Source: Takakia lepidozioides (lineage: Eukaryota; Plantae; Bryophyta). Taken from it: 64,000 nt of DNA. The number at the start of each line of letters is the position of its first letter. Within the stretch, counting starts at the first letter, position 1. This document shows positions 1-64,000 of the stretch, one piece after another. Under the pieces are notes generated by a model. That model was not told the DNA's origin, did no database searches, and saw only the letters and a list, made by a program, of their open reading frames with translations. Location: the NCBI GenBank assembly GCA_030704615.1, contig CM060732.1:72664001-72728000 (forward strand). The letters run 5' to 3'. The position numbers were made by a program, and so were the translations under genes.

Positions 1-102
1 ACAATTCAAACGAGATTAATTAAGGCATTCCAAACTCTGTTGAACTGAGTGCTTCGGAAGCAATCCTGTTCCTATACTTCTCGAAATCTTCCACATGTCT
101 GG

Positions 103-965
103 AAGGAAATGAAATGGCATTCTATAGCGTCCACATAAAGCTCAAAGAGCTTATGGGACAAGAGGAAGAAATGAAATGAAATGGTGCTTTATAACGTCCA
201 CGGAAAGCTCATAGAGCTTATGGGACAAAATGGAAGAAAACATGAGAGAGGAAACAAAACCAGAGCCAAAAATAAAGCTATTGTTCGACTGATTGTCTAA
301 GGGTGAAGGCCTTGTGCAGGTGAGCTGCCAAGCATTTCTGATCCTCATAGTGGACGACTTCAGTGAGACCGGGCACCCCGGAATAGAAAATTGAATATCC
401 CATGGATCTCATAGTAGAAAGGCTATGCAAACTGGACATAGGCGGTCCTCGGTTGCAGGTTTTCCCATCTGCCAGTCTCTATCCGTAGGTTGTGGGACAT
501 CTCAGGAAGGCCTTGGAATAGAGAATAGTATCTCCCCCAGATCTCATAGTAGGGATGGAATGAAAGAAATTTTCTTCAGTTTCAATCTTCCTTCTGTCAT
601 TTTTTGAAGCAGGGCACAAGCCATCAGCACACTCCAGGTTGTCCCAGCTACCAATCTCTATCCGCAGACTGTGTGAGACCTTCCTAATGCTTAGGAGGGA
701 TGGGGCTATAGTTGCAATTGGGCTGTAAGATTCTATGATCATGGAGGACAATAGGACAGCAGCTTTGTTTTAAGTTTCCAGGTCCGCCTAACATGAAGCT
801 CCTGCATAAGGAGTTTGTTGCGATTGTGTTGGATTCCAAGCCTTCGCATACTTTGTAGCAGTAGGGAAGCACAGACAGTCCTTTTCCCTCACAGTAGTTG
901 GAGACCCGAGAATAACATGTGGTCTTGAAACCAGCGTTCTCGAGTCTCATAGAGGTTGCCAGGGC
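103..965 (-). mobile_element. LINE-A 3' fragments (stacked, 5'-truncated), (TTTCA)n tails
   Basis: gaaatgaaatgg tails at about 106 and 167; degenerate SH.LRIE.G.W..L..C..C motif on the minus strand. Confidence 0.8.
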
Positions 966-1407
966 TCGGACTGCAATTCAGACAACATCAACGACGCCTG
1001 AAGACATGTGCAGCTGTCCGAGCTCCTCTAAGACAACCTAGCTAGAGTATATGCATTTCTGATTGAGTACCAATCAATGTGCATCTAGTATGTACACATC
1101 TGCTAAACCACACCACTGCTGGTTTGTAAACTTAACGGTTACCCTTGATTAGAGACTGGGTCTCAGCATAACAGGGCTCAGGAAGGCTTCAATTGATGTC
1201 TCTGCAAGTTTCGGCTGCCTATCCAATAGTCATTATGGATATATAACTTGTTCAACGCACTACTCTATTTCCACCCATAGGAAATAGTAAGAGAAGATCG
1301 TTATAAAGAGAAGATCTTTCCAGACAACACAGTCTTTGCCATTTGGGTCAAGGCCCAGCAACCAGCAGAAGTGAGCAAATGAGTTGCCGCTGGAAAGTGC
1401 CACCCAC

Positions 1408-1735
1408 CTTCAAGAGTTGGACGGGAACTGATTGTGGGGGTCTAATTTGTCTACTGGCCTGGAGCTGCCAAGGGGACCTGAAGGCCTGGATCTGCCGTTT
1501 GTCAATTGCTGCAACTGCATCTTCCAGAAATACATTTTGTTGGTTACGAAGGTTCTCCAGGATAGCTGTGATGTACATGCCTTGGTCACGGGGTTCCACC
1601 AGGCACATAGCCAGTGGACAGTTCCCATTCATAGATGGAATGGGCTGCTTGAACTCGTGGCACTCGTACCCTCTCACATTGCCCCGCAATAGGTTCCATG
1701 ACTCTGCAAAGTCGTCGAAGAGTGTCTGCAGCTCC
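1408..1735 (-). CDS. RNF213-like exon 19 (C-terminal region)
   Basis: [11 protein letters not shown]...PLAMCL....G.YI.AIL..L...QN.FL; donor AAG|GTGGGT. Confidence 0.8.
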
Positions 1736-3848
1736 CTTCAGGCATCCACCACTCAACAGCAAATAAATAAGTAGCTGCATGTATCATGGCATTTGAACTT
1801 TCTCTACCCAATCTCACAACAAAGCTCCACTTCTATCGAGAGACATTCTTGGTGCTCGGCGACAATAGAATCTTGAGACCAAATTACCTTTCAGCATCCT
1901 TATCTCCTTCCCTCCTGAGGGCATTGGGGCGGTTCAGGGTGGGTTCCCACAACCTACGGATAGAGACTGGCAGATGGGAAAACCTGCAACGGGAGGACCG
2001 CCTATGTCCAGCTTGCATAGGGTGCAGCCAGGAAATCGAAACTGGAGAACACTTCTTCTACTGCCCTCTATACTACGAGATCCGTGGGAGATTCCACTGT
2101 TTATTCAGTGGAACCCAAACTCTCACTGATGTCTTCCACTATGAGGATAAAAAATGCTTGGCAGCCTACCTGCACGAGGCCTTCACCCTTCGACATTCGC
2201 TAGAACATTAATTGTGGTTTCTGGAATTGTTCCTCTCTCATGTTTCCATTTTGTCCCATAAGCTATGAGCTTTCCGCGGACGTTATAAAGTACCATTTCA
2301 TTTCATTTCTACAGTAAAGAACTCTCTTCTGGCTGCACCATGTGCATACCCCTACAAAGATATTATGTCCACTGGAGGGCCATAGAACCACTGTTCGAAA
2401 TGAGATGAAATGAAATGGTACTTCATAACGTCCGTGGGAAGCTCAAAGTACTCATGCCCAACAATTTACAATCTCATTGCAGAGAACTGGGTGGATGGAA
2501 GAACTGGTACCATGCGAGAAAACACTGTTGATTCAGCTAACAACAGATCATCATCCTCATGGGTATAAAGGAAGAATTCCATAGATAACTGTAGAGGCTA
2601 GATTTGTCGATTGTGAGAGCACTTACTTGTTTCCTCTCAAAAACTCTTCTATGGTTGTTGATGCTGCTGCTGCACGTGTGATTTTGTAGCAGAGTTTTCC
2701 ACTAACAGTGTTACAGAAACGAACAAGGGGCATCAGGTGCTGTATGTTATTCAGGATCTCTTTGTGCTGGAAGAACACTTCTATGATGGGGCTGGCCTCA
2801 ATCCTTTGAGGGTCCTGCATGTACAAAGCCTTAAAGTTTTCAAGAGATGGGCTGATTGTAATACGCAGAAGAGCTCCCATTGCAGTGGGAAATGGTGACA
2901 CCACCCTCTCTTTCAAGGAATCTGCTAGCAAATTGATTCCCTGTTGCTGCTTCAAATATGTGGCTGAAGTTTGATGGACATTTTCAAATGTATGAAGCAT
3001 ATTCTGAAATCCCTTCTCCCAGCTGTCCCTTGCTACAGCGGTGACTAGGGCACCAGTGTGGGGAATAGTAGTCAGTGACGCTACAATACTGTGAATATAA
3101 TGGCATGTAACCTCATGGCTGCAGGAGAGGAGATCGTCCAGTTTGCTCAAATCTTCCTCAATTACTTTCTGTAGCTCATCGGTGATGCAGGAAGCATCCA
3201 CAGGAAGCCCCATTACTTTAGCCAGGTTGCCAGCTCTTTGCCCCATATTAACACCAATCAACAGACAGTAGTGCACTATCAGGCGGAGAGCTCGGTAGCA
3301 TCTCAATTCAAGATGGCGGACTGAATATAAGACATCTGATCGGGCAATGTTGTCAATTATGAAACCTGCACAATGTTCTCCAGGATGAATATCAGTACTC
3401 AGAAAAAAATTCTCGTCTTCAGTCCATGTCATTGTTTCTGATGTCTGATGGATGTTTCTTTCTCGCCTATCCAGGTTGCACAGGGCGCAACCAGGAAATT
3501 GAAACTGAAGAACACTTCTCTATTGCCCTCTATACTATGAGATCCGTGGGAGATTCCACTGTCTATTCCGTGGAACCCAATCTCTCACTGAAGTCTTTCA
3601 CTATGAAGATCAGAAATGCTTGGCAGCTTACCTGCACGAGGCACTCACCCTTAGACAATCACTCGAACAATAGTTTTTATCTCTGGCTCGGGGGGGGGGG
3701 GGGTTGTTTCCTCTCTCATGTTTTCTTCCATTTTGTCCCATAAGCTCTATGAGCTTGCCGCGGACGTTATAAAGCACCATTTCATTTCATTTCTTTGAGT
3801 TATAAAGTACCATTTCATTTCATTTCATTTCCCTTCGGAGACATCTGA

Positions 3849-3880
<32 letters not shown>

Positions 3881-6800
3881 GGCCCCTACGCAAGGATGAC
3901 ACGCACAAATCGAGAAATGGACCAAATTGTTTTAGACATCACATCCAAACAGGATCGCAACCGATTAGAAGGGAGCTTATGGAACTACATGTCAGGAGAA
4001 CTTGGAAGCTACCCAATCTCACGACAAAGCTCCATTTCTATCTAGAGACATTCTTGGTTCTCCGGGATGATAGAATCTTGAGGCCCAATTACCTTTCGGC
4101 ATCTTTATCTCCTTCCCTCCTGAGAGCATTGGGCCGGTTCAGGGTGGGCTCCCACAACCTATGGATAGAGACTGGCAGATGGGAAAGCCTGCAACGGGAG
4201 GACCGCCTATGTCCAGCTTGCACAGGGCGCAACAGGGAAATTGAAACTGAAGAACACTTCTTCTATTGCCCTCTATACTACGAGATCCCTGGGAGATTCT
4301 CACTGAAGTCTTCCACTATGAGGATCAGAAATGCTTGGCAGCTTACATGCACGAGGCCTTCACCCTTAGACAATCACTCGAGCAATAGTTATTATTCTTG
4401 GCTCTGGTTTTGTTTCCTCTCTCGTGTTTTCTTCCATTTTATCCCTCTATGAGCTTTCTGCGGACGTTATAAAGCACCATTTCATCTCATTTCTGTTTCT
4501 TGTTTGCCTTTTGTCCAATAAGCTCTTCGAACTTTCTGCGGACGCAGTCATCTTTCCTCCAAGCAATGCTTGGAGCTAGCGGCACAACTCCATCACACAT
4601 TCTATGTGCAGAGATTGCATGCATGCCACATCAAACCAAGGCCAGCTTCCGGCTTACAATCTTTTTTAAGAGGATACAAGCCCTAAAACCCAAAGGGCAC
4701 ACAGCAGGAGCCCTCACAACATCTATCAAGCTCAGATCAGCAGGTTTCAAGCCCTCCTGGTATAATTGGGTGGGCAGCTTTTGGAGCGCAATAGACTCTC
4801 TGTTGCTTCCCTATTGCCACAAAATACAGAAAGGGTGGAAATCACGTGTAAACAGGATCGCAACCGACTCATTAGAAGAGAACTTATGGAACTTCATGTC
4901 AGGAGCATGGAAGCCAGCCACTCCTACAACAAAACTCCATTTATATCAGGAGACATTCTTAGTTCTCCTTGACAATAGAATCTTGCGGCCTAATTACCTA
5001 TCTGCAACATTATCTCCCTCTCTTCTGAGGGCATTGGGGCAGGTGGGCTCCTACAATTTACGGATAGATTGTACTCATAAGACGTTGTTTGCCGTAGCCT
5101 TGTGGCCATTGACCCCGCGCCCAGTTTGAGCGGGAACAAAAGGACCCTACAATTTACGGATAGAGACTGGTAGGTGGGAAAACCTGCAATGGCCAAACCA
5201 CCTATGCCCAGCATGCACCTGGCGAAACCGGGACATTGAAACTGAAGAATACTTCTTTTACTGCCCTCCCTACTATGAGATCCGTGGGAGATTCAACTGT
5301 CTATTCCGCGAACACCAATCTATCTCAGAAGTCTTCCATTATGAGGATCAGAAATGCTTGGTCACTTACCTGCATGAAGCTTTGACTTGTTTCCTTTTGT
5401 CCTGTAAGCTCTTTGAGGTTTTTGCGGACGTTGTAAAGTACCATTTCATTTCATTTTTTGCAAATCCCTTGAGCAGTAGTTGCTTTTGGGCTGTTTTTTG
5501 GCTCTGGTTTTGTTTCCTCTCTCTCCCTTAGACAATCACTCGAGCAATAGTTTTATTTTTGGCTCTGCCTTTGTTTCCTCTCTCATGTTTTCTTCCCATT
5601 TGTCCCATAAGCTCTATGAGCTTTTGGACGTTATAAAGTACCATTCATTTCATTTCTTTCATTTTTTCTGGGAAATGCTTGACAGTGTCTTTCACCAGGC
5701 ACTCCTCAAAGGGAAATGCAATGAAATGGTGCTTTATAACGTCCGTGGAAAGCTCATTAAGGGACAAAATGGAAGAAAACATGAGAAATGAAATGAAATG
5801 GTGCTTTATAATGTCCGCGGAAAGCTCGTAGAGCTTATGGGACAGAATGGAAGAAAACATGAGAGAGGAACAAATCCAGAAACCACAATTAATGTTCTAG
5901 CGATTGTCTAAGGGTGAAGGCCTCGTGTAGGTAGGCTGCCAAGCATTTTTGATCCTCATAGTGAAAGACATCAGTGAGAGTTTGGGTTCCACTGAATAAA
6001 CAGTGGAATCTCCCACGGATCTCGTAGTATAGAGGGCAGTAGAAGAAGAAGTGTTCTTCAGAGAGGGAAAAAGAAAAGAAATGAAATGGAACCTGATAAC
6101 GTCAGCGAAATAAAAAAGAAAAAGAAAGAAAGAGGCTCAAAGAGCTTATGGGACAGAAGAAAGTAGGATACCAAGAAATGAAAGGGTACTTTATAACGTC
6201 CGCGGAAAGCTCGAAAGTGGGTCCTAAAACAAGCAGCCCAAAAACTAGGATTCAACTTCGAGAGATCCTCTAAGAGAGAGTCTAATTTAGATATCCGGTT
6301 TAGGTCTCAAGCCTAGAGACTCGAACTTTCATGCCTTCATTGCGCTTTTTGGTTGCATCAGGTTATTCCATCTACCAGTCGCTGACGTGATCCCATCCTG
6401 AATCTTCCAAATGGCCATTAAAGAAATGCAGCATGGTGCAAACAAGAGAAATGAAATGAAATGGTACTTCATAACAAGAGAGAGAAGGGGTGAGGGCAGG
6501 GGTGATTACCCTTCTCGATGTAGGTAGCTGGTAACAAGGTGTTGCCACTGGCAAGCCCGTGATGTGTCCCACCAATAGGCCCTTTGCAGTCAGGACACTG
6601 TCCTGCTTGGGCGGGTAGGGTGCACTCTCCAATCACGTACACATGACCGCACTTGCATTTGTATTCACCAATCTTTCGACCTCGTGCAAGAGTATTCTTA
6701 AAAGCAGTCAGAGGGTTGTCAGGGGCCACCAGGACAAATGCTTCAAACAGGTGAGCTGCATCCAGGGCCATGTAACCCTACATGCATCAAGACAATGCAC

Positions 6801-9800
6801 TTGCTTAGCAACTTACCAATTCACATTAAGGCTGAAAATACTGCCTTCCTTGCCAAAACCTTTAGACAAGGATAAAACATCCCAAGAAAATGAGCAATTC
6901 GACTGCACACCATTGTTGGGGGGGGGGGTTTAACGGATGTCGAATTATCATCGGCTCAGCCCACCTGCATAATCTGCAGATGACCTTCATCCCTGGCATG
7001 GGCAACCAAAGTAATCCATAGGTGTACTAGTATCAACAGTGGAACCAGACCTGTAGTGGTGAATTGCTCGGTAAAGATGTCACCACTAACAGCACATGGG
7101 CAGAGATTGATTTGAACCACAAGTCCGGGGTCCGCATACTGGGACTTAGCCGCATAAGGCCTGTAGAGCCAGAGTTAGTGTCTAAGAGAAATTGAATGGC
7201 TTTCCTCCACTTTTGATGCCATTGATACAAATTACTGTTATTTCTCAACCATTCGGCTGCATGTCTCTCTCCATGAGTGAGCTCCCTGGCAGCCTGGACG
7301 AGGTACAGTTTAGATGCCACCGCAGCCGTCATAGGTCCTTGCACTGCTGGGTCAGTTTTAGCGATGGAAGTTTTGATGTTATCCTGTTGGCCACAGGTCA
7401 GGCTCCATAGTAATTCACATGCCTTGTGAAAGCTGGAAGATGAGGACCAAAAGGGGTCAAATCCAAGGGGGTTACTGATTGCTTGCAGAAGTTCCCACTT
7501 TAGCATTAAGGCATATAAACCCAGGGTGTTATGCCTCCCACACTCGAGGGACAAGAGGAGGATGTCCTGCAGTGAAAGCCCGCATCGATTGTGCAGCACC
7601 TTCAGCAAATACTGTTTCAAAGCTGACACCATGTGAGAATTTTTTGAGAACAACTTTGTCAGGCAAGAGGCTACTGCAGAAGCAAAATCCGGATGCAGCA
7701 ACCCGGGCCTTTTCTCATGCACACCTACCAACTCCTCTGCAATAGAATCCAAGATGGCCCGTAAGAGAGCAACAGAGCACACAGCATGGAGGGACAAGGG
7801 CTGGTCGGTTTTCAGCTCGTCTGTAGCTGAAACTAAACACCTCCTGAAAGAGTTATAATCCCATCCTCTGGTGTCTTTCCCTGACAGTAAGCCAGGTCTG
7901 ATGGAGGGTCCCAGTGTCTCATAGATTGAATCGCAAAGAAGGACGAATGCTTTATGGTGTTCACTATCCCACAATTGCTCAGTCACAAACATGCCACCCC
8001 TTGCCTTACTGATATAGAAGACTCGCATATACTGGGGACATACTGTCTCCGAGTCCACAGCAATAGGAAATATGCTTGCATCTAGAAGGCGCAACATAAT
8101 GCTCCTCATCACACATGTTGGGTTATGGCACTGAAAGAGGAAGTTTGCAATTGTGGTGAGGCCATTGACCAATAAATTGCAGCTCAGGCATTTTTCGAAC
8201 AGAGATGCGAGGAAACGGAACCAAAACTCTCGTCCTGCATCCATGAGGAGGTTCAGATCAGGTACAAAGCTCAACACCTCCTCAAGTAATTCCTCGGGTT
8301 TGAAAATCATGCCCCTCATTCTAAACCATTGTGCAAGGTCCTCCAGAACATCTCTGTTCCCCAACAGAGGGGGCATGACCAGGATAGCCAAATCCCGCAA
8401 TACCTCCAACATAAGCATAGTTGACTGGCGGTTTGAGCTTCCTAGAGGCCATGCCAACTTGATGAGGAGGTTCAGCTCTTGCAGCCAATTACTGATGCCG
8501 CCCACTTGATCAATCATCTCCCTTGTGGGCAGCATTGCTAAGCAGCAATTGGAAACTAGGCTCTCATCAAACTGCACAGTTGGAGCTTTATTGACCTTGA
8601 GTTTGTTTAGTTCTAGTGAAATGTGGTGTTCTGGTAGACACAACCCTGCCAGTCGAGTCTGAGCTTCGAGTTTTTCTCCTTTCTCCCACACAAGCACATG
8701 CAGGTCAGAGGCACACATGACCGCTCCACCCATGTTTTCTCTCAATACCCATTCAAATGTCTTAGCTTCTTGCTCCTTCCTTTCATCAGACCTATACACC
8801 GAATATATTTTTGTGAAGTCAGTGACATATTCCTCAAGATGTGACTCAATACAAGGGACAATTGGGCCCAATGATGCATACAGTGCAGCAGAAATATCCT
8901 TGAATATTTTCACAGAAAGCCGTGGGTTGTTGCTTTGGCACTCTGCTTCCCTCTTTCCCTGACTTTTTGCAAGTTCATTCAAATAAAGGTCCCGAAATTT
9001 GGTATCCACATGTCGGGCATATAGGGAACTGAACGGAAGGAGAAGATGAAGCGGACCCATGATCTGGTAACCCTCTGGGTGCTGCGGTGTTGGCACATTG
9101 TCTAGGCACATTATCCCTGGGTTCAAAACAACCTCTTCCCAGACGTGTTTTTTTGCAGAGTCCATGGTGAAGTATGGTCCAAGTGCTGATGCCTTCTCCA
9201 GAACATAGATCAACCTGGCTATAGGCTCTCGAAGTTGCTCTTCTATGTATTGTAAGAAAGCATCATGAATTCTTGAAGAAAGAGAGAGCCGAGCTCGATT
9301 GCATGCCACTGAAGCTTGCCACAAAACCTCCTTGTTCACGGAGAGCCACATCACAGCCCGCTGTTTAAAACACCTCCATAAGTTTCGATCTGTGCAGATT
9401 TGTTGCACCATTTCTTGGCAGTACACTGCTGAGTTTTCTCTGCTAGGGTATTTGATGCATAGAAAACTCCAGATCAGCACTTTCTCCATCATCTTCTCAA
9501 AAGGGATGGTCTCAGATTCCACCAATTCTGCTATGCTGTGGTCTAAGAATTCCCTGCCAAGGAAGAGATTCAGGTTAGTGGATAGTATGAGTTAGAGAGC
9601 TTGCACTGCTGCAAGGACATTTAGGTAGTTTCAACACAGTTTAGACCTTTCCCTCCAGATACCACTTCACAATGATGATAGATGCACCAAAGTTCCATTT
9701 CAATTTCATGCACCAAACCAACAGTGACAGCAAATACAGGCCTTAGAATCAGCCTCTTCAGATGACTGGGAATGGCACGTGAATATTTGGGAGGATGAAG

Positions 9801-12800
9801 GCAGTGAAGACATTAGTTTTGAGACCCACAGGTCTCTTGTGTCATTCTTTGACTGGTCGCTGGAAAATCAACCAAAACTCTTAGCAGGGGTCAATCAATA
9901 TTAGAGCAACAACAAATTTCACGGGAGGCTCACCATCCATACTCTTACCTCAGATCCATATCCTGCCGCTGTAGTTGGTCCAATGTGATCTGCCGCCATC
10001 CACTCAGAAAGGTGAACCCACATCTAATTTCGACCTCACGGTGAGTGTGGATAATGAGCATGACATGCTTCCTTAACTTCTCAGCATCATCAATCTGATC
10101 AAGGGACTCAGCTTCCACCTTTTCAACTAGAAACTTGGCGAGAGGTATGTGCTCTCTGTCCAACACAGCATCAGCTTGCAAAATTAACAGATTGGCAGCA
10201 CTTCCTGACCAAAATTGTTGAATCTGTGCTTCAAGCTGCCTTTCAGAAGAAAAGTCACCCAGCTTCCCTACTTGTACCTGCATACACAGAAACATCAGAT
10301 TAGACAAAAGAAGCTGACCAACTGACCTATGAAAGTTGCTAATTCATCAATCAACTCCTTGAGGTGAGGGATTTGGATTAAGGGTGGGTGATGCCACCAT
10401 ACCAGCCCTTATGTTTCCAGATGACTTCGCAGGCATAGGGGAGACTCCATCCAATCTTCAGGAGTTGATTGATTGCACGAAAAGATACTTTGAAGAGGGT
10501 AGAAGAGATTCTCAAGGATTTGAATCTAAGTCCGCAAGTCTGGACCTGCTGGATAAATGCGACTTAGAGGCTGTAATGTCCATAGCCATGTCTGTTGCCA
10601 GGAAATTGTCTGATGAAATGAAATGGTGCTTTATAACGTCCACGGAAAGCTCGTAGAGCTTATGGAACAAAATGGAAGAAAACATGAGAAAGGAAACAAA
10701 ACCAGAGCCAAAGATAAAAAACTATTGCTCGAGTGATTGTCTAAGGGTGAAGGCCTCATGCAGGTAAGCTGCCAAGCATTTCTGATCCTCATAGTGGAAG
10801 ACTGAAAATGAAAACGAACATGAAGTTAGGCAGAAAACTTCCCTGAACTTGTTTCCAGTCTGTGACATGGGGGAGGCCATCATGGATGACCTCAAGGTAT
10901 TACCCACTCTCGGCACTAGACTGAAATTTAAACTGAGGGCAACAAGCCTACCTTCAACAGCAAATAGAAGCAAGAGGAAAGGGGGATTGCAAATGCCCGT
11001 TGTGTTCCAATTCATTTCATTTGTCATCCATATTCAAAAGCTGCATCGCACATAATTGACAAAAGGGCAGCAGGAACTTGCACTTACATGAAAATCGTGA
11101 ATGTCATTTAGTATGAACTTGATAGGTGCATGGATATTGCAGCGTGTCGTCACAACCACCTTGAAGCCCAGCCCCTTAGACCAGATTTCATTTTTTCCCA
11201 ACTGCAAAAGGTTATCACAACTAGTTACAACATCAGATGCTGCTATTGACGAGTAGCCGACTTAGTGCCTTCTTCAAAGATGGTGGCATGCTGAAACCTC
11301 CACAACCCACTTAAGAGTCTAGTAATCATTCTACCAAACAAGAGGAGGAAAATAAGAGGCAAATTAGTCACCTAGAGGTACAAAGGCATGCTTGCACTGA
11401 AAGTTCCAAATGAGAATATCAAACAGACTTGAACCAATTAACAGGAGATTGACAGCACTTCCATTTGAGTTCCATAAAATCACAAGACCTATTTTATGCT
11501 TGAAAGGTCATATGTTCCACTTCTCCTGGTGGTGGATTGGAGGAGGCGACACATCATGTAGCAATCTTGAAGGATCAGGCTGTGGAGCATCAGTAAAAAT
11601 GAAACAGTACATAGCTGCAACACTCACATCAGAGGAGATCGGCTCTACTACACTCCGAAGGATTTTTTCTCTCTCACAATAGACTCATGTCATCTAATAC
11701 TCCTCTCTTGGTCCTCAACTCAGGTCTTTTTCTTCTCTTTGAGTTTTGCACGGATGTACCAATTCGGGTCATGGTAGGAGGAGTACATTGGCAAGAAGAA
11801 AGTCTGGAAGACATTGCTGGTCTTTCCACTGGCTGAAAAACAGCTCAGTCCATCTTCCCAAATCTGCTACCTCCCTCTGGCAATTTTTGGATTCATAAGC
11901 TCGCACCATGCCATCCGCATATGCTGTGCGCACTAGATCCTCCTTGCACCTTTTCCAACAGGAGAAATTCAGAGAGCTCTCGTTAGGAATTCTGCACATA
12001 CTAAAACAATTATGAGACATACCTGGTGACAAAAAATGCTCCAGGGGGAGCACTGTACTTCTGCCTATGTGTTAACTCCTCCAGATTTCAAATTTCAAAT
12101 TGCAGTGACTTGTCAATGAAATAGCAAGTTAGTGACAAGTCAGTAAGAAGTCTTTGCATAGTGTTCAAAGACATAACTCACAATGGTGAGAAATGAAATG
12201 AAATGAAATGGTACTTTATAATGTCCGCGGAAAGCTCAAAGAGAGGATTTTGTTCATGTCATTGGAAAACAACTTCTCCAAAGAGACCTAAAAGAAAATG
12301 CAAGATACATGGAAAGTAATCAATCTCTTTTGCCTTCATTTTTGTTGGTGCATGCAGCACCAAGTAAATAAACAAGCCAGTCCTGTACCTATTTCAGACC
12401 TCCATGGCCTACCATACCTATAGCAGACATATAGGTTATGCTCATCTTCAGGTCAACATTGGTAGATTGAGGAGGGAAGCCACTGGGTGCAAACTATACC
12501 TGTCAAGAAGCACTGTGAGGTCTGATGCAGTGTTCATCTCCTCATCTTTTGGGAAGTGGAAGAGTAGAAGAGAAGGCAGCGTGTCCTCATGGAAACCAGC
12601 AAACAGGTCACTCTCCTGAAATGGTGGATGTTGGCCGCCACTATCAAGAGAAGAGATGCTTGCCATCTTCCCAACCCATGACTTCAAAGTATTAACAGCC
12701 TGAATCTGCAGCTCTGTAAGCATGCTCTCATAAGTCAAAACTTGTTTCTCGAATCTGTTGACAAAGGGGGGGTCCAGATGGGGTATTTGGCTGAAGTCCA

Positions 12801-15800
12801 CAACAACAATGCACCGGAAGTTGTCATGGACATAGCACATTGGGTTGCTATATGATCCAATAGCAATGCGACAGTTTCGGCGGCCGCCCACCACTGTGTA
12901 GTGCTGGTTCAACATGTCATACAGAGATGACCAGAGTCGCTCCACTCCCTTCAGTAATATGCACCTTTTAAGACAGTACACTTTATCATGAATATGTTTT
13001 TATTGAAGACTGCTTGCAAAGGGAAATGACAGAAAATTTGAAAATTCCCTAAATAATTGGCATTGCTGAGCTTCTCTAAATTTGTACAAGACTTATCACC
13101 TCCTGTCTGTCAAAACAGTTTGTTATCCCTACACAGAAGAGTAGATTTTCATGAGGAAGTAATGAGACTGCAGATAGAGTAAGAAAAGCAGGTGCTGCAT
13201 ATAAAAGCTTTTGAGGCTCTCCCTAACCTGAATGCACTAGCCCGTGGAATCCCTTTGTTAGGACTTCAGAGGTCTGTAGTTACCTATGTCAGTAGTGAAC
13301 TTAGCATATAAATGTTGGCATTAGAACTTCGACCTGCAAAGTCAAAACCTTGATGCCTGATCAACTTCCAAAACCAGCCAATCAATCAGATCAAAAACTT
13401 GTACATAACTTACCGGCCCGCCTCCATGTGAAGAATGATGTTGCTGAGCATCACATAAGCATAGTCGTCATCGCCACAGTCATCCTTGTACTTGCTGCCA
13501 TGAATAACAACAATATTCTCTTGGAATCCAAGAATATTCTCCAAGATTCCAATTGCAGAATGTCCCTGGAGTAAGTCCAAATGCAACCCAGGACAAACAA
13601 GTTGATTAGCAGTGCTGAGCTAGAGTACCAATGCTCAACCTGACGAATTTGATTTTGTTGGCTGGAAAGAAGATTGCCTCCGAAGTTATTGCATCTCAGT
13701 AAAATCTAACACTGAACTCTCCATCAGAGAGGGAAAGCAAAACATTGCCATTTCACAGGCTAACTCGAAGCTCATTTTGTAATTCCTTTCTCCAACGCAA
13801 AGGTGTAGAGTCTTAGTTGCAACATTGCACAACTTAGTTCTCCTTTGGACAGAGATAGCTACGTAACATTTAGCTTTTCAACACACACACAAGTTCAATT
13901 TTTATTGAATGACAATAAATAACCTGTTGCTTCCACCCGGGTCTAAGGACGTTCTTTGAAAAATTAACTACCTGAAGTCATATCGTGGAAGAAACTCGCT
14001 TTTGACACATGGTATTCACAAGGCAACGGTGAACTGGTGGCCTCAACTTGTCCTCACTAACCACTCTCCATGGTTATGTATAGTTCCAGCTATATCTTTT
14101 TACTTAACCATAGTATTGGTGAGAAATTTAAGAGAGCAAACTTACAGTTGTTATGAGCATCAAATGCCGCGCATCTTTGTCATGCAGGTTTGCTCTAACC
14201 AAATCCAATATTGGTGGTGGCCTTTGGAGTAACAACTTCTCACCCAGATTCTCCTTCAGAATCCGAGAGTATGTACCTACATCATCCGGAGAACCTCCAA
14301 AGTTCCGCCAGACAGCTGTTACCAGCTCATGCAGCTGCCAACGCAATGTACTTTTGATCCCACAGAGGGACCTGATAAGAGAATAGAAATCCCGAAGACC
14401 ATGGAAATTAGCCTGCGACTGACATGCCTGATAGGTGTGGTAAGCCCTCGCTAAGGCTTTGAGTTCCTGTCTCAAAATTGTGTGGAAGCCACCTCCTGTA
14501 ATTCCATAGCTTTCTAGTATTGCAAGACTGGTCATGTAAAGGTCATCTTCAGAGGGATCTGGCTGCGAGAGATGGATTGCACGGTTCATTTTTGCAGCAT
14601 CAAGCGACCAGTTGCTTATCCCCACCACTGCCACCTGCTGTGGATCCTCTGGCTCCAACAGTGCATGCAGAACCTGTGTTGAGTTTTGAGCATGTATTGT
14701 TAGTTACTTTCTCAGAGAAACGAAATGAAATGAAATGAAATGAAATGGTGCTTATAACGTCCGCGGAAAGCTCGTAGAGCTTATGGGACAAAATGGAAGA
14801 AAACATGAGAGAGGAACAAATCCAGAAACCACAATTAATGTTCTAGCGATTGTCTAAGGGTGAAGGCCTCTTGTAGGTAGGCTGCCAAGCATTTTTGATC
14901 CTCATAGTGAAAGACATCAGTGAAAGTTTGGGTTCCACTGAATAAACAGTGGAATCTACCACGGATCTCGTAGTATAGAGGGCAGTAGAAGAAGAAGTGT
15001 TCTTCAGTTTCAATTTCCTTGCTGCGCCCTATGCAAGCTGGACATAGGCGGTCCTCCCGTTGCAGGTTTTCCATCTGCCAGTCTCTATCCGTAGGTTGTG
15101 GGAACCCACCCTGAACCGCCCCAATGCCCTCAAGAGGGAAGGAGATAAGGGTGCTGAATAAGGGTGTACGAAGAAACAAATGAAATGGTACTTTATAATG
15201 TCTGCAGAGAGCTCAAAGACCTTATGGGACAAGAGGAAGCAAGAAACAAGAAAAAGAGAGGGGCCACAAGCAGCCCAAAATGAAATGGAATGGAACTTTA
15301 TAACGTCCGCAGAAAGCTCAAAGAGCTCATGGGAAAAAAGAAAAACAAGAAAGAAGAATGAGACAAAACCACGCAAGAGAGAGCCAAAAGGAGCCCAAAG
15401 GCAACTACTGTTCAAGGGATTGCCTAAGGGACAAGGCCTCAAGCAGATAAGCTGCCAAGGATTTCTGATCCTCATAATGGAAGACTTCTGTGAGTTCAAT
15501 TTCCTGGTGGGCTCCAAAAAAGCATCCCTAAAACTAAATTGGACTTCCCAAAGAAGACAAAAAGGAACACTTAAGAAAACGTTGAACAATTCCTGAAGAC
15601 AGAGCACTGTGCAAGTAGGCTGCTTTGTATCCTCACAACTGAGCCTCTGCAAAAGACTGGGATTATGTGAAGAGACAATAAATAGTCAGATTCTAACCTT
15701 TGCGGATGTTTTACTGCAACATCCCCCCTTAATCTGAAGGATATGAGAACCCATTCTTAATGTGCCAAAGGCCTTGAGCACCCCAGAGAGGTGCAAAGGC

Positions 15801-18800
15801 ATGAAAAGAACTGAAATCAAATGGTACTTCATAACGTCCGCAAAAGCTCAAAGAGCTTATGGGACAAAATGGGAAAAAACAAGAGAGAGGAAACAAAACC
15901 AGAGCCAAAAAAAGCCCCAAAGCAACTACTGCTGAAGGGATTGTCTAAGGGTCAGGCCTAGTGCAGGTAAGCTACCAAGCATTTCTGATCCTCATAGTGG
16001 AAGACTTCAGTGAGAGATTGAGTTCCGCGGAATAGACAGTGGAGTCTCCCACAGATCTTATAATAGAGAGGGCAAAAAAAAAAGAAGTGTTCTTCAGTTT
16101 CAATTTCCTGGTTGCGCCCGGTGCAAGCTGGGCATAGGCGGTCCTCCTGTTGCAGGTTTTCCCATCTGCCAGTCTCTATCCGTAGATTGTGGGAGCCCAC
16201 CCTGAACCGCCCCAATGCCCTCAGGAGGGAAGGAAAGGCGCCGCAAGGTAATTGGGCCGCAAGATTCTATCATCACGGAGAATCAAGAGTGTCTCTCGAT
16301 AGAAATGGAGTTTTGTTGTGAGAAAGAGACTTAGAAGATCTGGGAAAGTTCAAAGAGCTTATGGGGTGCTTGTGGGACAAAAGAAAGCAGGACACAAGAA
16401 AGAGAGTAGGGCCCTAAACAAGCAGCCCAAAAACAACTATCCATCAAGGGAGTCTATAAGATGAAACACCTCATGCAGATATGCTGCAAAGCAGCTCTTT
16501 CTACTCGTGTCCCTTGGCCCTTTCCCTCCCTTCCACTACGAGGAATGAAAGGATACTTTCTAAAAACAAAAAATAAACTTTACAACGTCAAAGGGAAGCT
16601 GAAAGAGCTGTCAGGACGAAGGAAAACAGAAGCATCAAACAAAGCCGTGGGGACCACAACAAACAGCCGCCACAAACAGAAACCACAACTCAACTTCAAG
16701 AGATTCACTAAGCATCTCTGATCCTTGTAATGGAACACATCTATCAGGGAGGGCCTTCTCTAAAATGGTAAACAGAGTGGCCCCAGATTTGATATTAGAG
16801 AGGATAGTGAAACAAGAAATGTTCTTCAGTCTCAATCTCCATCTGTGCAGGACAAAGGTGTTCCGCATGCTGCAGCTTATCCCATCTGCCAGTCTCCATC
16901 CTAAGGGAGGGGCTATCTCTAAAATGGAAAACATGGTGGCCCCAGATTTCATATTAGAGAGGATAGAGAAAGAAGAAATGCTGTTCAGTCTCAATCTCCA
17001 GCCTGTGCAGGACAAGGTGCGGCATGCTTCAGATTATCCCATCTGCCAGTCTCCATCCTCAGGCTATCTGAGCCCACCCTGACTCGTCCATATGTCCAAG
17101 AGAAGAGAGGGAGAGACAGAGGTGCAAACAAGTAATTGGGCTGTAAGAATTTATGCTCGCAAAGGATGAGGAAGGTATCCCTACATAACTGTAAAGGGAA
17201 GGGAAGCGACTTCAAATTCTTCTGCAGGGAAGCCACTACACTTCAGGTCCTCCTAAATGCTTCTACTATGCTGGAGAAATGCTACAAGACACGGGTGACA
17301 GTCTCTGTAATGCTTTCAAAGAGCTACACACAAGTAGCACTTCCTATCTCTGGAAGTGATGCAGACATTATTGGCAGTCCCTCAGACTATGTACCTTGAG
17401 AGGGTTATGGCTTGATATTTCAGCAAGGCCAACTTCATCAAGTACCACCACCACCAACACGTCCCGATCACGGTTGTCATATACACAGCGATTGGCTTTT
17501 TCAAACACCTGCAATAACATAACCCAAAGCAATTTCCCATTTGAAAAACTACACATCCCACTCCCTAGAGAAACGGCATAACATCCACGGGGCCACAAGG
17601 GCCAATAGATGGCAAAAAAATATGAAACCAAAAATGAAATGGAAATGACCTGAAATGGTACTTTATAACATCTGCGAGAAGCTCAAGGAGCTCATGGGGC
17701 AAGAAGAAGGATGCATTCTCTTAAATTTGAAGTGTGGGGGTCATGCGAACCCAGGATTGAACCCAGGATCTGACTGGCGCACAAATGAAATGAAGTGGTA
17801 CTTCATAATGTCCGCCGGAAGCACAAAGAAATGAAGTGAAGTGAAATGAAATGAAATGGAATGGAACTTTATAACGTCCGCAGAAAGCTCAAAGAGCTTA
17901 TGGGACACAAGGAAAACAAAGAAACAAGAAAGAGAAATGTAGATAAGCTGCCAAGCATTTCTGATCCCGTATGGAACACTTCTGTGAGGTTGGGTTTTGC
18001 AGGACAGACGGTTGAACCTCCACGGATCTCATAGTAAAGGGGCAGGAAAAGAAGAAGTGTTTCAGTATCGATACACCGGGTGGGCCCGGTGCATGCTGGG
18101 CATATTGGGTCTTCTTGCTGCAGGTTTTCCCACCTACCAGTCTCTATCCGTAAATTTCTCTCCCTGTCCTCTAGGAAGCCTATTGACATTGGGTGGACTT
18201 GAAACGGGAGTACATTAATGTCTCTGACTAAATGCCGGCCTTGTGACCTCGTGTTCTTGTTTGTTTCGACCTGAAGCGCTTTGCTTCAGGTAAGGTAGTG
18301 CATTGGATTTAGTTGGAAAGCTTGGGGCCTTTCCCTCTTTAGAATATGCCTACACGGGCCATTCCCTGCAACTCCCTGGAGTGTGATCTCTGAATGGTAA
18401 CAAGCGGACTCCTACCGCTTGGGGGCAGCCCCTCCGCCCAAATTGGGGAGTCGTATGCTCTGTCTAGCATACTCGGCACTTGGGCTCGGGTTGGTTCCTG
18501 TGCTTAAACTTATGGCCTGCGAAAACAATCAAAAATTTAGCTCCTATCAACATCAACACTCCTCAGGGTGATCCCTGGGAATTGGTTGCTTATGCCAAAT
18601 CTAGGGCTTCATGTGTAGTTTTTGGGGTGAATCCCAGGATGGACGATGTGTCCTTTAAAACTACATGCTCTAGCTTAGGCTTGGATTTCATGGCTAATGG
18701 TACCATCTCGAGACTTGATAACAGGGGTACGTTGAAGGTTGCAATGACCAAAAGTGCTTCTAATAGAGTCCCGCATTAATTCAATCTCAAAGAAGTTCAT

Positions 18801-21800
18801 CCCTTGACTGGCTGGAGAGTGGTCTTAGACATTGGTGATTCAATGGGGCGCTCTAGGAAGACAACCAAGGGCAACGACTTCAACTTGAGAGTTTCTAATC
18901 GGTTTGATGCTCTGGATGAGGTTGAATCCAAACAGCCAGAAGGACAAGATGCCCCTAAGTGTACGGAACCTGAACGTCCTGAATCTGAAGGATTTGGTAC
19001 TCTGAATGGTTTACCAATCCCAGGTTTACACAAGACAAACAAATTCTATACACGGGGTAATTGTCCCCAAGCCGTCAGATGGCAATCTGTCCCTAAGGAA
19101 CGTCGTGTAACTGAAGGATTTGGTACTCTAAATGGTTTACCAATCCTCAAAGTCTACACAAGACGAGCAAAATCTATACACGGGGTAATTGTCCCCAAGC
19201 AGTCTGACGGACAATCTGCCCCTATGTGTGCGGAGCCTGTGCGTCGTGTAACTGAAAGATTTGGTATCCTGAATGATTTACCACTTCTCAAAGTTTACAC
19301 AAGACGAGCAAAATCTACACATGGGGTAACTGTCCCCCTTTGCAGAACGGTTGGCCGTCCAGGAGCAATCACAAGCTACCTAGACGACAAACAATTCACA
19401 CGCAAAGGGCTGGCTTGCGGCTGGCCACTTTCAACTTCTCAGGGTTGACCAACCAAAGGAAACAACTTGAAGTGGGACAAGTTCTTCGGACTAATGATAT
19501 TCATATCTGTGCTGGGCAAGAAACATGGGAAACGTCGGATAAACTGGTTGGAGATGTCATTGGTTATAAATGGGCAGGTAAGATGTGTACTCTCAAGGCA
19601 GCCTCTGCCAAACGCGGTCAAAAAGGGGTCGGATTCTTTGTCCGTGATTTCTTGTTTGACAATTGTGAAATTATCAACAAGGGTTTGAGGTACGAGCATA
19701 GTATCTGGCTAAAACTGAATTTGAAGGGCGGCATGAGTACAAAGGACCTCTTTGTTGGTTGTGTTTACATGCCCACAGAGGGGACCCTTAGTGCTGACGC
19801 AGACAAGGCCTTCGAAGATGTAAAGCTGGACTGTGCTTCGTTCCTTGCCAAAGGTCAGGTGGTACTATTGGGGGACTTCAATGCCCGGGTGGGCAAAGGG
19901 ATCCATCAGGACGATATCATTGGACCTTTTGGTGAGGACGAGCTGAATTCTAATGGCAGACGGTTAATTAACTGTCTAGAAGAGCTTCAGCTTTTGACCT
20001 TGAATAACAGGACAAGAGGTGACCAAGTGCAGTGGACTCGTGAGAAATCCCAAACTGGGGAACGTTCCATTGTGGACTATATCATAATGGACAAAATTTT
20101 GTTCCCCCAGTGTGCCAATGTGTTGATCGACAGAACTGATATTGGTACCTCTGACCACTTCCTGGTTTGGACTGAGATCAAAAGGTGTTTTCCCACCACC
20201 AAGAGATCTGTGAAACGTTCGATTCGGAAGTGGCGCATAGAAAAATTCCACAATGAGGAGGTCAAGGCTGAGTACGTCCAGGCCTTGCAAGAGGCTCTCC
20301 CTCATTTTGTCCAATCGCTCCAAGAACTTCAGTCACGCTCTGTTAACGCAAGAAATGAAGTCGAAAGAGCAGTGGACTCTTGGGAGAGTTTCGTTTCCTC
20401 CGTGGCTGACAAGATCATTGGGAGGAAACTAATTGTCTGCGGTAGAGCAGTTAATTGGTGGACTAATGAGATTAAACTCAAGATAGCTGAGAGACGAGCC
20501 CTCTATAAAGAGTGCTGCAATTTGGAAACCAACAGCGAATTGTGGGCGAGGTACTACCAGCTCCGTAAAGATATCAATCAGCTTGTTAGGTCTCAGAAGA
20601 AATTATACTGGGACAAGTTATACAGTGAAATAAACTCAAACCACCATGGTGGTAATGACAAGAAATTCTGGTTGGCCCTTCAACGTTTGTACAAGCCGAA
20701 AAACGGTCAGCAAGTACAAGCGCTGAAGACTACTAAAGGTGCAGTGGTGACTTCATCGGTTGACATTGTCAAAACCTTTGAAACTCACTACAGTATCCTT
20801 GGCAGAACTTCTAGGTCTAACAGTGAGGGGTCTTCTGCTGAATGGAGGGACACAGTTGGAAAAACTGTTCCTATGATTCAAAACAGCCCTGATGAACTGG
20901 AGTATATTTCAATGGCTTATAATGCTCCCATTAGTTCTTCTGAGATTGTGGAAGCAATTGAACATTTAAATGGATATAAAGCTGGTGGACCTGATGGTAT
21001 TGTCAACGAGCTTATCAAGCATGGTGGCGATCCCATGATAGAGGCCCTAGTTCTCCTCTTTAACCTTATCTGGAAGACTGAAATGATCCCCTTTCGCTGG
21101 CGACAGGGGGTCATTGTCAATCTATACAAGAAGGGTGACAGAGAAGAACCGGGGAACTACCGTGGCATCACGCTCCTCAATGCTGTTGGCAAGACATTCT
21201 GCAGAGTTATAAGTACTCGTCTCGAGGTTGATCTGGAGTCTAGAGGTTGTTTCCACGAAGGCCAAGCTGGCTTTCGGCGAAACAGGGGCTGTGTGGATCA
21301 TATCTTCACTCTAAGCCAGATTATCCAGGGAAGGAAAAAAGAATGGAAACCCACTTATGTCTTTTTCCTGGATGTCAAAAAGGCTTATGACACAGTGTGG
21401 AGAGATGGCCTATGGTTCCGCCTCTGGTCTTGTGGGATCAAGGGAAAGATGTGGAGAGTTGTCCACAACTTGTATGCTCACACCAAAAGCTGTGTCACTG
21501 TTAAAAGACAGAAGTCCAACTTCTTTGACATAGACCAAGGTGTAGCTCAAGGATGTATTCTCTCCCCTCTGCTCTTCAATGTTTTCATCAATCAACTCCT
21601 CGAGGATGTGAGTGAGGGATTTGGGTTAAGGGTGGGTGATACCACCATACCAGCCCTTATGTTTGCGGATGACTTCGCAGGCATAGGGGAGACTCCAACC
21701 AATCTCCAGGAGTTGATTGATTGCGCGAAGAGATACTTTGATCTTTGGGGGCTAGAGGCTAATGTCAGCAAATGTGCAGTGGTAGCATTCAACGACAGAG

Positions 21801-24800
21801 GAGAGGGAGGAAGTGATCTTAAGTGGCAGTGGGGTAGCCAAGAGATCCCGGTCCTCCCTTCCTACACTTACCTGGGCGTTGAGTTTTCCTCCAATTGTAA
21901 TTGGGATGCACATATCCGGAAAGTTGTTCAAACTGGCAAGGGCAAAGCTCTGGGGCTCACTAAATTTTTCCACTGCAGAGGGGTCAACTCTGAGGTTAAG
22001 AAAACCATGCTTTGTCGCGTTATTAGACCTGCCTTGGAGTACGGATCTGCTATATGTGTTTTTAAGTCCAACCAGGCTAAGTCTCTAGAATCCATTCAAG
22101 TGGGGGTGCTTAAGGAGTGTATGTCAGCATGCTCCAAAACAGCCAATGTGGCTGTTCGGGGTGAGTTTGGCATTCCGTCCTTAAGCTCCCGACGAGATGA
22201 ATTCAAGGTCAGATGGTGGGGTCAGCTGCAACATATGCCCAACACCAGATATCCTAAGTTAAACGACTCTATATCTTGGAAACAGGACCGCCCTGTCAAA
22301 GAGGCTAAGTCCTGGCAGAAGAGAGTAGAAGAGATCCTCAAGGACCTGGACCTGGATCCGCAAGTCTTGACCCTGCTGGATAAATCTGATTTAGAGGCTG
22401 TAGTGTCCTCAGCCATTTCTGTTGCCATGAGATTGTCTGATGAAAATGAAGTTAGGCAGAAAACTTCCCTGAACTTGTTTCCAGTCTGTGACATGGGGGA
22501 GGACATCTTGGATGACCTCAAGGGTCTACCCACTCTCGGCACTAGACTGAAATTTAAACTCAGGGAGGAAGCCTACCTTTGAACAGCAAACAGAAGCAGA
22601 GAGGAAAGGGAGAGTGCAATTGCCCATTGTGTGGGCAATCTGAAGACAGTATTCATTTTCTGATACACTGTCCGGGGTTCTCTCACCAAAGAGACGCTCT
22701 CTTCAAATCTATTAAGGGTATTGTGCCTGTACCCCTGTTTACCAACTTTGAAAGTCTCGAGGCTGAGCCAAAAGCCCAGGCCCTCCTGAGGCCTATTTTT
22801 TGGGCAAATCACACACAGCAGATTGATGTTTGTGTGAAGGGATTTCTAGAGGATATCTGGAAAACCCGGATTAATTCTATATATGGAGGTAAGTCTTACT
22901 ACCAACGTCAGCCCCTGACAGAGGTAGGTTCTGTCCCTTTTGTTCCCGCTCAAACTGGGCGCGGGGTCAATGGCCACAAGGCTACGGCAAACAACGTCTT
23001 ATGAGTACAATCTATCCATAAATTGTGGGAGCCCACCCTGAACCTCCCCAAAGCCCTCAGAAGAGAGGGAGATAAAGGTGCAGATAGGTTATTAGGCCGC
23101 AAGATTCTATTATCACAGAGAACTAAGAATGTCTGTCGATAGAAATGGAGTTTTGTTGTAAGAGTGGCTGACTACCATGTTCGCCTAACATGAAGTTCCA
23201 TAAGTTCTCTTCTGATGAGTCTGTTGCGATCCTGTTTGGTCGTGATTTCCACACCTTCCGTATTTTGTGCCCATAGGGAAGCAACAGAGTTCATTGTGCT
23301 CTTAAAAAAAAAAAGAGATGAAATGAAATGGTGCTTTATAACGTCCGCGGAAAGCTCATAGAGCTTATCGGACAAAATGGAAAGAAAAACATGAGAGAAA
23401 ACAGGAAACCAGAGTCAGAGATAAGAACTATTGTGCGAGTGAAAAGAAACAAAGAATTATATATTGTCCAAGAGAGTCTCCAGAGGCCCTGGGACAGTGT
23501 AGAACAAACCAAGAACTACTCCAGGGTACATCAGTTGTTGCCCTAAGCAGTTAAGCCACGAGGGACTTCACATTTCCAAAGTTGAAAGTATCCGCTAAGG
23601 ATTGGGAATCTCTAATAAGCTAGTAATATCTCCTGCGGATCTCTTAGTATGAGTTACAGGAGAAGAAATAGTGGTGCTCTGTTTCCACTTCCTGCGACGT
23701 GCAGACCAGACAGACTGATATACCAATCTTAAGCTGAAAGTTTGAGATCGCAAGTCTACCTACCACATACTAGTTCCTGTTTGTAAAATCCATAAACTGT
23801 GGACCTGTCGTATATATTACCTTGAGAATGCCTTCTGAAGTGGAACTCTCAGAGCCCTGATAAGAGAGCATGTACATCCTTGGTAATTGTTGGAAATAGG
23901 AATCCCTTGATTCCGAGCCTCTCAAATTGCTGCACAATGATAACTGAATCAGCATAAGCCCAAAAATCTAGAGTCTGAACCTCCAATTACTTTCAAGTTA
24001 TTGAACAAGATGGCATTAACCTGTAAATGAGCTGAAGCGCAAGGGTCTTGCCAGATCCAGGCTTCCCGACCACAAATACAGGGATGTAATTCAACATACA
24101 GACAAGCGTAACAAATATGTTCTCCAGCAGTGCTTTGTTCTTGGCTATTCCTGCTGGGATCTCCATGCGGTTCAGCAGGTCCATCTGTTCTCTTCTCAGC
24201 ATCTCACCATACATACGTCCATCGAAGTTCCTGTGACTTGATGCAAAAGACAAGCTTGTTACATAATAGCAGTATCTTACATCTGACAAAAAATACTGGA
24301 GTCTGTGATTTATGGTATTCCACAAAATTTTGCAAGAGCTTCAAGAATTGACTGGAGCAGTCACATCACAGCTCACAGGGGGAAAACTGTGAGTGAAAGA
24401 CCTGGAAATCAGGACATGTACTTTTACTTGGGCTGGAAATTCAAACATTATCAACTAGAAAGACCTCATTCCCAACACATGTACAAAAGAGGGTCTAGTG
24501 ACATCATGTTCCATCTTACCCGTTCTTGATGGGTTTTTCAGCAGTGATGACAGCAGCAAAGGTGTTCCGATACCGTTGTCTCTCTTCCTCAGATGCCAGA
24601 CGAGAATGGTAGCAGTGAGAAAAGGCCAAGACGGCTGCCCTCCTGGTTTTCTGGCCTTGGGAAACCTTTGACTTCTTCTCACCTAGCAGGGGCCTCTTTT
24701 CTATGTCGGCAAGAAACCATCGATACAACAAGATGCAGCGACTTACATCTCGCAAGCTGACACTCGCCTCCCCTTGACATTGCCTCACAAACAATTGAGA

Positions 24801-27800
24801 CTGCACCAGCAACTCAGTAAAGGCTACAAAATGAAGAGCAGTGTCGCTTTCTTGCAACATTGCATGGATGTATGCACGCTCATCAGTGGGATTTAGCAAG
24901 CCAAAATCCCATACATAATCCAGCATCGCCTCTGGAAGCGGGTGAACTCTGTAAGCCAGGTTGAAGTGTCGGGCTTCACTGGAACTCCCAGACTCCCGTG
25001 GTGTGAAACCAGATCGCAGACTCTCTGTGTCATGCAACCTATATGGGTTGCAAGCAGCTAGAACAACCAAACGCTCGTCAAGGAGCCTCCCATCTAAAAG
25101 GCGGTGGCAAATAATTGCATCAAGGAGTCCAAGATGGTCACATGCATTTATTTCATCAAGGAAAGCCCAGACCTGGAACACACACGGTATCAGTGGGCCT
25201 TTCTGTGTGTAAGAAATGAAATGAAATGAAATGAAATGGTACTTTATAGCAAATGAAATGAAATGGTGCTTTATGACGTCCGCGGAAAGCTCATAGAGCT
25301 CATAGCAAAGAGAGCAAAAAACAAAAGCAAGCAAGAAACAAGGGAAAAAGAGCGGACCAAAGCCAAGTCTTTTATATCAAGAGATTCTCTATGTTGGAGA
25401 AGTTATACCACCAGGCATCACTGGTCCTCATAAAGAAAATTTGTCAGGTAGTACAAAGGGGCTGGAGGCTGACCTTCAGTGGTCCTGTAGAAGCTTCAAC
25501 CTCTGCCTCTGCTATGAAAGACCGTATGCTGTCCTCAGTTGATCCAGCATGAAGAGTGACGCTGCGAAATGTCACACTGGAATAGAATGCCAACAATTTG
25601 AGGAGGCTTGTTTTCCCACACCCTGTTTCACCCATAATTATCACAGGAACAGTTGCCCGTACCCTGAGAGATATAAGTGCCATTTTCAAAAAGTTGTCTG
25701 CTGCGAGCACATATTGGGGCTTATAATACGGTGGACGACTCTGTAATATAGGCCACAAATTCTCCCACAACTCGTGGGATGTCATACTTGAGTAGTCTTT
25801 GAGATTTTCATTTCTCTCTGATTTCAACTTTTGGCTTTTAAGAAGCTGTTGAATGGAACAGGGAACAAGCTCCACATGTTTGTAGAGGACTGCAATGGGT
25901 CCATCTACCTGAAAGAATATCATTACATGGTTGCTATCTGACCACCGCAGCATTCCATTCATGCGACCAGTCATGGTCAAGTTTGTGTTTGTCCCGAGAG
26001 CTGGTTGCTGCTGGTCATGGAGCCAAGGCTTAACAGACCTTAATGAGAGATCACGAGCCACTTCCAATAGCGAATCGACCAGACTCGATCGAACTGTTGG
26101 CAGGGCACCCATCCATTGAAGGTTCTCCGGGGTGAAAAAGACACTTTCATTGAAGTTCCGTAACTGTAAGGAAAGAAACTTGATGAACATCTCCAAGATT
26201 GCAAACGACATGGAGTTCCCCTGCATATGTTGGATGAAATGTCTGTCCAAGAGGTCTTGACATCGGCCTGCAGACAGTGTGCCTATGTTTCTTTCATCAC
26301 CCTTGAAGATCAGACATTTCGCATCCAGCTGCCTTTCCTCCATAGCCTGCAAGTAGTGGCAGACAACTTGCACATCACTCTCTGGTTCCTCGCTCACTTG
26401 AAGGGACCCCAGATCCCAGCTTAAGTTCTCCCGTTGGAACCACTGGCAAACTCGGAGGCTCAAAGCCAGTTCATTCCCCAGTGTGTTAGCAAGCTCAATG
26501 GATACATTGGGAGTGTTCAAGAGGAAAACTCCGGCAAGATCTGACTTTAGGCAACCAAGCACCAGGAGTTCAAACAGAAGCACATTCAGAGTCTGTGGAT
26601 TCTGCACTGTGGAGATGTCAAGGTGTAAGAGAGTATTGGGGCACAATTTCAACTGCTTCAGTCGGCGAATGAGAGTGTGCTTGGAAATATTGCCACTAAC
26701 ACAGATTGATTGAACATTATCCTGCAAGCCAATTTAAGTTCAGATTGTCAGTATAGACTCTCCTAGACTTCCAAAACCTCATGAAGTACTGAGCTGGATT
26801 GCTCCACTGGCGGTGGGAATCCAAAGGCTGGAGAAAATGCAATTGAACTCTGTACTTTAGTCCTTTCCCTGCCAATGCCATCTTCCTTAGAGATGATCAA
26901 CTCAGGGCAGTATCAACACGTTGTATTGCTCTTATAATTTTAGCCCACCCACTGTGAGACAAAATGGAATGCGCATGTTGACAGTGCAAGACAACCATGA
27001 TGCTAAGAAAAAGGGAGGCATGTACGTACAGCAGAAGCAGTACAGATTTTCACTGTCTTTCCTAAGCCAGGAAGCTCTGAGGTGACCACCCGCATGTTGG
27101 TACACTCAACAGGTAGCTGCTGGCGAAGCTGATTAAGGTTTGTCGACCCCATATGGCAAACACGCACGTCCATATGCTGGGAAAGTTCATACAAAGGTTG
27201 ACCTGTGGAGCAGCACACTAAAGCCAACATCAATGGCTCACCATCCAGAGAGAAGTTCCCCTCTCTGTTGCTGTTTCTCTCTCCAGCTATCTCCACTTTT
27301 CTTTCTATGACCATCTCTTGAATAGTAGTTAGAAACTGGGCCTGACAATCAAAGCTCAGCTTCTCAATGTAGGCAATGCAGAATAGGGCATTTTTTTCTT
27401 GGGATTTCTCCCTGAAACAGCGCAGTAACAGCAGGTGAAGCTCCTCCCAAGCAGTTGTGAGGCTGCAGAGAAGCACATTTCTTTTGAAATCACGAAGACC
27501 ATGACCCTGCTTGTGAAACAGAGCTACCACAACATCGAGCTCTTGTTGCTGGTCTTCAACCAATGCTAATAGAATGGCCCCAGATCCTCTCCCAGCATTG
27601 TGCCCAAACCAACTGGCTTCATCAATTCCCAGCCCATTGACAACTGCTGGTGCAGCACTCTCCTTCACAAAAATACCATCCAGTGAGACCGCAATTGTCT
27701 TCAAGCAAGCTGAGAGGTCAGCTTCCCTGTCCTCCAAGTGCTTCCCAACAAGCATACGGTCCACGAGAGCTGGTAGCTGCAGCTGCTTTGCAATCTCTTG

Positions 27801-30800
27801 GGCTCTGACTAATCTGTCAGCAACATTGACAATGCCAGCCCACTGGAACAATTCCAAGCACATGCTCACCTTTGCTGCATAATCTTCTGATCTTGTGCTA
27901 CCAAGGACCTCGAAAATCAGCCGCAACTCCATGGAGCAGAAATAGTTGAGACAGGGGTGCAACTGTTTGCGGGCCCACCTCAAAGCTACATACCAGTGTT
28001 GAAGTTCAAGTTCTATATCCTTTGCAAGCACCTGCAAGCCCCTCAATCCAGAGACTGTCTTTGCAAATTCAGAGAAGCAGAAATGGCCACAGGCATGAAG
28101 CTCCAAGATAGAACCAACAAGCTGCTCCACCACGTTCACTTGCTCAATGAACTCTTTTGTAGCCTCCTGTGTTGTGTCCAAGTTGGCTGCATCTTGAAAA
28201 CCCCAATCACAAACTCTGTTAATTTGCAGTCAGGCTAGTCGTGTAATCTAACATAAGCTTAATGGGTTTAGCTAACTTCCTTTGGTGGAATTTAAAAAAT
28301 TAAGTCATCTGTGATGAAGCCTGTTAAAATAATCTAGTGTTCCCTTAAATGGCATGTTTGATTGAGCAAAGGAAACATAGTTCAAGAGAAATTATTTGCA
28401 CCTGCTGAAAGAATTTCATAGTTCCTGGTTTGCGCCTTGCACGAGCTCACCACTAACCGGGCACGACTGCGGAGGTCCTGCAAGTCTGCCATACTGTACA
28501 CACATTTTTCTACAGAGTTTACAGACTGAGGAGTCTCTGACTGGGAGGTTGAGATCGAATCGCCAGGGTCAACACATATCAGCTTGAGGTTGCAAGCCAT
28601 GTTAGCCACAGTGAAATGATACTGCCCACCCTTGAGAATACGCTTCATGTGATCTCTCATCATAAGTCCCCGATTGGCCACAGTTGCCAGAAATTGACGA
28701 ATCCCATCAATCAAATGCCTCAGATCTTCATTCAAATTCTCCTGCAGAAAGGTAATGAGAGGCCCTGATTCTGCGATTTGTTTTAATGCAAGCTCCTCCC
28801 CCTCCCAGAAGAAGGCCAAGATAGCCTTCCCCTCTTGCTTATGAATGTCATGGAACTGCTTCAGTGAGCATCCAGCTTCGCAGTCCCTTCGAATCCTCCC
28901 AATCTTAGTTAGATAATCTCTGCAGCCATCTGTAATATCAAACATTTTGGCAACTTTTGGCAAAGCTTTGGCCAGTTCCTTCTTTTCTTTGATGGCCACC
29001 CATGCTTGTATCAACTCCACAATATTCAAATCTTTGCTGCGAATTAGACTCTTCAAAAAGTGTTGCGGCTTGGAGTCATTCAGACCCAGCAGTTTCCTAG
29101 CCAAATCAAACTCCGTCTCTACATGATTTGAAGCCACCCCCTGCCACAAATAGCAAACTCTTTCCATATTGATTCTTTGTAAGTCACTATTGCACCCCAA
29201 GTAGGTTTTCAGCTCATTTTTGTACATATCAACACATTGGGGCACCAAAATGGAGGCAACCATCGAAAAACTACATGTGCTTCTGTCAGACGCTGGAGGG
29301 GGACTCCCCATGCTAGTGCTAGAAGTGGGACAGTCAGTGTCATCAGAAAGGACACCATGAGAAAAAGTTTTAAGGGAATACTCTAGGAAGACATTCCTAA
29401 ACACTTGAGACTTATGCAGCACTAAAATGGGATCCAAATAAGAGAACAGGGCTTTGTGAGTCTCTGCTGGCCAGTGATCAGATTTGGCCATGGCTTCAGT
29501 CAAAGTCAGGTCCCCCCAGGTGCCCCTCAACTGAGCTAGCCACTCATACCACCCCTCCAACCCTTGGCATGGGATGCCTTTCTCCTTCAAAGAACTGCAA
29601 AGCTCAAGAAGTATGTCACATGCTCTCAACCTCATTCTGTAGACATCAAGTTCAGTCTGGGCACAGTCGAGGGCAATGAGGGCATCTTTCATTCCTCGTA
29701 TGTTGAGAATCTTGTGCCAGGCTCCACTTTGCAGCACGATATCTGCCAACCGTAGAACTATACTTCCTCGCCCTAGCAAGATGCCCAGTTTTCTAGATGC
29801 AGTTTCCAGTTTCATATATAACTGGTGCTGTTGGATGGAGAGAGCGCAGTTTTCTATTTGCAAGAGGCATGTTGCAAATTTTGAATCTGAGATGGTTTCA
29901 ATTGGTTTTTGTTCCAGAAGGTCTTGCAAGACATTTTTGGATGTTGTGTCAATTGCATCCAAGAGAGCTCGACAAAGGTCTTCCTGCATCCTGTCCACCA
30001 GAAACATACAAGTTAAAGAAAAAATTTTAGACAGACCAAACAATTTATTTCTAGCAGGTGTGCTGTACTTCCCAACTTCTATCACCTGCATTACATTTTC
30101 AGAACCTATGGGTAGATCACCAACCGCGATACTTACTGTTCTCCAATGGTCAGAGTCCCCTGCTGAGTTTGACTGCAAATGCTTTGCAAGACCTGCCAAC
30201 CAACTTTATCCAGGTCAGGCAGTGCTGTTGATGCATGCTGAACTTCCTGGTTAATAAAGGCAACGGCGGCCTCCCGGTAGTGCATCTTAATAGAATTGTG
30301 CAAAAGGTGACCAATTTGGTTCGAATCCTTGAGAAATCTTGGCAGGCTCAGACACTGCTGCTGGCTCTGCGATACGGCCAATGAAGTTAGGAAGTCAGCC
30401 ATGTGCCCAGAGGACTCGAGGCCTGCATCGAAGATTTCTGCCACGGCTTGAAAAAAATACAGTGGAGAGAGAACAGGGGACAGCACTCCTTCCATGGGCA
30501 ACTCAGAAGCCAGTCTTTGAGCAACTGCAAGTAGCCAGATCCTCAGGAAATCATGTTTCCTATGCTCCAGACAGTTTTTGCTGGTCTCAGATGGGGCCAA
30601 GGTTGTCACAATCTTTACTATTGCAAGCTTTCCCATTTCCTGAAACTTTGCATTCTGCGTTCTGGCAAGTGTTTGGAGAAGACGAACTTCATTCGACAAC
30701 AGAGGGATCTTAAAAGTGTGGGGGCACAGAATGAAGTTCTCCAGGCCCTTCAGGAAAGGAGAATTCACAGTTCTAAGGTGGCCATCTCGGAGTTCTGGAT

Positions 30801-32414
30801 TTCCTTCCAGTGCCAGAACTTCCAACAAAAGATTTCCAGCATTCTCTCTGAAGCTTTGCGCCAGATATGATGGCATATCGGGTATCGACTTCAATGCTAT
30901 CTCCAGATGTTTCCTTCTCAAAGGGCCTTCCTGCCGGGCCAGCTGGCAGTACCATGCCCGCATTGCTTCTCCCTGTGCTGATGCAATCTCTTGGAAGTTG
31001 AAATCAGATAAAGGGGAATCTCCAGCATTACTCAGCCACAGTCGGAGGGCAGATGCTGCTTGCAAGAAAGATGGGGCAGTGGGTGCTGCCCGCAGGGCCA
31101 CTTTGGCTGCATTTCCTTTGAGCATCTTCGTAGACAGCCTTGCACACTCCATAAGATGCTGGATTGCTTGACTGTAGTCTTTGTTGACTTTTTCTTGCTC
31201 GGCATCACTGTGGATGTCAAGACACATAGGATTCCAGCTGTCTAGGAAGCTCCATGAAGGATCCAAGTTACTAAGTATGCTCAAATGATCGATCCACTCG
31301 AAGGAAAAGGGTGAAACATGCTGAACTACAAGTGCAACTCCCTTCTGGAATGTGGTCCGTAATAACTCAGGAACCGACATCTGGCCCCCAGATACCAGCA
31401 TGTATTTCTGTAAAGCTGCCAGGACGTCAACATAAGTACTGAAAAGCCTTTCCCTGCCACATGCTTCAGATGTCCTGAAAAATCCAAGGATGTCAATCCA
31501 TGCAAGGCAAATTAAAGCTGTCTTTCCTCCCTGCAGTGAGTTCATCTGATTCAGGTCACAAGGATTGATTCCCCCTAACTCATGACGAGCCCACTTCTGC
31601 ATGAGCTCCAGAATTCCAACAGGATTCATTGTGATAATGCGTTTGATGTTTCTTGGTCGGTGATGACGATATTCCTGAACACACTCCTCAATGTTCATAG
31701 GGTCAGCAAAATCAACAATTTTTGTCAAAACAGCCAACCACATGTCAACGGGAAGGTTTTCTCCCGCCAATAGATCCCCTTGGGCAGAAACCACATCAAC
31801 CTGCATTCTTGCTCGTCGGATATCTACTGCTCTGTTCACAACAGACATGGATTCCGGTTTCAATTGGTTTTTAATTGAATTGATCGCTTGCGCAACTCTG
31901 TTACCCGAGTTGTTTGCTCCACGCCCTACAGGCACACTGAATTGGTAGGAGATAATACGCAGATGTTGGCCCAGGTCAGTTTGTACTGGGGGTGAACTCC
32001 AGCTGTTGTAAGGAAGCTGAAAATTCTCCAGACTACTGCGCCCAAGGGCTATCTTGTGAATCACTGGTGGTGCAGATCTTTTGCTTCGTGAAGATTCACC
32101 TACAGTCTGCAAACAAGCATCCGGGAATACATGAAGCCAACATAAGGGTACTGAAGTAAAGGTAAACTGTGAAATCGAGGAGGAACAATCACCCGCACTG
32201 TTTAAATATGGAGGTACATCCAGCTAAAACGCATCAGCACGGCTAGTAGCCTCACCTGGTGGAGCTCCGCCGTCACAGCTACCACAGATTGGGGGGCAAC
32301 CAAACAAAACCGGAAAAAATTGGCGTCGAGATCCATTGTAGCAGTACTTTGACCACGGTGTGGTGCACAAATTCCAGGTTGGCCCTCTATTGAATGCACT
32401 CCATCATGTTCCAT
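1408..32414 (-). CDS. RNF213: RNF213/mysterin-like giant AAA+ ATPase / RZ-finger E3 ligase, multi-exon gene (at least 19 exons, about 4,290 aa; 3' end unresolved)
   Basis: Hand-spliced exons (minus strand): 32414-32256, 32106-30137, 29990-28402, 28192-27030, 26721-25474, 25172-24520, 24230-24021, 23929-23821, 17508-17395, 14673-14146, 13565-13414, 12964-12500, 11949-11787, 11201-11088, 10277-9949, 9553-7051, 6777-6510, 3437-2627, 1735-1408. All junctions are GT-AG with consistent phases and no internal stop. RNF213-type motifs appear in order: [154 protein letters not shown], then the RZ finger. The start codon is tentative. Confidence 0.9.
1800..2309 (+). mobile_element. LINE-A 5'-truncated copy (RTE-X-like ORF2 C-terminus with CCHC knuckle)
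   Basis: ORF 1786-2211 [16 protein letters not shown]...CPAC...[11 protein letters not shown]; 3' end ttataaagtaccatttcattcatttc. Confidence 0.9.
2627..3437 (-). CDS. RNF213-like exon 18
   Basis: 269-aa ORF (SVR.L...YRALRLIVH...); acceptor catcag|AA, donor AA|GTAAGT. Confidence 0.82.
3465..3829 (+). mobile_element. LINE-A 3' fragment(s) ending in a (CATTT)n tail
   Basis: Same 3' sequence as 1800-2309; two successive tails at about 3778 and 3811. Confidence 0.85.
3830..3933 (+). pseudogene. U6: U6 snRNA retrocopy (near full length) fused 5' of a LINE-A body
   Basis: TCCCTTCGGAGACATCTGATAAAATTGGAACGATACAGAGAAGATTAGCATGGCCCCTACGCAAGGATGACACGCACAAATCGAGAAATGGACCAAATTGTTTT is plant-type U6 with the ACAGAGA box and AGC triad; upstream sequence is a LINE tail, with no USE/TATA promoter. 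Confidence 0.93.
3934..4493 (+). mobile_element. LINE-A 5'-truncated copy (3' half of the U6-LINE chimera)
   Basis: ORF 3979-4452 with the CCHC motif; tail catttcatctcatttc. Confidence 0.88.
4551..5460 (+). mobile_element. LINE-A 5'-truncated copy interrupted by a LINE-B 3' end
   Basis: ORF 4500-5129 switches into foreign sequence at NLRID; LINE-A resumes after the duplicated target. Confidence 0.85.
5069..5145 (-). mobile_element. 77-bp 5'-truncated LINE-B 3' end with target-site duplication
   Basis: Reverse complement of 22933-23010 (one 1-nt indel); flanked by CCTACAATTTACGGATAGA at 5050-5068 and 5146-5164. Confidence 0.92.
5520..6250. mobile_element. Cluster of short LINE-A 3' ends in both orientations
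   Basis: Plus copy 5520-5655; minus copies with tails at about 5716, 5787, 6078 and 6175. Confidence 0.8.
6510..6777 (-). CDS. RNF213-like exon 17 (RZ-type zinc finger)
   Basis: [35 protein letters not shown] matches the RNF213/ZNFX1 RZ consensus C..GH.Y.IGEC..P.....CP.C...IGG..H. Confidence 0.92.
7051..9553 (-). CDS. RNF213-like exon 16 (E3 back/shell/core region)
   Basis: 830-aa ORF; acceptor ttggcag|G, donor CAG|GTCTGG; no C3HC4 RING pattern seen. Confidence 0.85.
9949..10277 (-). CDS. RNF213-like exon 15
   Basis: [11 protein letters not shown]...KHVMLIIH...[15 protein letters not shown]; donor AG|GTAAGA. Confidence 0.85.
10345..11010 (+). mobile_element. Internally deleted LINE-B ORF2 fragment interrupted by LINE-A
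   Basis: [25 protein letters not shown] matches 21640-21740; FPVCDMGE...[11 protein letters not shown] matches 22475-22560. Confidence 0.85.
10612..10803 (-). mobile_element. LINE-A 3' end nested in LINE-B at a TGATGAAAATGAA site
   Basis: LINE-B gtctgatgaaaatgaagttagg (22435-22456) is split here: gtctgatgaaatgaaatgg...[LINE-A]...tgaaaatgaaaacgaacatgaagttagg. Confidence 0.85.
11088..11201 (-). CDS. RNF213-like exon 14 (not in the ORF track)
   Basis: ttgcag|[24 protein letters not shown]...DFH|GTAAGT; phase 0-0. Confidence 0.75.
11787..11949 (-). CDS. RNF213-like exon 13
   Basis: [16 protein letters not shown]...LPDFLLAN; donor AAT|GTACTC inferred from phase. Confidence 0.7.
12500..12964 (-). 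CDS. RNF213-like exon 12
   Basis: [37 protein letters not shown]. Confidence 0.9.
13414..13565 (-). CDS. RNF213-like exon 11 (not in the ORF track)
   Basis: Translated by hand: [29 protein letters not shown]...[11 protein letters not shown]; acceptor ctccag|, donor |GTAAGT. Confidence 0.85.
14146..14673 (-). CDS. RNF213-like exon 10
   Basis: [46 protein letters not shown]; donor GTAAGT. Confidence 0.9.
14720..17300 (-). mobile_element. Array of LINE-A 3' fragments in intron 9
   Basis: Tails at about 14722, 15178, 15280 and 15812; CCHC ORFs 14835-15179 and 15958-16215; older degenerate copies 16330-17300. Confidence 0.85.
17395..17508 (-). CDS. RNF213-like exon 9 (Walker [12 protein letters not shown])
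   Basis: Acceptor ttgcag|GTG, donor AAG|GTACAT. Confidence 0.9.
18985..19340 (+). repeat. Three tandem units of about 125-140 bp in the LINE-B ORF1 region
   Basis: ga(a/g)gatttggta..ctgaatg.tttacca...caagac...aaatcta.aca.ggggtaa.tgtcccc at about 18986, 19113 and 19254. Confidence 0.8.
19340..22582 (+). CDS. LINE-B ORF2: AP-endonuclease plus reverse transcriptase
   Basis: 1080 aa; APE motifs [24 protein letters not shown]; RT motifs [47 protein letters not shown]. Confidence 0.95.
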   Translation: MQNGWPSRSNHKLPRRQTIHTQRAGLRLATFNFSGLTNQRKQLEVGQVLRTNDIHICAGQETWETSDKLVGDVIGYKWAGKMCTLKAASAKRGQKGVGFFVRDFLFDNCEIINKGLRYEHSIWLKLNLKGGMSTKDLFVGCVYMPTEGTLSADADKAFEDVKLDCASFLAKGQVVLLGDFNARVGKGIHQDDIIGPFGEDELNSNGRRLINCLEELQLLTLNNRTRGDQVQWTREKSQTGERSIVDYIIMDKILFPQCANVLIDRTDIGTSDHFLVWTEIKRCFPTTKRSVKRSIRKWRIEKFHNEEVKAEYVQALQEALPHFVQSLQELQSRSVNARNEVERAVDSWESFVSSVADKIIGRKLIVCGRAVNWWTNEIKLKIAERRALYKECCNLETNSELWARYYQLRKDINQLVRSQKKLYWDKLYSEINSNHHGGNDKKFWLALQRLYKPKNGQQVQALKTTKGAVVTSSVDIVKTFETHYSILGRTSRSNSEGSSAEWRDTVGKTVPMIQNSPDELEYISMAYNAPISSSEIVEAIEHLNGYKAGGPDGIVNELIKHGGDPMIEALVLLFNLIWKTEMIPFRWRQGVIVNLYKKGDREEPGNYRGITLLNAVGKTFCRVISTRLEVDLESRGCFHEGQAGFRRNRGCVDHIFTLSQIIQGRKKEWKPTYVFFLDVKKAYDTVWRDGLWFRLWSCGIKGKMWRVVHNLYAHTKSCVTVKRQKSNFFDIDQGVAQGCILSPLLFNVFINQLLEDVSEGFGLRVGDTTIPALMFADDFAGIGETPTNLQELIDCAKRYFDLWGLEANVSKCAVVAFNDRGEGGSDLKWQWGSQEIPVLPSYTYLGVEFSSNCNWDAHIRKVVQTGKGKALGLTKFFHCRGVNSEVKKTMLCRVIRPALEYGSAICVFKSNQAKSLESIQVGVLKECMSACSKTANVAVRGEFGIPSLSSRRDEFKVRWWGQLQHMPNTRYPKLNDSISWKQDRPVKEAKSWQKRVEEILKDLDLDPQVLTLLDKSDLEAVVSSAISVAMRLSDENEVRQKTSLNLFPVCDMGEDILDDLKGLPTLGTRLKFKLREEAYL
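22579..23004 (+). CDS. LINE-B ORF2 C-terminal CCHC domain (separated by a 1-bp frameshift)
   Basis: [17 protein letters not shown]; the paralogous fragment at about 10930 reads through KLRATSLP, so the frameshift is a lesion or sequencing error. Confidence 0.85.
   Translation: MNSKQKQRGKGECNCPLCGQSEDSIHFLIHCPGFSHQRDALFKSIKGIVPVPLFTNFESLEAEPKAQALLRPIFWANHTQQIDVCVKGFLEDIWKTRINSIYGGKSYYQRQPLTEVGSVPFVPAQTGRGVNGHKATANNVL
23821..23929 (-). CDS. RNF213-like exon 8
   Basis: NLRGSES..YF..LP...[15 protein letters not shown]; donor AAG|GTAATA. Confidence 0.88.
24021..24230 (-). CDS. RNF213-like exon 7 (Walker A GKPGSGKT)
   Basis: [12 protein letters not shown]...[14 protein letters not shown]; phase 2-2 exon. 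Confidence 0.9.
24520..25172 (-). CDS. RNF213-like exon 6 (Walker B FLDEIN, AACNPYR, VSLRDV)
   Basis: Acceptor ttccag|GTC, donor GG|GTAAGA. Confidence 0.9.
25212..25345 (-). mobile_element. Two stacked short LINE-A 3' ends
   Basis: (GAAAT)n tails at about 25213 and 25252 followed by ggt(a/g)ctttat. Confidence 0.8.
25474..26721 (-). CDS. RNF213-like exon 5 (AAA core, Walker A GETGCGKT at 25609-25632)
   Basis: 427-aa ORF with YVL..DN..KM and [14 protein letters not shown]. Confidence 0.9.
27030..28192 (-). CDS. RNF213-like exon 4 (includes LNYF motif and first Walker-A-like LPGLGKT)
   Basis: 392-aa ORF; acceptor ttcaag|AT, donor GCT|GTACGT. Confidence 0.82.
28402..29990 (-). CDS. RNF213-like exon 3
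   Basis: 605-aa ORF; pyrimidine-rich acceptor ...ggacag|G (phase 2); contains [12 protein letters not shown]; donor G|GTGCAA. Confidence 0.82.
30137..32106 (-). CDS. RNF213-like exon 2 (N-terminal arm)
   Basis: 659-aa ORF; acceptor ttgcag|ACT, donor CA|GTAAGT (phase 2). Confidence 0.8.
32256..32414 (-). CDS. RNF213-like exon 1 (putative first coding exon, MEHDG...ELHQ)
   Basis: ATG at 32414; donor CAG|GTGAG at 32256/32255 joins exon 2 in phase 0; upstream acceptor ctgcag| at 32480. Confidence 0.55.
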
Positions 32415-34249
32415 CTGGACCAATGTGCTTTCGCAAGTCGGGTGCTTGCAGGCTCAATTCTGCAACTTTGAAACATCTCCTGCAGATCAACCAACAATAT
32501 ATCAGCAAGACCGCAAAGGGAATGTTGCTCCAAATTAGCGACCGAACTCAAGCCTGGCACAATTTAACGCCATCACGAGAACCGATAGCAACCGGGACTT
32601 GGGCATTATCTAAAGGTCTCCCCAAACTGGGCACTGGAGTACTGACTTTAAAAGTCATAACTTGGGCTGCCTATCTCAGCACATTATGTGAAACAAGCTG
32701 GAAAAAAAGGATCCACATCTCCAATTTAGTGGACTGGACATGGCATTTAAACTTTCCGATGCATAGTAATGGACCTACTACTGCAAGGAACTTTCAAGAA
32801 AGGATCGCCCAGTGCATTTTCTAGACGCTGCAAAAACCTATCCCTTTAGCCCAAATTTCATGGGAATAACAGGCCCTACATACGAATGTCCTAAGTCTAT
32901 AAGTCAAACTCGCCTGATGTATGTGATACAGCCAAGCCTCCAGTCGCTGATACTATTTCACGAATGCAATTCGCTGTGCACCCTCCTGCATGTGCAGCAC
33001 CTACCCAACTTCGCATCTCCTCACCCCCAACTATACTTCTCCCTCACTCAGAATTAGCACAACACTTTCAGATGATCCCCAACCAACTTCAGCACACGTA
33101 CATGTGCTGACAGAGAGGAATTGAAGCATGCAGGCTGCGAGCTGTGCAAGTAATGTACTGCAAAGTTGCCAAGTGATGCATGCGCGATCCCGAATTCACG
33201 AAGACGAAGACGAAGATCACCGGAAATCGAAAGAGTACGTCGCGACCGACGTGGCGCGGCCACAGAGCGCCGCCGTCTTGTTCAACTGAATCGCCGTTTA
33301 CGCTGTTACGGCGCACCAGTACCTACCCACCTACCTATCTAGCTCGCCTTATACCATACGAATAGGTACCAGATACCTACGTAGAACTCGCATGTGCGAA
33401 AGCGTCCTACAAGAACTCGTGAGGGTAAACAGACCTATGACCGTTACGGTGCCTATGACCGACCACCCCATAACTGCTTCCGTCAGTCCTATGACCTGCG
33501 TCCCAAAAGTGCTCATTTTTTCCACCTGGCAAACAGTTATTCGATAAAATCATGATTCATGGTAGGGCTTAAGGTTCGTACAAGCATTCTGATTGGTCCA
33601 ACTTTGAACCCCTACAACCTTTTGTACTTCATGAAATCAAGTACTTCCAACTGTGTTGGAATGATGCGGAGGAGCAAGTAAGTAGCCGAGTGTGGTTGGG
33701 TATTGTGCCTTGCCTGTGCATAACCTGGGTGATCTTGGGTTCAATCCTTCAACATGGGCCTTCAACCTTCCATTGGTCCCTCGAAGGGCTGTGTGTTGAG
33801 CAGTAGTCTGTAAATTCACTGGATGTTAAACAAGCGGCTAGTCGCGTAATGGCTCCACCCTAAAACTCCAAGTAGAAAATTTCCTTAAAATGTTATTGAG
33901 AGAAGATAATTACGTATTCACTACTTGGTAAATAGGGGCAGAAGCCCTGGATTGAACTTTATTACAGATTATTTGAAGGGAAAAAAATCAAAACCCTTGA
34001 TTGTAATTTATATTTTAAGCATGTTCTGCATAAGAGCATGTTTTGCATGTTCTATTTTCATGTACATTTTAAACATGTTCTGCATAAGAGGAACATTTAT
34101 TTATTTATTCATTTATACAGCCGGGAGCAGACTGAGGGCCTGGCATGATGTGAATTAAGTAATCATGTATGATAATGCAAAAATGATATTTAATTATTAA
34201 ATTATTGAAATGCTTGTTAAAATATTAACTAAAATATTGAGAATAACTA

Positions 34250-34370
34250 GCTGAAATATTAAAATACTTGCTGAAAATCTGGCTGAAATATTGAGGGACT
34301 TGCTAAAAATCTGGCTGAAATACTGAGGGATTTGCTAAAAATCTGGCTGAAATACTGAGATACTGAAATA
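34250..34370. repeat. Minisatellite, about 32-bp unit, about 3 copies
   Basis: gctgaaata(t/c)tgaggga(c/t)ttgctaaaaatctg repeated. Confidence 0.75.
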
Positions 34371-36744
34371 CCAGAGTCTTGCCAATAATAATTTTGTCAA
34401 CAGTCCAATGCTCTCTCTCCAACGGTGGCAGCAAAACAGATAATGGTGATGGTTGGTCCAACCATAACAAACCACAAGCAATTTAGAGAGGGGGTGTCTA
34501 TCCAGAATTTAGAGAGCCCACACAAAATGAGGTGCTGGCAAAGAGCGCCCCAATGCTTTCCATTTGTGGAGGTTGCCTCTGTTTTGCCGATATTATCACC
34601 TCTTTCCGCAAGTTGGGTATAACATCTGCATGAATGACATTTTTGGATAATTGATCTCTCAAATTCAAGGCTTAGGGTTTATGGGATGTAAACCTGAAAT
34701 CTTGTATAATTAACTTTCTGCAAGCTCCATTGGACGTCTGGCTAGTTCCGAACATACCGATCATCGTCGGATATGAAGCAGTTCTGGTAAAATGAGGTAC
34801 CCAAGACCTACCACCTCATGTTGACTCCCCCATTTCCCACTGTCATGCAACTTTTTGATGTTGAATGAATTATGTACATTGATGTAGAATTAATCTCCAA
34901 GTGTTTTTACCAACAGTGCAGCAATACGCAAGGGATACTAACAAAGCACGAGAGAAAGGAGAGAGAAGAAAGAAAGAAGTGGCACAAAGTAGAGCAAGAA
35001 ATGTCACTCCGAGAATACGTGCCTTGTGCAGGTAGGCTGTCAGGCACTTCTAGTCCTAAAAGCTGAAGGCTTCTGTCATGCAAGAAATTTCTTACGCCCA
35101 CGGAAGGCCTAGAGAGAGCATTACACACATAACAAAGATGGAAAAGAAAAAAAATAGGGTTGAGACTTCAGACCTGATTTGAGTCCCTCCTCAAAAATGC
35201 GAAATAATTTGGTCTGCTGCAAGTGACCGGTTTCCATTTCGACTAGTAAGTGGTACTGAACAACATGCATATCCTCCGATACAGATACAAACATACAAAC
35301 ATATATACAGACACTGCTTGACACGATGCTGGAGTTGATATTACACACCCTGCAATCCGCCATAGTAGAAGATTTGCACGGACTCACCGAAGGACAATAT
35401 AGATCAACACACATAATAATAACTTGGACAAAATAGAAACCTAGGTCTTGCGGGTCTTCAGCTTGTTGTGTAGCCCAGCAGTTGAACCACTCCACACATA
35501 GAGGGATGCTCTGCAAATCCAAGCCCATATTGTCTATATTCCTGAGTAGGGTCAGCGGGGGCACTCCTATTTTGGAGGGTTTCATATATAACTTAGAACG
35601 GAGGTCAAACTTCACAGCGGCATCGGACCACTCCCAACCCATTACAAGCGTAGAGAAGGTAAAAAGCAGCACAAAGTCTAACCATATCAACAACCATAGG
35701 AGGATCAATAAGGAAGCTACTTATTATGCACAAGTTGTTGGCCTCGCACCGTCGCTCAAGTCTTCTTGCCAAGCGTTCCACCCTTTCCTCCTTTAAGAAG
35801 TCCAAAGGCCAAGCCCTAAACCCCACACAAACTGTACATATGACACTCCTCTCTGCTCCCGGGGGCAGGACGACGAAGGCCAGGGTTTTGCTAACATGAG
35901 AGCAGGGAAGAAAGGGAAGAAGCTTTCACTAGTCTCGAGCCATTTCCCAATGGCTGTTACTGGTTAAGAATATATTTCACAAAAACATAAACAAAAACAA
36001 ATTAATATTTGATGCTCATTAATATCAAGAGCAATGTTAACTAGTGAAGGTATATATGTGAAGTTTGGGTGTTTTCCGGTGAAGGCATATTAGGATCTTC
36101 CCCCATTTCGGCACTTATGCTTGGTCTCCTCTTGAGGGAGGAGCCAACAAACTTTACTTTACTTTACTTCATCAAGTCTACCTAGGTTCAAAATGACGAA
36201 TATTCACTGTTAAAGACGTTAAAGAAGCTTTATCTTTATCTTTGTTAGAGTTTTTAGTTTTTACTATCTTAGATGAATGTCATAGGCCTTTCTACCCAGG
36301 TTACTTATGGATGTAATGATTCTCCTTTGGCAAGATTTTATTGAACTTCTTCTTAACTACTTTTCAACCACGTTGTAAAAACCTCGAGCTATTTGTAATT
36401 TGCTGCTCCAAGGTGTGCCCTATAGAGTGCATGCAAGGGAACACATTAATGGCTGCTCATGTTGCCCCTACATTAACTGCAATGGAGCCTGAGGCCCCAT
36501 GCCATGCTATAGCCGCCTTAACGAACCCCACCATGCTCCACAGTGCACTAACACGAATTTCGGAGTTTGAGGCAAAGCCAAAGGGGCCAAGGTTTGCGAG
36601 AGCACACAAGAAACAAGAGCATATTTGGTTCACGTTGAAGAAGATAACTCCATCCCTCTTGCTGACCTTGGTGATTTCTCTTCTGTTCAATCAGATTATT
36701 GCATTGATGAGACTTTGAAATCGGGTTTTTTTTAAGCCCAAGAC

Positions 36745-37625
36745 CTATGTAGCAGCTTGGGAATGAAACCAAGTGATGTGACCAAATCCGAATGATGGAA
36801 TGAGCCATGGAATATCGAAGAGAAGATAGAGGTTCAGCTTTTCAAATGCATGCAGGAGGATGGTGACATTGTTCTTGATGGTCTTTGTTTGGAAGTTAAT
36901 GGAGAAACCCATGTCGAACCTGAAACTATGCAAGATCATTCTTTAAGTGCAATAGAGGATATTTTGGACCCTTTGCAGGTGCATGCAGAGGATATTATTG
37001 TTCAAAGCGAATTTCGGCATATCTTGGATGCCCTTATTGATGAGCAAGAAGGAGAGGAAGAAGATGATAAATCACCTATCATTTCATTTATCACAGTCGA
37101 TGGAAATGCTATTTGCAAGAGTACCTTGGTTAACCAATTAAATGGCAATCCCACTCTTTCCAAAGATAGGTAAACACGAGTTCGAAGTGGAATTTCACTT
37201 TGCAAAGAGAAAAATTCCAGCCACATTAATCCAAAAACAATGTGATTTGTGCCGGATCTGATTGTGCCGTTTTTTTTGTTGATACCGTCGCCAACCAAGC
37301 TCCGGTTGGAAATAGGAGAGGTAGACCAGCAAAAACCACTAGAGCATCAACAAAAGGTGTTTGGTATTTGGGTAGGGTTCAGAAAATGCGTCGAAAAGTC
37401 AATAATCGACGAATTGAGTATAAGGATCCAATTGATTTGTTGAATCGGCCTTCCAATGTAGAAATAGGTTTAGCTTGGTACCAAAAAGTGATCGTTTTAC
37501 TCCTATGATTTGACGGACAATATGATGGTTGATCTAGAGTCTATTATAGCATTAGCTTTTCTAAAGTATGATGCAGCCTCTAATAGGTATAAGCTCGATC
37601 CAAATGATAAAACAGTATTTGACAA
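36745..37625 (+). pseudogene. Degenerate C-terminal part of a P-element-like transposase-associated ORF
   Basis: LGMKP..W..PW, KSTLV..L..LSKDR*.RV, G.DCAVFF, WYLGRVQKMR; contains stops and frameshifts; family assignment from recalled motifs only. Confidence 0.45.
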
Positions 37626-38804
37626 TTTTATCAATAGAAAATAAATTTGACACTAATTTTTATTTGTTATACAAGTTATTTTAAATATTTTTTAAATCTG
37701 ATGTAAATTTTTTGTCACAATTTTGTATTAAAAATTATACATAAATAAAGGGTTTATTATATTCTGAATCAACACATGAATACATACAGCAAAGTGTTGT
37801 TATTCATTAATTTTTATATATAAATACTTTAGGGGGTTTAATAAATTTTAAAATGTATGTATACATATGATAAATTCATGAGGTAATCTATATACAGGGG
37901 TAGTTTTTATTGACTAATGCACGATGAAAAACCCTAATGTCTATAAATTACTAATGAAGCCAGTGTCACTCTCTCTGAGGCACAAACCCACACCATCCAT
38001 TCACTTGTGGTAGCGGGACTCAATGTGAGCGAGAGAGGAAGAAAGAATAACCCCAACAAAGGGGAAAAAGTGCTATGCAGGTAGACAAGCGTTAGACCGG
38101 GCGTAAGTGGGAATACTTAAGATATCAAAGCAGGTATGTGTATAGATACTAGATCGTATATGGTACTCGGGCTGCGTCCACACATTCATCTTTACTAATT
38201 GGGCAGAGAAAGAAAGGAATCATAACAATTCCATTATTTTTTTATTTTGGCATTTTCCGGGCTTTTGCCAAGTCACGGGTACGGATGCCACGGATGATGG
38301 CAACCATGGCCGTGTATGGCCATCATTCATGGATTCCGTTCTCGTGAACGACGACGAATGTTTAGAGCCGTCTCTTTTCTCAACGACGCATGCCATCTTC
38401 AATCACTGTCCACGGTGATGGGCTCCGTGACCTATTGCCGTGGAGAAAAATACTCTGCGTCCATGCCCGTCCAAAATGTATTCCGTGCATATCCACACTA
38501 TAGCTTCGCTAGGCAACGTACTACCATCCACAATGTTGTCAACTGTCTATGATGGTGACTGCAAGAGTAATGTATGTAATTGGCATTGAAATTGAAATTC
38601 TTTATTGATTTTGGAGGGCCAATATTGAATTACAACGCCTTGGGCTATTTGTAATCTACTCCTCCAAGGTCTCCCCTATAGAGCTAGGGGGCGCATTAAT
38701 ATGGGGTCCACATTAATGGCTGCTCATGTGGCCCCCACATTAATGCGGTGGGGCTCCACGAGGCCCCATGCTATATCCGCCATAGGGAGCCTCCATGCTC
38801 CACA

Positions 38805-40733
38805 TCCGCCATCCATGCGCTCCCTATGCTCCATATCCCCATGATCCATCCCATGCCTTCCTCAACTCATTTTGATCAGTTTATAATGCAACAAAGACAA
38901 AGAAGATACACTTTGATAGCTACTCAGCTGGTAAGCGTACAATGAGTTACCTACGTAGTTTGGGGTTCAAAGTCAGTGTGCTACACCTCTCCGTTTGTGG
39001 ATTGTTTGTGGCGACCCTCAATAACTTGAATCGTGATTGTCGCTCCCAGGTTTTTTCTTCTCTTCAAAAAAAGAAAAGAAATGTCAAGGGGCTGATCCGA
39101 AACCAAAATTGTTATATTGTTGTTTAGACGTTTGTAATTTCAGACTCTCTCCCTCCACTACAAGTATGAAATTCTAAATATTAAAACAATAATATTGGTT
39201 TCTTATCAACAACAACAATTTTGGTTTCGGATCAGCCGCTTACACCATTTTTTTCTCGTTTTTGAAGAGGAAAAAAACCTAGGGGAGACAGCCCATGATT
39301 TAGGCTATTGAGGACCGCCACGAACAGGGGTAGTGCCATGGGTTTAACCCTTAAGTGTTGAACCGACCCGTTTTGGGTTGGTTAGATTTCTTTAACCATC
39401 CATAGCTTCCTGTGGTTAAGGCTGATTGGCCTTTTTGGCTCAATCGACAGATAATCGGGTCCCCCTTCATATGGCATTGGCCAATTGGTCAATGCCTGAA
39501 GGGGTAGGGATCTCGATCAATTGGAAGGGGGCCAACTCAGCTTTTGAGGCCATTTTGGCACCCCTAACCTGCCCAAGTTGCTAACATGGCAACTGCGGTC
39601 AGGTTAGGGTGAATGAATGATACCCCATAAAGGGATGGGCGGCACGCTTCCCCCAACCCATTGACTGCCCGATGGGTATGGCGGCCTGCGCAGGTCTGGG
39701 TATTCCCAGGCCTGCACCCTAACCTGAGATCGACGGAGATGGCTACTCCAGCCAACACGATGGGCTCATAGTAGGGCGGACTGGAGGGAGTGCAGCCGCG
39801 ATGGCGGCAGAGCTCGCGGCTCGAGAAAATCTCGGGTGGGCCAAACCCAGGCAGGGAGTTTGATAGGGTTGCGGGTGGAGTGGCCCCCATGAAAGCAGGG
39901 CCGGGAAGCCATAGCTCCCAAACCCCGTGCCCTTCTGGGTTACGGCTCCAAATATCCTAGGCCTGCAGGCTATAACATAGGTGTGTCATTTGAAGTCTTG
40001 GGGCAGGGAACCTAAGGATGCGGTGGCATTGGCTGATTGGCCTCAAAGTTTTTCGGGGACTTCATATGGAAGCCCATGACATTTCAACCGGACGGATTAG
40101 GGATTGACCAGCTGAATTTTTTTGTATAATTTTAGGAAGAGAGATTTTGGCCTGCCCAAAGAAAATGGCATATTTTGATCCCCCAATTTGTCACTACAAA
40201 GGAGCCCACTTGAGAAAATTTCAGAAAAAACTGAAATTTTATGAGAATGTGTGTTATCAGGTATGGAACAACATTCTTGAGACTCTCAAAAGAAAAAAGA
40301 AAAAATGCCCAAATACGAGCAAAAAACTGCTTTTTTTGGCACCTAGTTCTTAGTGGAGATTTTTTTTTGTCCCCACTCTACACTTTATAATCTTCAGATC
40401 TGGCAGTTGGATTTTGGTGAAACTTTTTGTGGTAGAAGGTGGGGTAGGTGGGAAGTAATTCCAACGGTCAGTTTTACAAGGACACAGAGATTCTCTAGAT
40501 AAAAAAAATTTGTGGGCCAGGGTCATGTTTTTCCACGAGAGGGTGAAAATGAGTTATGACACTTAAGGGTTAAACCCCAACTACTTAGGTAACACAGTGT
40601 GCACTTACCAGCTGAGCTACCAACTAATGTGTAATTAAGTGTTCTTTGTTGCATTATAAACTGATAAAATGAGTTGAGGAGGGCATGGGATGGATCATGG
40701 GGATATGGAGCATAAGGAGCGCATGGATGGCGG
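38805..40733. mobile_element. Foldback/MITE-like element with arms of about 320 bp (interrupted by the TTAA element)
   Basis: 38805-39125 is the imperfect reverse complement of 39205-39343 plus 40574-40733 (e.g. tccgccatccatgcgctcc vs ggagcgcatggatggcgga). Confidence 0.8.
39348..40569. mobile_element. Non-autonomous TTAA-specific (piggyBac-like) DNA transposon, 1,222 bp
   Basis: TTAA|CCCTTAAGTGT ... ACACTTAAGGG|TTAA; removing it restores the foldback arm; no transposase ORF. Confidence 0.8.
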
Positions 40734-42729
40734 AATATAAGAGGTTATCTCAGCGTGTTATTCTAGCCAACGTGGCTGCTCATTTCTCCACTTTGGGGCT
40801 CTTAATGATGCTGTGAGGGCGTATCGACGCATGCTCATAAGAAACTACCTCATTTCATTGCAGAAAATTGGGGCCAACATTGGCACGTTCATTGCATTTC
40901 TTTTCGGAACCACGCGATCGTTCTTCCAACTCAAATTTACTACTTTGTTAACATATATTTCATTTGCAGGTATGCCCATATCAATATGTTCTCCACGCCA
41001 CAAATGCATCTCCAATTGGCGAAACAATATCGTCTGATATTGTTGACGATGTAAAAATGATCGGGCCAGAAGCTTTTCAAGGACCTGACAACTTGTTGTC
41101 TACTCAGGCATCCATTGATGTTATGGAGAGTGATCTTATCAGTGTTACGGATGTTGTTTCGAGTCTCAAAATGTCAAAAGTTGAATCCACCGTTAGCAGG
41201 GTCGATGATTTAGCTGGGGTTGGCTGCATAGTGGAAAGCGACTCTCAATATATTGGGGAATCCTCTTTGGAGCCGTCCTTATCCCAACAATTTCCACCAG
41301 ACGCCGTCACGGGGCATCTACATGAGTCTTACCGAACAATAGGTTCCATTGGTTGCAACTGTCGTTGATCGGGTCATCGGATCGCGAGGGCTGGACACCT
41401 CATATACTGAGTAGTCGGGTGATTTAATTCTATTTCATCCATGCGTTTTTTTGTTACCGTATTTCTGTTCATCCTCTGATTTTCTTTCTTTACTCTAGGC
41501 CAAAAAAGCTGCAACATATGACCTTCATATGAAGCGACAACTTCTATGGGGTTGTATTCCAATGTAATCCATTTTTTTTCCGTTTGAATTCGGTTCAGGA
41601 TGTGCAAAAAGAAAGAAACCGAATTCTGTTGTCAACTGTCAGCGAGAAGGTTATTGAACTCACTCATTCGCCGACTAAGGTCAACACACCAACAAGATCG
41701 GCAAATATTTGTGCACATCCCCAACCCCCCAGAATTCTGGATGGTCCTGTATCAAGGAAACGTCACAGATCACAGCAGTCAGCAGCGGTCGTGTCCGACG
41801 ATGAAAAAACAACATCTGACGTTTTGTTATCTCTTCAACATTCACCTGCCCTCAGTGGTAACCCGCCTCAGAATCGAAGGGTAAATCTAGCAAAGGTAAT
41901 AAGTATCTCCTTCACTTAATCCTCTGTCTTATTGGTTCTGGTTTCCTAGTAATCATTACATATATCATTTACATTGTCGACACAACTTAACACAAAGAAA
42001 CCTCGCGCGATCGCGCTTGGTTGTAGGAAATTCACTCCTCCACCGTAGCACTAAAGATGATGATGTCATCTATGTAGCACCGAGCAAACTTCACCCCTGC
42101 TAGAATCCTGTCCATGACTCTCTGAAACTCTGCCGGAGCGTTCTTAAGCCCAAATGGTAAGAACCGCCACTAGTATAGGCAATCCTTCCCGTGCTCATTG
42201 ATCCCCCATAATGTCGTCTTCTGCTTATCCGCCTCCTTGATCGGCAACTAGTGATATCCGGATCGTAAATCCAAAGTGCTAAAGATCTTGGCATGCCCAA
42301 TGCCCAACGGCTCTGGTGTCGGCATGGCATACCTATCGGACTTGGTCTTTTGAATTTACATGGATTAGGAGCTTAGGGTGTATTTATTGGTTCCTTGTTC
42401 GGAATTTTGTGAATGGCGTTGACGCCATTCACATCCAGTGTTATTATGAGGTCCTCAGTGTTATGTACGTTTTGAATGTCCATTGAGTTTTTAGGGAGGG
42501 TTCCTTACTCGAGTTTCTGAATGTCGTTGCCGACATTCAGTTTCCATCCAATGATTTTGCCTCTTTTGAGAAATCATTAGGCTTGATTAGCAGTGTATTC
42601 ACAAATCCAAAGTGAATGACGTTGACGACATTCACTTCTATGTCTGTGTCATTCCAAAGCGAGAGTTTGCATTCACGTGGATTAGGGTATATTTGCAGTA
42701 TCATTGAATGGAATTTTTTGAATGGCGTT

Positions 42730-45700
42730 GACGACATTCACATCCAGAGCTACTTTCAATGAGATCGCAGCCATCATACGTCCTCTCATTTCGCAACATG
42801 CCTCCAACTTTGCTGAAAAAAATCTCACAAACATCAGATCCGACAATGCTCAAAGAAACTTGCAAGTGGCTGAACTTATCTTCGAAGAGTTTGATGAGGA
42901 GAACCACATAATGACATGAAACTTGCAAGTCCAAGTAGGCCTCCCTGCTGATGAAGTAAGCTTTCAGATTGTAGAGTGCATGATGATATATCCATAGCTT
43001 TCATAATGTAAAAAAGAACGATACTTTGGCTGCAGATCGTACCCTTCCACCCAAAGATAGGTGAGGAGAAAAAAAAATATCTATATAGCATGAAACAACA
43101 TGTAGATATATTTCAGTCTCTTTAGTCCTCTCCCTGCGATGGTTACGACTTGATTGCAACTCCTTCAAGCATGTTTGCACTTTGCGAGAAGCTATGCGTT
43201 GAGCTGCCCCCAAATTTTGCCGGTCTTCCTTCTTGACATCACCTTCTTGGAATCCATGTTTATCACTTGAAAACGTTTGATAAACCAAAAGCACATGGTT
43301 CAAGGTTGCAAGCTCCTCACCCAAGACTAGTTGTCGTGAAGGGTTGTCCAATGGATTCACCAACTTCTTGCCACTGTGAATGAAATCTTGGTCTTGTAGC
43401 CCATAGATATCTTCACCATTCCCCAACACCTTTGCTGAAAATAACCAACATTCCCAAGGGATGAAGAACCTTTTTCCAGCCCCATTGTCATAGTCTTCCA
43501 ACATTAGCTTCCTCCTTCGACTATCACCATCTGAAGCATGACTAATTATTGGTCTAACTACCCCTTGCACATATTTATTCCACAACACCCTCACTTTCTC
43601 TCATTGACGCCTCACAAACTCACTATCAAATCTATTGCATGTAAGTTGAATAACTACAACCAATCGAGGCAAACTAACATGCAAAAGATTTGTTATCAAC
43701 ACTCTAGCATAATGAGCTATCATGTTGTCCTTGAAGACATCTACAATCTTGTCAAATGCTCCTTCACCCTCTCCTATTTCAACTACAAAGTCTGACACAC
43801 AAGCATGATTTTCTCCAACCCCGCAAAATCCCAAAAGAATATCAACCCTAGCGACCCATCTAACCAATCGTTTCACCACGGTCTCATCTTCAGCAATCAT
43901 GACAGGGACGGTTCCCAATGGAAGGGCCATACTTTCCATTGCATGTCGATATATTTCAGCAACATGTTGAAACACATCAGGCATTTCACCCACCCTGTAT
44001 GTCATTGCTTTCTTCAAAGACCGTTTTGTAGTATCAAATTGGTTGCCAAAAAAAGAGACAATCTTGGACCACCCCAAGCTGAATAGTTTCAAACATGATC
44101 TTTGTGCTATCGTTATACCTCTTCTTTTTTCTAGATCTGCCCATGTTCTTGCCAATGTCCACAAGATAATCCCATAAAAACTCTCTCCCTTCAAAATTCC
44201 CCAACCTATGCACATGCATAATGTCCCGACAGAATTTGTGAACATCTCCCCTTCCAATAGCCTCGACAGCAGCCTCCTTCAAGCCCCTACAACGCATAGA
44301 AAGACTCGCTACTCTCGTTCTTGTTTCCCACAACTTCAACCTCAAGTCTCTCAACTATTTCTTGTCCTTGATCACTTAATTGATAATCTTTGAATTGCCA
44401 AGATAATCCAACATTCTTTCTTTTCTTGTGTCCCTCTCTCATCTTGATTGAGTAGCAAAGATTCCCTCTCTATAAATCCTCATTGTGAAGTCTCTTTCAG
44501 ATGGAATTGAAGAATAAAAAGAACATCTCATGGCTGGAAAAGGTTCTCCATCCAGTGATATTCTCAAACAGTCCTTATGTCGGAATGTACCAGTAATCAC
44601 ATGCAAGCGATGGTTAAGAATGACGGTTGCATTGGTTAGAAGTTCGGCATACCAATTGTTTTCTCACTTGGTGTCTTCAAGAAATGGTTCGAGATTGACC
44701 TTGTCACGATTGTACTCCCACCACTCGTCTCATAGGCCCCATTATAGCATCGACTTCCTTTTGTTGCATTGGGACCCTTCCTGTGGTTGCCAAATGAGGG
44801 ATGAATCTTCAATGTTGATGTCCGGTGGCAAGTCATGTGTTGAAACATCACCCTTCTCCATAGTAGATGAGAATGAAATGTTTGTTGTAGTGGCTGGAGT
44901 GATACAATCTAAAAATCTGATGACAGATTGGCTGATCAAGAATGAACTTAGATCCCTTTGCTTTCTATCATGGGCAATAGAAAGCTTTGGAGGCCTCCCA
45001 GCTCGCTTTTTCAGATTACATCAACATCTTTCAGCTTGCATTCTCCCACATCCAAATGAGCTTTTCCTTTGACATGCTCTGTCAATGAAGACATAAGAGA
45101 ATATGTCTTAGGGAACATGACTATCCACTTTGAATCGGTCATGCACTTTAATCTCATAGACCCCAATTTTGAGTAATCCCCAATTGTTGCCTCCACAATC
45201 TCAAAAGCTGAACCTGGATTGTCCACGCAAAAGCTATCAACCTCCTCCATGACCTCTTTGATTCTTTCCTTGTTGGCAGCCAAGACTTCCTGTTCATTTG
45301 GAGGCCTCACAATAGGATCATCCTTCCCCTTCCCATAGCGCATTTGGTACGTCATTTGGTGTCCATCAGACTTCACATGAGACCTGAGATAATTTTGACA
45401 TGCCTCATGATCATAAGGTTTGCTCTTTCCTGTTCAGGCATAAACCTCTTGACATACATCACACCAGAGATGAAACAACACATTTCCTTCCACATCATTT
45501 GTCATGAGCTCAACATCATCAAAACGACCTTATGTCCTCAATTTTCTTCGAACGCCCCTAATCTCTTTTTACCACTTCTCAATATCTGCATCTTTGGCCA
45601 ACTTGCTTTTCAGCCTATCCGAGTTTTGCACCAGCCCCTCTTCTTCATGTATATCTTCGCTCATGCTATCATCACAAGGAAGAAACTCCACCTCAGCAGA

Positions 45701-46090
45701 AGGATCCTCTCGCATTCTCTTTGCCAATGGCTGAAGCGCATCTCCATCCATGTGTGTGCTCAAGACAATGGAAGCACTTGATGATAAAGGTCTTTTCTGA
45801 CCTTGATAACCATCACTATCATTCTGATATTTGATGTGGACAGTGTCCCCTTTCAGAGCCATCCTCTCCTCTTGTTTGGCTGAAAAGACACCCCCCCCCC
45901 AAGGTAAGGAAAACAAATCTACATGATACAAGCTCATCCTGTTGTATTTCATCCCGAACAGACTTGTAGGTGCCACCGGGGGTAATGAAAACAGACCCCA
46001 CCCTGTCTTCTGTTTCATCTCCATCAATGAGCAGTACTTTTACTTCCAAGTCTGCTTCCATGGCAATTAAAGTTGCATGCCCCAAGTGGA
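42730..46090 (-). pseudogene. P-element/THAP9-superfamily-like DDE transposase relic
   Basis: Frameshifted ORFs in order: N-terminal region with C..D/H....H zinc-finger-like motif (45011-45376), MIAEDET (D1), HASDGDSRRRKLM (D2), QDFIHSGKKLVN (D..H..K), GSDVCEIFFSKVG (E). Confidence 0.7.
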
Positions 46091-46621
46091 ATGCCAGTAT
46101 GACTCCACAAGGACTTATACCATTGATGTTGGCTCAAATATGGCCTCCTGCTGCGGCAGCGACCTCCTGCTTGCTCCAGTTTGTGAGAGACCTGCCAGCC
46201 TGTACCCCCCAAACAATGAGCACACCACTATCAGTGCCCTCCCTCTCTCTTTCTCTTGGTAGGAATATGTGAAGGAGCAGGGATGAAACGTAGGTGCAAG
46301 AGGGCTGCATTTCAAGCACAAAACTACCTATGATTTTTTGCCCTACCCCCTATAAACCATGGACACAATTCAGCAGATTCAGATACTTAGCTCTGTCTCT
46401 TGCATGAGTGCATAAGGAAGAAAACTTGGAAGCTGGTGGGCAAATTCATATTCACATTATGCAAACTGAATCTAAGCCACATATTTTGCCTATATAACGC
46501 CTTGTTAACATGTATATTAAGTGAAGGAGCATTGTGAATACTCACCAAGTGCAGGGGCCTGCTGCTGGTGGCTGGCTGCTGGTGCGGCGACGGCCTGCTT
46601 GCAACGGCGTAAATAGAATCT

Positions 46622-47068
46622 GAGATCTTTGTGGGCTGTGTTTACATGCCCACAGAGGGGACCCTTAGTTGCTGCAGTTGCTATCTTTAGTTGACCATCT
46701 ACGTCTGCTACTCTCCAGGTAACCTAACATGCATTCACCTCGAGCTACCTTCAACATAAAAATTTAGGGACGACTCTGAAAATAGGGAAAAACAGAGTGA
46801 AACGTGTTGATGAAGATACCTTCTATCAATTGTGCTCCTGCCGCTGCTGTTTCCAGTTGACCATCTACCCACGCAGATTTCTTATAGCTATTGATCCACA
46901 GGGAATCAGAAGTAATCTTGTGTTGAAATCCGGCCCTCTTGGATGGACCTGGACCTGTGACATCTAACCTCCTACGAACACCTGTTTTACTACAGGACCC
47001 ACCCCCGAAAGGGGGCAGTAGGGCCATAAGGTGAAGTGGCTCTTAGTACTTACACCGGCCTCGGCCGG

Positions 47069-47112
<44 letters not shown>
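46622..47112 (+). mobile_element. Internally deleted LINE-like fragment ending in (CT)n
   Basis: 46625-46668 matches LINE-B endonuclease 19745-19791 ([11 protein letters not shown]); 46874-46955 recurs at 60033-60115 and inverted at about 61595-61680; (CT)n at 47073-47112. Confidence 0.55.
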
Positions 47113-47114
<2 letters not shown>

Positions 47115-47119
47115 TTAAT

Positions 47120-50100
47120 CAGTAGAATCGGGTGGTAAATTTCGTGATAAGTTTGTTGATTTAGTACAAAACCTATGTCATGTTCTAGTGATGTATTTAT
47201 GAAATGAGCTTGAGACATGATGCAATGGAAATGATAAAACGAAACAAGCTGCCAATTGCGGAGATATTTTTCACCTTTTTAATTCTTTGTGTTGCTTCAA
47301 TTTATTCAATTTTATATTTTCAAAGAATAGTTTGAAGTTCGCGCGTAATTGATTTATCTACTTTCATTAAATATAATGTGCAATATCCAGCGGCTGCATA
47401 AGGATCTAGGATGAATTGTACATCACTGTTTGCTTGCCATAATGGTGGAGCATGTTTTCCAAATGTGTTGGTTCTAATGTCGATGGGATAACGTTGAAGA
47501 AAATAGTTGGTATTTTTTAATTTGCTCCGTAATGTTGTTATATATTTTTCTTCATCAACTTGTAATAAACAGCGAAATCCATCAAATGATATGTTTTGAC
47601 CTTTGTCCATTTTCTGTAATTTATTAAATAAAATTATAGTTCTTTTGTCAAGGTTATTTTGTTCTAAAGTAGTTGTGGTTAGTGAAGTTAAGATTTATGT
47701 TTTCCACATTGGTAATAGTGGATAATAAAATCTACAAACAGGTTGGTGTTTTTCCGACAAGTTTGTGTATGTCGATGCAATTGTGATTGACACATGTTTT
47801 CATTTAAAATGGTATAATTGCAACTAATATATTTATCTATAAAAGTTTTCATTTCTGAGTTTGTAGAGACATCATATATGAGCTTAAACCATGGTCATGT
47901 TCACGTCCACGACTTTGAATTTCAGTAACAAAAAAGTAATATGAAACTTGTCATATGAAACACGTTGTCATTCTTAATTAGATTTCGAAAAGAATACATG
48001 TTGAGATGATAATATCTAACACATGTAATAGGATCAGATCTACTGAGATCGATTATTGTTTTAGGCTCTAATTTATCAACACTTTCAATTGGTATTGATT
48101 TATTAGCTAATGTATAAAAAGTTATAATTAGGGGTTTCCATTTGCTTTTAGCACTTGTGAATGTAACAAAAAATTGTAGGCGGAGCAAGTTAACACATCA
48201 TTGCAAAAACTTGTTTTTGTAATTTTTGCAAATAATTTGGTGATATGCGTATTTGTTCTAGTTCTCTATATCATAAATCCGATTGTAAAATAACATCTAA
48301 ATTAGGTTTATTTTGAACTTGTTTTGCAGTAAGTTCACGTCACAAAAGAGTTCATGTTTTGCAATCGTTTGATATGTTTGTTTCTACAATAATTAAAATG
48401 GTCGTGGTTTACCCCAAAAAAAGAGTTGGAAAATTGTATTCTTCATTGTATTCATCCCCGAATAGTCCTAAAGTGGTGTAATTTTCACTATGAGAAATTA
48501 TATGTATGTTGTGAACATGATCAAATAATATTTATTCAGAGTCGACAAAATTTTAAATTAATGGATCTGTAGGGTTGTTCTCTTCTATTTTCTTCGAAAT
48601 TATCATTATGATATGATGATTGATTTGTTTTTGTGGAGTCATATTCATACCCGGCATTTCCATGCTCATCATTAATATAATTAGCTGGTGTGAATTGCCC
48701 GATTTTTATAATTGTTATATTGTTTTTTTTTTAATACAATGGAGTTTTATGGAGATCATGTAGCACTTTCGACATGACTGTATCTGGCTGAATGTAACAA
48801 TGATTATATTGTATTTTTTATCTAATTATAGCTATTGTTTCTTCGTCATTGGGGAACGTGGTAAAATACATTGCATCCTATCAATAGTAGCAGATACATT
48901 AATGATACTTCCATGTATTCCAAATTGCCTAACTTCATTTGGCTGATAAATTGTGCAAATGCTAATTGCGGAGCAACTAATTTCTTCTAAACCATTCAAG
49001 TTTATTACTGTAGTAATTATTTTAATATTGGTGATGTATTGGCGCATCACCACATTTGATTCTTCATCAAATTTATCTTTATCAATATCTTTTACATTCT
49101 TTACATAAATATTGAGTTTGAACATTTTTTGTGTCAAGAACATGCATAGAATTTTATAAATTGTTTTTAACATGCACTAGTGATTGTTACGATTTGGTAC
49201 CTAAACCACAATCGTTGACAAGCAAAACATTCATGTTTAGGTGTGTCTTCAATAAATATTTCGGGTAATTTTTTGTTTTGATTTTATTTTATGTTGATTC
49301 CGTAATACAACTATATTATGTCTAGAAACTTATTCCAAAATTAATATCAATTGATCTTGAGATGCTATAAATGTATCGGATATATTTTTTGTTGTTGGAT
49401 TGGGAACATATTTGATTATGTTCATTAGAAATTCATCTAATTGATTTGTCCAATGAAATATTTTGTGATTTTTTTTAATCGCGAAGATTGGTTTATTATT
49501 GTATCCATGGAATTCATATGTTGGTAAATTATTGTTGTGTGCATTTGTTTCACTCACATTAAAAATTAATGTGTAGTTTTGGCTGGTTTTTATGGATGAA
49601 GTGTCATTATTATTTCACGTTTTCTTAAAATTTGTAACTAACAGTGTACTTGTTTAGAATTATATCCATAAATAGTTTACCTATGTTATGAGCAGTTACA
49701 TTTACATTGTTTTGAGAAATTTCAAGAAGTTTAGTGTTTAATTTATTTGTCCATTGGAATCGTTTGTGTTTAACAAACAAATTTTTGTCTTGTATTTTCA
49801 ATTTTGTTAGAGATTTTAAGAAATTCGATGGTGTTTCATTTTTATTTTTTACAATTGTTCATTAATTGTATTTGTGTTTGAAGTTTTGTTTATACTTGAG
49901 TTCGTTGGTATGAAATGGTTTGTTATGATAGGTTCATAGTGACCCCTACGACTTTACCGATCTTCAAAAGCTAATTGTAAAATATCTATGTTGAATTCGC
50001 AAATATTGGTTTCATATTTGTTTTAGACCACAACCGAATCGGTCTTTGTAGGTACTCTGATATCCATAATATGGCTCCCCACAGACCTCCAATCGCTCCA

Positions 50101-50400
50101 ATCGCTGACATTGACATTTTTCCATTGTATTTATGTATATTTATGCACATTATGTAATGAATATACAAATTTAGGAGCAAATTGTCTCGATAGACATTCC
50201 AAAGCTTTGGTACTGCTTCTGATCAAGTCATTATTCAAATGATTCATGCTTTGTTGTCTTGAAGTTATTCCATAGGTTTATTTTATTGTATTCAAATTTA
50301 ATATGTGTGCAATGGCATAAAAAAGACAATCTCCCACAACGTATGCGTAATATTGCATTCTTTGATATCCTAATTTTGCGAGTTGAATGTCAAGGTTGTC
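47120..50400 (-). mobile_element. Degenerate Helitron2/Helentron-type Rep element with OTU domain
   Basis: AT-rich; GDCLFYAIA (about 50309-50335) ... WISEYLQRPI ... GHYEPI (about 49928-49945) indicate OTU; QFGIHGSIINV..LPR; FFVTFTSA..KW..L, DPITCVRYY; W.ANSDVQFILDPYAAA.Y..YL.K (Rep). Confidence 0.75.
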
Positions 50401-50487
50401 CATTAAGAAAGAAACGGAGGTGGTTGATGAATGAAAAGGCAGCCGCTGATGCGGGCCCGTCTTTGAGATGTTTGAGAGAGACCAGCA

Positions 50488-50766
50488 ATGGCAGGGGGGG
50501 CGCAGTCAACAGAGCAGGTGCGGCAGCTATTCCGAGCGCTGCTGAGGGAGGGTCACAAGTTCACCAACTACAATGTGCGGGAATACGTGAAGAGGAAGAC
50601 CATAGAAGGCTTCTAAGAACATCGCGGTGTGTCGGACCCCTATGCCGGAGCCACAGCTTTTGCTAGCGGGCGAAAGCAGCTGGAATTAGTTAAACGACAA
50701 GCGGTTGTCTATTCACTCTATGCTCAGCGGGTGAAGAGCATTATGGATGTGAAACTCAAGGGATGA
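50488..50766 (+). pseudogene. ISD11: LYR-motif protein ISD11/LYRM4-like, intronless, one premature stop
   Basis: Translated by hand: MAGGAQSTEQVRQLFRALLREGHKFTNYNVREYVKRKTIEGF*EHRG...KQLELVKRQAVVYSLYAQRVKSIMDVKLKG*; TAA at 50614-50616. Confidence 0.85.
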
Positions 50767-50769
50767 TAT

Positions 50770-52125
50770 CTCAATTGTATCATGGACCCCCTTGACAATT
50801 AAATTGACTACAATTAATATGTCATCCAATTTATATAATAATAATCTATAGATGCGTCTTGAATGTAATTTGATATATAGATGTATGTTGGATGTAATTA
50901 ATTGCAACCGCGTTTTGATCTATGACCCCCTATATAAAGATATATGAAGACTTTTGTGTGTGGGAGCCCGGAGAATGGGACAACGCATTGCATTGATTGT
51001 GACAGCCGGAAGATGTTCACTTTGAACAGTTAGCTTTAATTTAGATGAAACAATACAATAATATATGCTTGTTTTACCAAAAAAATTGTTTTCAAACATT
51101 ACTAATTATGACACCAAAATTTCAGAGGTCCGACAAAATTGCTAACATTACCATACCGACATTGGACCAAAACTTCAAAGGTCCGACAACATTGCTAATT
51201 GTGTGTTGACAATATTAATTTTGTGTGCCAAAGAGTTACCAACAGCTAGGTGTTATATAATTAATTACAAGAAGAACAATATAATATTCTAATAAACTGA
51301 AATTTACAGTGTATGTGCAGTTTGCTTGCTAAGTGTCCGATTCAATGAAATTTCAATTAAATGATCAAACTTGTCAATATTGATGCTTTGACTCGAACTA
51401 TAACATCAATCATGTTCTAATCTAAATTGTATCATGGACCCCCTTGACAATTAAATTGACTACAATGAATATGTCATCCAATTTATATAATGATAATCTA
51501 TACATGTATGTCGAATGTAATTTATAGATGTATGTTGGATGTAATTCATTACAACCGCGTGTTGACCTATGACCTCCTATATAAAGGCATATGAGGACTT
51601 TTGTGTGGGGGAGAATGAGACTACACATTGCATTAATTGTGAGAGCTAGAAGATGTTCACTTTGAACAGTTAGCTTTAATTTAGATGAAACAATACAATA
51701 ATTTATGCTTATTTTACCAATTTTTTGTTTTCACACATGGCTCGCCTATTGTACTAATTATGACACCAAAATTTCAGAGGTCCGACAACATTGCTAACAT
51801 TATCATATCGACATTGGACCAAACTTCAAAGGTCCAACAACATTGATAATTGTGTGTTGACAATATTAATTTTGTGTGCCAAAGAGTTACCAACAGCTAG
51901 GTATTAATAATTAATTACAAAGAAGAACAATATAATATTTTAATAAACTGAAATTTACAGTGTATGTGCAGTCTGCTTGCTAAGTGTCCGATTCAATGAA
52001 ATTTCAATTAAATGATCAAACTTGTCAATTATACTGACGCTTTGACTCGAACTATAACATCAATCATGTTATAAACATAATGATATCTAAATTGTATCAT
52101 GGACCCCCTTGACAATTAAATTGCA
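50770..52125. repeat. Tandem duplication, unit of about 660 bp (2 copies plus the start of a third)
   Basis: aattgtatcatggacccccttgacaattaaattg at about 50773, 51425 and 52090; interiors collinear. Confidence 0.88.
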
Positions 52126-52559
52126 GGAGAAAGACTCAACTCCTTGCAGACTTCGATAGATCTTGGGGTAAAGGGGGGGGGGGGGGTTCTTTTGCATGAG
52201 AATTGATGATGCTAAAATCTAGGAATGCTATTCCGTGAGCTTGGAGCTGTGAGCCTGTGAGCCCGTGAGCCCGTGAGCCCAGCACAGGCTCATGCCACGT
52301 CATCTTGCAATTAGGAACTTACAGGGCCTATTTCCATGGGAGGCGCCTAATTCCGCGGATGAAATTATCCAGGATTGCTAGGATGAAGTTCTGAGGAAGC
52401 CATTTGACTTGACACAAGCGAATGCACGTCACGCACGTATGTAGTTCCCACAGATGTACGCACCCGATCACCACTGACAATGAATCAGGAAATGAATACT
52501 GTCGTCAGGTTGCACAGAAAATGGACAATTGCATTAACCCTTTCCTGTCTGCTTCTATT

Positions 52560-52830
52560 TGCTATTTAAAGGCAGGGTATAACATGCCCTGAGTTCGAAT
52601 TTCAGTGTAGTGCGGAGAGTGGGTAGACCCCGGAGGTCATCCATGTCCTCCCCCATGTCACAGACTGGAAACAAGTTCAGGGAAGTTTCCCATACACTTC
52701 ATTGTCATCAGACGATTTTCGGCCATTAGACATGGCTTTGGACAGCAGAACCTCCAAAAAAGATCTATGCAGCAAGGTGAAGGCTTGAGGGGAAATATGC
52801 AGTCTCTTGAGAACCTGCTTTACTGCCTGG
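52560..52830 (-). mobile_element. LINE-B-related 3' ORF2 fragment
   Basis: ggaggtcatccatgtcctcccccatgtcacagactggaaacaagttcagggaagttt is close to the reverse complement of 22461-22521. Confidence 0.7.
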
Positions 52831-53167
52831 TGCACGGACAGGGCAATCCTAGTACGCTCACCCAAAAGTCAGGTGGAGTGGCATTGAGGCTTAGACACAT
52901 GAAAATCGCCCTTGGACACGTGAAATTTTATGACACATGAAATAGACTGATTGAATAGACCCAAAAAAATGATGATCGTCAATGATCATCACTTTTTTGG
53001 TTTTTTTTGTTTTGTTTCAAGAAAAAAAAAAAAAAAAAAAAATGATAATCGTCAACGATCATCACTTCTGCTCCGTTTTGGCAGGGGTGACGATCGTTGA
53101 CGATCATCATTTTTTGGGTTTTTTTTTAAGAGGAAAAACGAAAATCATTCAGCACTTCTGCTACATG

Positions 53168-53270
53168 GAGTTTAGGGTTTATGATTTAGGGTTAGGGTTA
53201 AGGTTAGGGTTTAGGATTTAGGATTAGGTTTGGGATTTAGGGTTTAGGTTTAATTTGGGATTTAGGGTTT
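53168..53270 (+). repeat. Interstitial degenerate telomere-like array (TTTAGGG/TTAGGG)
   Basis: tttagggtttatgatttagggttagggttaaggttagggtttagg... Confidence 0.75.
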
Positions 53271-54921
53271 GTTCCACTCCACCCCATACGCCGACTTATC
53301 ATATTTCAATTAGCTTAAGGTAGTAGATATATTCGCTAAAAATAAGTAGCTTCTCCCATGCGAGCCCACACAAGCGGATATAGGGTCGCTATATAGTCAT
53401 CCGCGGAAATACATTGTCTTTCTTAATTTTTTGAAGACCCATCCAGGCTTAGAATAATATATTATTGTTATTGTGGGCTCACGATTTCCCGGTCACTGCT
53501 CACTGCTCACGGCTTAACGTCCCTCTGCTAGATTCGAATGGTATGAAGACGTCCCTGCCTGCTGGCAGCGACATCAACAATAAAGCATCTCCACTGACAG
53601 GGGAGGAGAGGGAGGTCTCTGGAGGCACAAAAGGACCAATCGAAAGGGGAAATCTAAGACACAAATATCCATTGAGGCCCCCAAAAGGAAAAGAGACAGT
53701 GTGTAGATCCTAGAAGTTAGGATCTTATATGTTCTTTCTGCATTCTTGGCTCTCTTCAGGTTCACCCTTGGACTTGCAGTCACCTAAGTTGGGCTCACAT
53801 CAGTTTTTATTCTCATTTCTGGTGTGCTGGCTCTATTGTGGTGGACATTTGGTTTTACTCTAGAGCTGGTAGTTTCTTAAATATGCAGACTTGCTCTGGT
53901 GGAAAAGTGCCAGTGTAGCTGCATTCAGTCTTTTTTCCTGTTGTTCTTCCCTTTCCCTTAGGGCTGTTTTGGTTTGGAGTGGAACCTCGCTTCTCTGCCT
54001 CATGGCCATTGTAAGGTTATTTTTACCTTACCCCTCATTAAAAAAAAGTATGACGCCTCCCGAGGTAAAGTTTGTTTTAACGTAAGAAAATGTTAAAAAG
54101 TGTTGTGGTAGAGCACTGGGCATAAGTGGGAATACTTAAGATACCTAAGCAGGTATGTGTATAGATATTAGAGCATCCCCACCCTATACTGAACCTAGCA
54201 CGCCAACAGAACATGAGGGTCTGGTGGGCGGGAAACGTCCCCGATCCATGCACTGAACCCTATACCCTCCTCATCACCTCCTTCCAACTAACCCACTCAT
54301 ACTATTCTAGCCCGCTTACCTGTCCCATGAACATCCACCATTCGCCAGCCCCCACCCTAGAGACTGCATTTATGGGGCTTCTGGCTCTGCCACCAAACGC
54401 TCATGGTCTGGTAGAGGGCTGGCCCACCCGCCTCCTGGACTCCACACCCAGGAGGCACTACAATGGGCCCGCTTCGCGGCCCACGTTTCCCCAACATCAA
54501 CCACTATACTCGTACTCACCCACTAGCAATCACCTGACAACCCCCACCCCTTACTACAACTTCCACAAGGTACCACACTTCTAGCCGCCATAGAACCATG
54601 CCAGCCCCTATACTCAAAGAATCCACCCTTCCCTAAATATCTTAAGCATGATGAGCCCACCATTACTCTCCTCCTGCATATCCAACACGCATTCGCCCCT
54701 CCCGTCCCACATACACTACACGCCCACCTCGTCCACGCACTCAAGAGTACTCATGGCTTCAAGCTCACTGCCGACATTTCCCATATACCTCCACCCATAC
54801 CTCAAAATCCCATTACCCCTACATCTGGTCCACTCTCCAAAATCAACCTGGGCAAAACCTGGATTAAAGCACCTCCCCGCCCATCCCCTGCCCCCTCACC
54901 TACACCAGCCACCCCACCGCC

Positions 54922-55287
54922 ATGTCACCAACATATGCCCCTAAGTACCCACCGCTTCATTCCCACTATACCGATGGCTCCCACACAGGAACCAACCCCG
55001 GGTACGGCGTTTATCACGCGGCCTCGAACCAAGGCATAGCCGCTAGACTCCCCGGGCCTGCTACAATCCTCCGCGCTGAGCTTATGGCCATCTACGTGGC
55101 CATCTCCCAATTACCCTCATTTTCCCCTCCCTACCACATCTTCACGAACAGTCTCACATCACTTTTCCTTATACGTAACCACCTCTCTTGCCCCTCCTCA
55201 CACTACCACCACCCAGATCGCAACCTTATTGCAGCCATAGCCAGACTTGCAATAAACTTGGACCAACCCATCCACTTCCTGAAGTAA
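54922..55287 (+). mobile_element. Non-LTR retrotransposon RNase H domain fragment
   Basis: YTDGS..G.GVY...LPG..TILRAEL.AI..A....IFT(D>N)SLTSL..I; C-rich degenerate flanking sequence from about 54180. Confidence 0.75.
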
Positions 55288-56292
55288 GCAAGTGGAATGC
55301 AAGTAAGAGAGAAATACTTTAGAATCCTCCAAAAGTGCAATTTTTTTTTTTTTTTAATTTTTTTTCCACAGAACAAGGGGATTTAGCCCTGAAAATTTTA
55401 TTAATGAGGGGTAGACAACCAGCATAGTGGTAATGGGCACATACCACGTTGGATGTGGTTGTGGGTTCAAACCACGGTCTGGTGTGTCATGAAGGTGTAC
55501 ACCTTTTAGCTGGAAGGCAATAGCCCTTGTTGCCTGGGATGATCTGCCGCGGAGAGCCTCCGAGGTTGGTACTGCATATATAAAACGATATATAGATTCC
55601 AGAGTTTCCGTTTCTTCTGACAATATCCTACGTTCTTCAACATTCCAGTTTGTTCCATTCCATCACCGTTGTATTTCTGTATCCCGGATTCTTGGGCTGG
55701 AAAGAACCATTCTCAGTCTGGATATTAATTTTGCGAAACTATGTGATTTTTCAAGCTTTCCAGAGTGCGGTGTGAACTGGGAGTGGGCAGCTTGATCAAC
55801 ATATCTGTTCTCCATTTTACACTGGATTAGCGTGAAAGTAGACAGAACTGTGCCGCTACTTTACAATGCCGGGAGGATGTGTTCGGGCATAAAAGTGCTT
55901 TTATGCCCACACGTAGGAAAATCTTGTAGGGCGGATAAAGGTCCTGTCAATGGACAGACACCATGCCCCCATAGCGATACATGGAAGAACCAAGGTACCC
56001 TCATGCAGTAAGGGAACTCCATCTAGTATGCCAAACACAATCCATTTAAGAAAGATGGTGTTAGAAATGCCTACTCCCAATGTACTTCTAATTTCAAAGT
56101 TGTGGGTGATGCCTGACAAGTTGTTCATGCATCCCGAAACCAGCTCCTGTTCTTGGAGACATGGAAACTGCCATGCTGCAATGGCTGGAACAGTGTACCA
56201 ATTTGGGAGTCAGTGTTAATGTTGGTATCTTTGGGTTAGCTTCTATTCAGGAAGCACATGCTCAATTCATGCAGTGTTGTTCAAACATACAG

Positions 56293-56346
56293 AGGATTTA
56301 AGCAAGAGAGTATTTGTTGGAGGTCTGTCACCTTCTGTGGAGTCTG
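56293..56346 (+). pseudogene. Isolated RRM exon fragment
   Basis: tacag|..DLSKRVFVGGLSPSVES|gtaag; RNP2-like VFVGGL; no adjoining exons found. Confidence 0.5.
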
Positions 56347-56484
56347 GTAAGATCCATGCCTGACCACTTTACTGGTGTCACTCCTTGCATGTGCACCAAA
56401 TTTAATGTTGCCTTCATTATTCAGTTGGTTACATATTACATCTGTAGAGCTCCCAACATAAAGTAATATTTTTATTATTATAAT

Positions 56485-57210
56485 ATGCCACTACCCTCTC
56501 CCCCCACTAATCCCAACGACTCCAACGCCTTTATCATTGAAGCTATACTGGGGATCAAAACCCAAACTTCCACAGACTCATTTGGTGCGACTTGTCTAGA
56601 CACATACTATCTATGCAAATGGGCGGGTTTTTCAAATGAAGACAATAGCTGGCAAATTGAGGACGGCCTCTTTCGTTCGCATAATGACTGTGACCCTGAC
56701 CATAACCTAGCCCTCCTTATTGCCTTCCATAGACGTACCAATACCAACTACCTCACACACTCACACAAACAACATGTATCCCAAACCCAAACACACTGAC
56801 AATCGACATGTCTCTCGCCCGTTGTCTGCTGCCAACATCCTAATCGACATCACTGAATGTAACCCTGACAAAAACATCCTCCATGTCTCTCCCACCATAT
56901 GTGCCGGCCCTCAAATGTCCACTATTTACACTAACAACGCTTGCTTCCTCGGTCTCATTCCCAATGACAGGGTAGCTTGGTTGTGGGCCCGCTACTCCTC
57001 CCATACCCCCACCACCAATCAGTTACACCCACCTCGTCAAGACTTGCTACCGAAATATGCTGGCTCCTGGATAGATACCTCCGCGACACCCCCCCCAAAA
57101 AGCCTCGATCTCAAACCAAACTCTCCCAAGCATATACCCATAGTGTTCCCCAATACCATATACGATCTAAGAGCATCACCACCCTTGAGCCGAAAAACTC
57201 CCTATAACAC
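56485..57210 (+). mobile_element. Chromodomain-containing retroelement fragment
   Basis: FIIEAILG....YYLCKWAGFSNEDNSWQ (chromodomain), followed by frameshifted ITECNPDKNI...RVAWLW.RY. Confidence 0.6.
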
Positions 57211-58431
57211 CAAAGATAGTGTCATCGATTCAGTGCCTGATGGGTTCTATGGCGCGGTAGCCCGACTTGCGCACACCCTTGTCCCTGAATCGCCCACGCT
57301 ATCCCCGCGCACCTCGCCTCCCATTGGCTGGAAGGGGCGAGATCTCCGCCAAGATGTTGACATGCACGCGCTTGGTCACGTTGACTTGGATTCAGGGACG
57401 TATTCTGTGCGCAGAATACAGCGCTCGGGTTTAGTGCACGGAATGATATTCAGTGCGTCCACACATTCATCTTTACTAATGAAGGAAGTCAGTTTGTTTG
57501 TTTTGTTTTGTTTTGTTTTGTAGTGTTCACTACAAGAGATGAGCGTTTTTAGGACTACGGATTTGGCGGAGTCATAAAAACGGCACTAGGTGTACGACTA
57601 CAGAGCGCTGAAATGCGTTGCAGTCATAGTTTTACCACTTTGTAGTAATGGATATCACTACATGACTCCGGAAAGTTAGGGAGCATTGGTCAAACATTGT
57701 TGACCATGATGACAGGGATGGTTTTATGACTAGTGTGATATCTTTGACTACACGTGGACGACGTTTCATGGAATCTTGTGACTCCATGACTGAAGATGGT
57801 TTTACAGCTCTATTTATACGACTACATCCCTACACGTGTCATTTTGAAAGTACATACATGAATGTATTCATCCATTTGATAAGTTTATCCATCGATGACA
57901 TGACATGTAAACTTATGAGTCCCTTACTGCAAATTGTTTCATAACTCTATATATATGACTACATCATTACACGTGTCATTTAAAAGGCACATACATTAAT
58001 GAATTCATCCAATGGATGGGTTCATCCCTCCGCCTATACGGTGTGTCGATTTGATATCTGTTCAATAAATTGGACCTGGATGGACGTGGCTTAACAAGCA
58101 TCGCAAGATATATGAGATTAAAATACGCAATGGTCATGGTTGTACAAGGCTAGATCATGTGATGGAAATTATTTTGAATCGTTAGATTTTACAGGATCTA
58201 ACGGTCTAGATTATTTAAGATCTAACGGTCTAGATTGTATAAGATCTAACGGTTTAAGATTACACCGCCGAACTTTACATCGGGCTGGGACTTAAGCTTT
58301 TTTGTCTCCTGCGTTTCACCATCTATTTGATGTTGTGTCATGTATGCAAGGGCGTGGGATGGAGGCTTTGCAGATCTTCCTACTCTTGAGAAAATGATGC
58401 AGGAAGGAGAAGAGGAGGAGGAGAGGAGACG

Positions 58432-59037
58432 ATGCGTTGGCTATCTGACCAGGCTGGTGTGCTGAGCTGTGGGCTGGTGGAGCGAGTCAACACGGTCATT
58501 GATGTACTGCGCTACCACACGGGGATAGAGGTGACTGTGGTCACTGTGGAGGCACTTGGCCATCCTGCTGTCTCCTCTGTAGTGTTTGTGGGGAAGTTTT
58601 ATAGTTACTGGAACATGGACAAGAAAGCCAGCAGTAACAGCCTGTTGTTGCTCCTAGTGCTCTCAGATAAGAAGCTGGAGGTGGAGATAGATTGGACTCT
58701 TGAGACAACTTTGGATAGGGATAGGGTGTGGGGTTCGCAAGGGTCATTGCTGCCAGCAGTGCTGAGAAGGAGGATTGGGCCTCTACTTGGCAAAGGCGAG
58801 TGTGAAAAGGGTATTGCAATTGCTGTGGAGACAGTGGCAGAAAGGGTGTGGGACGCAGCTGGTCTTCCTAGTGCACAGGAGGGGCTCTGGTGGCAGAGAG
58901 TGAGTCTGCTGGATATGGTTTGGATTAGTGTGCCAATAATCCTTTCGAGTGGCAACATGCATCATACTGCACCTTCTGGGCACGCAGATGGACCTTCAAA
59001 TGCAAGTTTGACGCCTGGTGACAGCTTTTCTGTGTGA
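58432..59037 (+). CDS. TPM (TLP18.3/Psb32/MOLO-1)-domain fragment captured in the CACTA element
   Basis: WLSDQAGVLS...N..I..L...TGIEVTVVTV.....W...K....N.LLLLLV..DKK.E.E...LE..L......I.P.L..G...KGI..AV; probably degenerate. Confidence 0.6.
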   Translation: MRWLSDQAGVLSCGLVERVNTVIDVLRYHTGIEVTVVTVEALGHPAVSSVVFVGKFYSYWNMDKKASSNSLLLLLVLSDKKLEVEIDWTLETTLDRDRVWGSQGSLLPAVLRRRIGPLLGKGECEKGIAIAVETVAERVWDAAGLPSAQEGLWWQRVSLLDMVWISVPIILSSGNMHHTAPSGHADGPSNASLTPGDSFSV

Positions 59038-60106
59038 CATTTGACGGAGTGGAGGGAGCACAGGCTCTGCAGCTGATGCTCAACCGGTGCCATGAGGAAA
59101 GGCACTGATGTAAGTCTTCAGGTTTTGAATAAGAAAGTTCCAGCAGCGTGTAGGATAGAAAGTTTGTCAAATTCCTCCTTAGGATTGGTTGCAGAAGACC
59201 TATCCGAGGGTTCAACACAGTCTTGCTACCAAAAGGTACTGACATGTAGTGCACGTATGGCTATTACTTCACCTGGGTAGAGTAAGGACACCAATATCCT
59301 CCCAGTAACTTAGGCTGTGAGGCTACTTTATACATAATCACCACAAGGCACTACCATGAAGTACAAATTGTATTCTGCCATCAACCAATTGGACGACATG
59401 CTTGAGTTTGCGACATCTGCCTCTTGCAGCCATTCAAACTCAGTTTCAAGTATCATCACACAGGCTAGGACAGTTTTGAGTGCACAATCAGCTAAACCTT
59501 CTGTCTAACTTGCCAAGTAACTTGTGGCAGTGTGGTGGTGGCAGCCAATGGAATACATGCTTGGGTTTGTGATATATGACACCTGCAGCCATTCAGACAC
59601 AGTTAATGCATCGTCACACAGGTTAGGAAAGAAAGTTTTGAGTGCAAAATTGGTCAATCTGCCTGTTAGCGTAGCTTTTCAAGTGAGAATGGTCTCAATG
59701 ACTCACTTGAGCATGTATGACCCCTAAGCTTTTCTGTTTACTCGGGCACACTTAACCAGACTCAACCTTATTGCCTCAACCTCCTCATTGTGTGTTGCTC
59801 ATAGCAGGGCTCCCAAGGACGGTCTCATTGCTCAATTCGAACTGTGTAACATCTTTGCACATTATATCAGAGTACAACACATGGAGTCTTTTGGCATTTT
59901 CCTGTTGATCTGTAGACAACAATGGACAACACCAATGTATATGTGTACATTCCAGCATCCTCACGTGATTCTGTGCATTCCTCCACCATCATGGTAAGCT
60001 TCTTTTCAGTCTTTTCAGTCTGTTAGTTCTGGCAGATTTCTTGTAGCTATTGATCCACAGGGAATCAGAACTAATATTGTGTTTGAAATTCGGCCCTCTT
60101 GGATGA

Positions 60107-60385
<279 letters not shown>

Positions 60386-60714
60386 TAACCTGGTGGTGAG
60401 GACACAGAGGCTTATCTAGGGCCTGATTTTAATTCTACCGAGACATGTTGTATGTTGTCATTTGCAGTCAACCTGGCTGCAATGCAGTTCACCTGATCAA
60501 CTATCAGCATGCCAACGGGGTGTTGGATGGCTAGTTTTGTAGTGACGAGAAAATGGTCTGCTAATAAAGGCACCTTTTTCAACACATTTCACCCTGTTTT
60601 TCCCTCTTATCAGAATCGGCCCTAAATTTTCATGTTGAATTCTGCAAGTTAGTTGGTTGAGTGAACCTGGGATAGTTTGGAGTGACTTTGACATGATACT
60701 GCCAATGTGACAAC

Positions 60715-61423
60715 ATGAAAGTATCCAAAAGAGGTAACAGAGATGAGGAGAAGCTGAGGAATGAATACTTTCCCCTAGTTCTAGACATATATGCCAATGT
60801 CAAGGGAGTGTTCAACACTATGGCTAAACGAGATGTGGTGTCGTGGAGTGCGATGCTTGCAGGGTATGCACAGCAGGATGGAGGCTTTGGATACCTATAA
60901 GCAAATGATGGGGAAAGGGGTGAAGCTCGACCACATCATTTTAGTGTGTGTTTGTAGTGCGTGTGCAAGCCTGGCAGCCCGGGAAAAGGGTATGCACAGC
61001 AGGATGGAGGCTTTGGATACCTATAAGCAAATGATGGGGAAAGGGGTGAAGCTCGACCACATCATTTTAGTGTGTGTTTGTAGTGCGTGTGCAAGCCTGG
61101 CAGCCCGGGAAAAGGGCAAAGAGGTGCATGGTTGCATCACCAAATTTGGAATTGTACCATGTGTGATTTTAAACAATACCTCGTGGACATGTATGCCAAA
61201 TGTGGGAGCATTGAGGATGCAAAGAGAGCCTTCAACACTATGGTTGAACAAGATGTGGTGTCGTGGAACGCGATGCTTGCACGATATGCACAGCAAGGGC
61301 GCGGGATGGAGGTTTTGGAGACAGGAAAGTATCGAAAAACAGTTAACAGAGACGAGGAGAAGCTCTGGAATGAATATGTTTCCGACCCCAGTCAATGGTG
61401 GAACAATCCAGGCAAAAAGGTGA
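60715..61423 (+). pseudogene. PLS-class PPR gene fragment, frameshifted, with internal duplication
   Basis: [51 protein letters not shown]...DVVSWNAM; 60862-60987 is duplicated at 60988-61113. Confidence 0.85.
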
Positions 61424-62656
61424 ATTCCTGTTGGAAGCAGATGCAAGTCAGTATAGGAACTAGTGTGATAAGTAGGGTTGGGGTGTTTGTTGGAATACTT
61501 ATAGGCTATCATTGTCAGCTGCTAGCAGCAAGGCAATGATGTATGCATGATTTGTGCAGAGGCAAGGATATCTGAAGGAGCAGGGATAGAGTGTAGGTCC
61601 AGATTCATCCAAGAGGGCCGGATTTCAATCTCCAGATTACCTATGATTCCCTGTGGAAGGATAGCTACAAGAAACCTGCATGGGTAGATGATCAATTGGT
61701 TGGTTTTGAGCTGAAGAGCACGACCCCTGCAGGGATGTCTCTCCATCTGTAGATCCTTTAGGCAGTGAAAGGCTAGGGCCCAACTTTCTTATGACAGTGT
61801 TAGCTGATTTTCAGTTCTTCTCCTCAGCTCGGTACCTTTCTGTTTCCAAGTTATGGCAGTAGTTTCTGGCTGTAGTCTCTTTTCCTGCTAGACTCTTTAG
61901 CTCTATGCAGACCCCCTTCTTTACTTGCTTTCCTTCTTACTACTCTTTCTTGTCTTGGTACGCGAAGCTGTGTCTTCCTCTTTCAGCCTCTATGACACTC
62001 TATCCAAAGGTTATTTTTTCCTCTTTGTATCCAAGGACATTTTATGTCCATTACCTATAAAGTTATGGAGGCCACTGTCCCCCCACTGTCCCTCTTTGTT
62101 AACAAAAATAAAAAAAATAAAAAAAAAGACAACAATGGCTTCCATTCTATGAACCTAGAAACCTAATGAGAATTTAAATCAATTAATAATCTAAATATTA
62201 TAATTGTATGATTTATTTTATTAAATTAAAATATTATTAAAAAACCTCTTTAGTCATGAAGTTATATACTCATGACTACATCATGGCATCATGGCATTAT
62301 ATGATACGATATTCTTTCCCACGTGTAGGTCATATATGTTGTCCATGTGGACACATGTCACATCTGGAGTGCTACATGTGTCCCTCTGACGCCTCTCCAA
62401 TGGAGTCATATACTTTGTAGACATGTAGTCATATAGTTAATCATATATAAATCATATAGTTGTGACTACATGGCTCTCTGCAGCTTGACTCCAGGTGCCA
62501 CGCACGCAGTCACGGCTATGACTTGCAAAACGCAGTCCTAAAGACTAGTCACTATGACAGGGCTTTTTTCACTGCAGAGTGATGTAGTCATGAATGCATA
62601 TAGGACTGAAAAAATAGTCATATGTGCAGTCATAAAAACGCTCATCTGTTGTAGTG

Positions 62657-64000
62657 GTTGAGATGTCACAAACCGCGGGGCCTTAGCCCTGGTGCTTGGT
62701 ACCGTTGGAAAGCCCTTGATGAGGAGGGGTGCACGGGCTTGGTCTCATGATTTTTGGACCCGCGGTGTAGGAGATGTCGAGTTTCAAGTACTTTGGGTCG
62801 CTGGAAATTTGGGAAAAATAGCAAAGTGGGCATTCATGGGACAATGGTTGGAGCCTCGACAGGAGAGATATCAAGGGAAAGGTCTCTGGTTCCAATTTGG
62901 TCGTAGGCTCTTTGGAAAAAAAAAATGATTAGATATGTCTTGCTTCATATATTGATGCACTTGGACTTAGATGACATTGGACACTTGGGCCAACGGCACA
63001 TACTACCCTAGAGACGGGAGATATATCAATAATGATATGATATATTACTACTCAATAAATTCATGGAAAAAAATTAATCGGGCCTTGACATGGGAGACGT
63101 ACTTGGATACATAGGAGATTGCACACTAGGCTTAGATGGGCCTCGACATGGGAGACGCACATGGGAGATGCCTTTGGATACATAGGAGATTGCACTTGGG
63201 CTTAGATGACACTGGACACTTGGGCCAACGGCACAGGCTACCCTAGAAGGAAGCCAGTTTGTTTGTTTTGTCACGTTGAGATGTCCCAAACTGCAAGGCC
63301 CCAACCCTGGTGCTTGGTACCGTTGGAAAGCCCGACCTGCAGTGTGGGAGATGTGGAATTCCAAGTACTTTTAGTCGCTGGAAATTCTCAAAAAATAGCA
63401 AAAATGGCAAAGTGGGCATTCCTGGGACAATGGTTGGAGCCTCGACGGGAGAGATGTCAAGGGAAAGGTCTCCGGTTCAAATCTGGTCCTAGGCTCTCTG
63501 GAAAAAAAAAGAAAAAAAAGATCAGATATGGGATTGCACTTGGACTTAGATGACATTGGACACTTAGGCCTATACATGGGAGATGCACTTGGATACATGA
63601 ATAGAAGATTGCACTTGGATACATGAATAGAAGATTGCACTTGGGCTTAGATTTCAATTCTTCACACATGGCCAACGGCATAGGCTACACTAGAGGTCAC
63701 ACTTGGGCCTCAACATAGGAGACCAACTTGGATACATAAGAAATTGCACTTGGGCTTAGATTTCAATTCTTCACACATGAGCCGACGGCATAGGCTACAC
63801 TAGAGGTTGCACTTGGGCCTCAACATAGGAGACCTACTTGGATACATGTGAAATTGCACTTGGGCTTAGATTTCAATTCTTCACACATGGGCCTTGACAT
63901 AGGAGACGCTACTTGATACATAGGGGATTGCACTTGGACTTAGATTTCAATTCTTTAACTCATGGGCCAATGGCGCAGGCTACCCTAGGCCTAGATCTCC
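62657..64000. repeat. Satellite-like repeats (unit of about 620 bp plus subrepeats of about 110 bp)
   Basis: ccctggtgcttggtaccgttggaaagccc at about 62687 and 63305; ttgcacttgggcttagatttcaattcttcacacatg at about 63635, 63744, 63854 and 63928. Confidence 0.85.

Follow-up and report, generated by a model that had tools for sequence, protein, structure and literature searches.

A RING-less RNF213-like gene in the bryophyte Takakia lepidozioides

The window analyzed here is a stretch of 64,000 nucleotides from Takakia lepidozioides (assembly GCA_030704615.1, contig CM060732.1, forward-strand positions 72,664,001 to 72,728,000), and its minus strand carries a gene of 19 exons that runs from 32414 down to 1408 (Table 1). 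The gene is intact over this in-window part. Spliced from their coordinates, the exons join into 12,825 nt, equal to 4,275 codons with 0 stops, with GT-AG at every junction, which agrees well with the stop-free 19-exon reading frame of about 4,290 codons reported in the initial annotation. The four AAA motifs named there are found in the order claimed, at 25632, 25163, 24067 and 17445, and the RZ finger is confirmed by the match of exon 17 to Pfam PF20173 (E 1.9e-17). Residues 38-4275 of the model align in one piece with the Ceratodon protein at 40.6% identity. The C-terminal half of exon 1 is alignable with the N-terminal strands of the fern and moss proteins, and intron 1 is close in position and phase to moss intron 1. 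The acceptor of exon 4 at 28213 (intron 3) is a weak GAG, and an alternative at 28192 also keeps the frame. Another version of the model, with an extra exon at 11614-11521 and other acceptors for exons 4, 13, 14, 16 and 18, gave stops and was corrected from the homologues. The reading frame is still open at the 1408 donor, and with four plant C-termini as queries no convincing match to the terminal ~297 residues of the moss homologue was found in window positions 1-1400; the 3' end of the gene therefore lies outside the window. Short frames near 1027-790 and 98-21, searched with the plant C-termini as candidate terminal exons, were rejected.

Table 1. Exons of the gene, and the LINE reading frame in intron 8, in window coordinates
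Feature	Position	Strand	Assignment and basis
Exon 1	32256..32414	-	Inferred start codon and first strands of the N-terminal beta domain
Exon 2	30137..32106	-	Remaining N-terminal beta domain and helical stalk (N-arm); AlphaFold model
Exon 3	28402..29990	-	Stalk/linker; 32% identity to Ceratodon
Exon 4	27030..28213	-	Linker/AAA1 and AAA2 Walker A (about 27068-27054); homologue alignment
Exon 5	25474..26721	-	AAA2 and AAA3 Walker A (25632); PDB match to RNF213
Exon 6	24520..25172	-	AAA3 Walker B (25163), IR3 insertion, lid; PDB match to RNF213
Exon 7	24021..24230	-	AAA4 Walker A (24067); motif and homologue alignment
Exon 8	23821..23929	-	AAA4; 71-79% identity to moss and fern homologues
LINE ORF2 (endonuclease and reverse transcriptase)	19277..22579	+	Intron 8, antisense to the gene; RVT_1 E 1.6e-33, Exo_endo_phos
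Exon 9	17395..17508	-	AAA4 Walker B (17445); motif and homologue alignment
Exon 10	14146..14673	-	AAA4, end of large domain and small domain; PDB match to RNF213
Exon 11	13414..13565	-	AAA5; homologue alignment, splice positions
Exon 12	12500..12964	-	AAA5 (IR5 region); 65% identity to mosses
Exon 13	11787..11949	-	AAA5/AAA6; homologues, splice positions
Exon 14	11088..11201	-	AAA6; homologues, splice positions
Exon 15	9949..10277	-	AAA6; homologue alignment, splice positions
Exon 16	7051..9553	-	Hinge and E3 back/shell/core scaffold, without RING; fold search
Exon 17	6510..6777	-	RZ finger (6663-6559); PF20173
Exon 18	2627..3365	-	E3 core after the RZ finger; 44% identity to moss
Exon 19	1408..1735	-	E3 core/start of CTD; ends on a donor common to moss and fern

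By the exon model the introns total 18.2 kb, of which repeats with further copies in the window cover 7.5 kb; the number of repeat-covered exon bases is 0. With the LINE frame in intron 8, which is apparently intact at 1,101 codons, added to these repeats, the earlier estimate of more than 10 kb of intronic transposable elements is a fair one. A short LINE-derived repeat family is dense in introns 5, 8, 9, 12, 14, 17 and 18 and the last intron (96-25342), reaching up to 29 overlapping self-hits in the introns of the gene and nearly none at 26-64 kb. It is very high-copy genome-wide, occurs in RNA-type runs as well, and may favor transcribed introns. LINE-derived repeat pieces (3464-3836 and 3935-4545) flank a full-length U6 snRNA copy in intron 17 (3827-3931, plus strand; Rfam RF00026, 100.5 bits, several substitutions), which looks like a U6 retrocopy or a U6/LINE chimera. 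Beyond the gene, an AT-rich island at 47300-50200 (GC 0.29, CpG o/e 0.83 against about 0.4 elsewhere) contains broken minus-strand frames and a faint, below-cut-off Helitron_like_N match (47925-48197, E 5e-4), and may represent a recent Helitron insertion or foreign DNA. Two frames of PPR gene fragments (60785-61536, plus strand) and a short citrate-synthase exon fragment (60107-60385, plus strand) stand in locally repeated sequence and are probably captured or decayed copies. The window also holds a tandem duplication at 50768-52123, with a unit of about 650-700 bp and 88% identity.

Family searches were run exon by exon, or with homologues as queries. Against the PDB, exon 5 matched RNF213 over 250 residues (E 2.9e-14) and midasin in the P-loop only (E 5e-11), RNF213 was the sole match for exon 6 (E 6e-24) and exon 10 (E 5e-14), and exon 18 gave a weak RNF213 match (E 0.016). 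The moss orthologue used as a query matched RNF213 alone, with an E value of 1e-119. No sequence match in the PDB was obtained for exon 16, and its AlphaFold model (pLDDT 87) is all helical; a Foldseek search with this model returned RNF213 as the nine best matches (best E 1.8e-6, TM by query about 0.4), and VIA superposed exon 16 residues 164-834 on RNF213 3701-4466 with a Z of 7.2 and an rmsd of 15, which is weak on its own. The sequence or predicted fold of the AAA, E3 and RZ parts thus bears out the assignment to RNF213, and not to midasin or dynein, that was made in the initial annotation. There is a negligible chance that a midasin (Rea1) or dynein-type AAA protein has been misread as RNF213: the exon 5 match to midasin is joined by a faint one to the Pfam midasin lid (E 0.074), but the RNF213 score of exon 5 is better and covers a much longer stretch, exons 6, 10 and 17 match RNF213 without any midasin or dynein, and the ring is followed by an RZ finger and an E3 scaffold rather than by a linker, acidic tail and MIDAS domain, so that the exon-wise PDB matches, the E3 fold match, the moss orthologue and the RZ finger exclude both identities.

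The encoded protein is arranged as an N-arm, a six-AAA ring, an E3 scaffold and an RZ finger, the domain order and E3 scaffold fold of human and mouse RNF213 (mysterin; PDB 8S24, 9G08, 6TAX and 7OIK). Exactly three Walker A and two Walker B motifs are present, with complete Walker A/B pairs in AAA3 and AAA4 only. AAA2 has a Walker A-like motif at residue 1622, a predicted ATP site whose lysine is invariant in plant and other homologues. By sequence this is the pattern of the mammalian protein, in which AAA3 and AAA4 alone have complete ATPase motifs and are of the active type, and AAA2 holds ATP (PMC7311170). Alignment to the human RZ finger identifies C3871, C3873, H3875, the catalytic C3882, C3891, C3894 and H3903, and places window residues against human C4505, H4509, C4516, C4525, C4528 and H4537, that is, against the zinc ligands and the pair C4516/H4537, whose catalytic roles have been described in mammals together with the finding that pathogen ubiquitylation there is carried out by the RZ and not by the RING (PMC11549300; bioRxiv 10.1101/2021.05.10.443411). 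The Walker A/B residues of AAA3 and AAA4, the AAA2 lysine and the RZ catalytic Cys and His are invariant in the complete moss and fern homologues. At the position matching H4509 every other plant homologue has Tyr or Phe, and a Cys two residues past the first RZ ligand is invariant across the plant homologues; the zinc site of plants is therefore probably of the form C/H-x-C rather than of the vertebrate form, with the extra Cys replacing the His ligand. The window protein carries both the His and the extra Cys, and so differs from human RNF213, and also from Physcomitrium and Ceratodon, whose RZ begins H-x-C and has Tyr at the His position.

No RING was found in this protein by Pfam match, by Cys/His pattern or in the all-helical exon 16 model, and none of the plant homologues has one. 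The E3 helical scaffold is present between the AAA ring and the RZ finger (by Foldseek, with VIA weak). The N-terminus is the other point of difference from the human and mouse proteins. Its first 1,100 residues cannot be aligned with theirs, and the protein, at about 4,570 residues with the stretch beyond the window included, is smaller than the 5,207 residues of RNF213. In the AlphaFold model of exon 2 (pLDDT 72) five strands are followed by an alpha-solenoid, for which only generic solenoid matches were found in the PDB and the Atlas; an Atlas feature search with the moss N-terminus returned nothing. A beta domain thus precedes the helical stalk at the place equivalent to that of CBM20, but CBM20 itself is not detectable: there is no Pfam match in the plant N-terminus, and hhalign against a CBM20 profile built from homologues gave a probability of 4.6% for a beta domain that is split by intron 1 and modelled in part. 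The CTD, the E2 docking site, falls beyond window position 1 and is present in the moss and fern orthologues. Outside the family, ZNFX1 has an RZ finger ligase domain in common with the window protein, but it is an SF1 RNA helicase with a Miz domain and no AAA ring.

The gene is present in four DNA runs, from which the assembly may have been made, and DNA contigs match the exons without differences. In a probable RNA run, from another sample and another study, the non-repeat contigs are confined to exons 16 and 17; one match stops at 7050 with 26 letters left over, at the predicted donor 7051, and a second stops at 6508 with 49 letters left over, at the predicted donor 6510, so the predicted transcript is probably spliced. 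This RNA evidence for splicing is specific to two donors but indirect, with coverage that is sparse and lies in exons 16 and 17. The single SNP in that sample is synonymous. In the dN/dS comparison that had been suggested with the initial annotation, the AAA core is under purifying selection, with dN of 0.26-0.41 and saturated dS against three relatives. Full-length spliced contigs are on record for Physcomitrium and another plant. We regard it as very improbable that the gene is decaying, or truncated with a broken 3' end, or that the contig is a non-plant contaminant. The introns are heavy in LINEs, the last 297 residues or so lie beyond the window and the RNA coverage is sparse; against this stand 4,275 stop-free codons, purifying selection, the synonymous nature of the sole SNP, DNA contigs identical to the exons, mosses as the closest relatives, and PPR fragments nearby.

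Among the matches listed, the closest named relatives are from Ceratodon, Physcomitrium, Ceratopteris (two genes), Adiantum and Mesotaenium. The orthologues in Physcomitrium patens (LOC112295119; XP_024402110.1, UniRef A0A7I4D517) and Ceratodon purpureus (M758_7G045200) are 41-43% identical to the window protein over about 4,115 aligned residues and are RING-less like it. The genes of Ceratopteris (KP509_01G064300 and KP509_37G042500), Adiantum (GOP47_0011499, GOP47_0028354 and L7F22_054216), Mesotaenium (ME000219S03302) and Mesostigma (Mv22211) belong to the same streptophyte clade, with 34-40% identity and catalytic residues as in the window. In quick trees, with supports given as SH-aLRT, the window gene and one further relative are sister to Physcomitrium/Ceratodon, followed by the ferns and then Mesotaenium (96, 98, 97 and 100), and Mesostigma takes the base of the clade (92) once the long-branch Polarella sequence is removed; the core trees were made without Adiantum GOP47_0028354 (AAA3 missing from the model), partial proteins and human RNF213. 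All 18 introns, and the final donor too, agree in position and phase with those of Ceratodon; for three of these the alignment is poor and the agreement is to within a few residues. With Adiantum, 15 introns are common. The Ceratodon gene contains every window splice position plus two extra introns, and its introns are short and free of the transposable element load. These comparisons indicate that the gene is a streptophyte inheritance, common to model moss and fern and not special to the source genome, and they bear out the plant origin proposed in the initial annotation, with which the PPR fragments near 60785-61536 also agree. The tree position makes the host most likely a bryophyte, either a moss of an early branch or a liverwort.

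The initial annotation had left room for acquisition by horizontal transfer and had called the protein animal-style, and neither proposal was supported. Relatives occur in Cymbomonas, Polarella, chrysophytes, Naegleria, Physarum, Pelomyxa, Paratrimastix, Glomeromycota and invertebrates, that is, in green algae, a dinoflagellate, amoebozoans, a metamonad and fungi as well as animals, so the label of animal-style is unsupported and the family is ancient. A grouping of the window gene with animals is rejected in the AU test (p-AU 9e-8), and the splice positions are all common to moss. Several further counts make it improbable that the gene was transferred, to this lineage or to an early streptophyte, from an animal or from a fungus of the Glomeromycota. 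The gene neither nests in a donor clade nor is absent from the relatives of its host, many of its splice sites are common to fern as well as moss, the best-scoring deep topology holds the Viridiplantae together, homologues extend over many eukaryote supergroups, and one intron is common to plants, a fungus and amphioxus. The points in favor of transfer are the large RNF213-like expansions in Glomeromycota and invertebrates, and the AU test, which rejects neither streptophytes with animals (p-AU 0.069) nor streptophytes with Glomeromycota (0.235). Phylogeny and intron positions uphold streptophyte descent. The shared intron, of phase 2 and at residue 709 (3' of exon 2), occupies one alignment column in moss, fern, Ambispora and Branchiostoma; it fits descent from a very early eukaryote, but a single intron where identity is low is suggestive only. 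On the simplest reading, the gene was present in early eukaryotes and has been lost many times. Taken together, these data suggest that the gene almost certainly belongs to the RNF213 family and came down by vertical descent.

No orthologue from seed plants was seen among the best word-index matches listed or in the streptophyte clade of an exhaustive search, which consists of the named seed-free plants and three sequences without a species label, two of which group with ferns. Marchantia, Selaginella, Sphagnum and Chara were likewise not seen among the matches listed. Absence from seed plants is graded here as likely and no higher because the word-index searches work within length and word limits, and the view of the initial annotation that flowering plants have no described orthologue agrees with these results. 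Our literature search, which left most subscription journals outside its scope, found no study of a plant RNF213, in keeping with that same view, and none that joins RNF213 with Physcomitrium or Physcomitrella. UniRef already lists the orthologues, under the name 'RZ-type domain-containing protein'. The gene is a real member of an established family, RING-less and from a kingdom where it is apparently undescribed. It is apparently single copy in both model mosses and duplicated in ferns. The Adiantum capillus-veneris model GOP47_0028354 lacks the AAA3 Walker A/B stretch, either through a gene-model error or a real deletion.

In human cells RNF213 is a giant enzyme that tags invading bacteria for destruction. 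If the plant protein works as mammalian RNF213 does, AAA2 would hold ATP structurally, and AAA3 and AAA4 would bind and hydrolyse ATP, gating the ligase. An E2 docked on the CTD would hand ubiquitin to C3882 of the RZ finger, and with H3903 as the base the finger would move it to a hydroxyl or amine of the substrate, no RING being needed. From the conserved residues and the mammalian precedent, we judge that the protein is very probably a working ATP-gated RZ ligase. More speculatively, it may polymerise in the cytosol on membranes that are foreign or damaged, such as those of invading microbes, their vacuoles or haustoria-like compartments, where ubiquitylation of non-protein or protein surface ligands would call in selective autophagy; seed-free plants might have retained such cell-autonomous surveillance while seed plants lost it. 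We lean toward a vertically inherited bryophyte orthologue, within an old RNF213 family retained in patches among eukaryotes, that acts as an ATP-gated, RZ-only transthiolating ligase and coats foreign or damaged membranes. Whether its main role would be against invaders we put at about even, with LPS as a plant substrate suggested by analogy. Immune genes tend toward patchy retention, duplication and fast divergence, and the patchy retention of this gene, its fern duplications and its fast-diverging N-terminus (20-30% identity) are as such genes tend to show. Bacteria seldom get into the cytosol of a walled plant cell, which counts against a role toward invaders, as does the undetected CBM20 of the plant N-terminus.

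The same enzyme might instead have a housekeeping function, in which it ubiquitylates not pathogens but lipid droplets or damaged organelles of endosymbiotic origin (mitochondria, plastids), leading to their turnover or autophagy, and this we consider possible but less likely. Mammalian RNF213 coats lipid droplets, and plastid peptidoglycan is kept in mosses and ferns and missing from flowering plants, a distribution that resembles that of the gene. Mammalian RNF213 also acts on damaged mitochondria, ubiquitylating those that are permeabilised (bioRxiv 10.64898/2026.09.21.752888). A single copy in two model mosses, the full-length Physcomitrium transcripts on record and the undetected carbohydrate-binding CBM20 point the same way. 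Repeated loss fits poorly with a housekeeping function, however, given that among the matches listed the gene was unseen in Marchantia, Selaginella, Sphagnum, Chara and seed plants, and the two roles are compatible with each other. On the broadest form of the defence reading, which we regard as doubtful, seed-free plants would possess a cell-autonomous RNF213 defence that coats intracellular invaders, or the host-derived membranes around them, with lipid- or glycan-linked ubiquitin. This defence would date from early eukaryotes, seed plants would have lost it, and the RING-less, RZ-only form would be ancestral. Should the defence reading be true, Physcomitrium, with one apparent copy, would allow a direct test; LOC112295119 in this moss and the genes of Ceratopteris offer tractable knockout models.

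The structural literature treats RNF213 as a vertebrate gene (PMC7311170). An intact and conserved streptophyte clade would place the origin of an ATP-gated machine that ubiquitylates non-protein substrates back in early eukaryotes, and would show the RING to be dispensable in nature. It also bears on what RNF213 senses across such different targets and on which pathways of immunity or organelle control seed plants have lost. Elsewhere in the family, the RNF213-like proteins of Glomeromycota, protists, algae and invertebrates are about 40% identical to the window protein in the AAA core and some of them retain CBM20, and most non-animal members have an RZ of the C-x-C type and no RING. Many invertebrate members differ in this region: in corals and other invertebrates, hundreds of RNF213-like proteins of ~3,900 residues give no RZ match in Pfam, unlike the plant, fungal and protist members, and these expansions may have lost the ligase end or acquired another in its place.

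Follow-up and report, generated by a model that had tools for sequence, protein, structure and literature searches.

Two copies of a LINE-type retrotransposon, here called LINE-B, lie inside copies of a second one, LINE-A, in the 64,000-nucleotide stretch of DNA that was analysed (the window), and both join their hosts at the same nucleotide. The question raised by this locus is whether LINE-B recognises a defined LINE-A sequence or whether the shared site has a more ordinary origin.

Two insertions at one nucleotide of LINE-A

The full-length LINE-B interrupts a host copy that we call A2, and a 5′-truncated LINE-B interrupts a second host, A1. The parts are arranged as follows.

17830-18142, minus strand: host LINE-A copy A2, 3′ part, with a (CATTT)n-type tail
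18143-18156, plus strand: 5′ target-site duplication (TSD) of the full-length LINE-B, TCTATCCGTAAATT, 13/14 identical to 23011-23024
18157-23010, plus strand: LINE-B, full-length but defective, 4,854 bp
23011-23024, plus strand: 3′ TSD of the full-length LINE-B, TCTATCCATAAATT, pairing with 18143-18156
23025-23305, minus strand: host LINE-A copy A2, 5′ part, 5′-truncated and abutting the tail of another LINE-A
4546-5459, plus strand: host LINE-A copy A1, split by the truncated LINE-B and itself inserted in the 3′ region of an older LINE-A
5050-5068, minus strand: 19-bp TSD beside the LINE-B 3′ end
5069-5145, minus strand: 5′-truncated LINE-B, 75 bp identical to 22936-23010 plus two ambiguous bases
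5146-5164, minus strand: 19-bp TSD beside the 5′ end of the truncated LINE-B

In the two LINE-A copies the identical LINE-B 3′ end abuts TCTATCC(G/A)TAAATT, as the preliminary description of this DNA had stated, and both 3′ junctions are precise to the base. An 18-mer that crosses the junction of LINE-B with its target has exactly two matches in the window, at 23000-23017 (plus strand) and 5062-5079 (minus strand), where 0.03 would be expected by chance. The full-length and the truncated LINE-B are alike antisense to LINE-A, which also agrees with the earlier account. Read on the sense strand of LINE-A, the first-strand nick is at GGATAGA^GACTGG, within a Glu codon about 15 codons ahead of the C-x2-C of the LINE-A zinc knuckle as read from the sequence, so the cut had been correctly placed just upstream of the CCHC knuckle.

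The TSDs noted earlier are present at both copies, but they are not equal in length. The pair flanking the full LINE-B is 14 bp long, its sole mismatch being a CpG transition, and the pair flanking the truncated copy is 19 bp long and perfect; taken together they are identical at 32/33 positions, and the 19-bp TSD holds five LINE-A bases outside the span of the 14-bp one. The truncated LINE-B matches the full-length element at 75/75 positions (5069-5143 against 22936-23010), and the two further bases at 5144-5145 are ambiguous, giving a length of 75-77 bp. TSDs of 14 and 19 bp, a 5′-truncated copy of 77 bp and identical 3′ ends are hallmarks of target-primed reverse transcription (TPRT).

The two LINE-B insertions are independent events. 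This follows from the unequal TSDs, from the differing LINE-B 5′ ends and from the hosts, whose 5′ truncations fall at different points of LINE-A (A1 near 4546, A2 near 23305) and whose identity is 87% on the 5′ side (279 bp) and 77% on the 3′ side (319 bp). The preliminary description had likewise argued for independent insertion over duplication, and TSD lengths, LINE-B 5′ ends, host truncation points and divergence all bear it out. Its proposal that LINE-B inactivates LINE-A does not apply to these two insertions, since both hosts were already 5′-truncated, dead copies. LINE-A is present in the window as 5′-truncated 3′ fragments only, of up to about 0.9 kb, and no LINE-A reverse transcriptase was found within the window. 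Because two independent insertions used one nucleotide on one strand, the nick is genuinely sequence-selective.

The LINE-B element and its endonuclease

LINE-B is of the single-ORF type, with an N-terminal domain, an APE endonuclease, a reverse transcriptase (RT), a CCHC knuckle and a conserved C-terminal tail; its relatives are single-ORF elements of 4.2-4.4 kb. Its recognisable parts, all on the plus strand, are these.

18480-18779, plus strand: N-terminal domain segment of the ORF, closed by an in-frame stop at 18777-18779
18928-19337, plus strand: three tandem copies of a 126-141-bp unit, within the linker between the N-terminal domain and APE
19340-22582, plus strand: main open frame of 1,080 codons, with APE (about 19424-20158; Pfam Exo_endo_phos) and RT (about 21131-21883; Pfam RVT_1)
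22561-22582, plus strand: second frameshift, where the match to homologues passes from the RT frame into the -1 frame; in either frame 22561-22564 aligns with P0001 residue 1213
22579-23004, plus strand: C-terminal frame with a C-x2-C-x7-H-x4-C knuckle (about 22621-22671) and the conserved tail, its stop codon 6 nt before the 3′ end of the element
22955-23010, plus strand: 3′ terminal block whose DNA sequence is conserved in distant relatives, GCGxGGTCAATGGC..GCTAxGGCA..TGAGTA

The Pfam matches have E values of 1.6e-33 (RVT_1) and 2.4e-6 (Exo_endo_phos), and among solved structures the RT matches L1 ORF2p (E 5e-36) and R2 (E 3e-28). The main frame has no ATG ahead of the APE domain, which indicates that it was formerly continuous with the upstream frame; the first frameshift falls at some point within 19340-19448. 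The N-terminal segments, which the stop separates, are in one common frame. By eye the N-terminal segment is like the N-terminus of the relatives P0001 and P0007 (W..V...K..A..V.GV......LGL..F..G), and no tool alignment of this segment with the relatives reached significance. The ORF carries three breaks, one in-frame stop and two frameshifts, rather than the single frameshift described earlier, and the LINE-B copy in the window is dead. The element ends in ..GAGTACAA, without the (ATT)n tail of its relatives. Older LINE-B-like fragments at 10343-11005 and 52470-52844 have lost their 3′ ends and are uninformative on the target.

Across 33 sequences the catalytic columns of the APE domain (N, E, Y, D, N, D, D, H) do not vary, and all of them are present in LINE-B. 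The model of the LINE-B endonuclease (pLDDT 91.7) has human L1 EN as its top solved match (1vyb, E 1e-16), followed by the TRAS1 endonuclease, and as modelled the domain is an intact-looking LINE-type APE fold, a similarity that by itself does not discriminate R1-clade membership. No significant sequence match was found between the LINE-B endonuclease and that of R1Bm or TRAS1. Within LINE-B, homology or complementarity to the target does not exceed what chance would give, and this favours recognition by protein over internal RNA guidance.

Occupied and empty sites

The window holds seven canonical LINE-A sites, two occupied by LINE-B and five empty. The empty target sites are:

472-496, plus strand
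1946-1970, minus strand
4151-4175, minus strand
15078-15102, plus strand
16169-16193, plus strand, an example, reading ..CCAGTC/TCTATCCGTAGATT..

The occupied pair reads AATTTA..GGTAGGTGG and the five empty sites read AACCTA or AATCTA..GGCAGATGG, with four differing positions within 10 bp of the nick. If insertion were random among the seven sites, both hits would fall in the occupied-type pair with a probability of 1/21, although this subfamily contrast could also stem from age or chromatin, which we count against the explanation that we favour. The empty sites were probably already in place when LINE-B inserted, since the LINE-B ends and the TSDs have hardly diverged whereas three of the empty LINE-A copies are just 87-89% identical to one another. 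Both LINE-B junctions in the window (2/2) are at one LINE-A site, while five near-identical sites are empty; the count is two junctions from one window, and that window was flagged for their coincidence, which is a selection effect. The earlier proposal of a site-specific, LINE-A-targeting LINE stands as far as the independent hits at one nucleotide and strand, the multicopy LINE target and the APE- and RT-bearing element are concerned; as a genome-wide rule it has these two junctions behind it.

In the explanation that we prefer, and to which we give somewhat better than even chances, LINE-B is an APE-type LINE with sequence specificity, and it targets a site within the 3′ coding region of one LINE-A subfamily. 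It would be a poly(A)-less, single-ORF non-LTR retrotransposon integrating by TPRT at a defined LINE-A sequence. In both insertions the first strand was cut at GGATAGA^GACTGG, and priming of the cDNA took place right at the tailless ..GAGUACAA 3′ end; the second-strand nick is looser, 14 or 19 bp off, and gave TSDs of unequal length. One event ran to full length and the other was aborted after about 77 nt. LINE-B's own APE, possibly aided by other parts of the ORF, may read about 20 bp around the nick, a footprint that would cover the four positions separating the occupied from the empty LINE-A subfamily. The target would lie in a protein-constrained LINE-A motif, R-I-E-T-G-R, before the zinc knuckle, and such sites could stay available as a multicopy harbour harmless to the host.

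An unlikely reading, though one to be taken seriously, is that the endonuclease favours a 5-9-nt TC-rich motif (approximately TC^TCTATC) of which LINE-A supplies most local copies, so that LINE-A is hit only incidentally and diverse flanks would be expected elsewhere in the genome. LINE-A holds 8/16 of the TCTATCC sites and 8/9 of the TCTCTATCC sites in the window (counts that include a diverged LINE-A-like copy with its site at 657), and in a window so unusually rich in LINE-A a 7-9-bp motif would look the same locally. The LINE-A site also includes TCTCTA, other LINE families of the same genome may nick at TCT(C/T) or (TC)n/TCTCTAGA, and the relatives of LINE-B are not site-specific. However, the two hits took both members of a minor LINE-A subfamily while five more copies with the 12-nt core CAGTCTCTATCC are empty; the chance of this is 1/21 to 1/36 for random hits on core sites and 1/780 for the 6-mer TCTCTA. 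The lack of the repeat tail of its non-specific relatives and the precision of its 3′ junctions also speak against a LINE-B guided by so short a motif.

We think it improbable that the LINE-B transcript reads through into the antisense LINE-A of its donor, and that the transduced flank anneals to nicked LINE-A and sets the junction, specificity then being mainly a matter of RNA-DNA pairing. Read-through sequence is thought to guide the junction likewise in rDNA elements; in LINE-B the stop codon is 6 nt from the end, no terminator or poly(A) signal was noticed by eye, the junction is exact in both copies, and a preference for the donor's own host subfamily would follow naturally. Yet the read-through is hypothetical, a correctly placed nick would still be required, and LINE-B itself contains no target homology. 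This idea overlaps in part with our preferred explanation. Very improbable indeed is a lack of independence, in which one ancestral chimera of LINE-A and LINE-B was spread by duplication, gene conversion or composite retrotransposition, or a coincidence of two random hits. The hosts do have subfamily-specific bases around the site in common, and the case was picked from thousands of windows. Against this, the TSD lengths, LINE-B 5′ ends and host 5′ truncations differ and the outer flanks are unrelated, an anatomy that is not derivable from a single event via deletion or conversion and that largely refutes the single ancestral chimera; for random insertions, agreement in both nucleotide and strand has a chance on the order of 1e-4 per pair.

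LINE-B among specific and non-specific LINEs

The nearest sequence relatives of LINE-B (P0001-P0041) are LINEs of the single-ORF type. They come from Ectocarpus sp., from a scaffold of the TARA metagenome and from the ENA assemblies ERZ25072076 and ERZ25072258, and show 37-43% amino acid identity over 97-99% of the APE-RT frame, 42% for the nearest. Matches that bear a name are annotated as ‘unnamed protein product’ or ‘hypothetical protein’. In intact relatives the N-terminal domain is part of a single ORF of about 1,390 aa. They are like LINE-B in architecture, in the C-terminal/3′ block ending in TGAGTA and in a stop codon a few nucleotides from the end, and their TSDs are 13-16 bp. In contrast to LINE-B, which ends in ..GTACAA and hit one site twice, they end in (ATT)n-type tails and lie at unrelated, AT-rich, non-repeated targets. 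The closest multicopy relatives, L001, L004 and L005, have (ATT)n ends and three unrelated flanks (3/3 differ within one family), and the targets of L001 and L003 are unrelated to each other. Same-site hits are thus no general habit of the lineage.

In the literature consulted, target-specific APE-type LINEs are placed in two clades only, Tx1 and R1 (PMC4640811). The targets listed for them are rRNA and snRNA genes, telomeres, microsatellites and DNA transposons. Of the Xenopus laevis elements Tx1L and Tx2L, Tx1L inserts into the piggyBac-derived Tx1D, and 90% of the copies of the crocodilian Tx1-mobilised SINEU-3 are in Mariner-N4_AMi (PMC4494074; PMC1950540; PMC6719617). The choice of site is attributed to the endonuclease. 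These resemble LINE-B in being APE-type with a defined site inside another multicopy transposon, but their targets are DNA transposons, and LINE-B sits in the 3′ coding part of another LINE. In published descriptions the Tx1 clade is an animal clade; it includes the teleost LINEs Kibi and Koshi, specific for (TC)n and (TTC)n (PMC4494074); their nick, like that of LINE-B, is in a TC-rich context, although their sites are microsatellites and those of LINE-B a unique sequence of 14-19 bp. In the R1-clade LINEs R1Bm, TRAS1 and SART1 the APE domain nicks the first strand of a multicopy target with single-base precision (PMC1919474; PMC7265360). After human L1, the TRAS1 fold is the next match of the LINE-B endonuclease model, but R1-clade targets are 28S rDNA or telomeric repeats, unlike that of LINE-B.

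Elements of the Tx1 clade (L1 group) have two ORFs, a separate ORF1 preceding the APE-RT-CCHC ORF2, and R1-clade elements carry a gag-like ORF1. The Tx1-type two-ORF layout was not found here: the relatives of LINE-B have a single ORF, and its own N-terminal segments lie in one frame. We also take the single ORF of LINE-B, its QAGFRxxRxC and NYRGITLL-type RT motifs and the (ATT)n tails of its relatives to be unlike L1/Tx1. In contrast to the animal Tx1 clade, this genome looks plant-type, as a U6 copy at 3827-3931 is probably close to plant U6 such as that of Arabidopsis.

We put forward only tentatively, as a reading with clearly less than even chances, that LINE-B is an APE-type LINE with about 20 bp of specificity from a lineage outside Tx1 and R1 without known target-specific members, that it is dedicated to a target in the 3′ coding part of another LINE, and that it tells LINE-A subfamilies apart by two to four bases. 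A plant-type genome would then contain a genuine parasite of a parasite. If LINE-B is sequence-specific, the protein-constrained motif of another LINE would be a new target class, and endonuclease specificity may have had a third, independent origin. Comparison of LINE-B with its close non-specific relatives would be a simple way to learn how APE domains recognise DNA, and LINE-B, as a new natural sequence-specific RNA-to-DNA integration enzyme, would be a further candidate for site-directed RNA-templated insertion. The case would also bear on how transposon nests arise in a LINE-rich genome; if a short TC-rich motif decides the site, it is one of ordinary nesting.

The (ATT)n ends of the relatives, a tail that LINE-B itself lacks, may be set beside short trinucleotide-repeat tails, and the RTE and RTEX elements reported from brown algae (PMC4421812) are a lead in that direction.

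Results and discussion

Two independent insertions at one LINE-A breakpoint

The preliminary description, made from the sequence alone, reported that two copies of the APE-type non-LTR retrotransposon LINE-B are joined by their 3′ ends to the same position of LINE-A, an abundant host LINE. That observation is confirmed: the junctions are real, both LINE-B 3′ ends lie at one LINE-A breakpoint, and the 18-mer across the junction of LINE-B and target is found at exactly two places in the 64 kb, where 0.03 would be expected. The features are as follows.

18143-18156 (+): 5′ copy of the target-site duplication of the full LINE-B, TCTATCCGTAAATT
18157-23010 (+): full LINE-B, between the duplication copies TCTATCCGTAAATT and TCTATCCATAAATT
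23011-23024 (+): 3′ copy of the same duplication, TCTATCCATAAATT
5069-5145 (-): second LINE-B 3′ end (truncated copy), last two bases ambiguous
5050-5068 and 5146-5164: perfect 19-bp duplication around the truncated LINE-B

Positions 5069-5143 of the truncated copy are identical to 22936-23010 of the full one (75/75), and LINE-B is antisense to its host at both sites. Read from the sequence, the common breakpoint on the LINE-A sense strand is GGATAGA^GACTGG, within the Glu codon of a 10-residue stretch and shortly before the C-x2-C knuckle of LINE-A.

The two insertions are, as had been proposed, independent events rather than copies of one event, since the duplication lengths, LINE-B 5′ ends and host truncation points differ and the hosts are diverged. 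In target-primed reverse transcription the first nick is usually precise and the second one variable; here the duplications measure 14 and 19 bp and have in common their left end, the first-strand nick. Five LINE-A bases (GTAGG in LINE-B orientation) lie inside the 19-bp duplication and outside the 14-bp one, so that no deletion or conversion can turn one structure into the other. One LINE-B copy retains its full length; the 5′ truncation of the other lies at about 22934. The hosts, A1 around the truncated copy and A2 around the full one, are 87% identical on the 5′ side and 77% on the 3′ side. A1 begins at about 4546, within the 3′ part of an older LINE-A copy into which it inserted, A2 ends at about 23305, where it abuts a different LINE-A's tail, and the outer flanks of the two are unrelated. 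A shared 5′ end of the two hosts was suspected and ruled out, because the LINE-A sequence of A1 extends upstream to about 4546 and A2 ends at about 23305.

Further junctions were sought in the older LINE-B-like fragments at 10343-11005, 46626-46674 and 52470-52844, all of which lack the 3′ end and hence a junction, and in a candidate third 3′ block at 8146-8170, which turned out to be unrelated coding sequence. An exact scan of JGI metagenome contigs with the last 21 nt of LINE-B gave 0 matches.

Specificity of the target site

The site occurs in seven canonical LINE-A copies of the window, of which two are occupied. In LINE-A sense, AATTTA precedes the nick and GGTAGGTGG follows it in both occupied copies, against AACCTA or AATCTA before and GGCAGATGG after it in the five empty ones; a 12-nt core, CAGTCTCTATCC, is common to all seven. 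Were insertion random among the seven sites, both events would fall on the occupied pair with a probability of 1/21. Little divergence is seen between the two LINE-B ends (75/75) or within the duplications (32/33), whereas three of the empty copies are 87-89% identical to one another; it is thus likely that the empty sites predate the LINE-B insertions. These small numbers point to a LINE-B footprint of about 20 bp; against it stands that the finding was singled out for its coincidence.

The explanation towards which we lean, with some reserve, is that LINE-B is a target-specific APE LINE whose target belongs to a new class, integrating at a defined site in the 3′ coding region of one LINE-A subfamily. 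A rival account, which we consider less likely, is that LINE-B nicks a 7-9-bp motif that LINE-A happens to supply. The window is rich in nested LINE-A: if one diverged LINE-A-like copy is included, LINE-A holds 8 of the 16 TCTATCC sites and 8 of the 9 TCTCTATCC sites, and so short a motif would give the same local picture. Nick sites of the TCT(C/T) or (TC)n/TCTCTAGA type have also been ascribed, as an unchecked assignment, to other LINE families of the genome. If this account holds, the arrangement is ordinary nesting; it would be notable if a genome-wide count bears out the targeting of LINE-A. No part of LINE-B resembles the target more than chance would give, which makes an internal RNA guide unlikely; guidance by a read-through flank is possible.

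Target-specific APE LINEs have been reported from the Tx1 and R1 clades (PMC4640811). Tx1L inserts into the piggyBac-derived Tx1D, and SINEU-3 inserts into Mariner-N4_AMi in 90% of its copies (PMC4494074; PMC1950540; PMC6719617). The targets of both are DNA transposons, whereas LINE-B would have its site in the coding region of a second LINE. The literature searched, the coverage of which was incomplete, contained no report of such a site for any LINE.

The state of LINE-A in the window

LINE-A is present in the window solely as 5′-truncated 3′ fragments, the longest of about 0.9 kb, with (CATTT)n-type tails, and no LINE-A reverse transcriptase was found within the window. The first 25 kb hold at least 16 LINE-A 3′ ends, many of which sit in one another's 3′ regions. 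Each host was thus a dead copy before LINE-B inserted. The interpretation first put forward for these insertions is supported in part: the same nucleotide was hit independently, but these two cases do not show that LINE-B inactivates LINE-A.

LINE-A 3′ ends are seen at 100-6300, 14700-16350, 17630-17940, 23310-23420 and 25210-25340, many of them spanning just 45-75 bp and arranged head-to-tail or within the 3′ regions of others. A1 itself starts inside an older LINE-A copy, after ..CTGCGGACG, at 4545/4546, and further LINE-A copies seem to insert into the 3′ end or the (CATTT)n tail of existing ones. The reverse nesting, of LINE-A into LINE-B, also occurs: the fragment at 10343-11005, which is 84-91% identical to LINE-B and has an internal deletion, contains an antisense LINE-A 3′ fragment (10613-10803), and the LINE-B sequence on either side overlaps by ~9 bp (22442-22450) in what looks like a duplication.

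A full-length U6 snRNA (Rfam 100.5 bits) lies at 3827-3931 (+) and ends in TTTT; it is probably close to plant U6 such as that of Arabidopsis, with CpG-type changes. It is fused 3 nt later to a 5′-truncated sense LINE-A (3935-4507), and another LINE-A tail lies just upstream. The layout matches the U6-L1 chimeras known from mammals, retrocopies that arise by template switching (cited in PMC4494074).

Coding structure and relatives of LINE-B

Pfam places the APE and RT domains of LINE-B in a 1,080-codon frame (19340-22582). A following frame (22579-23004) encodes a C-x2-C-x7-H-x4-C knuckle as well as a C-terminal tail whose homologue the relatives carry, and its stop codon sits 6 nt before the LINE-B end. 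One frameshift, seen when the relatives are mapped on LINE-B, lies at about 22561-22582. A second is implied within 19340-19448, since the main frame lacks an ATG before the APE domain and a 214-codon frame overlaps its start. An in-frame stop closes the N-terminal segment (18480-18779); the copy is therefore defective at no fewer than three places. The linker is filled by three tandem repeats of 126-141 bp. The catalytic columns of the endonuclease, all invariant over 33 homologues, are all present in LINE-B, and the endonuclease model (pLDDT 91.7) has human L1 EN (E 1e-16) and then TRAS1 EN as its best solved matches; the domain looks functional in design.

The best matches to LINE-B, only 37-43% identical, were found on a TARA metagenome scaffold, on long contigs of two ENA assemblies and in Ectocarpus sp.; protein searches with the 141-aa C-terminal frame of LINE-B gave no match from short contigs of the same species. 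Where they are intact, the relatives have one ORF of about 1,390 aa that includes an additional N-terminal domain. Three of the DNA records that carry relatives (L001, L004 and L005) represent one family in one assembly with three different flanks, and the duplications of L001 and L003, 13 and 16 bp, are at non-homologous AT-rich sites, a homology between these targets suspected by eye having been rejected. With these relatives as a control, same-site insertion is no habit of the lineage of LINE-B. LINE-B also departs from its kin in its 3′ end and precise junctions: the relatives end in (ATT)n-like tails, whereas LINE-B ends in ..GTACAA and its junctions are base-precise.

LINE-B and its relatives have in common, at the DNA level, a 3′ block, GCGxGGTCAATGGC..GCTAxGGCA..TGAGTA, with the stop codon embedded. 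The last 50 nt are kept among LINEs of different organisms that are 37-43% identical in amino acids (L001 8129-8172, L003 7990-8035, L002 4380-4420, window 22960-23010), and the conserved stretch overlaps the last codons of the C-terminus, stop included. It may be the RT recognition element, for which the RNA-fold evidence is weak: there is a small conserved 3′ stem with one compensatory pair, and a 3′ RNA hairpin was rejected, its fold being no better than shuffles (z 0.33).

The solved-structure search, ESM Atlas and Pfam gave LINE-B generic APE/RT labels only, and LINE-B shows no separate ORF1, which is a Tx1 feature. The RT motifs and the (ATT)n tails of the relatives may be closer to RTE/RTEX-like elements than to L1/Tx1, a possible lead.

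Other genes in the window

A 201-codon ORF at 58432-59037 (+) carries a TPM (TLP18.3-type) domain (Pfam E 1.3e-11); a word search of 5.8 billion proteins returned no relatives at E <= 0.001, which suggests a poorly sampled lineage. Very long open exons lie on the - strand at 24000-32112, probably reaching both window ends, and include Walker-A-like motifs (16-residue stretch). These exons may belong to an RNF213/mysterin-like gene, in which case the LINE nest at 0-24 kb would be in its introns or between its exons.
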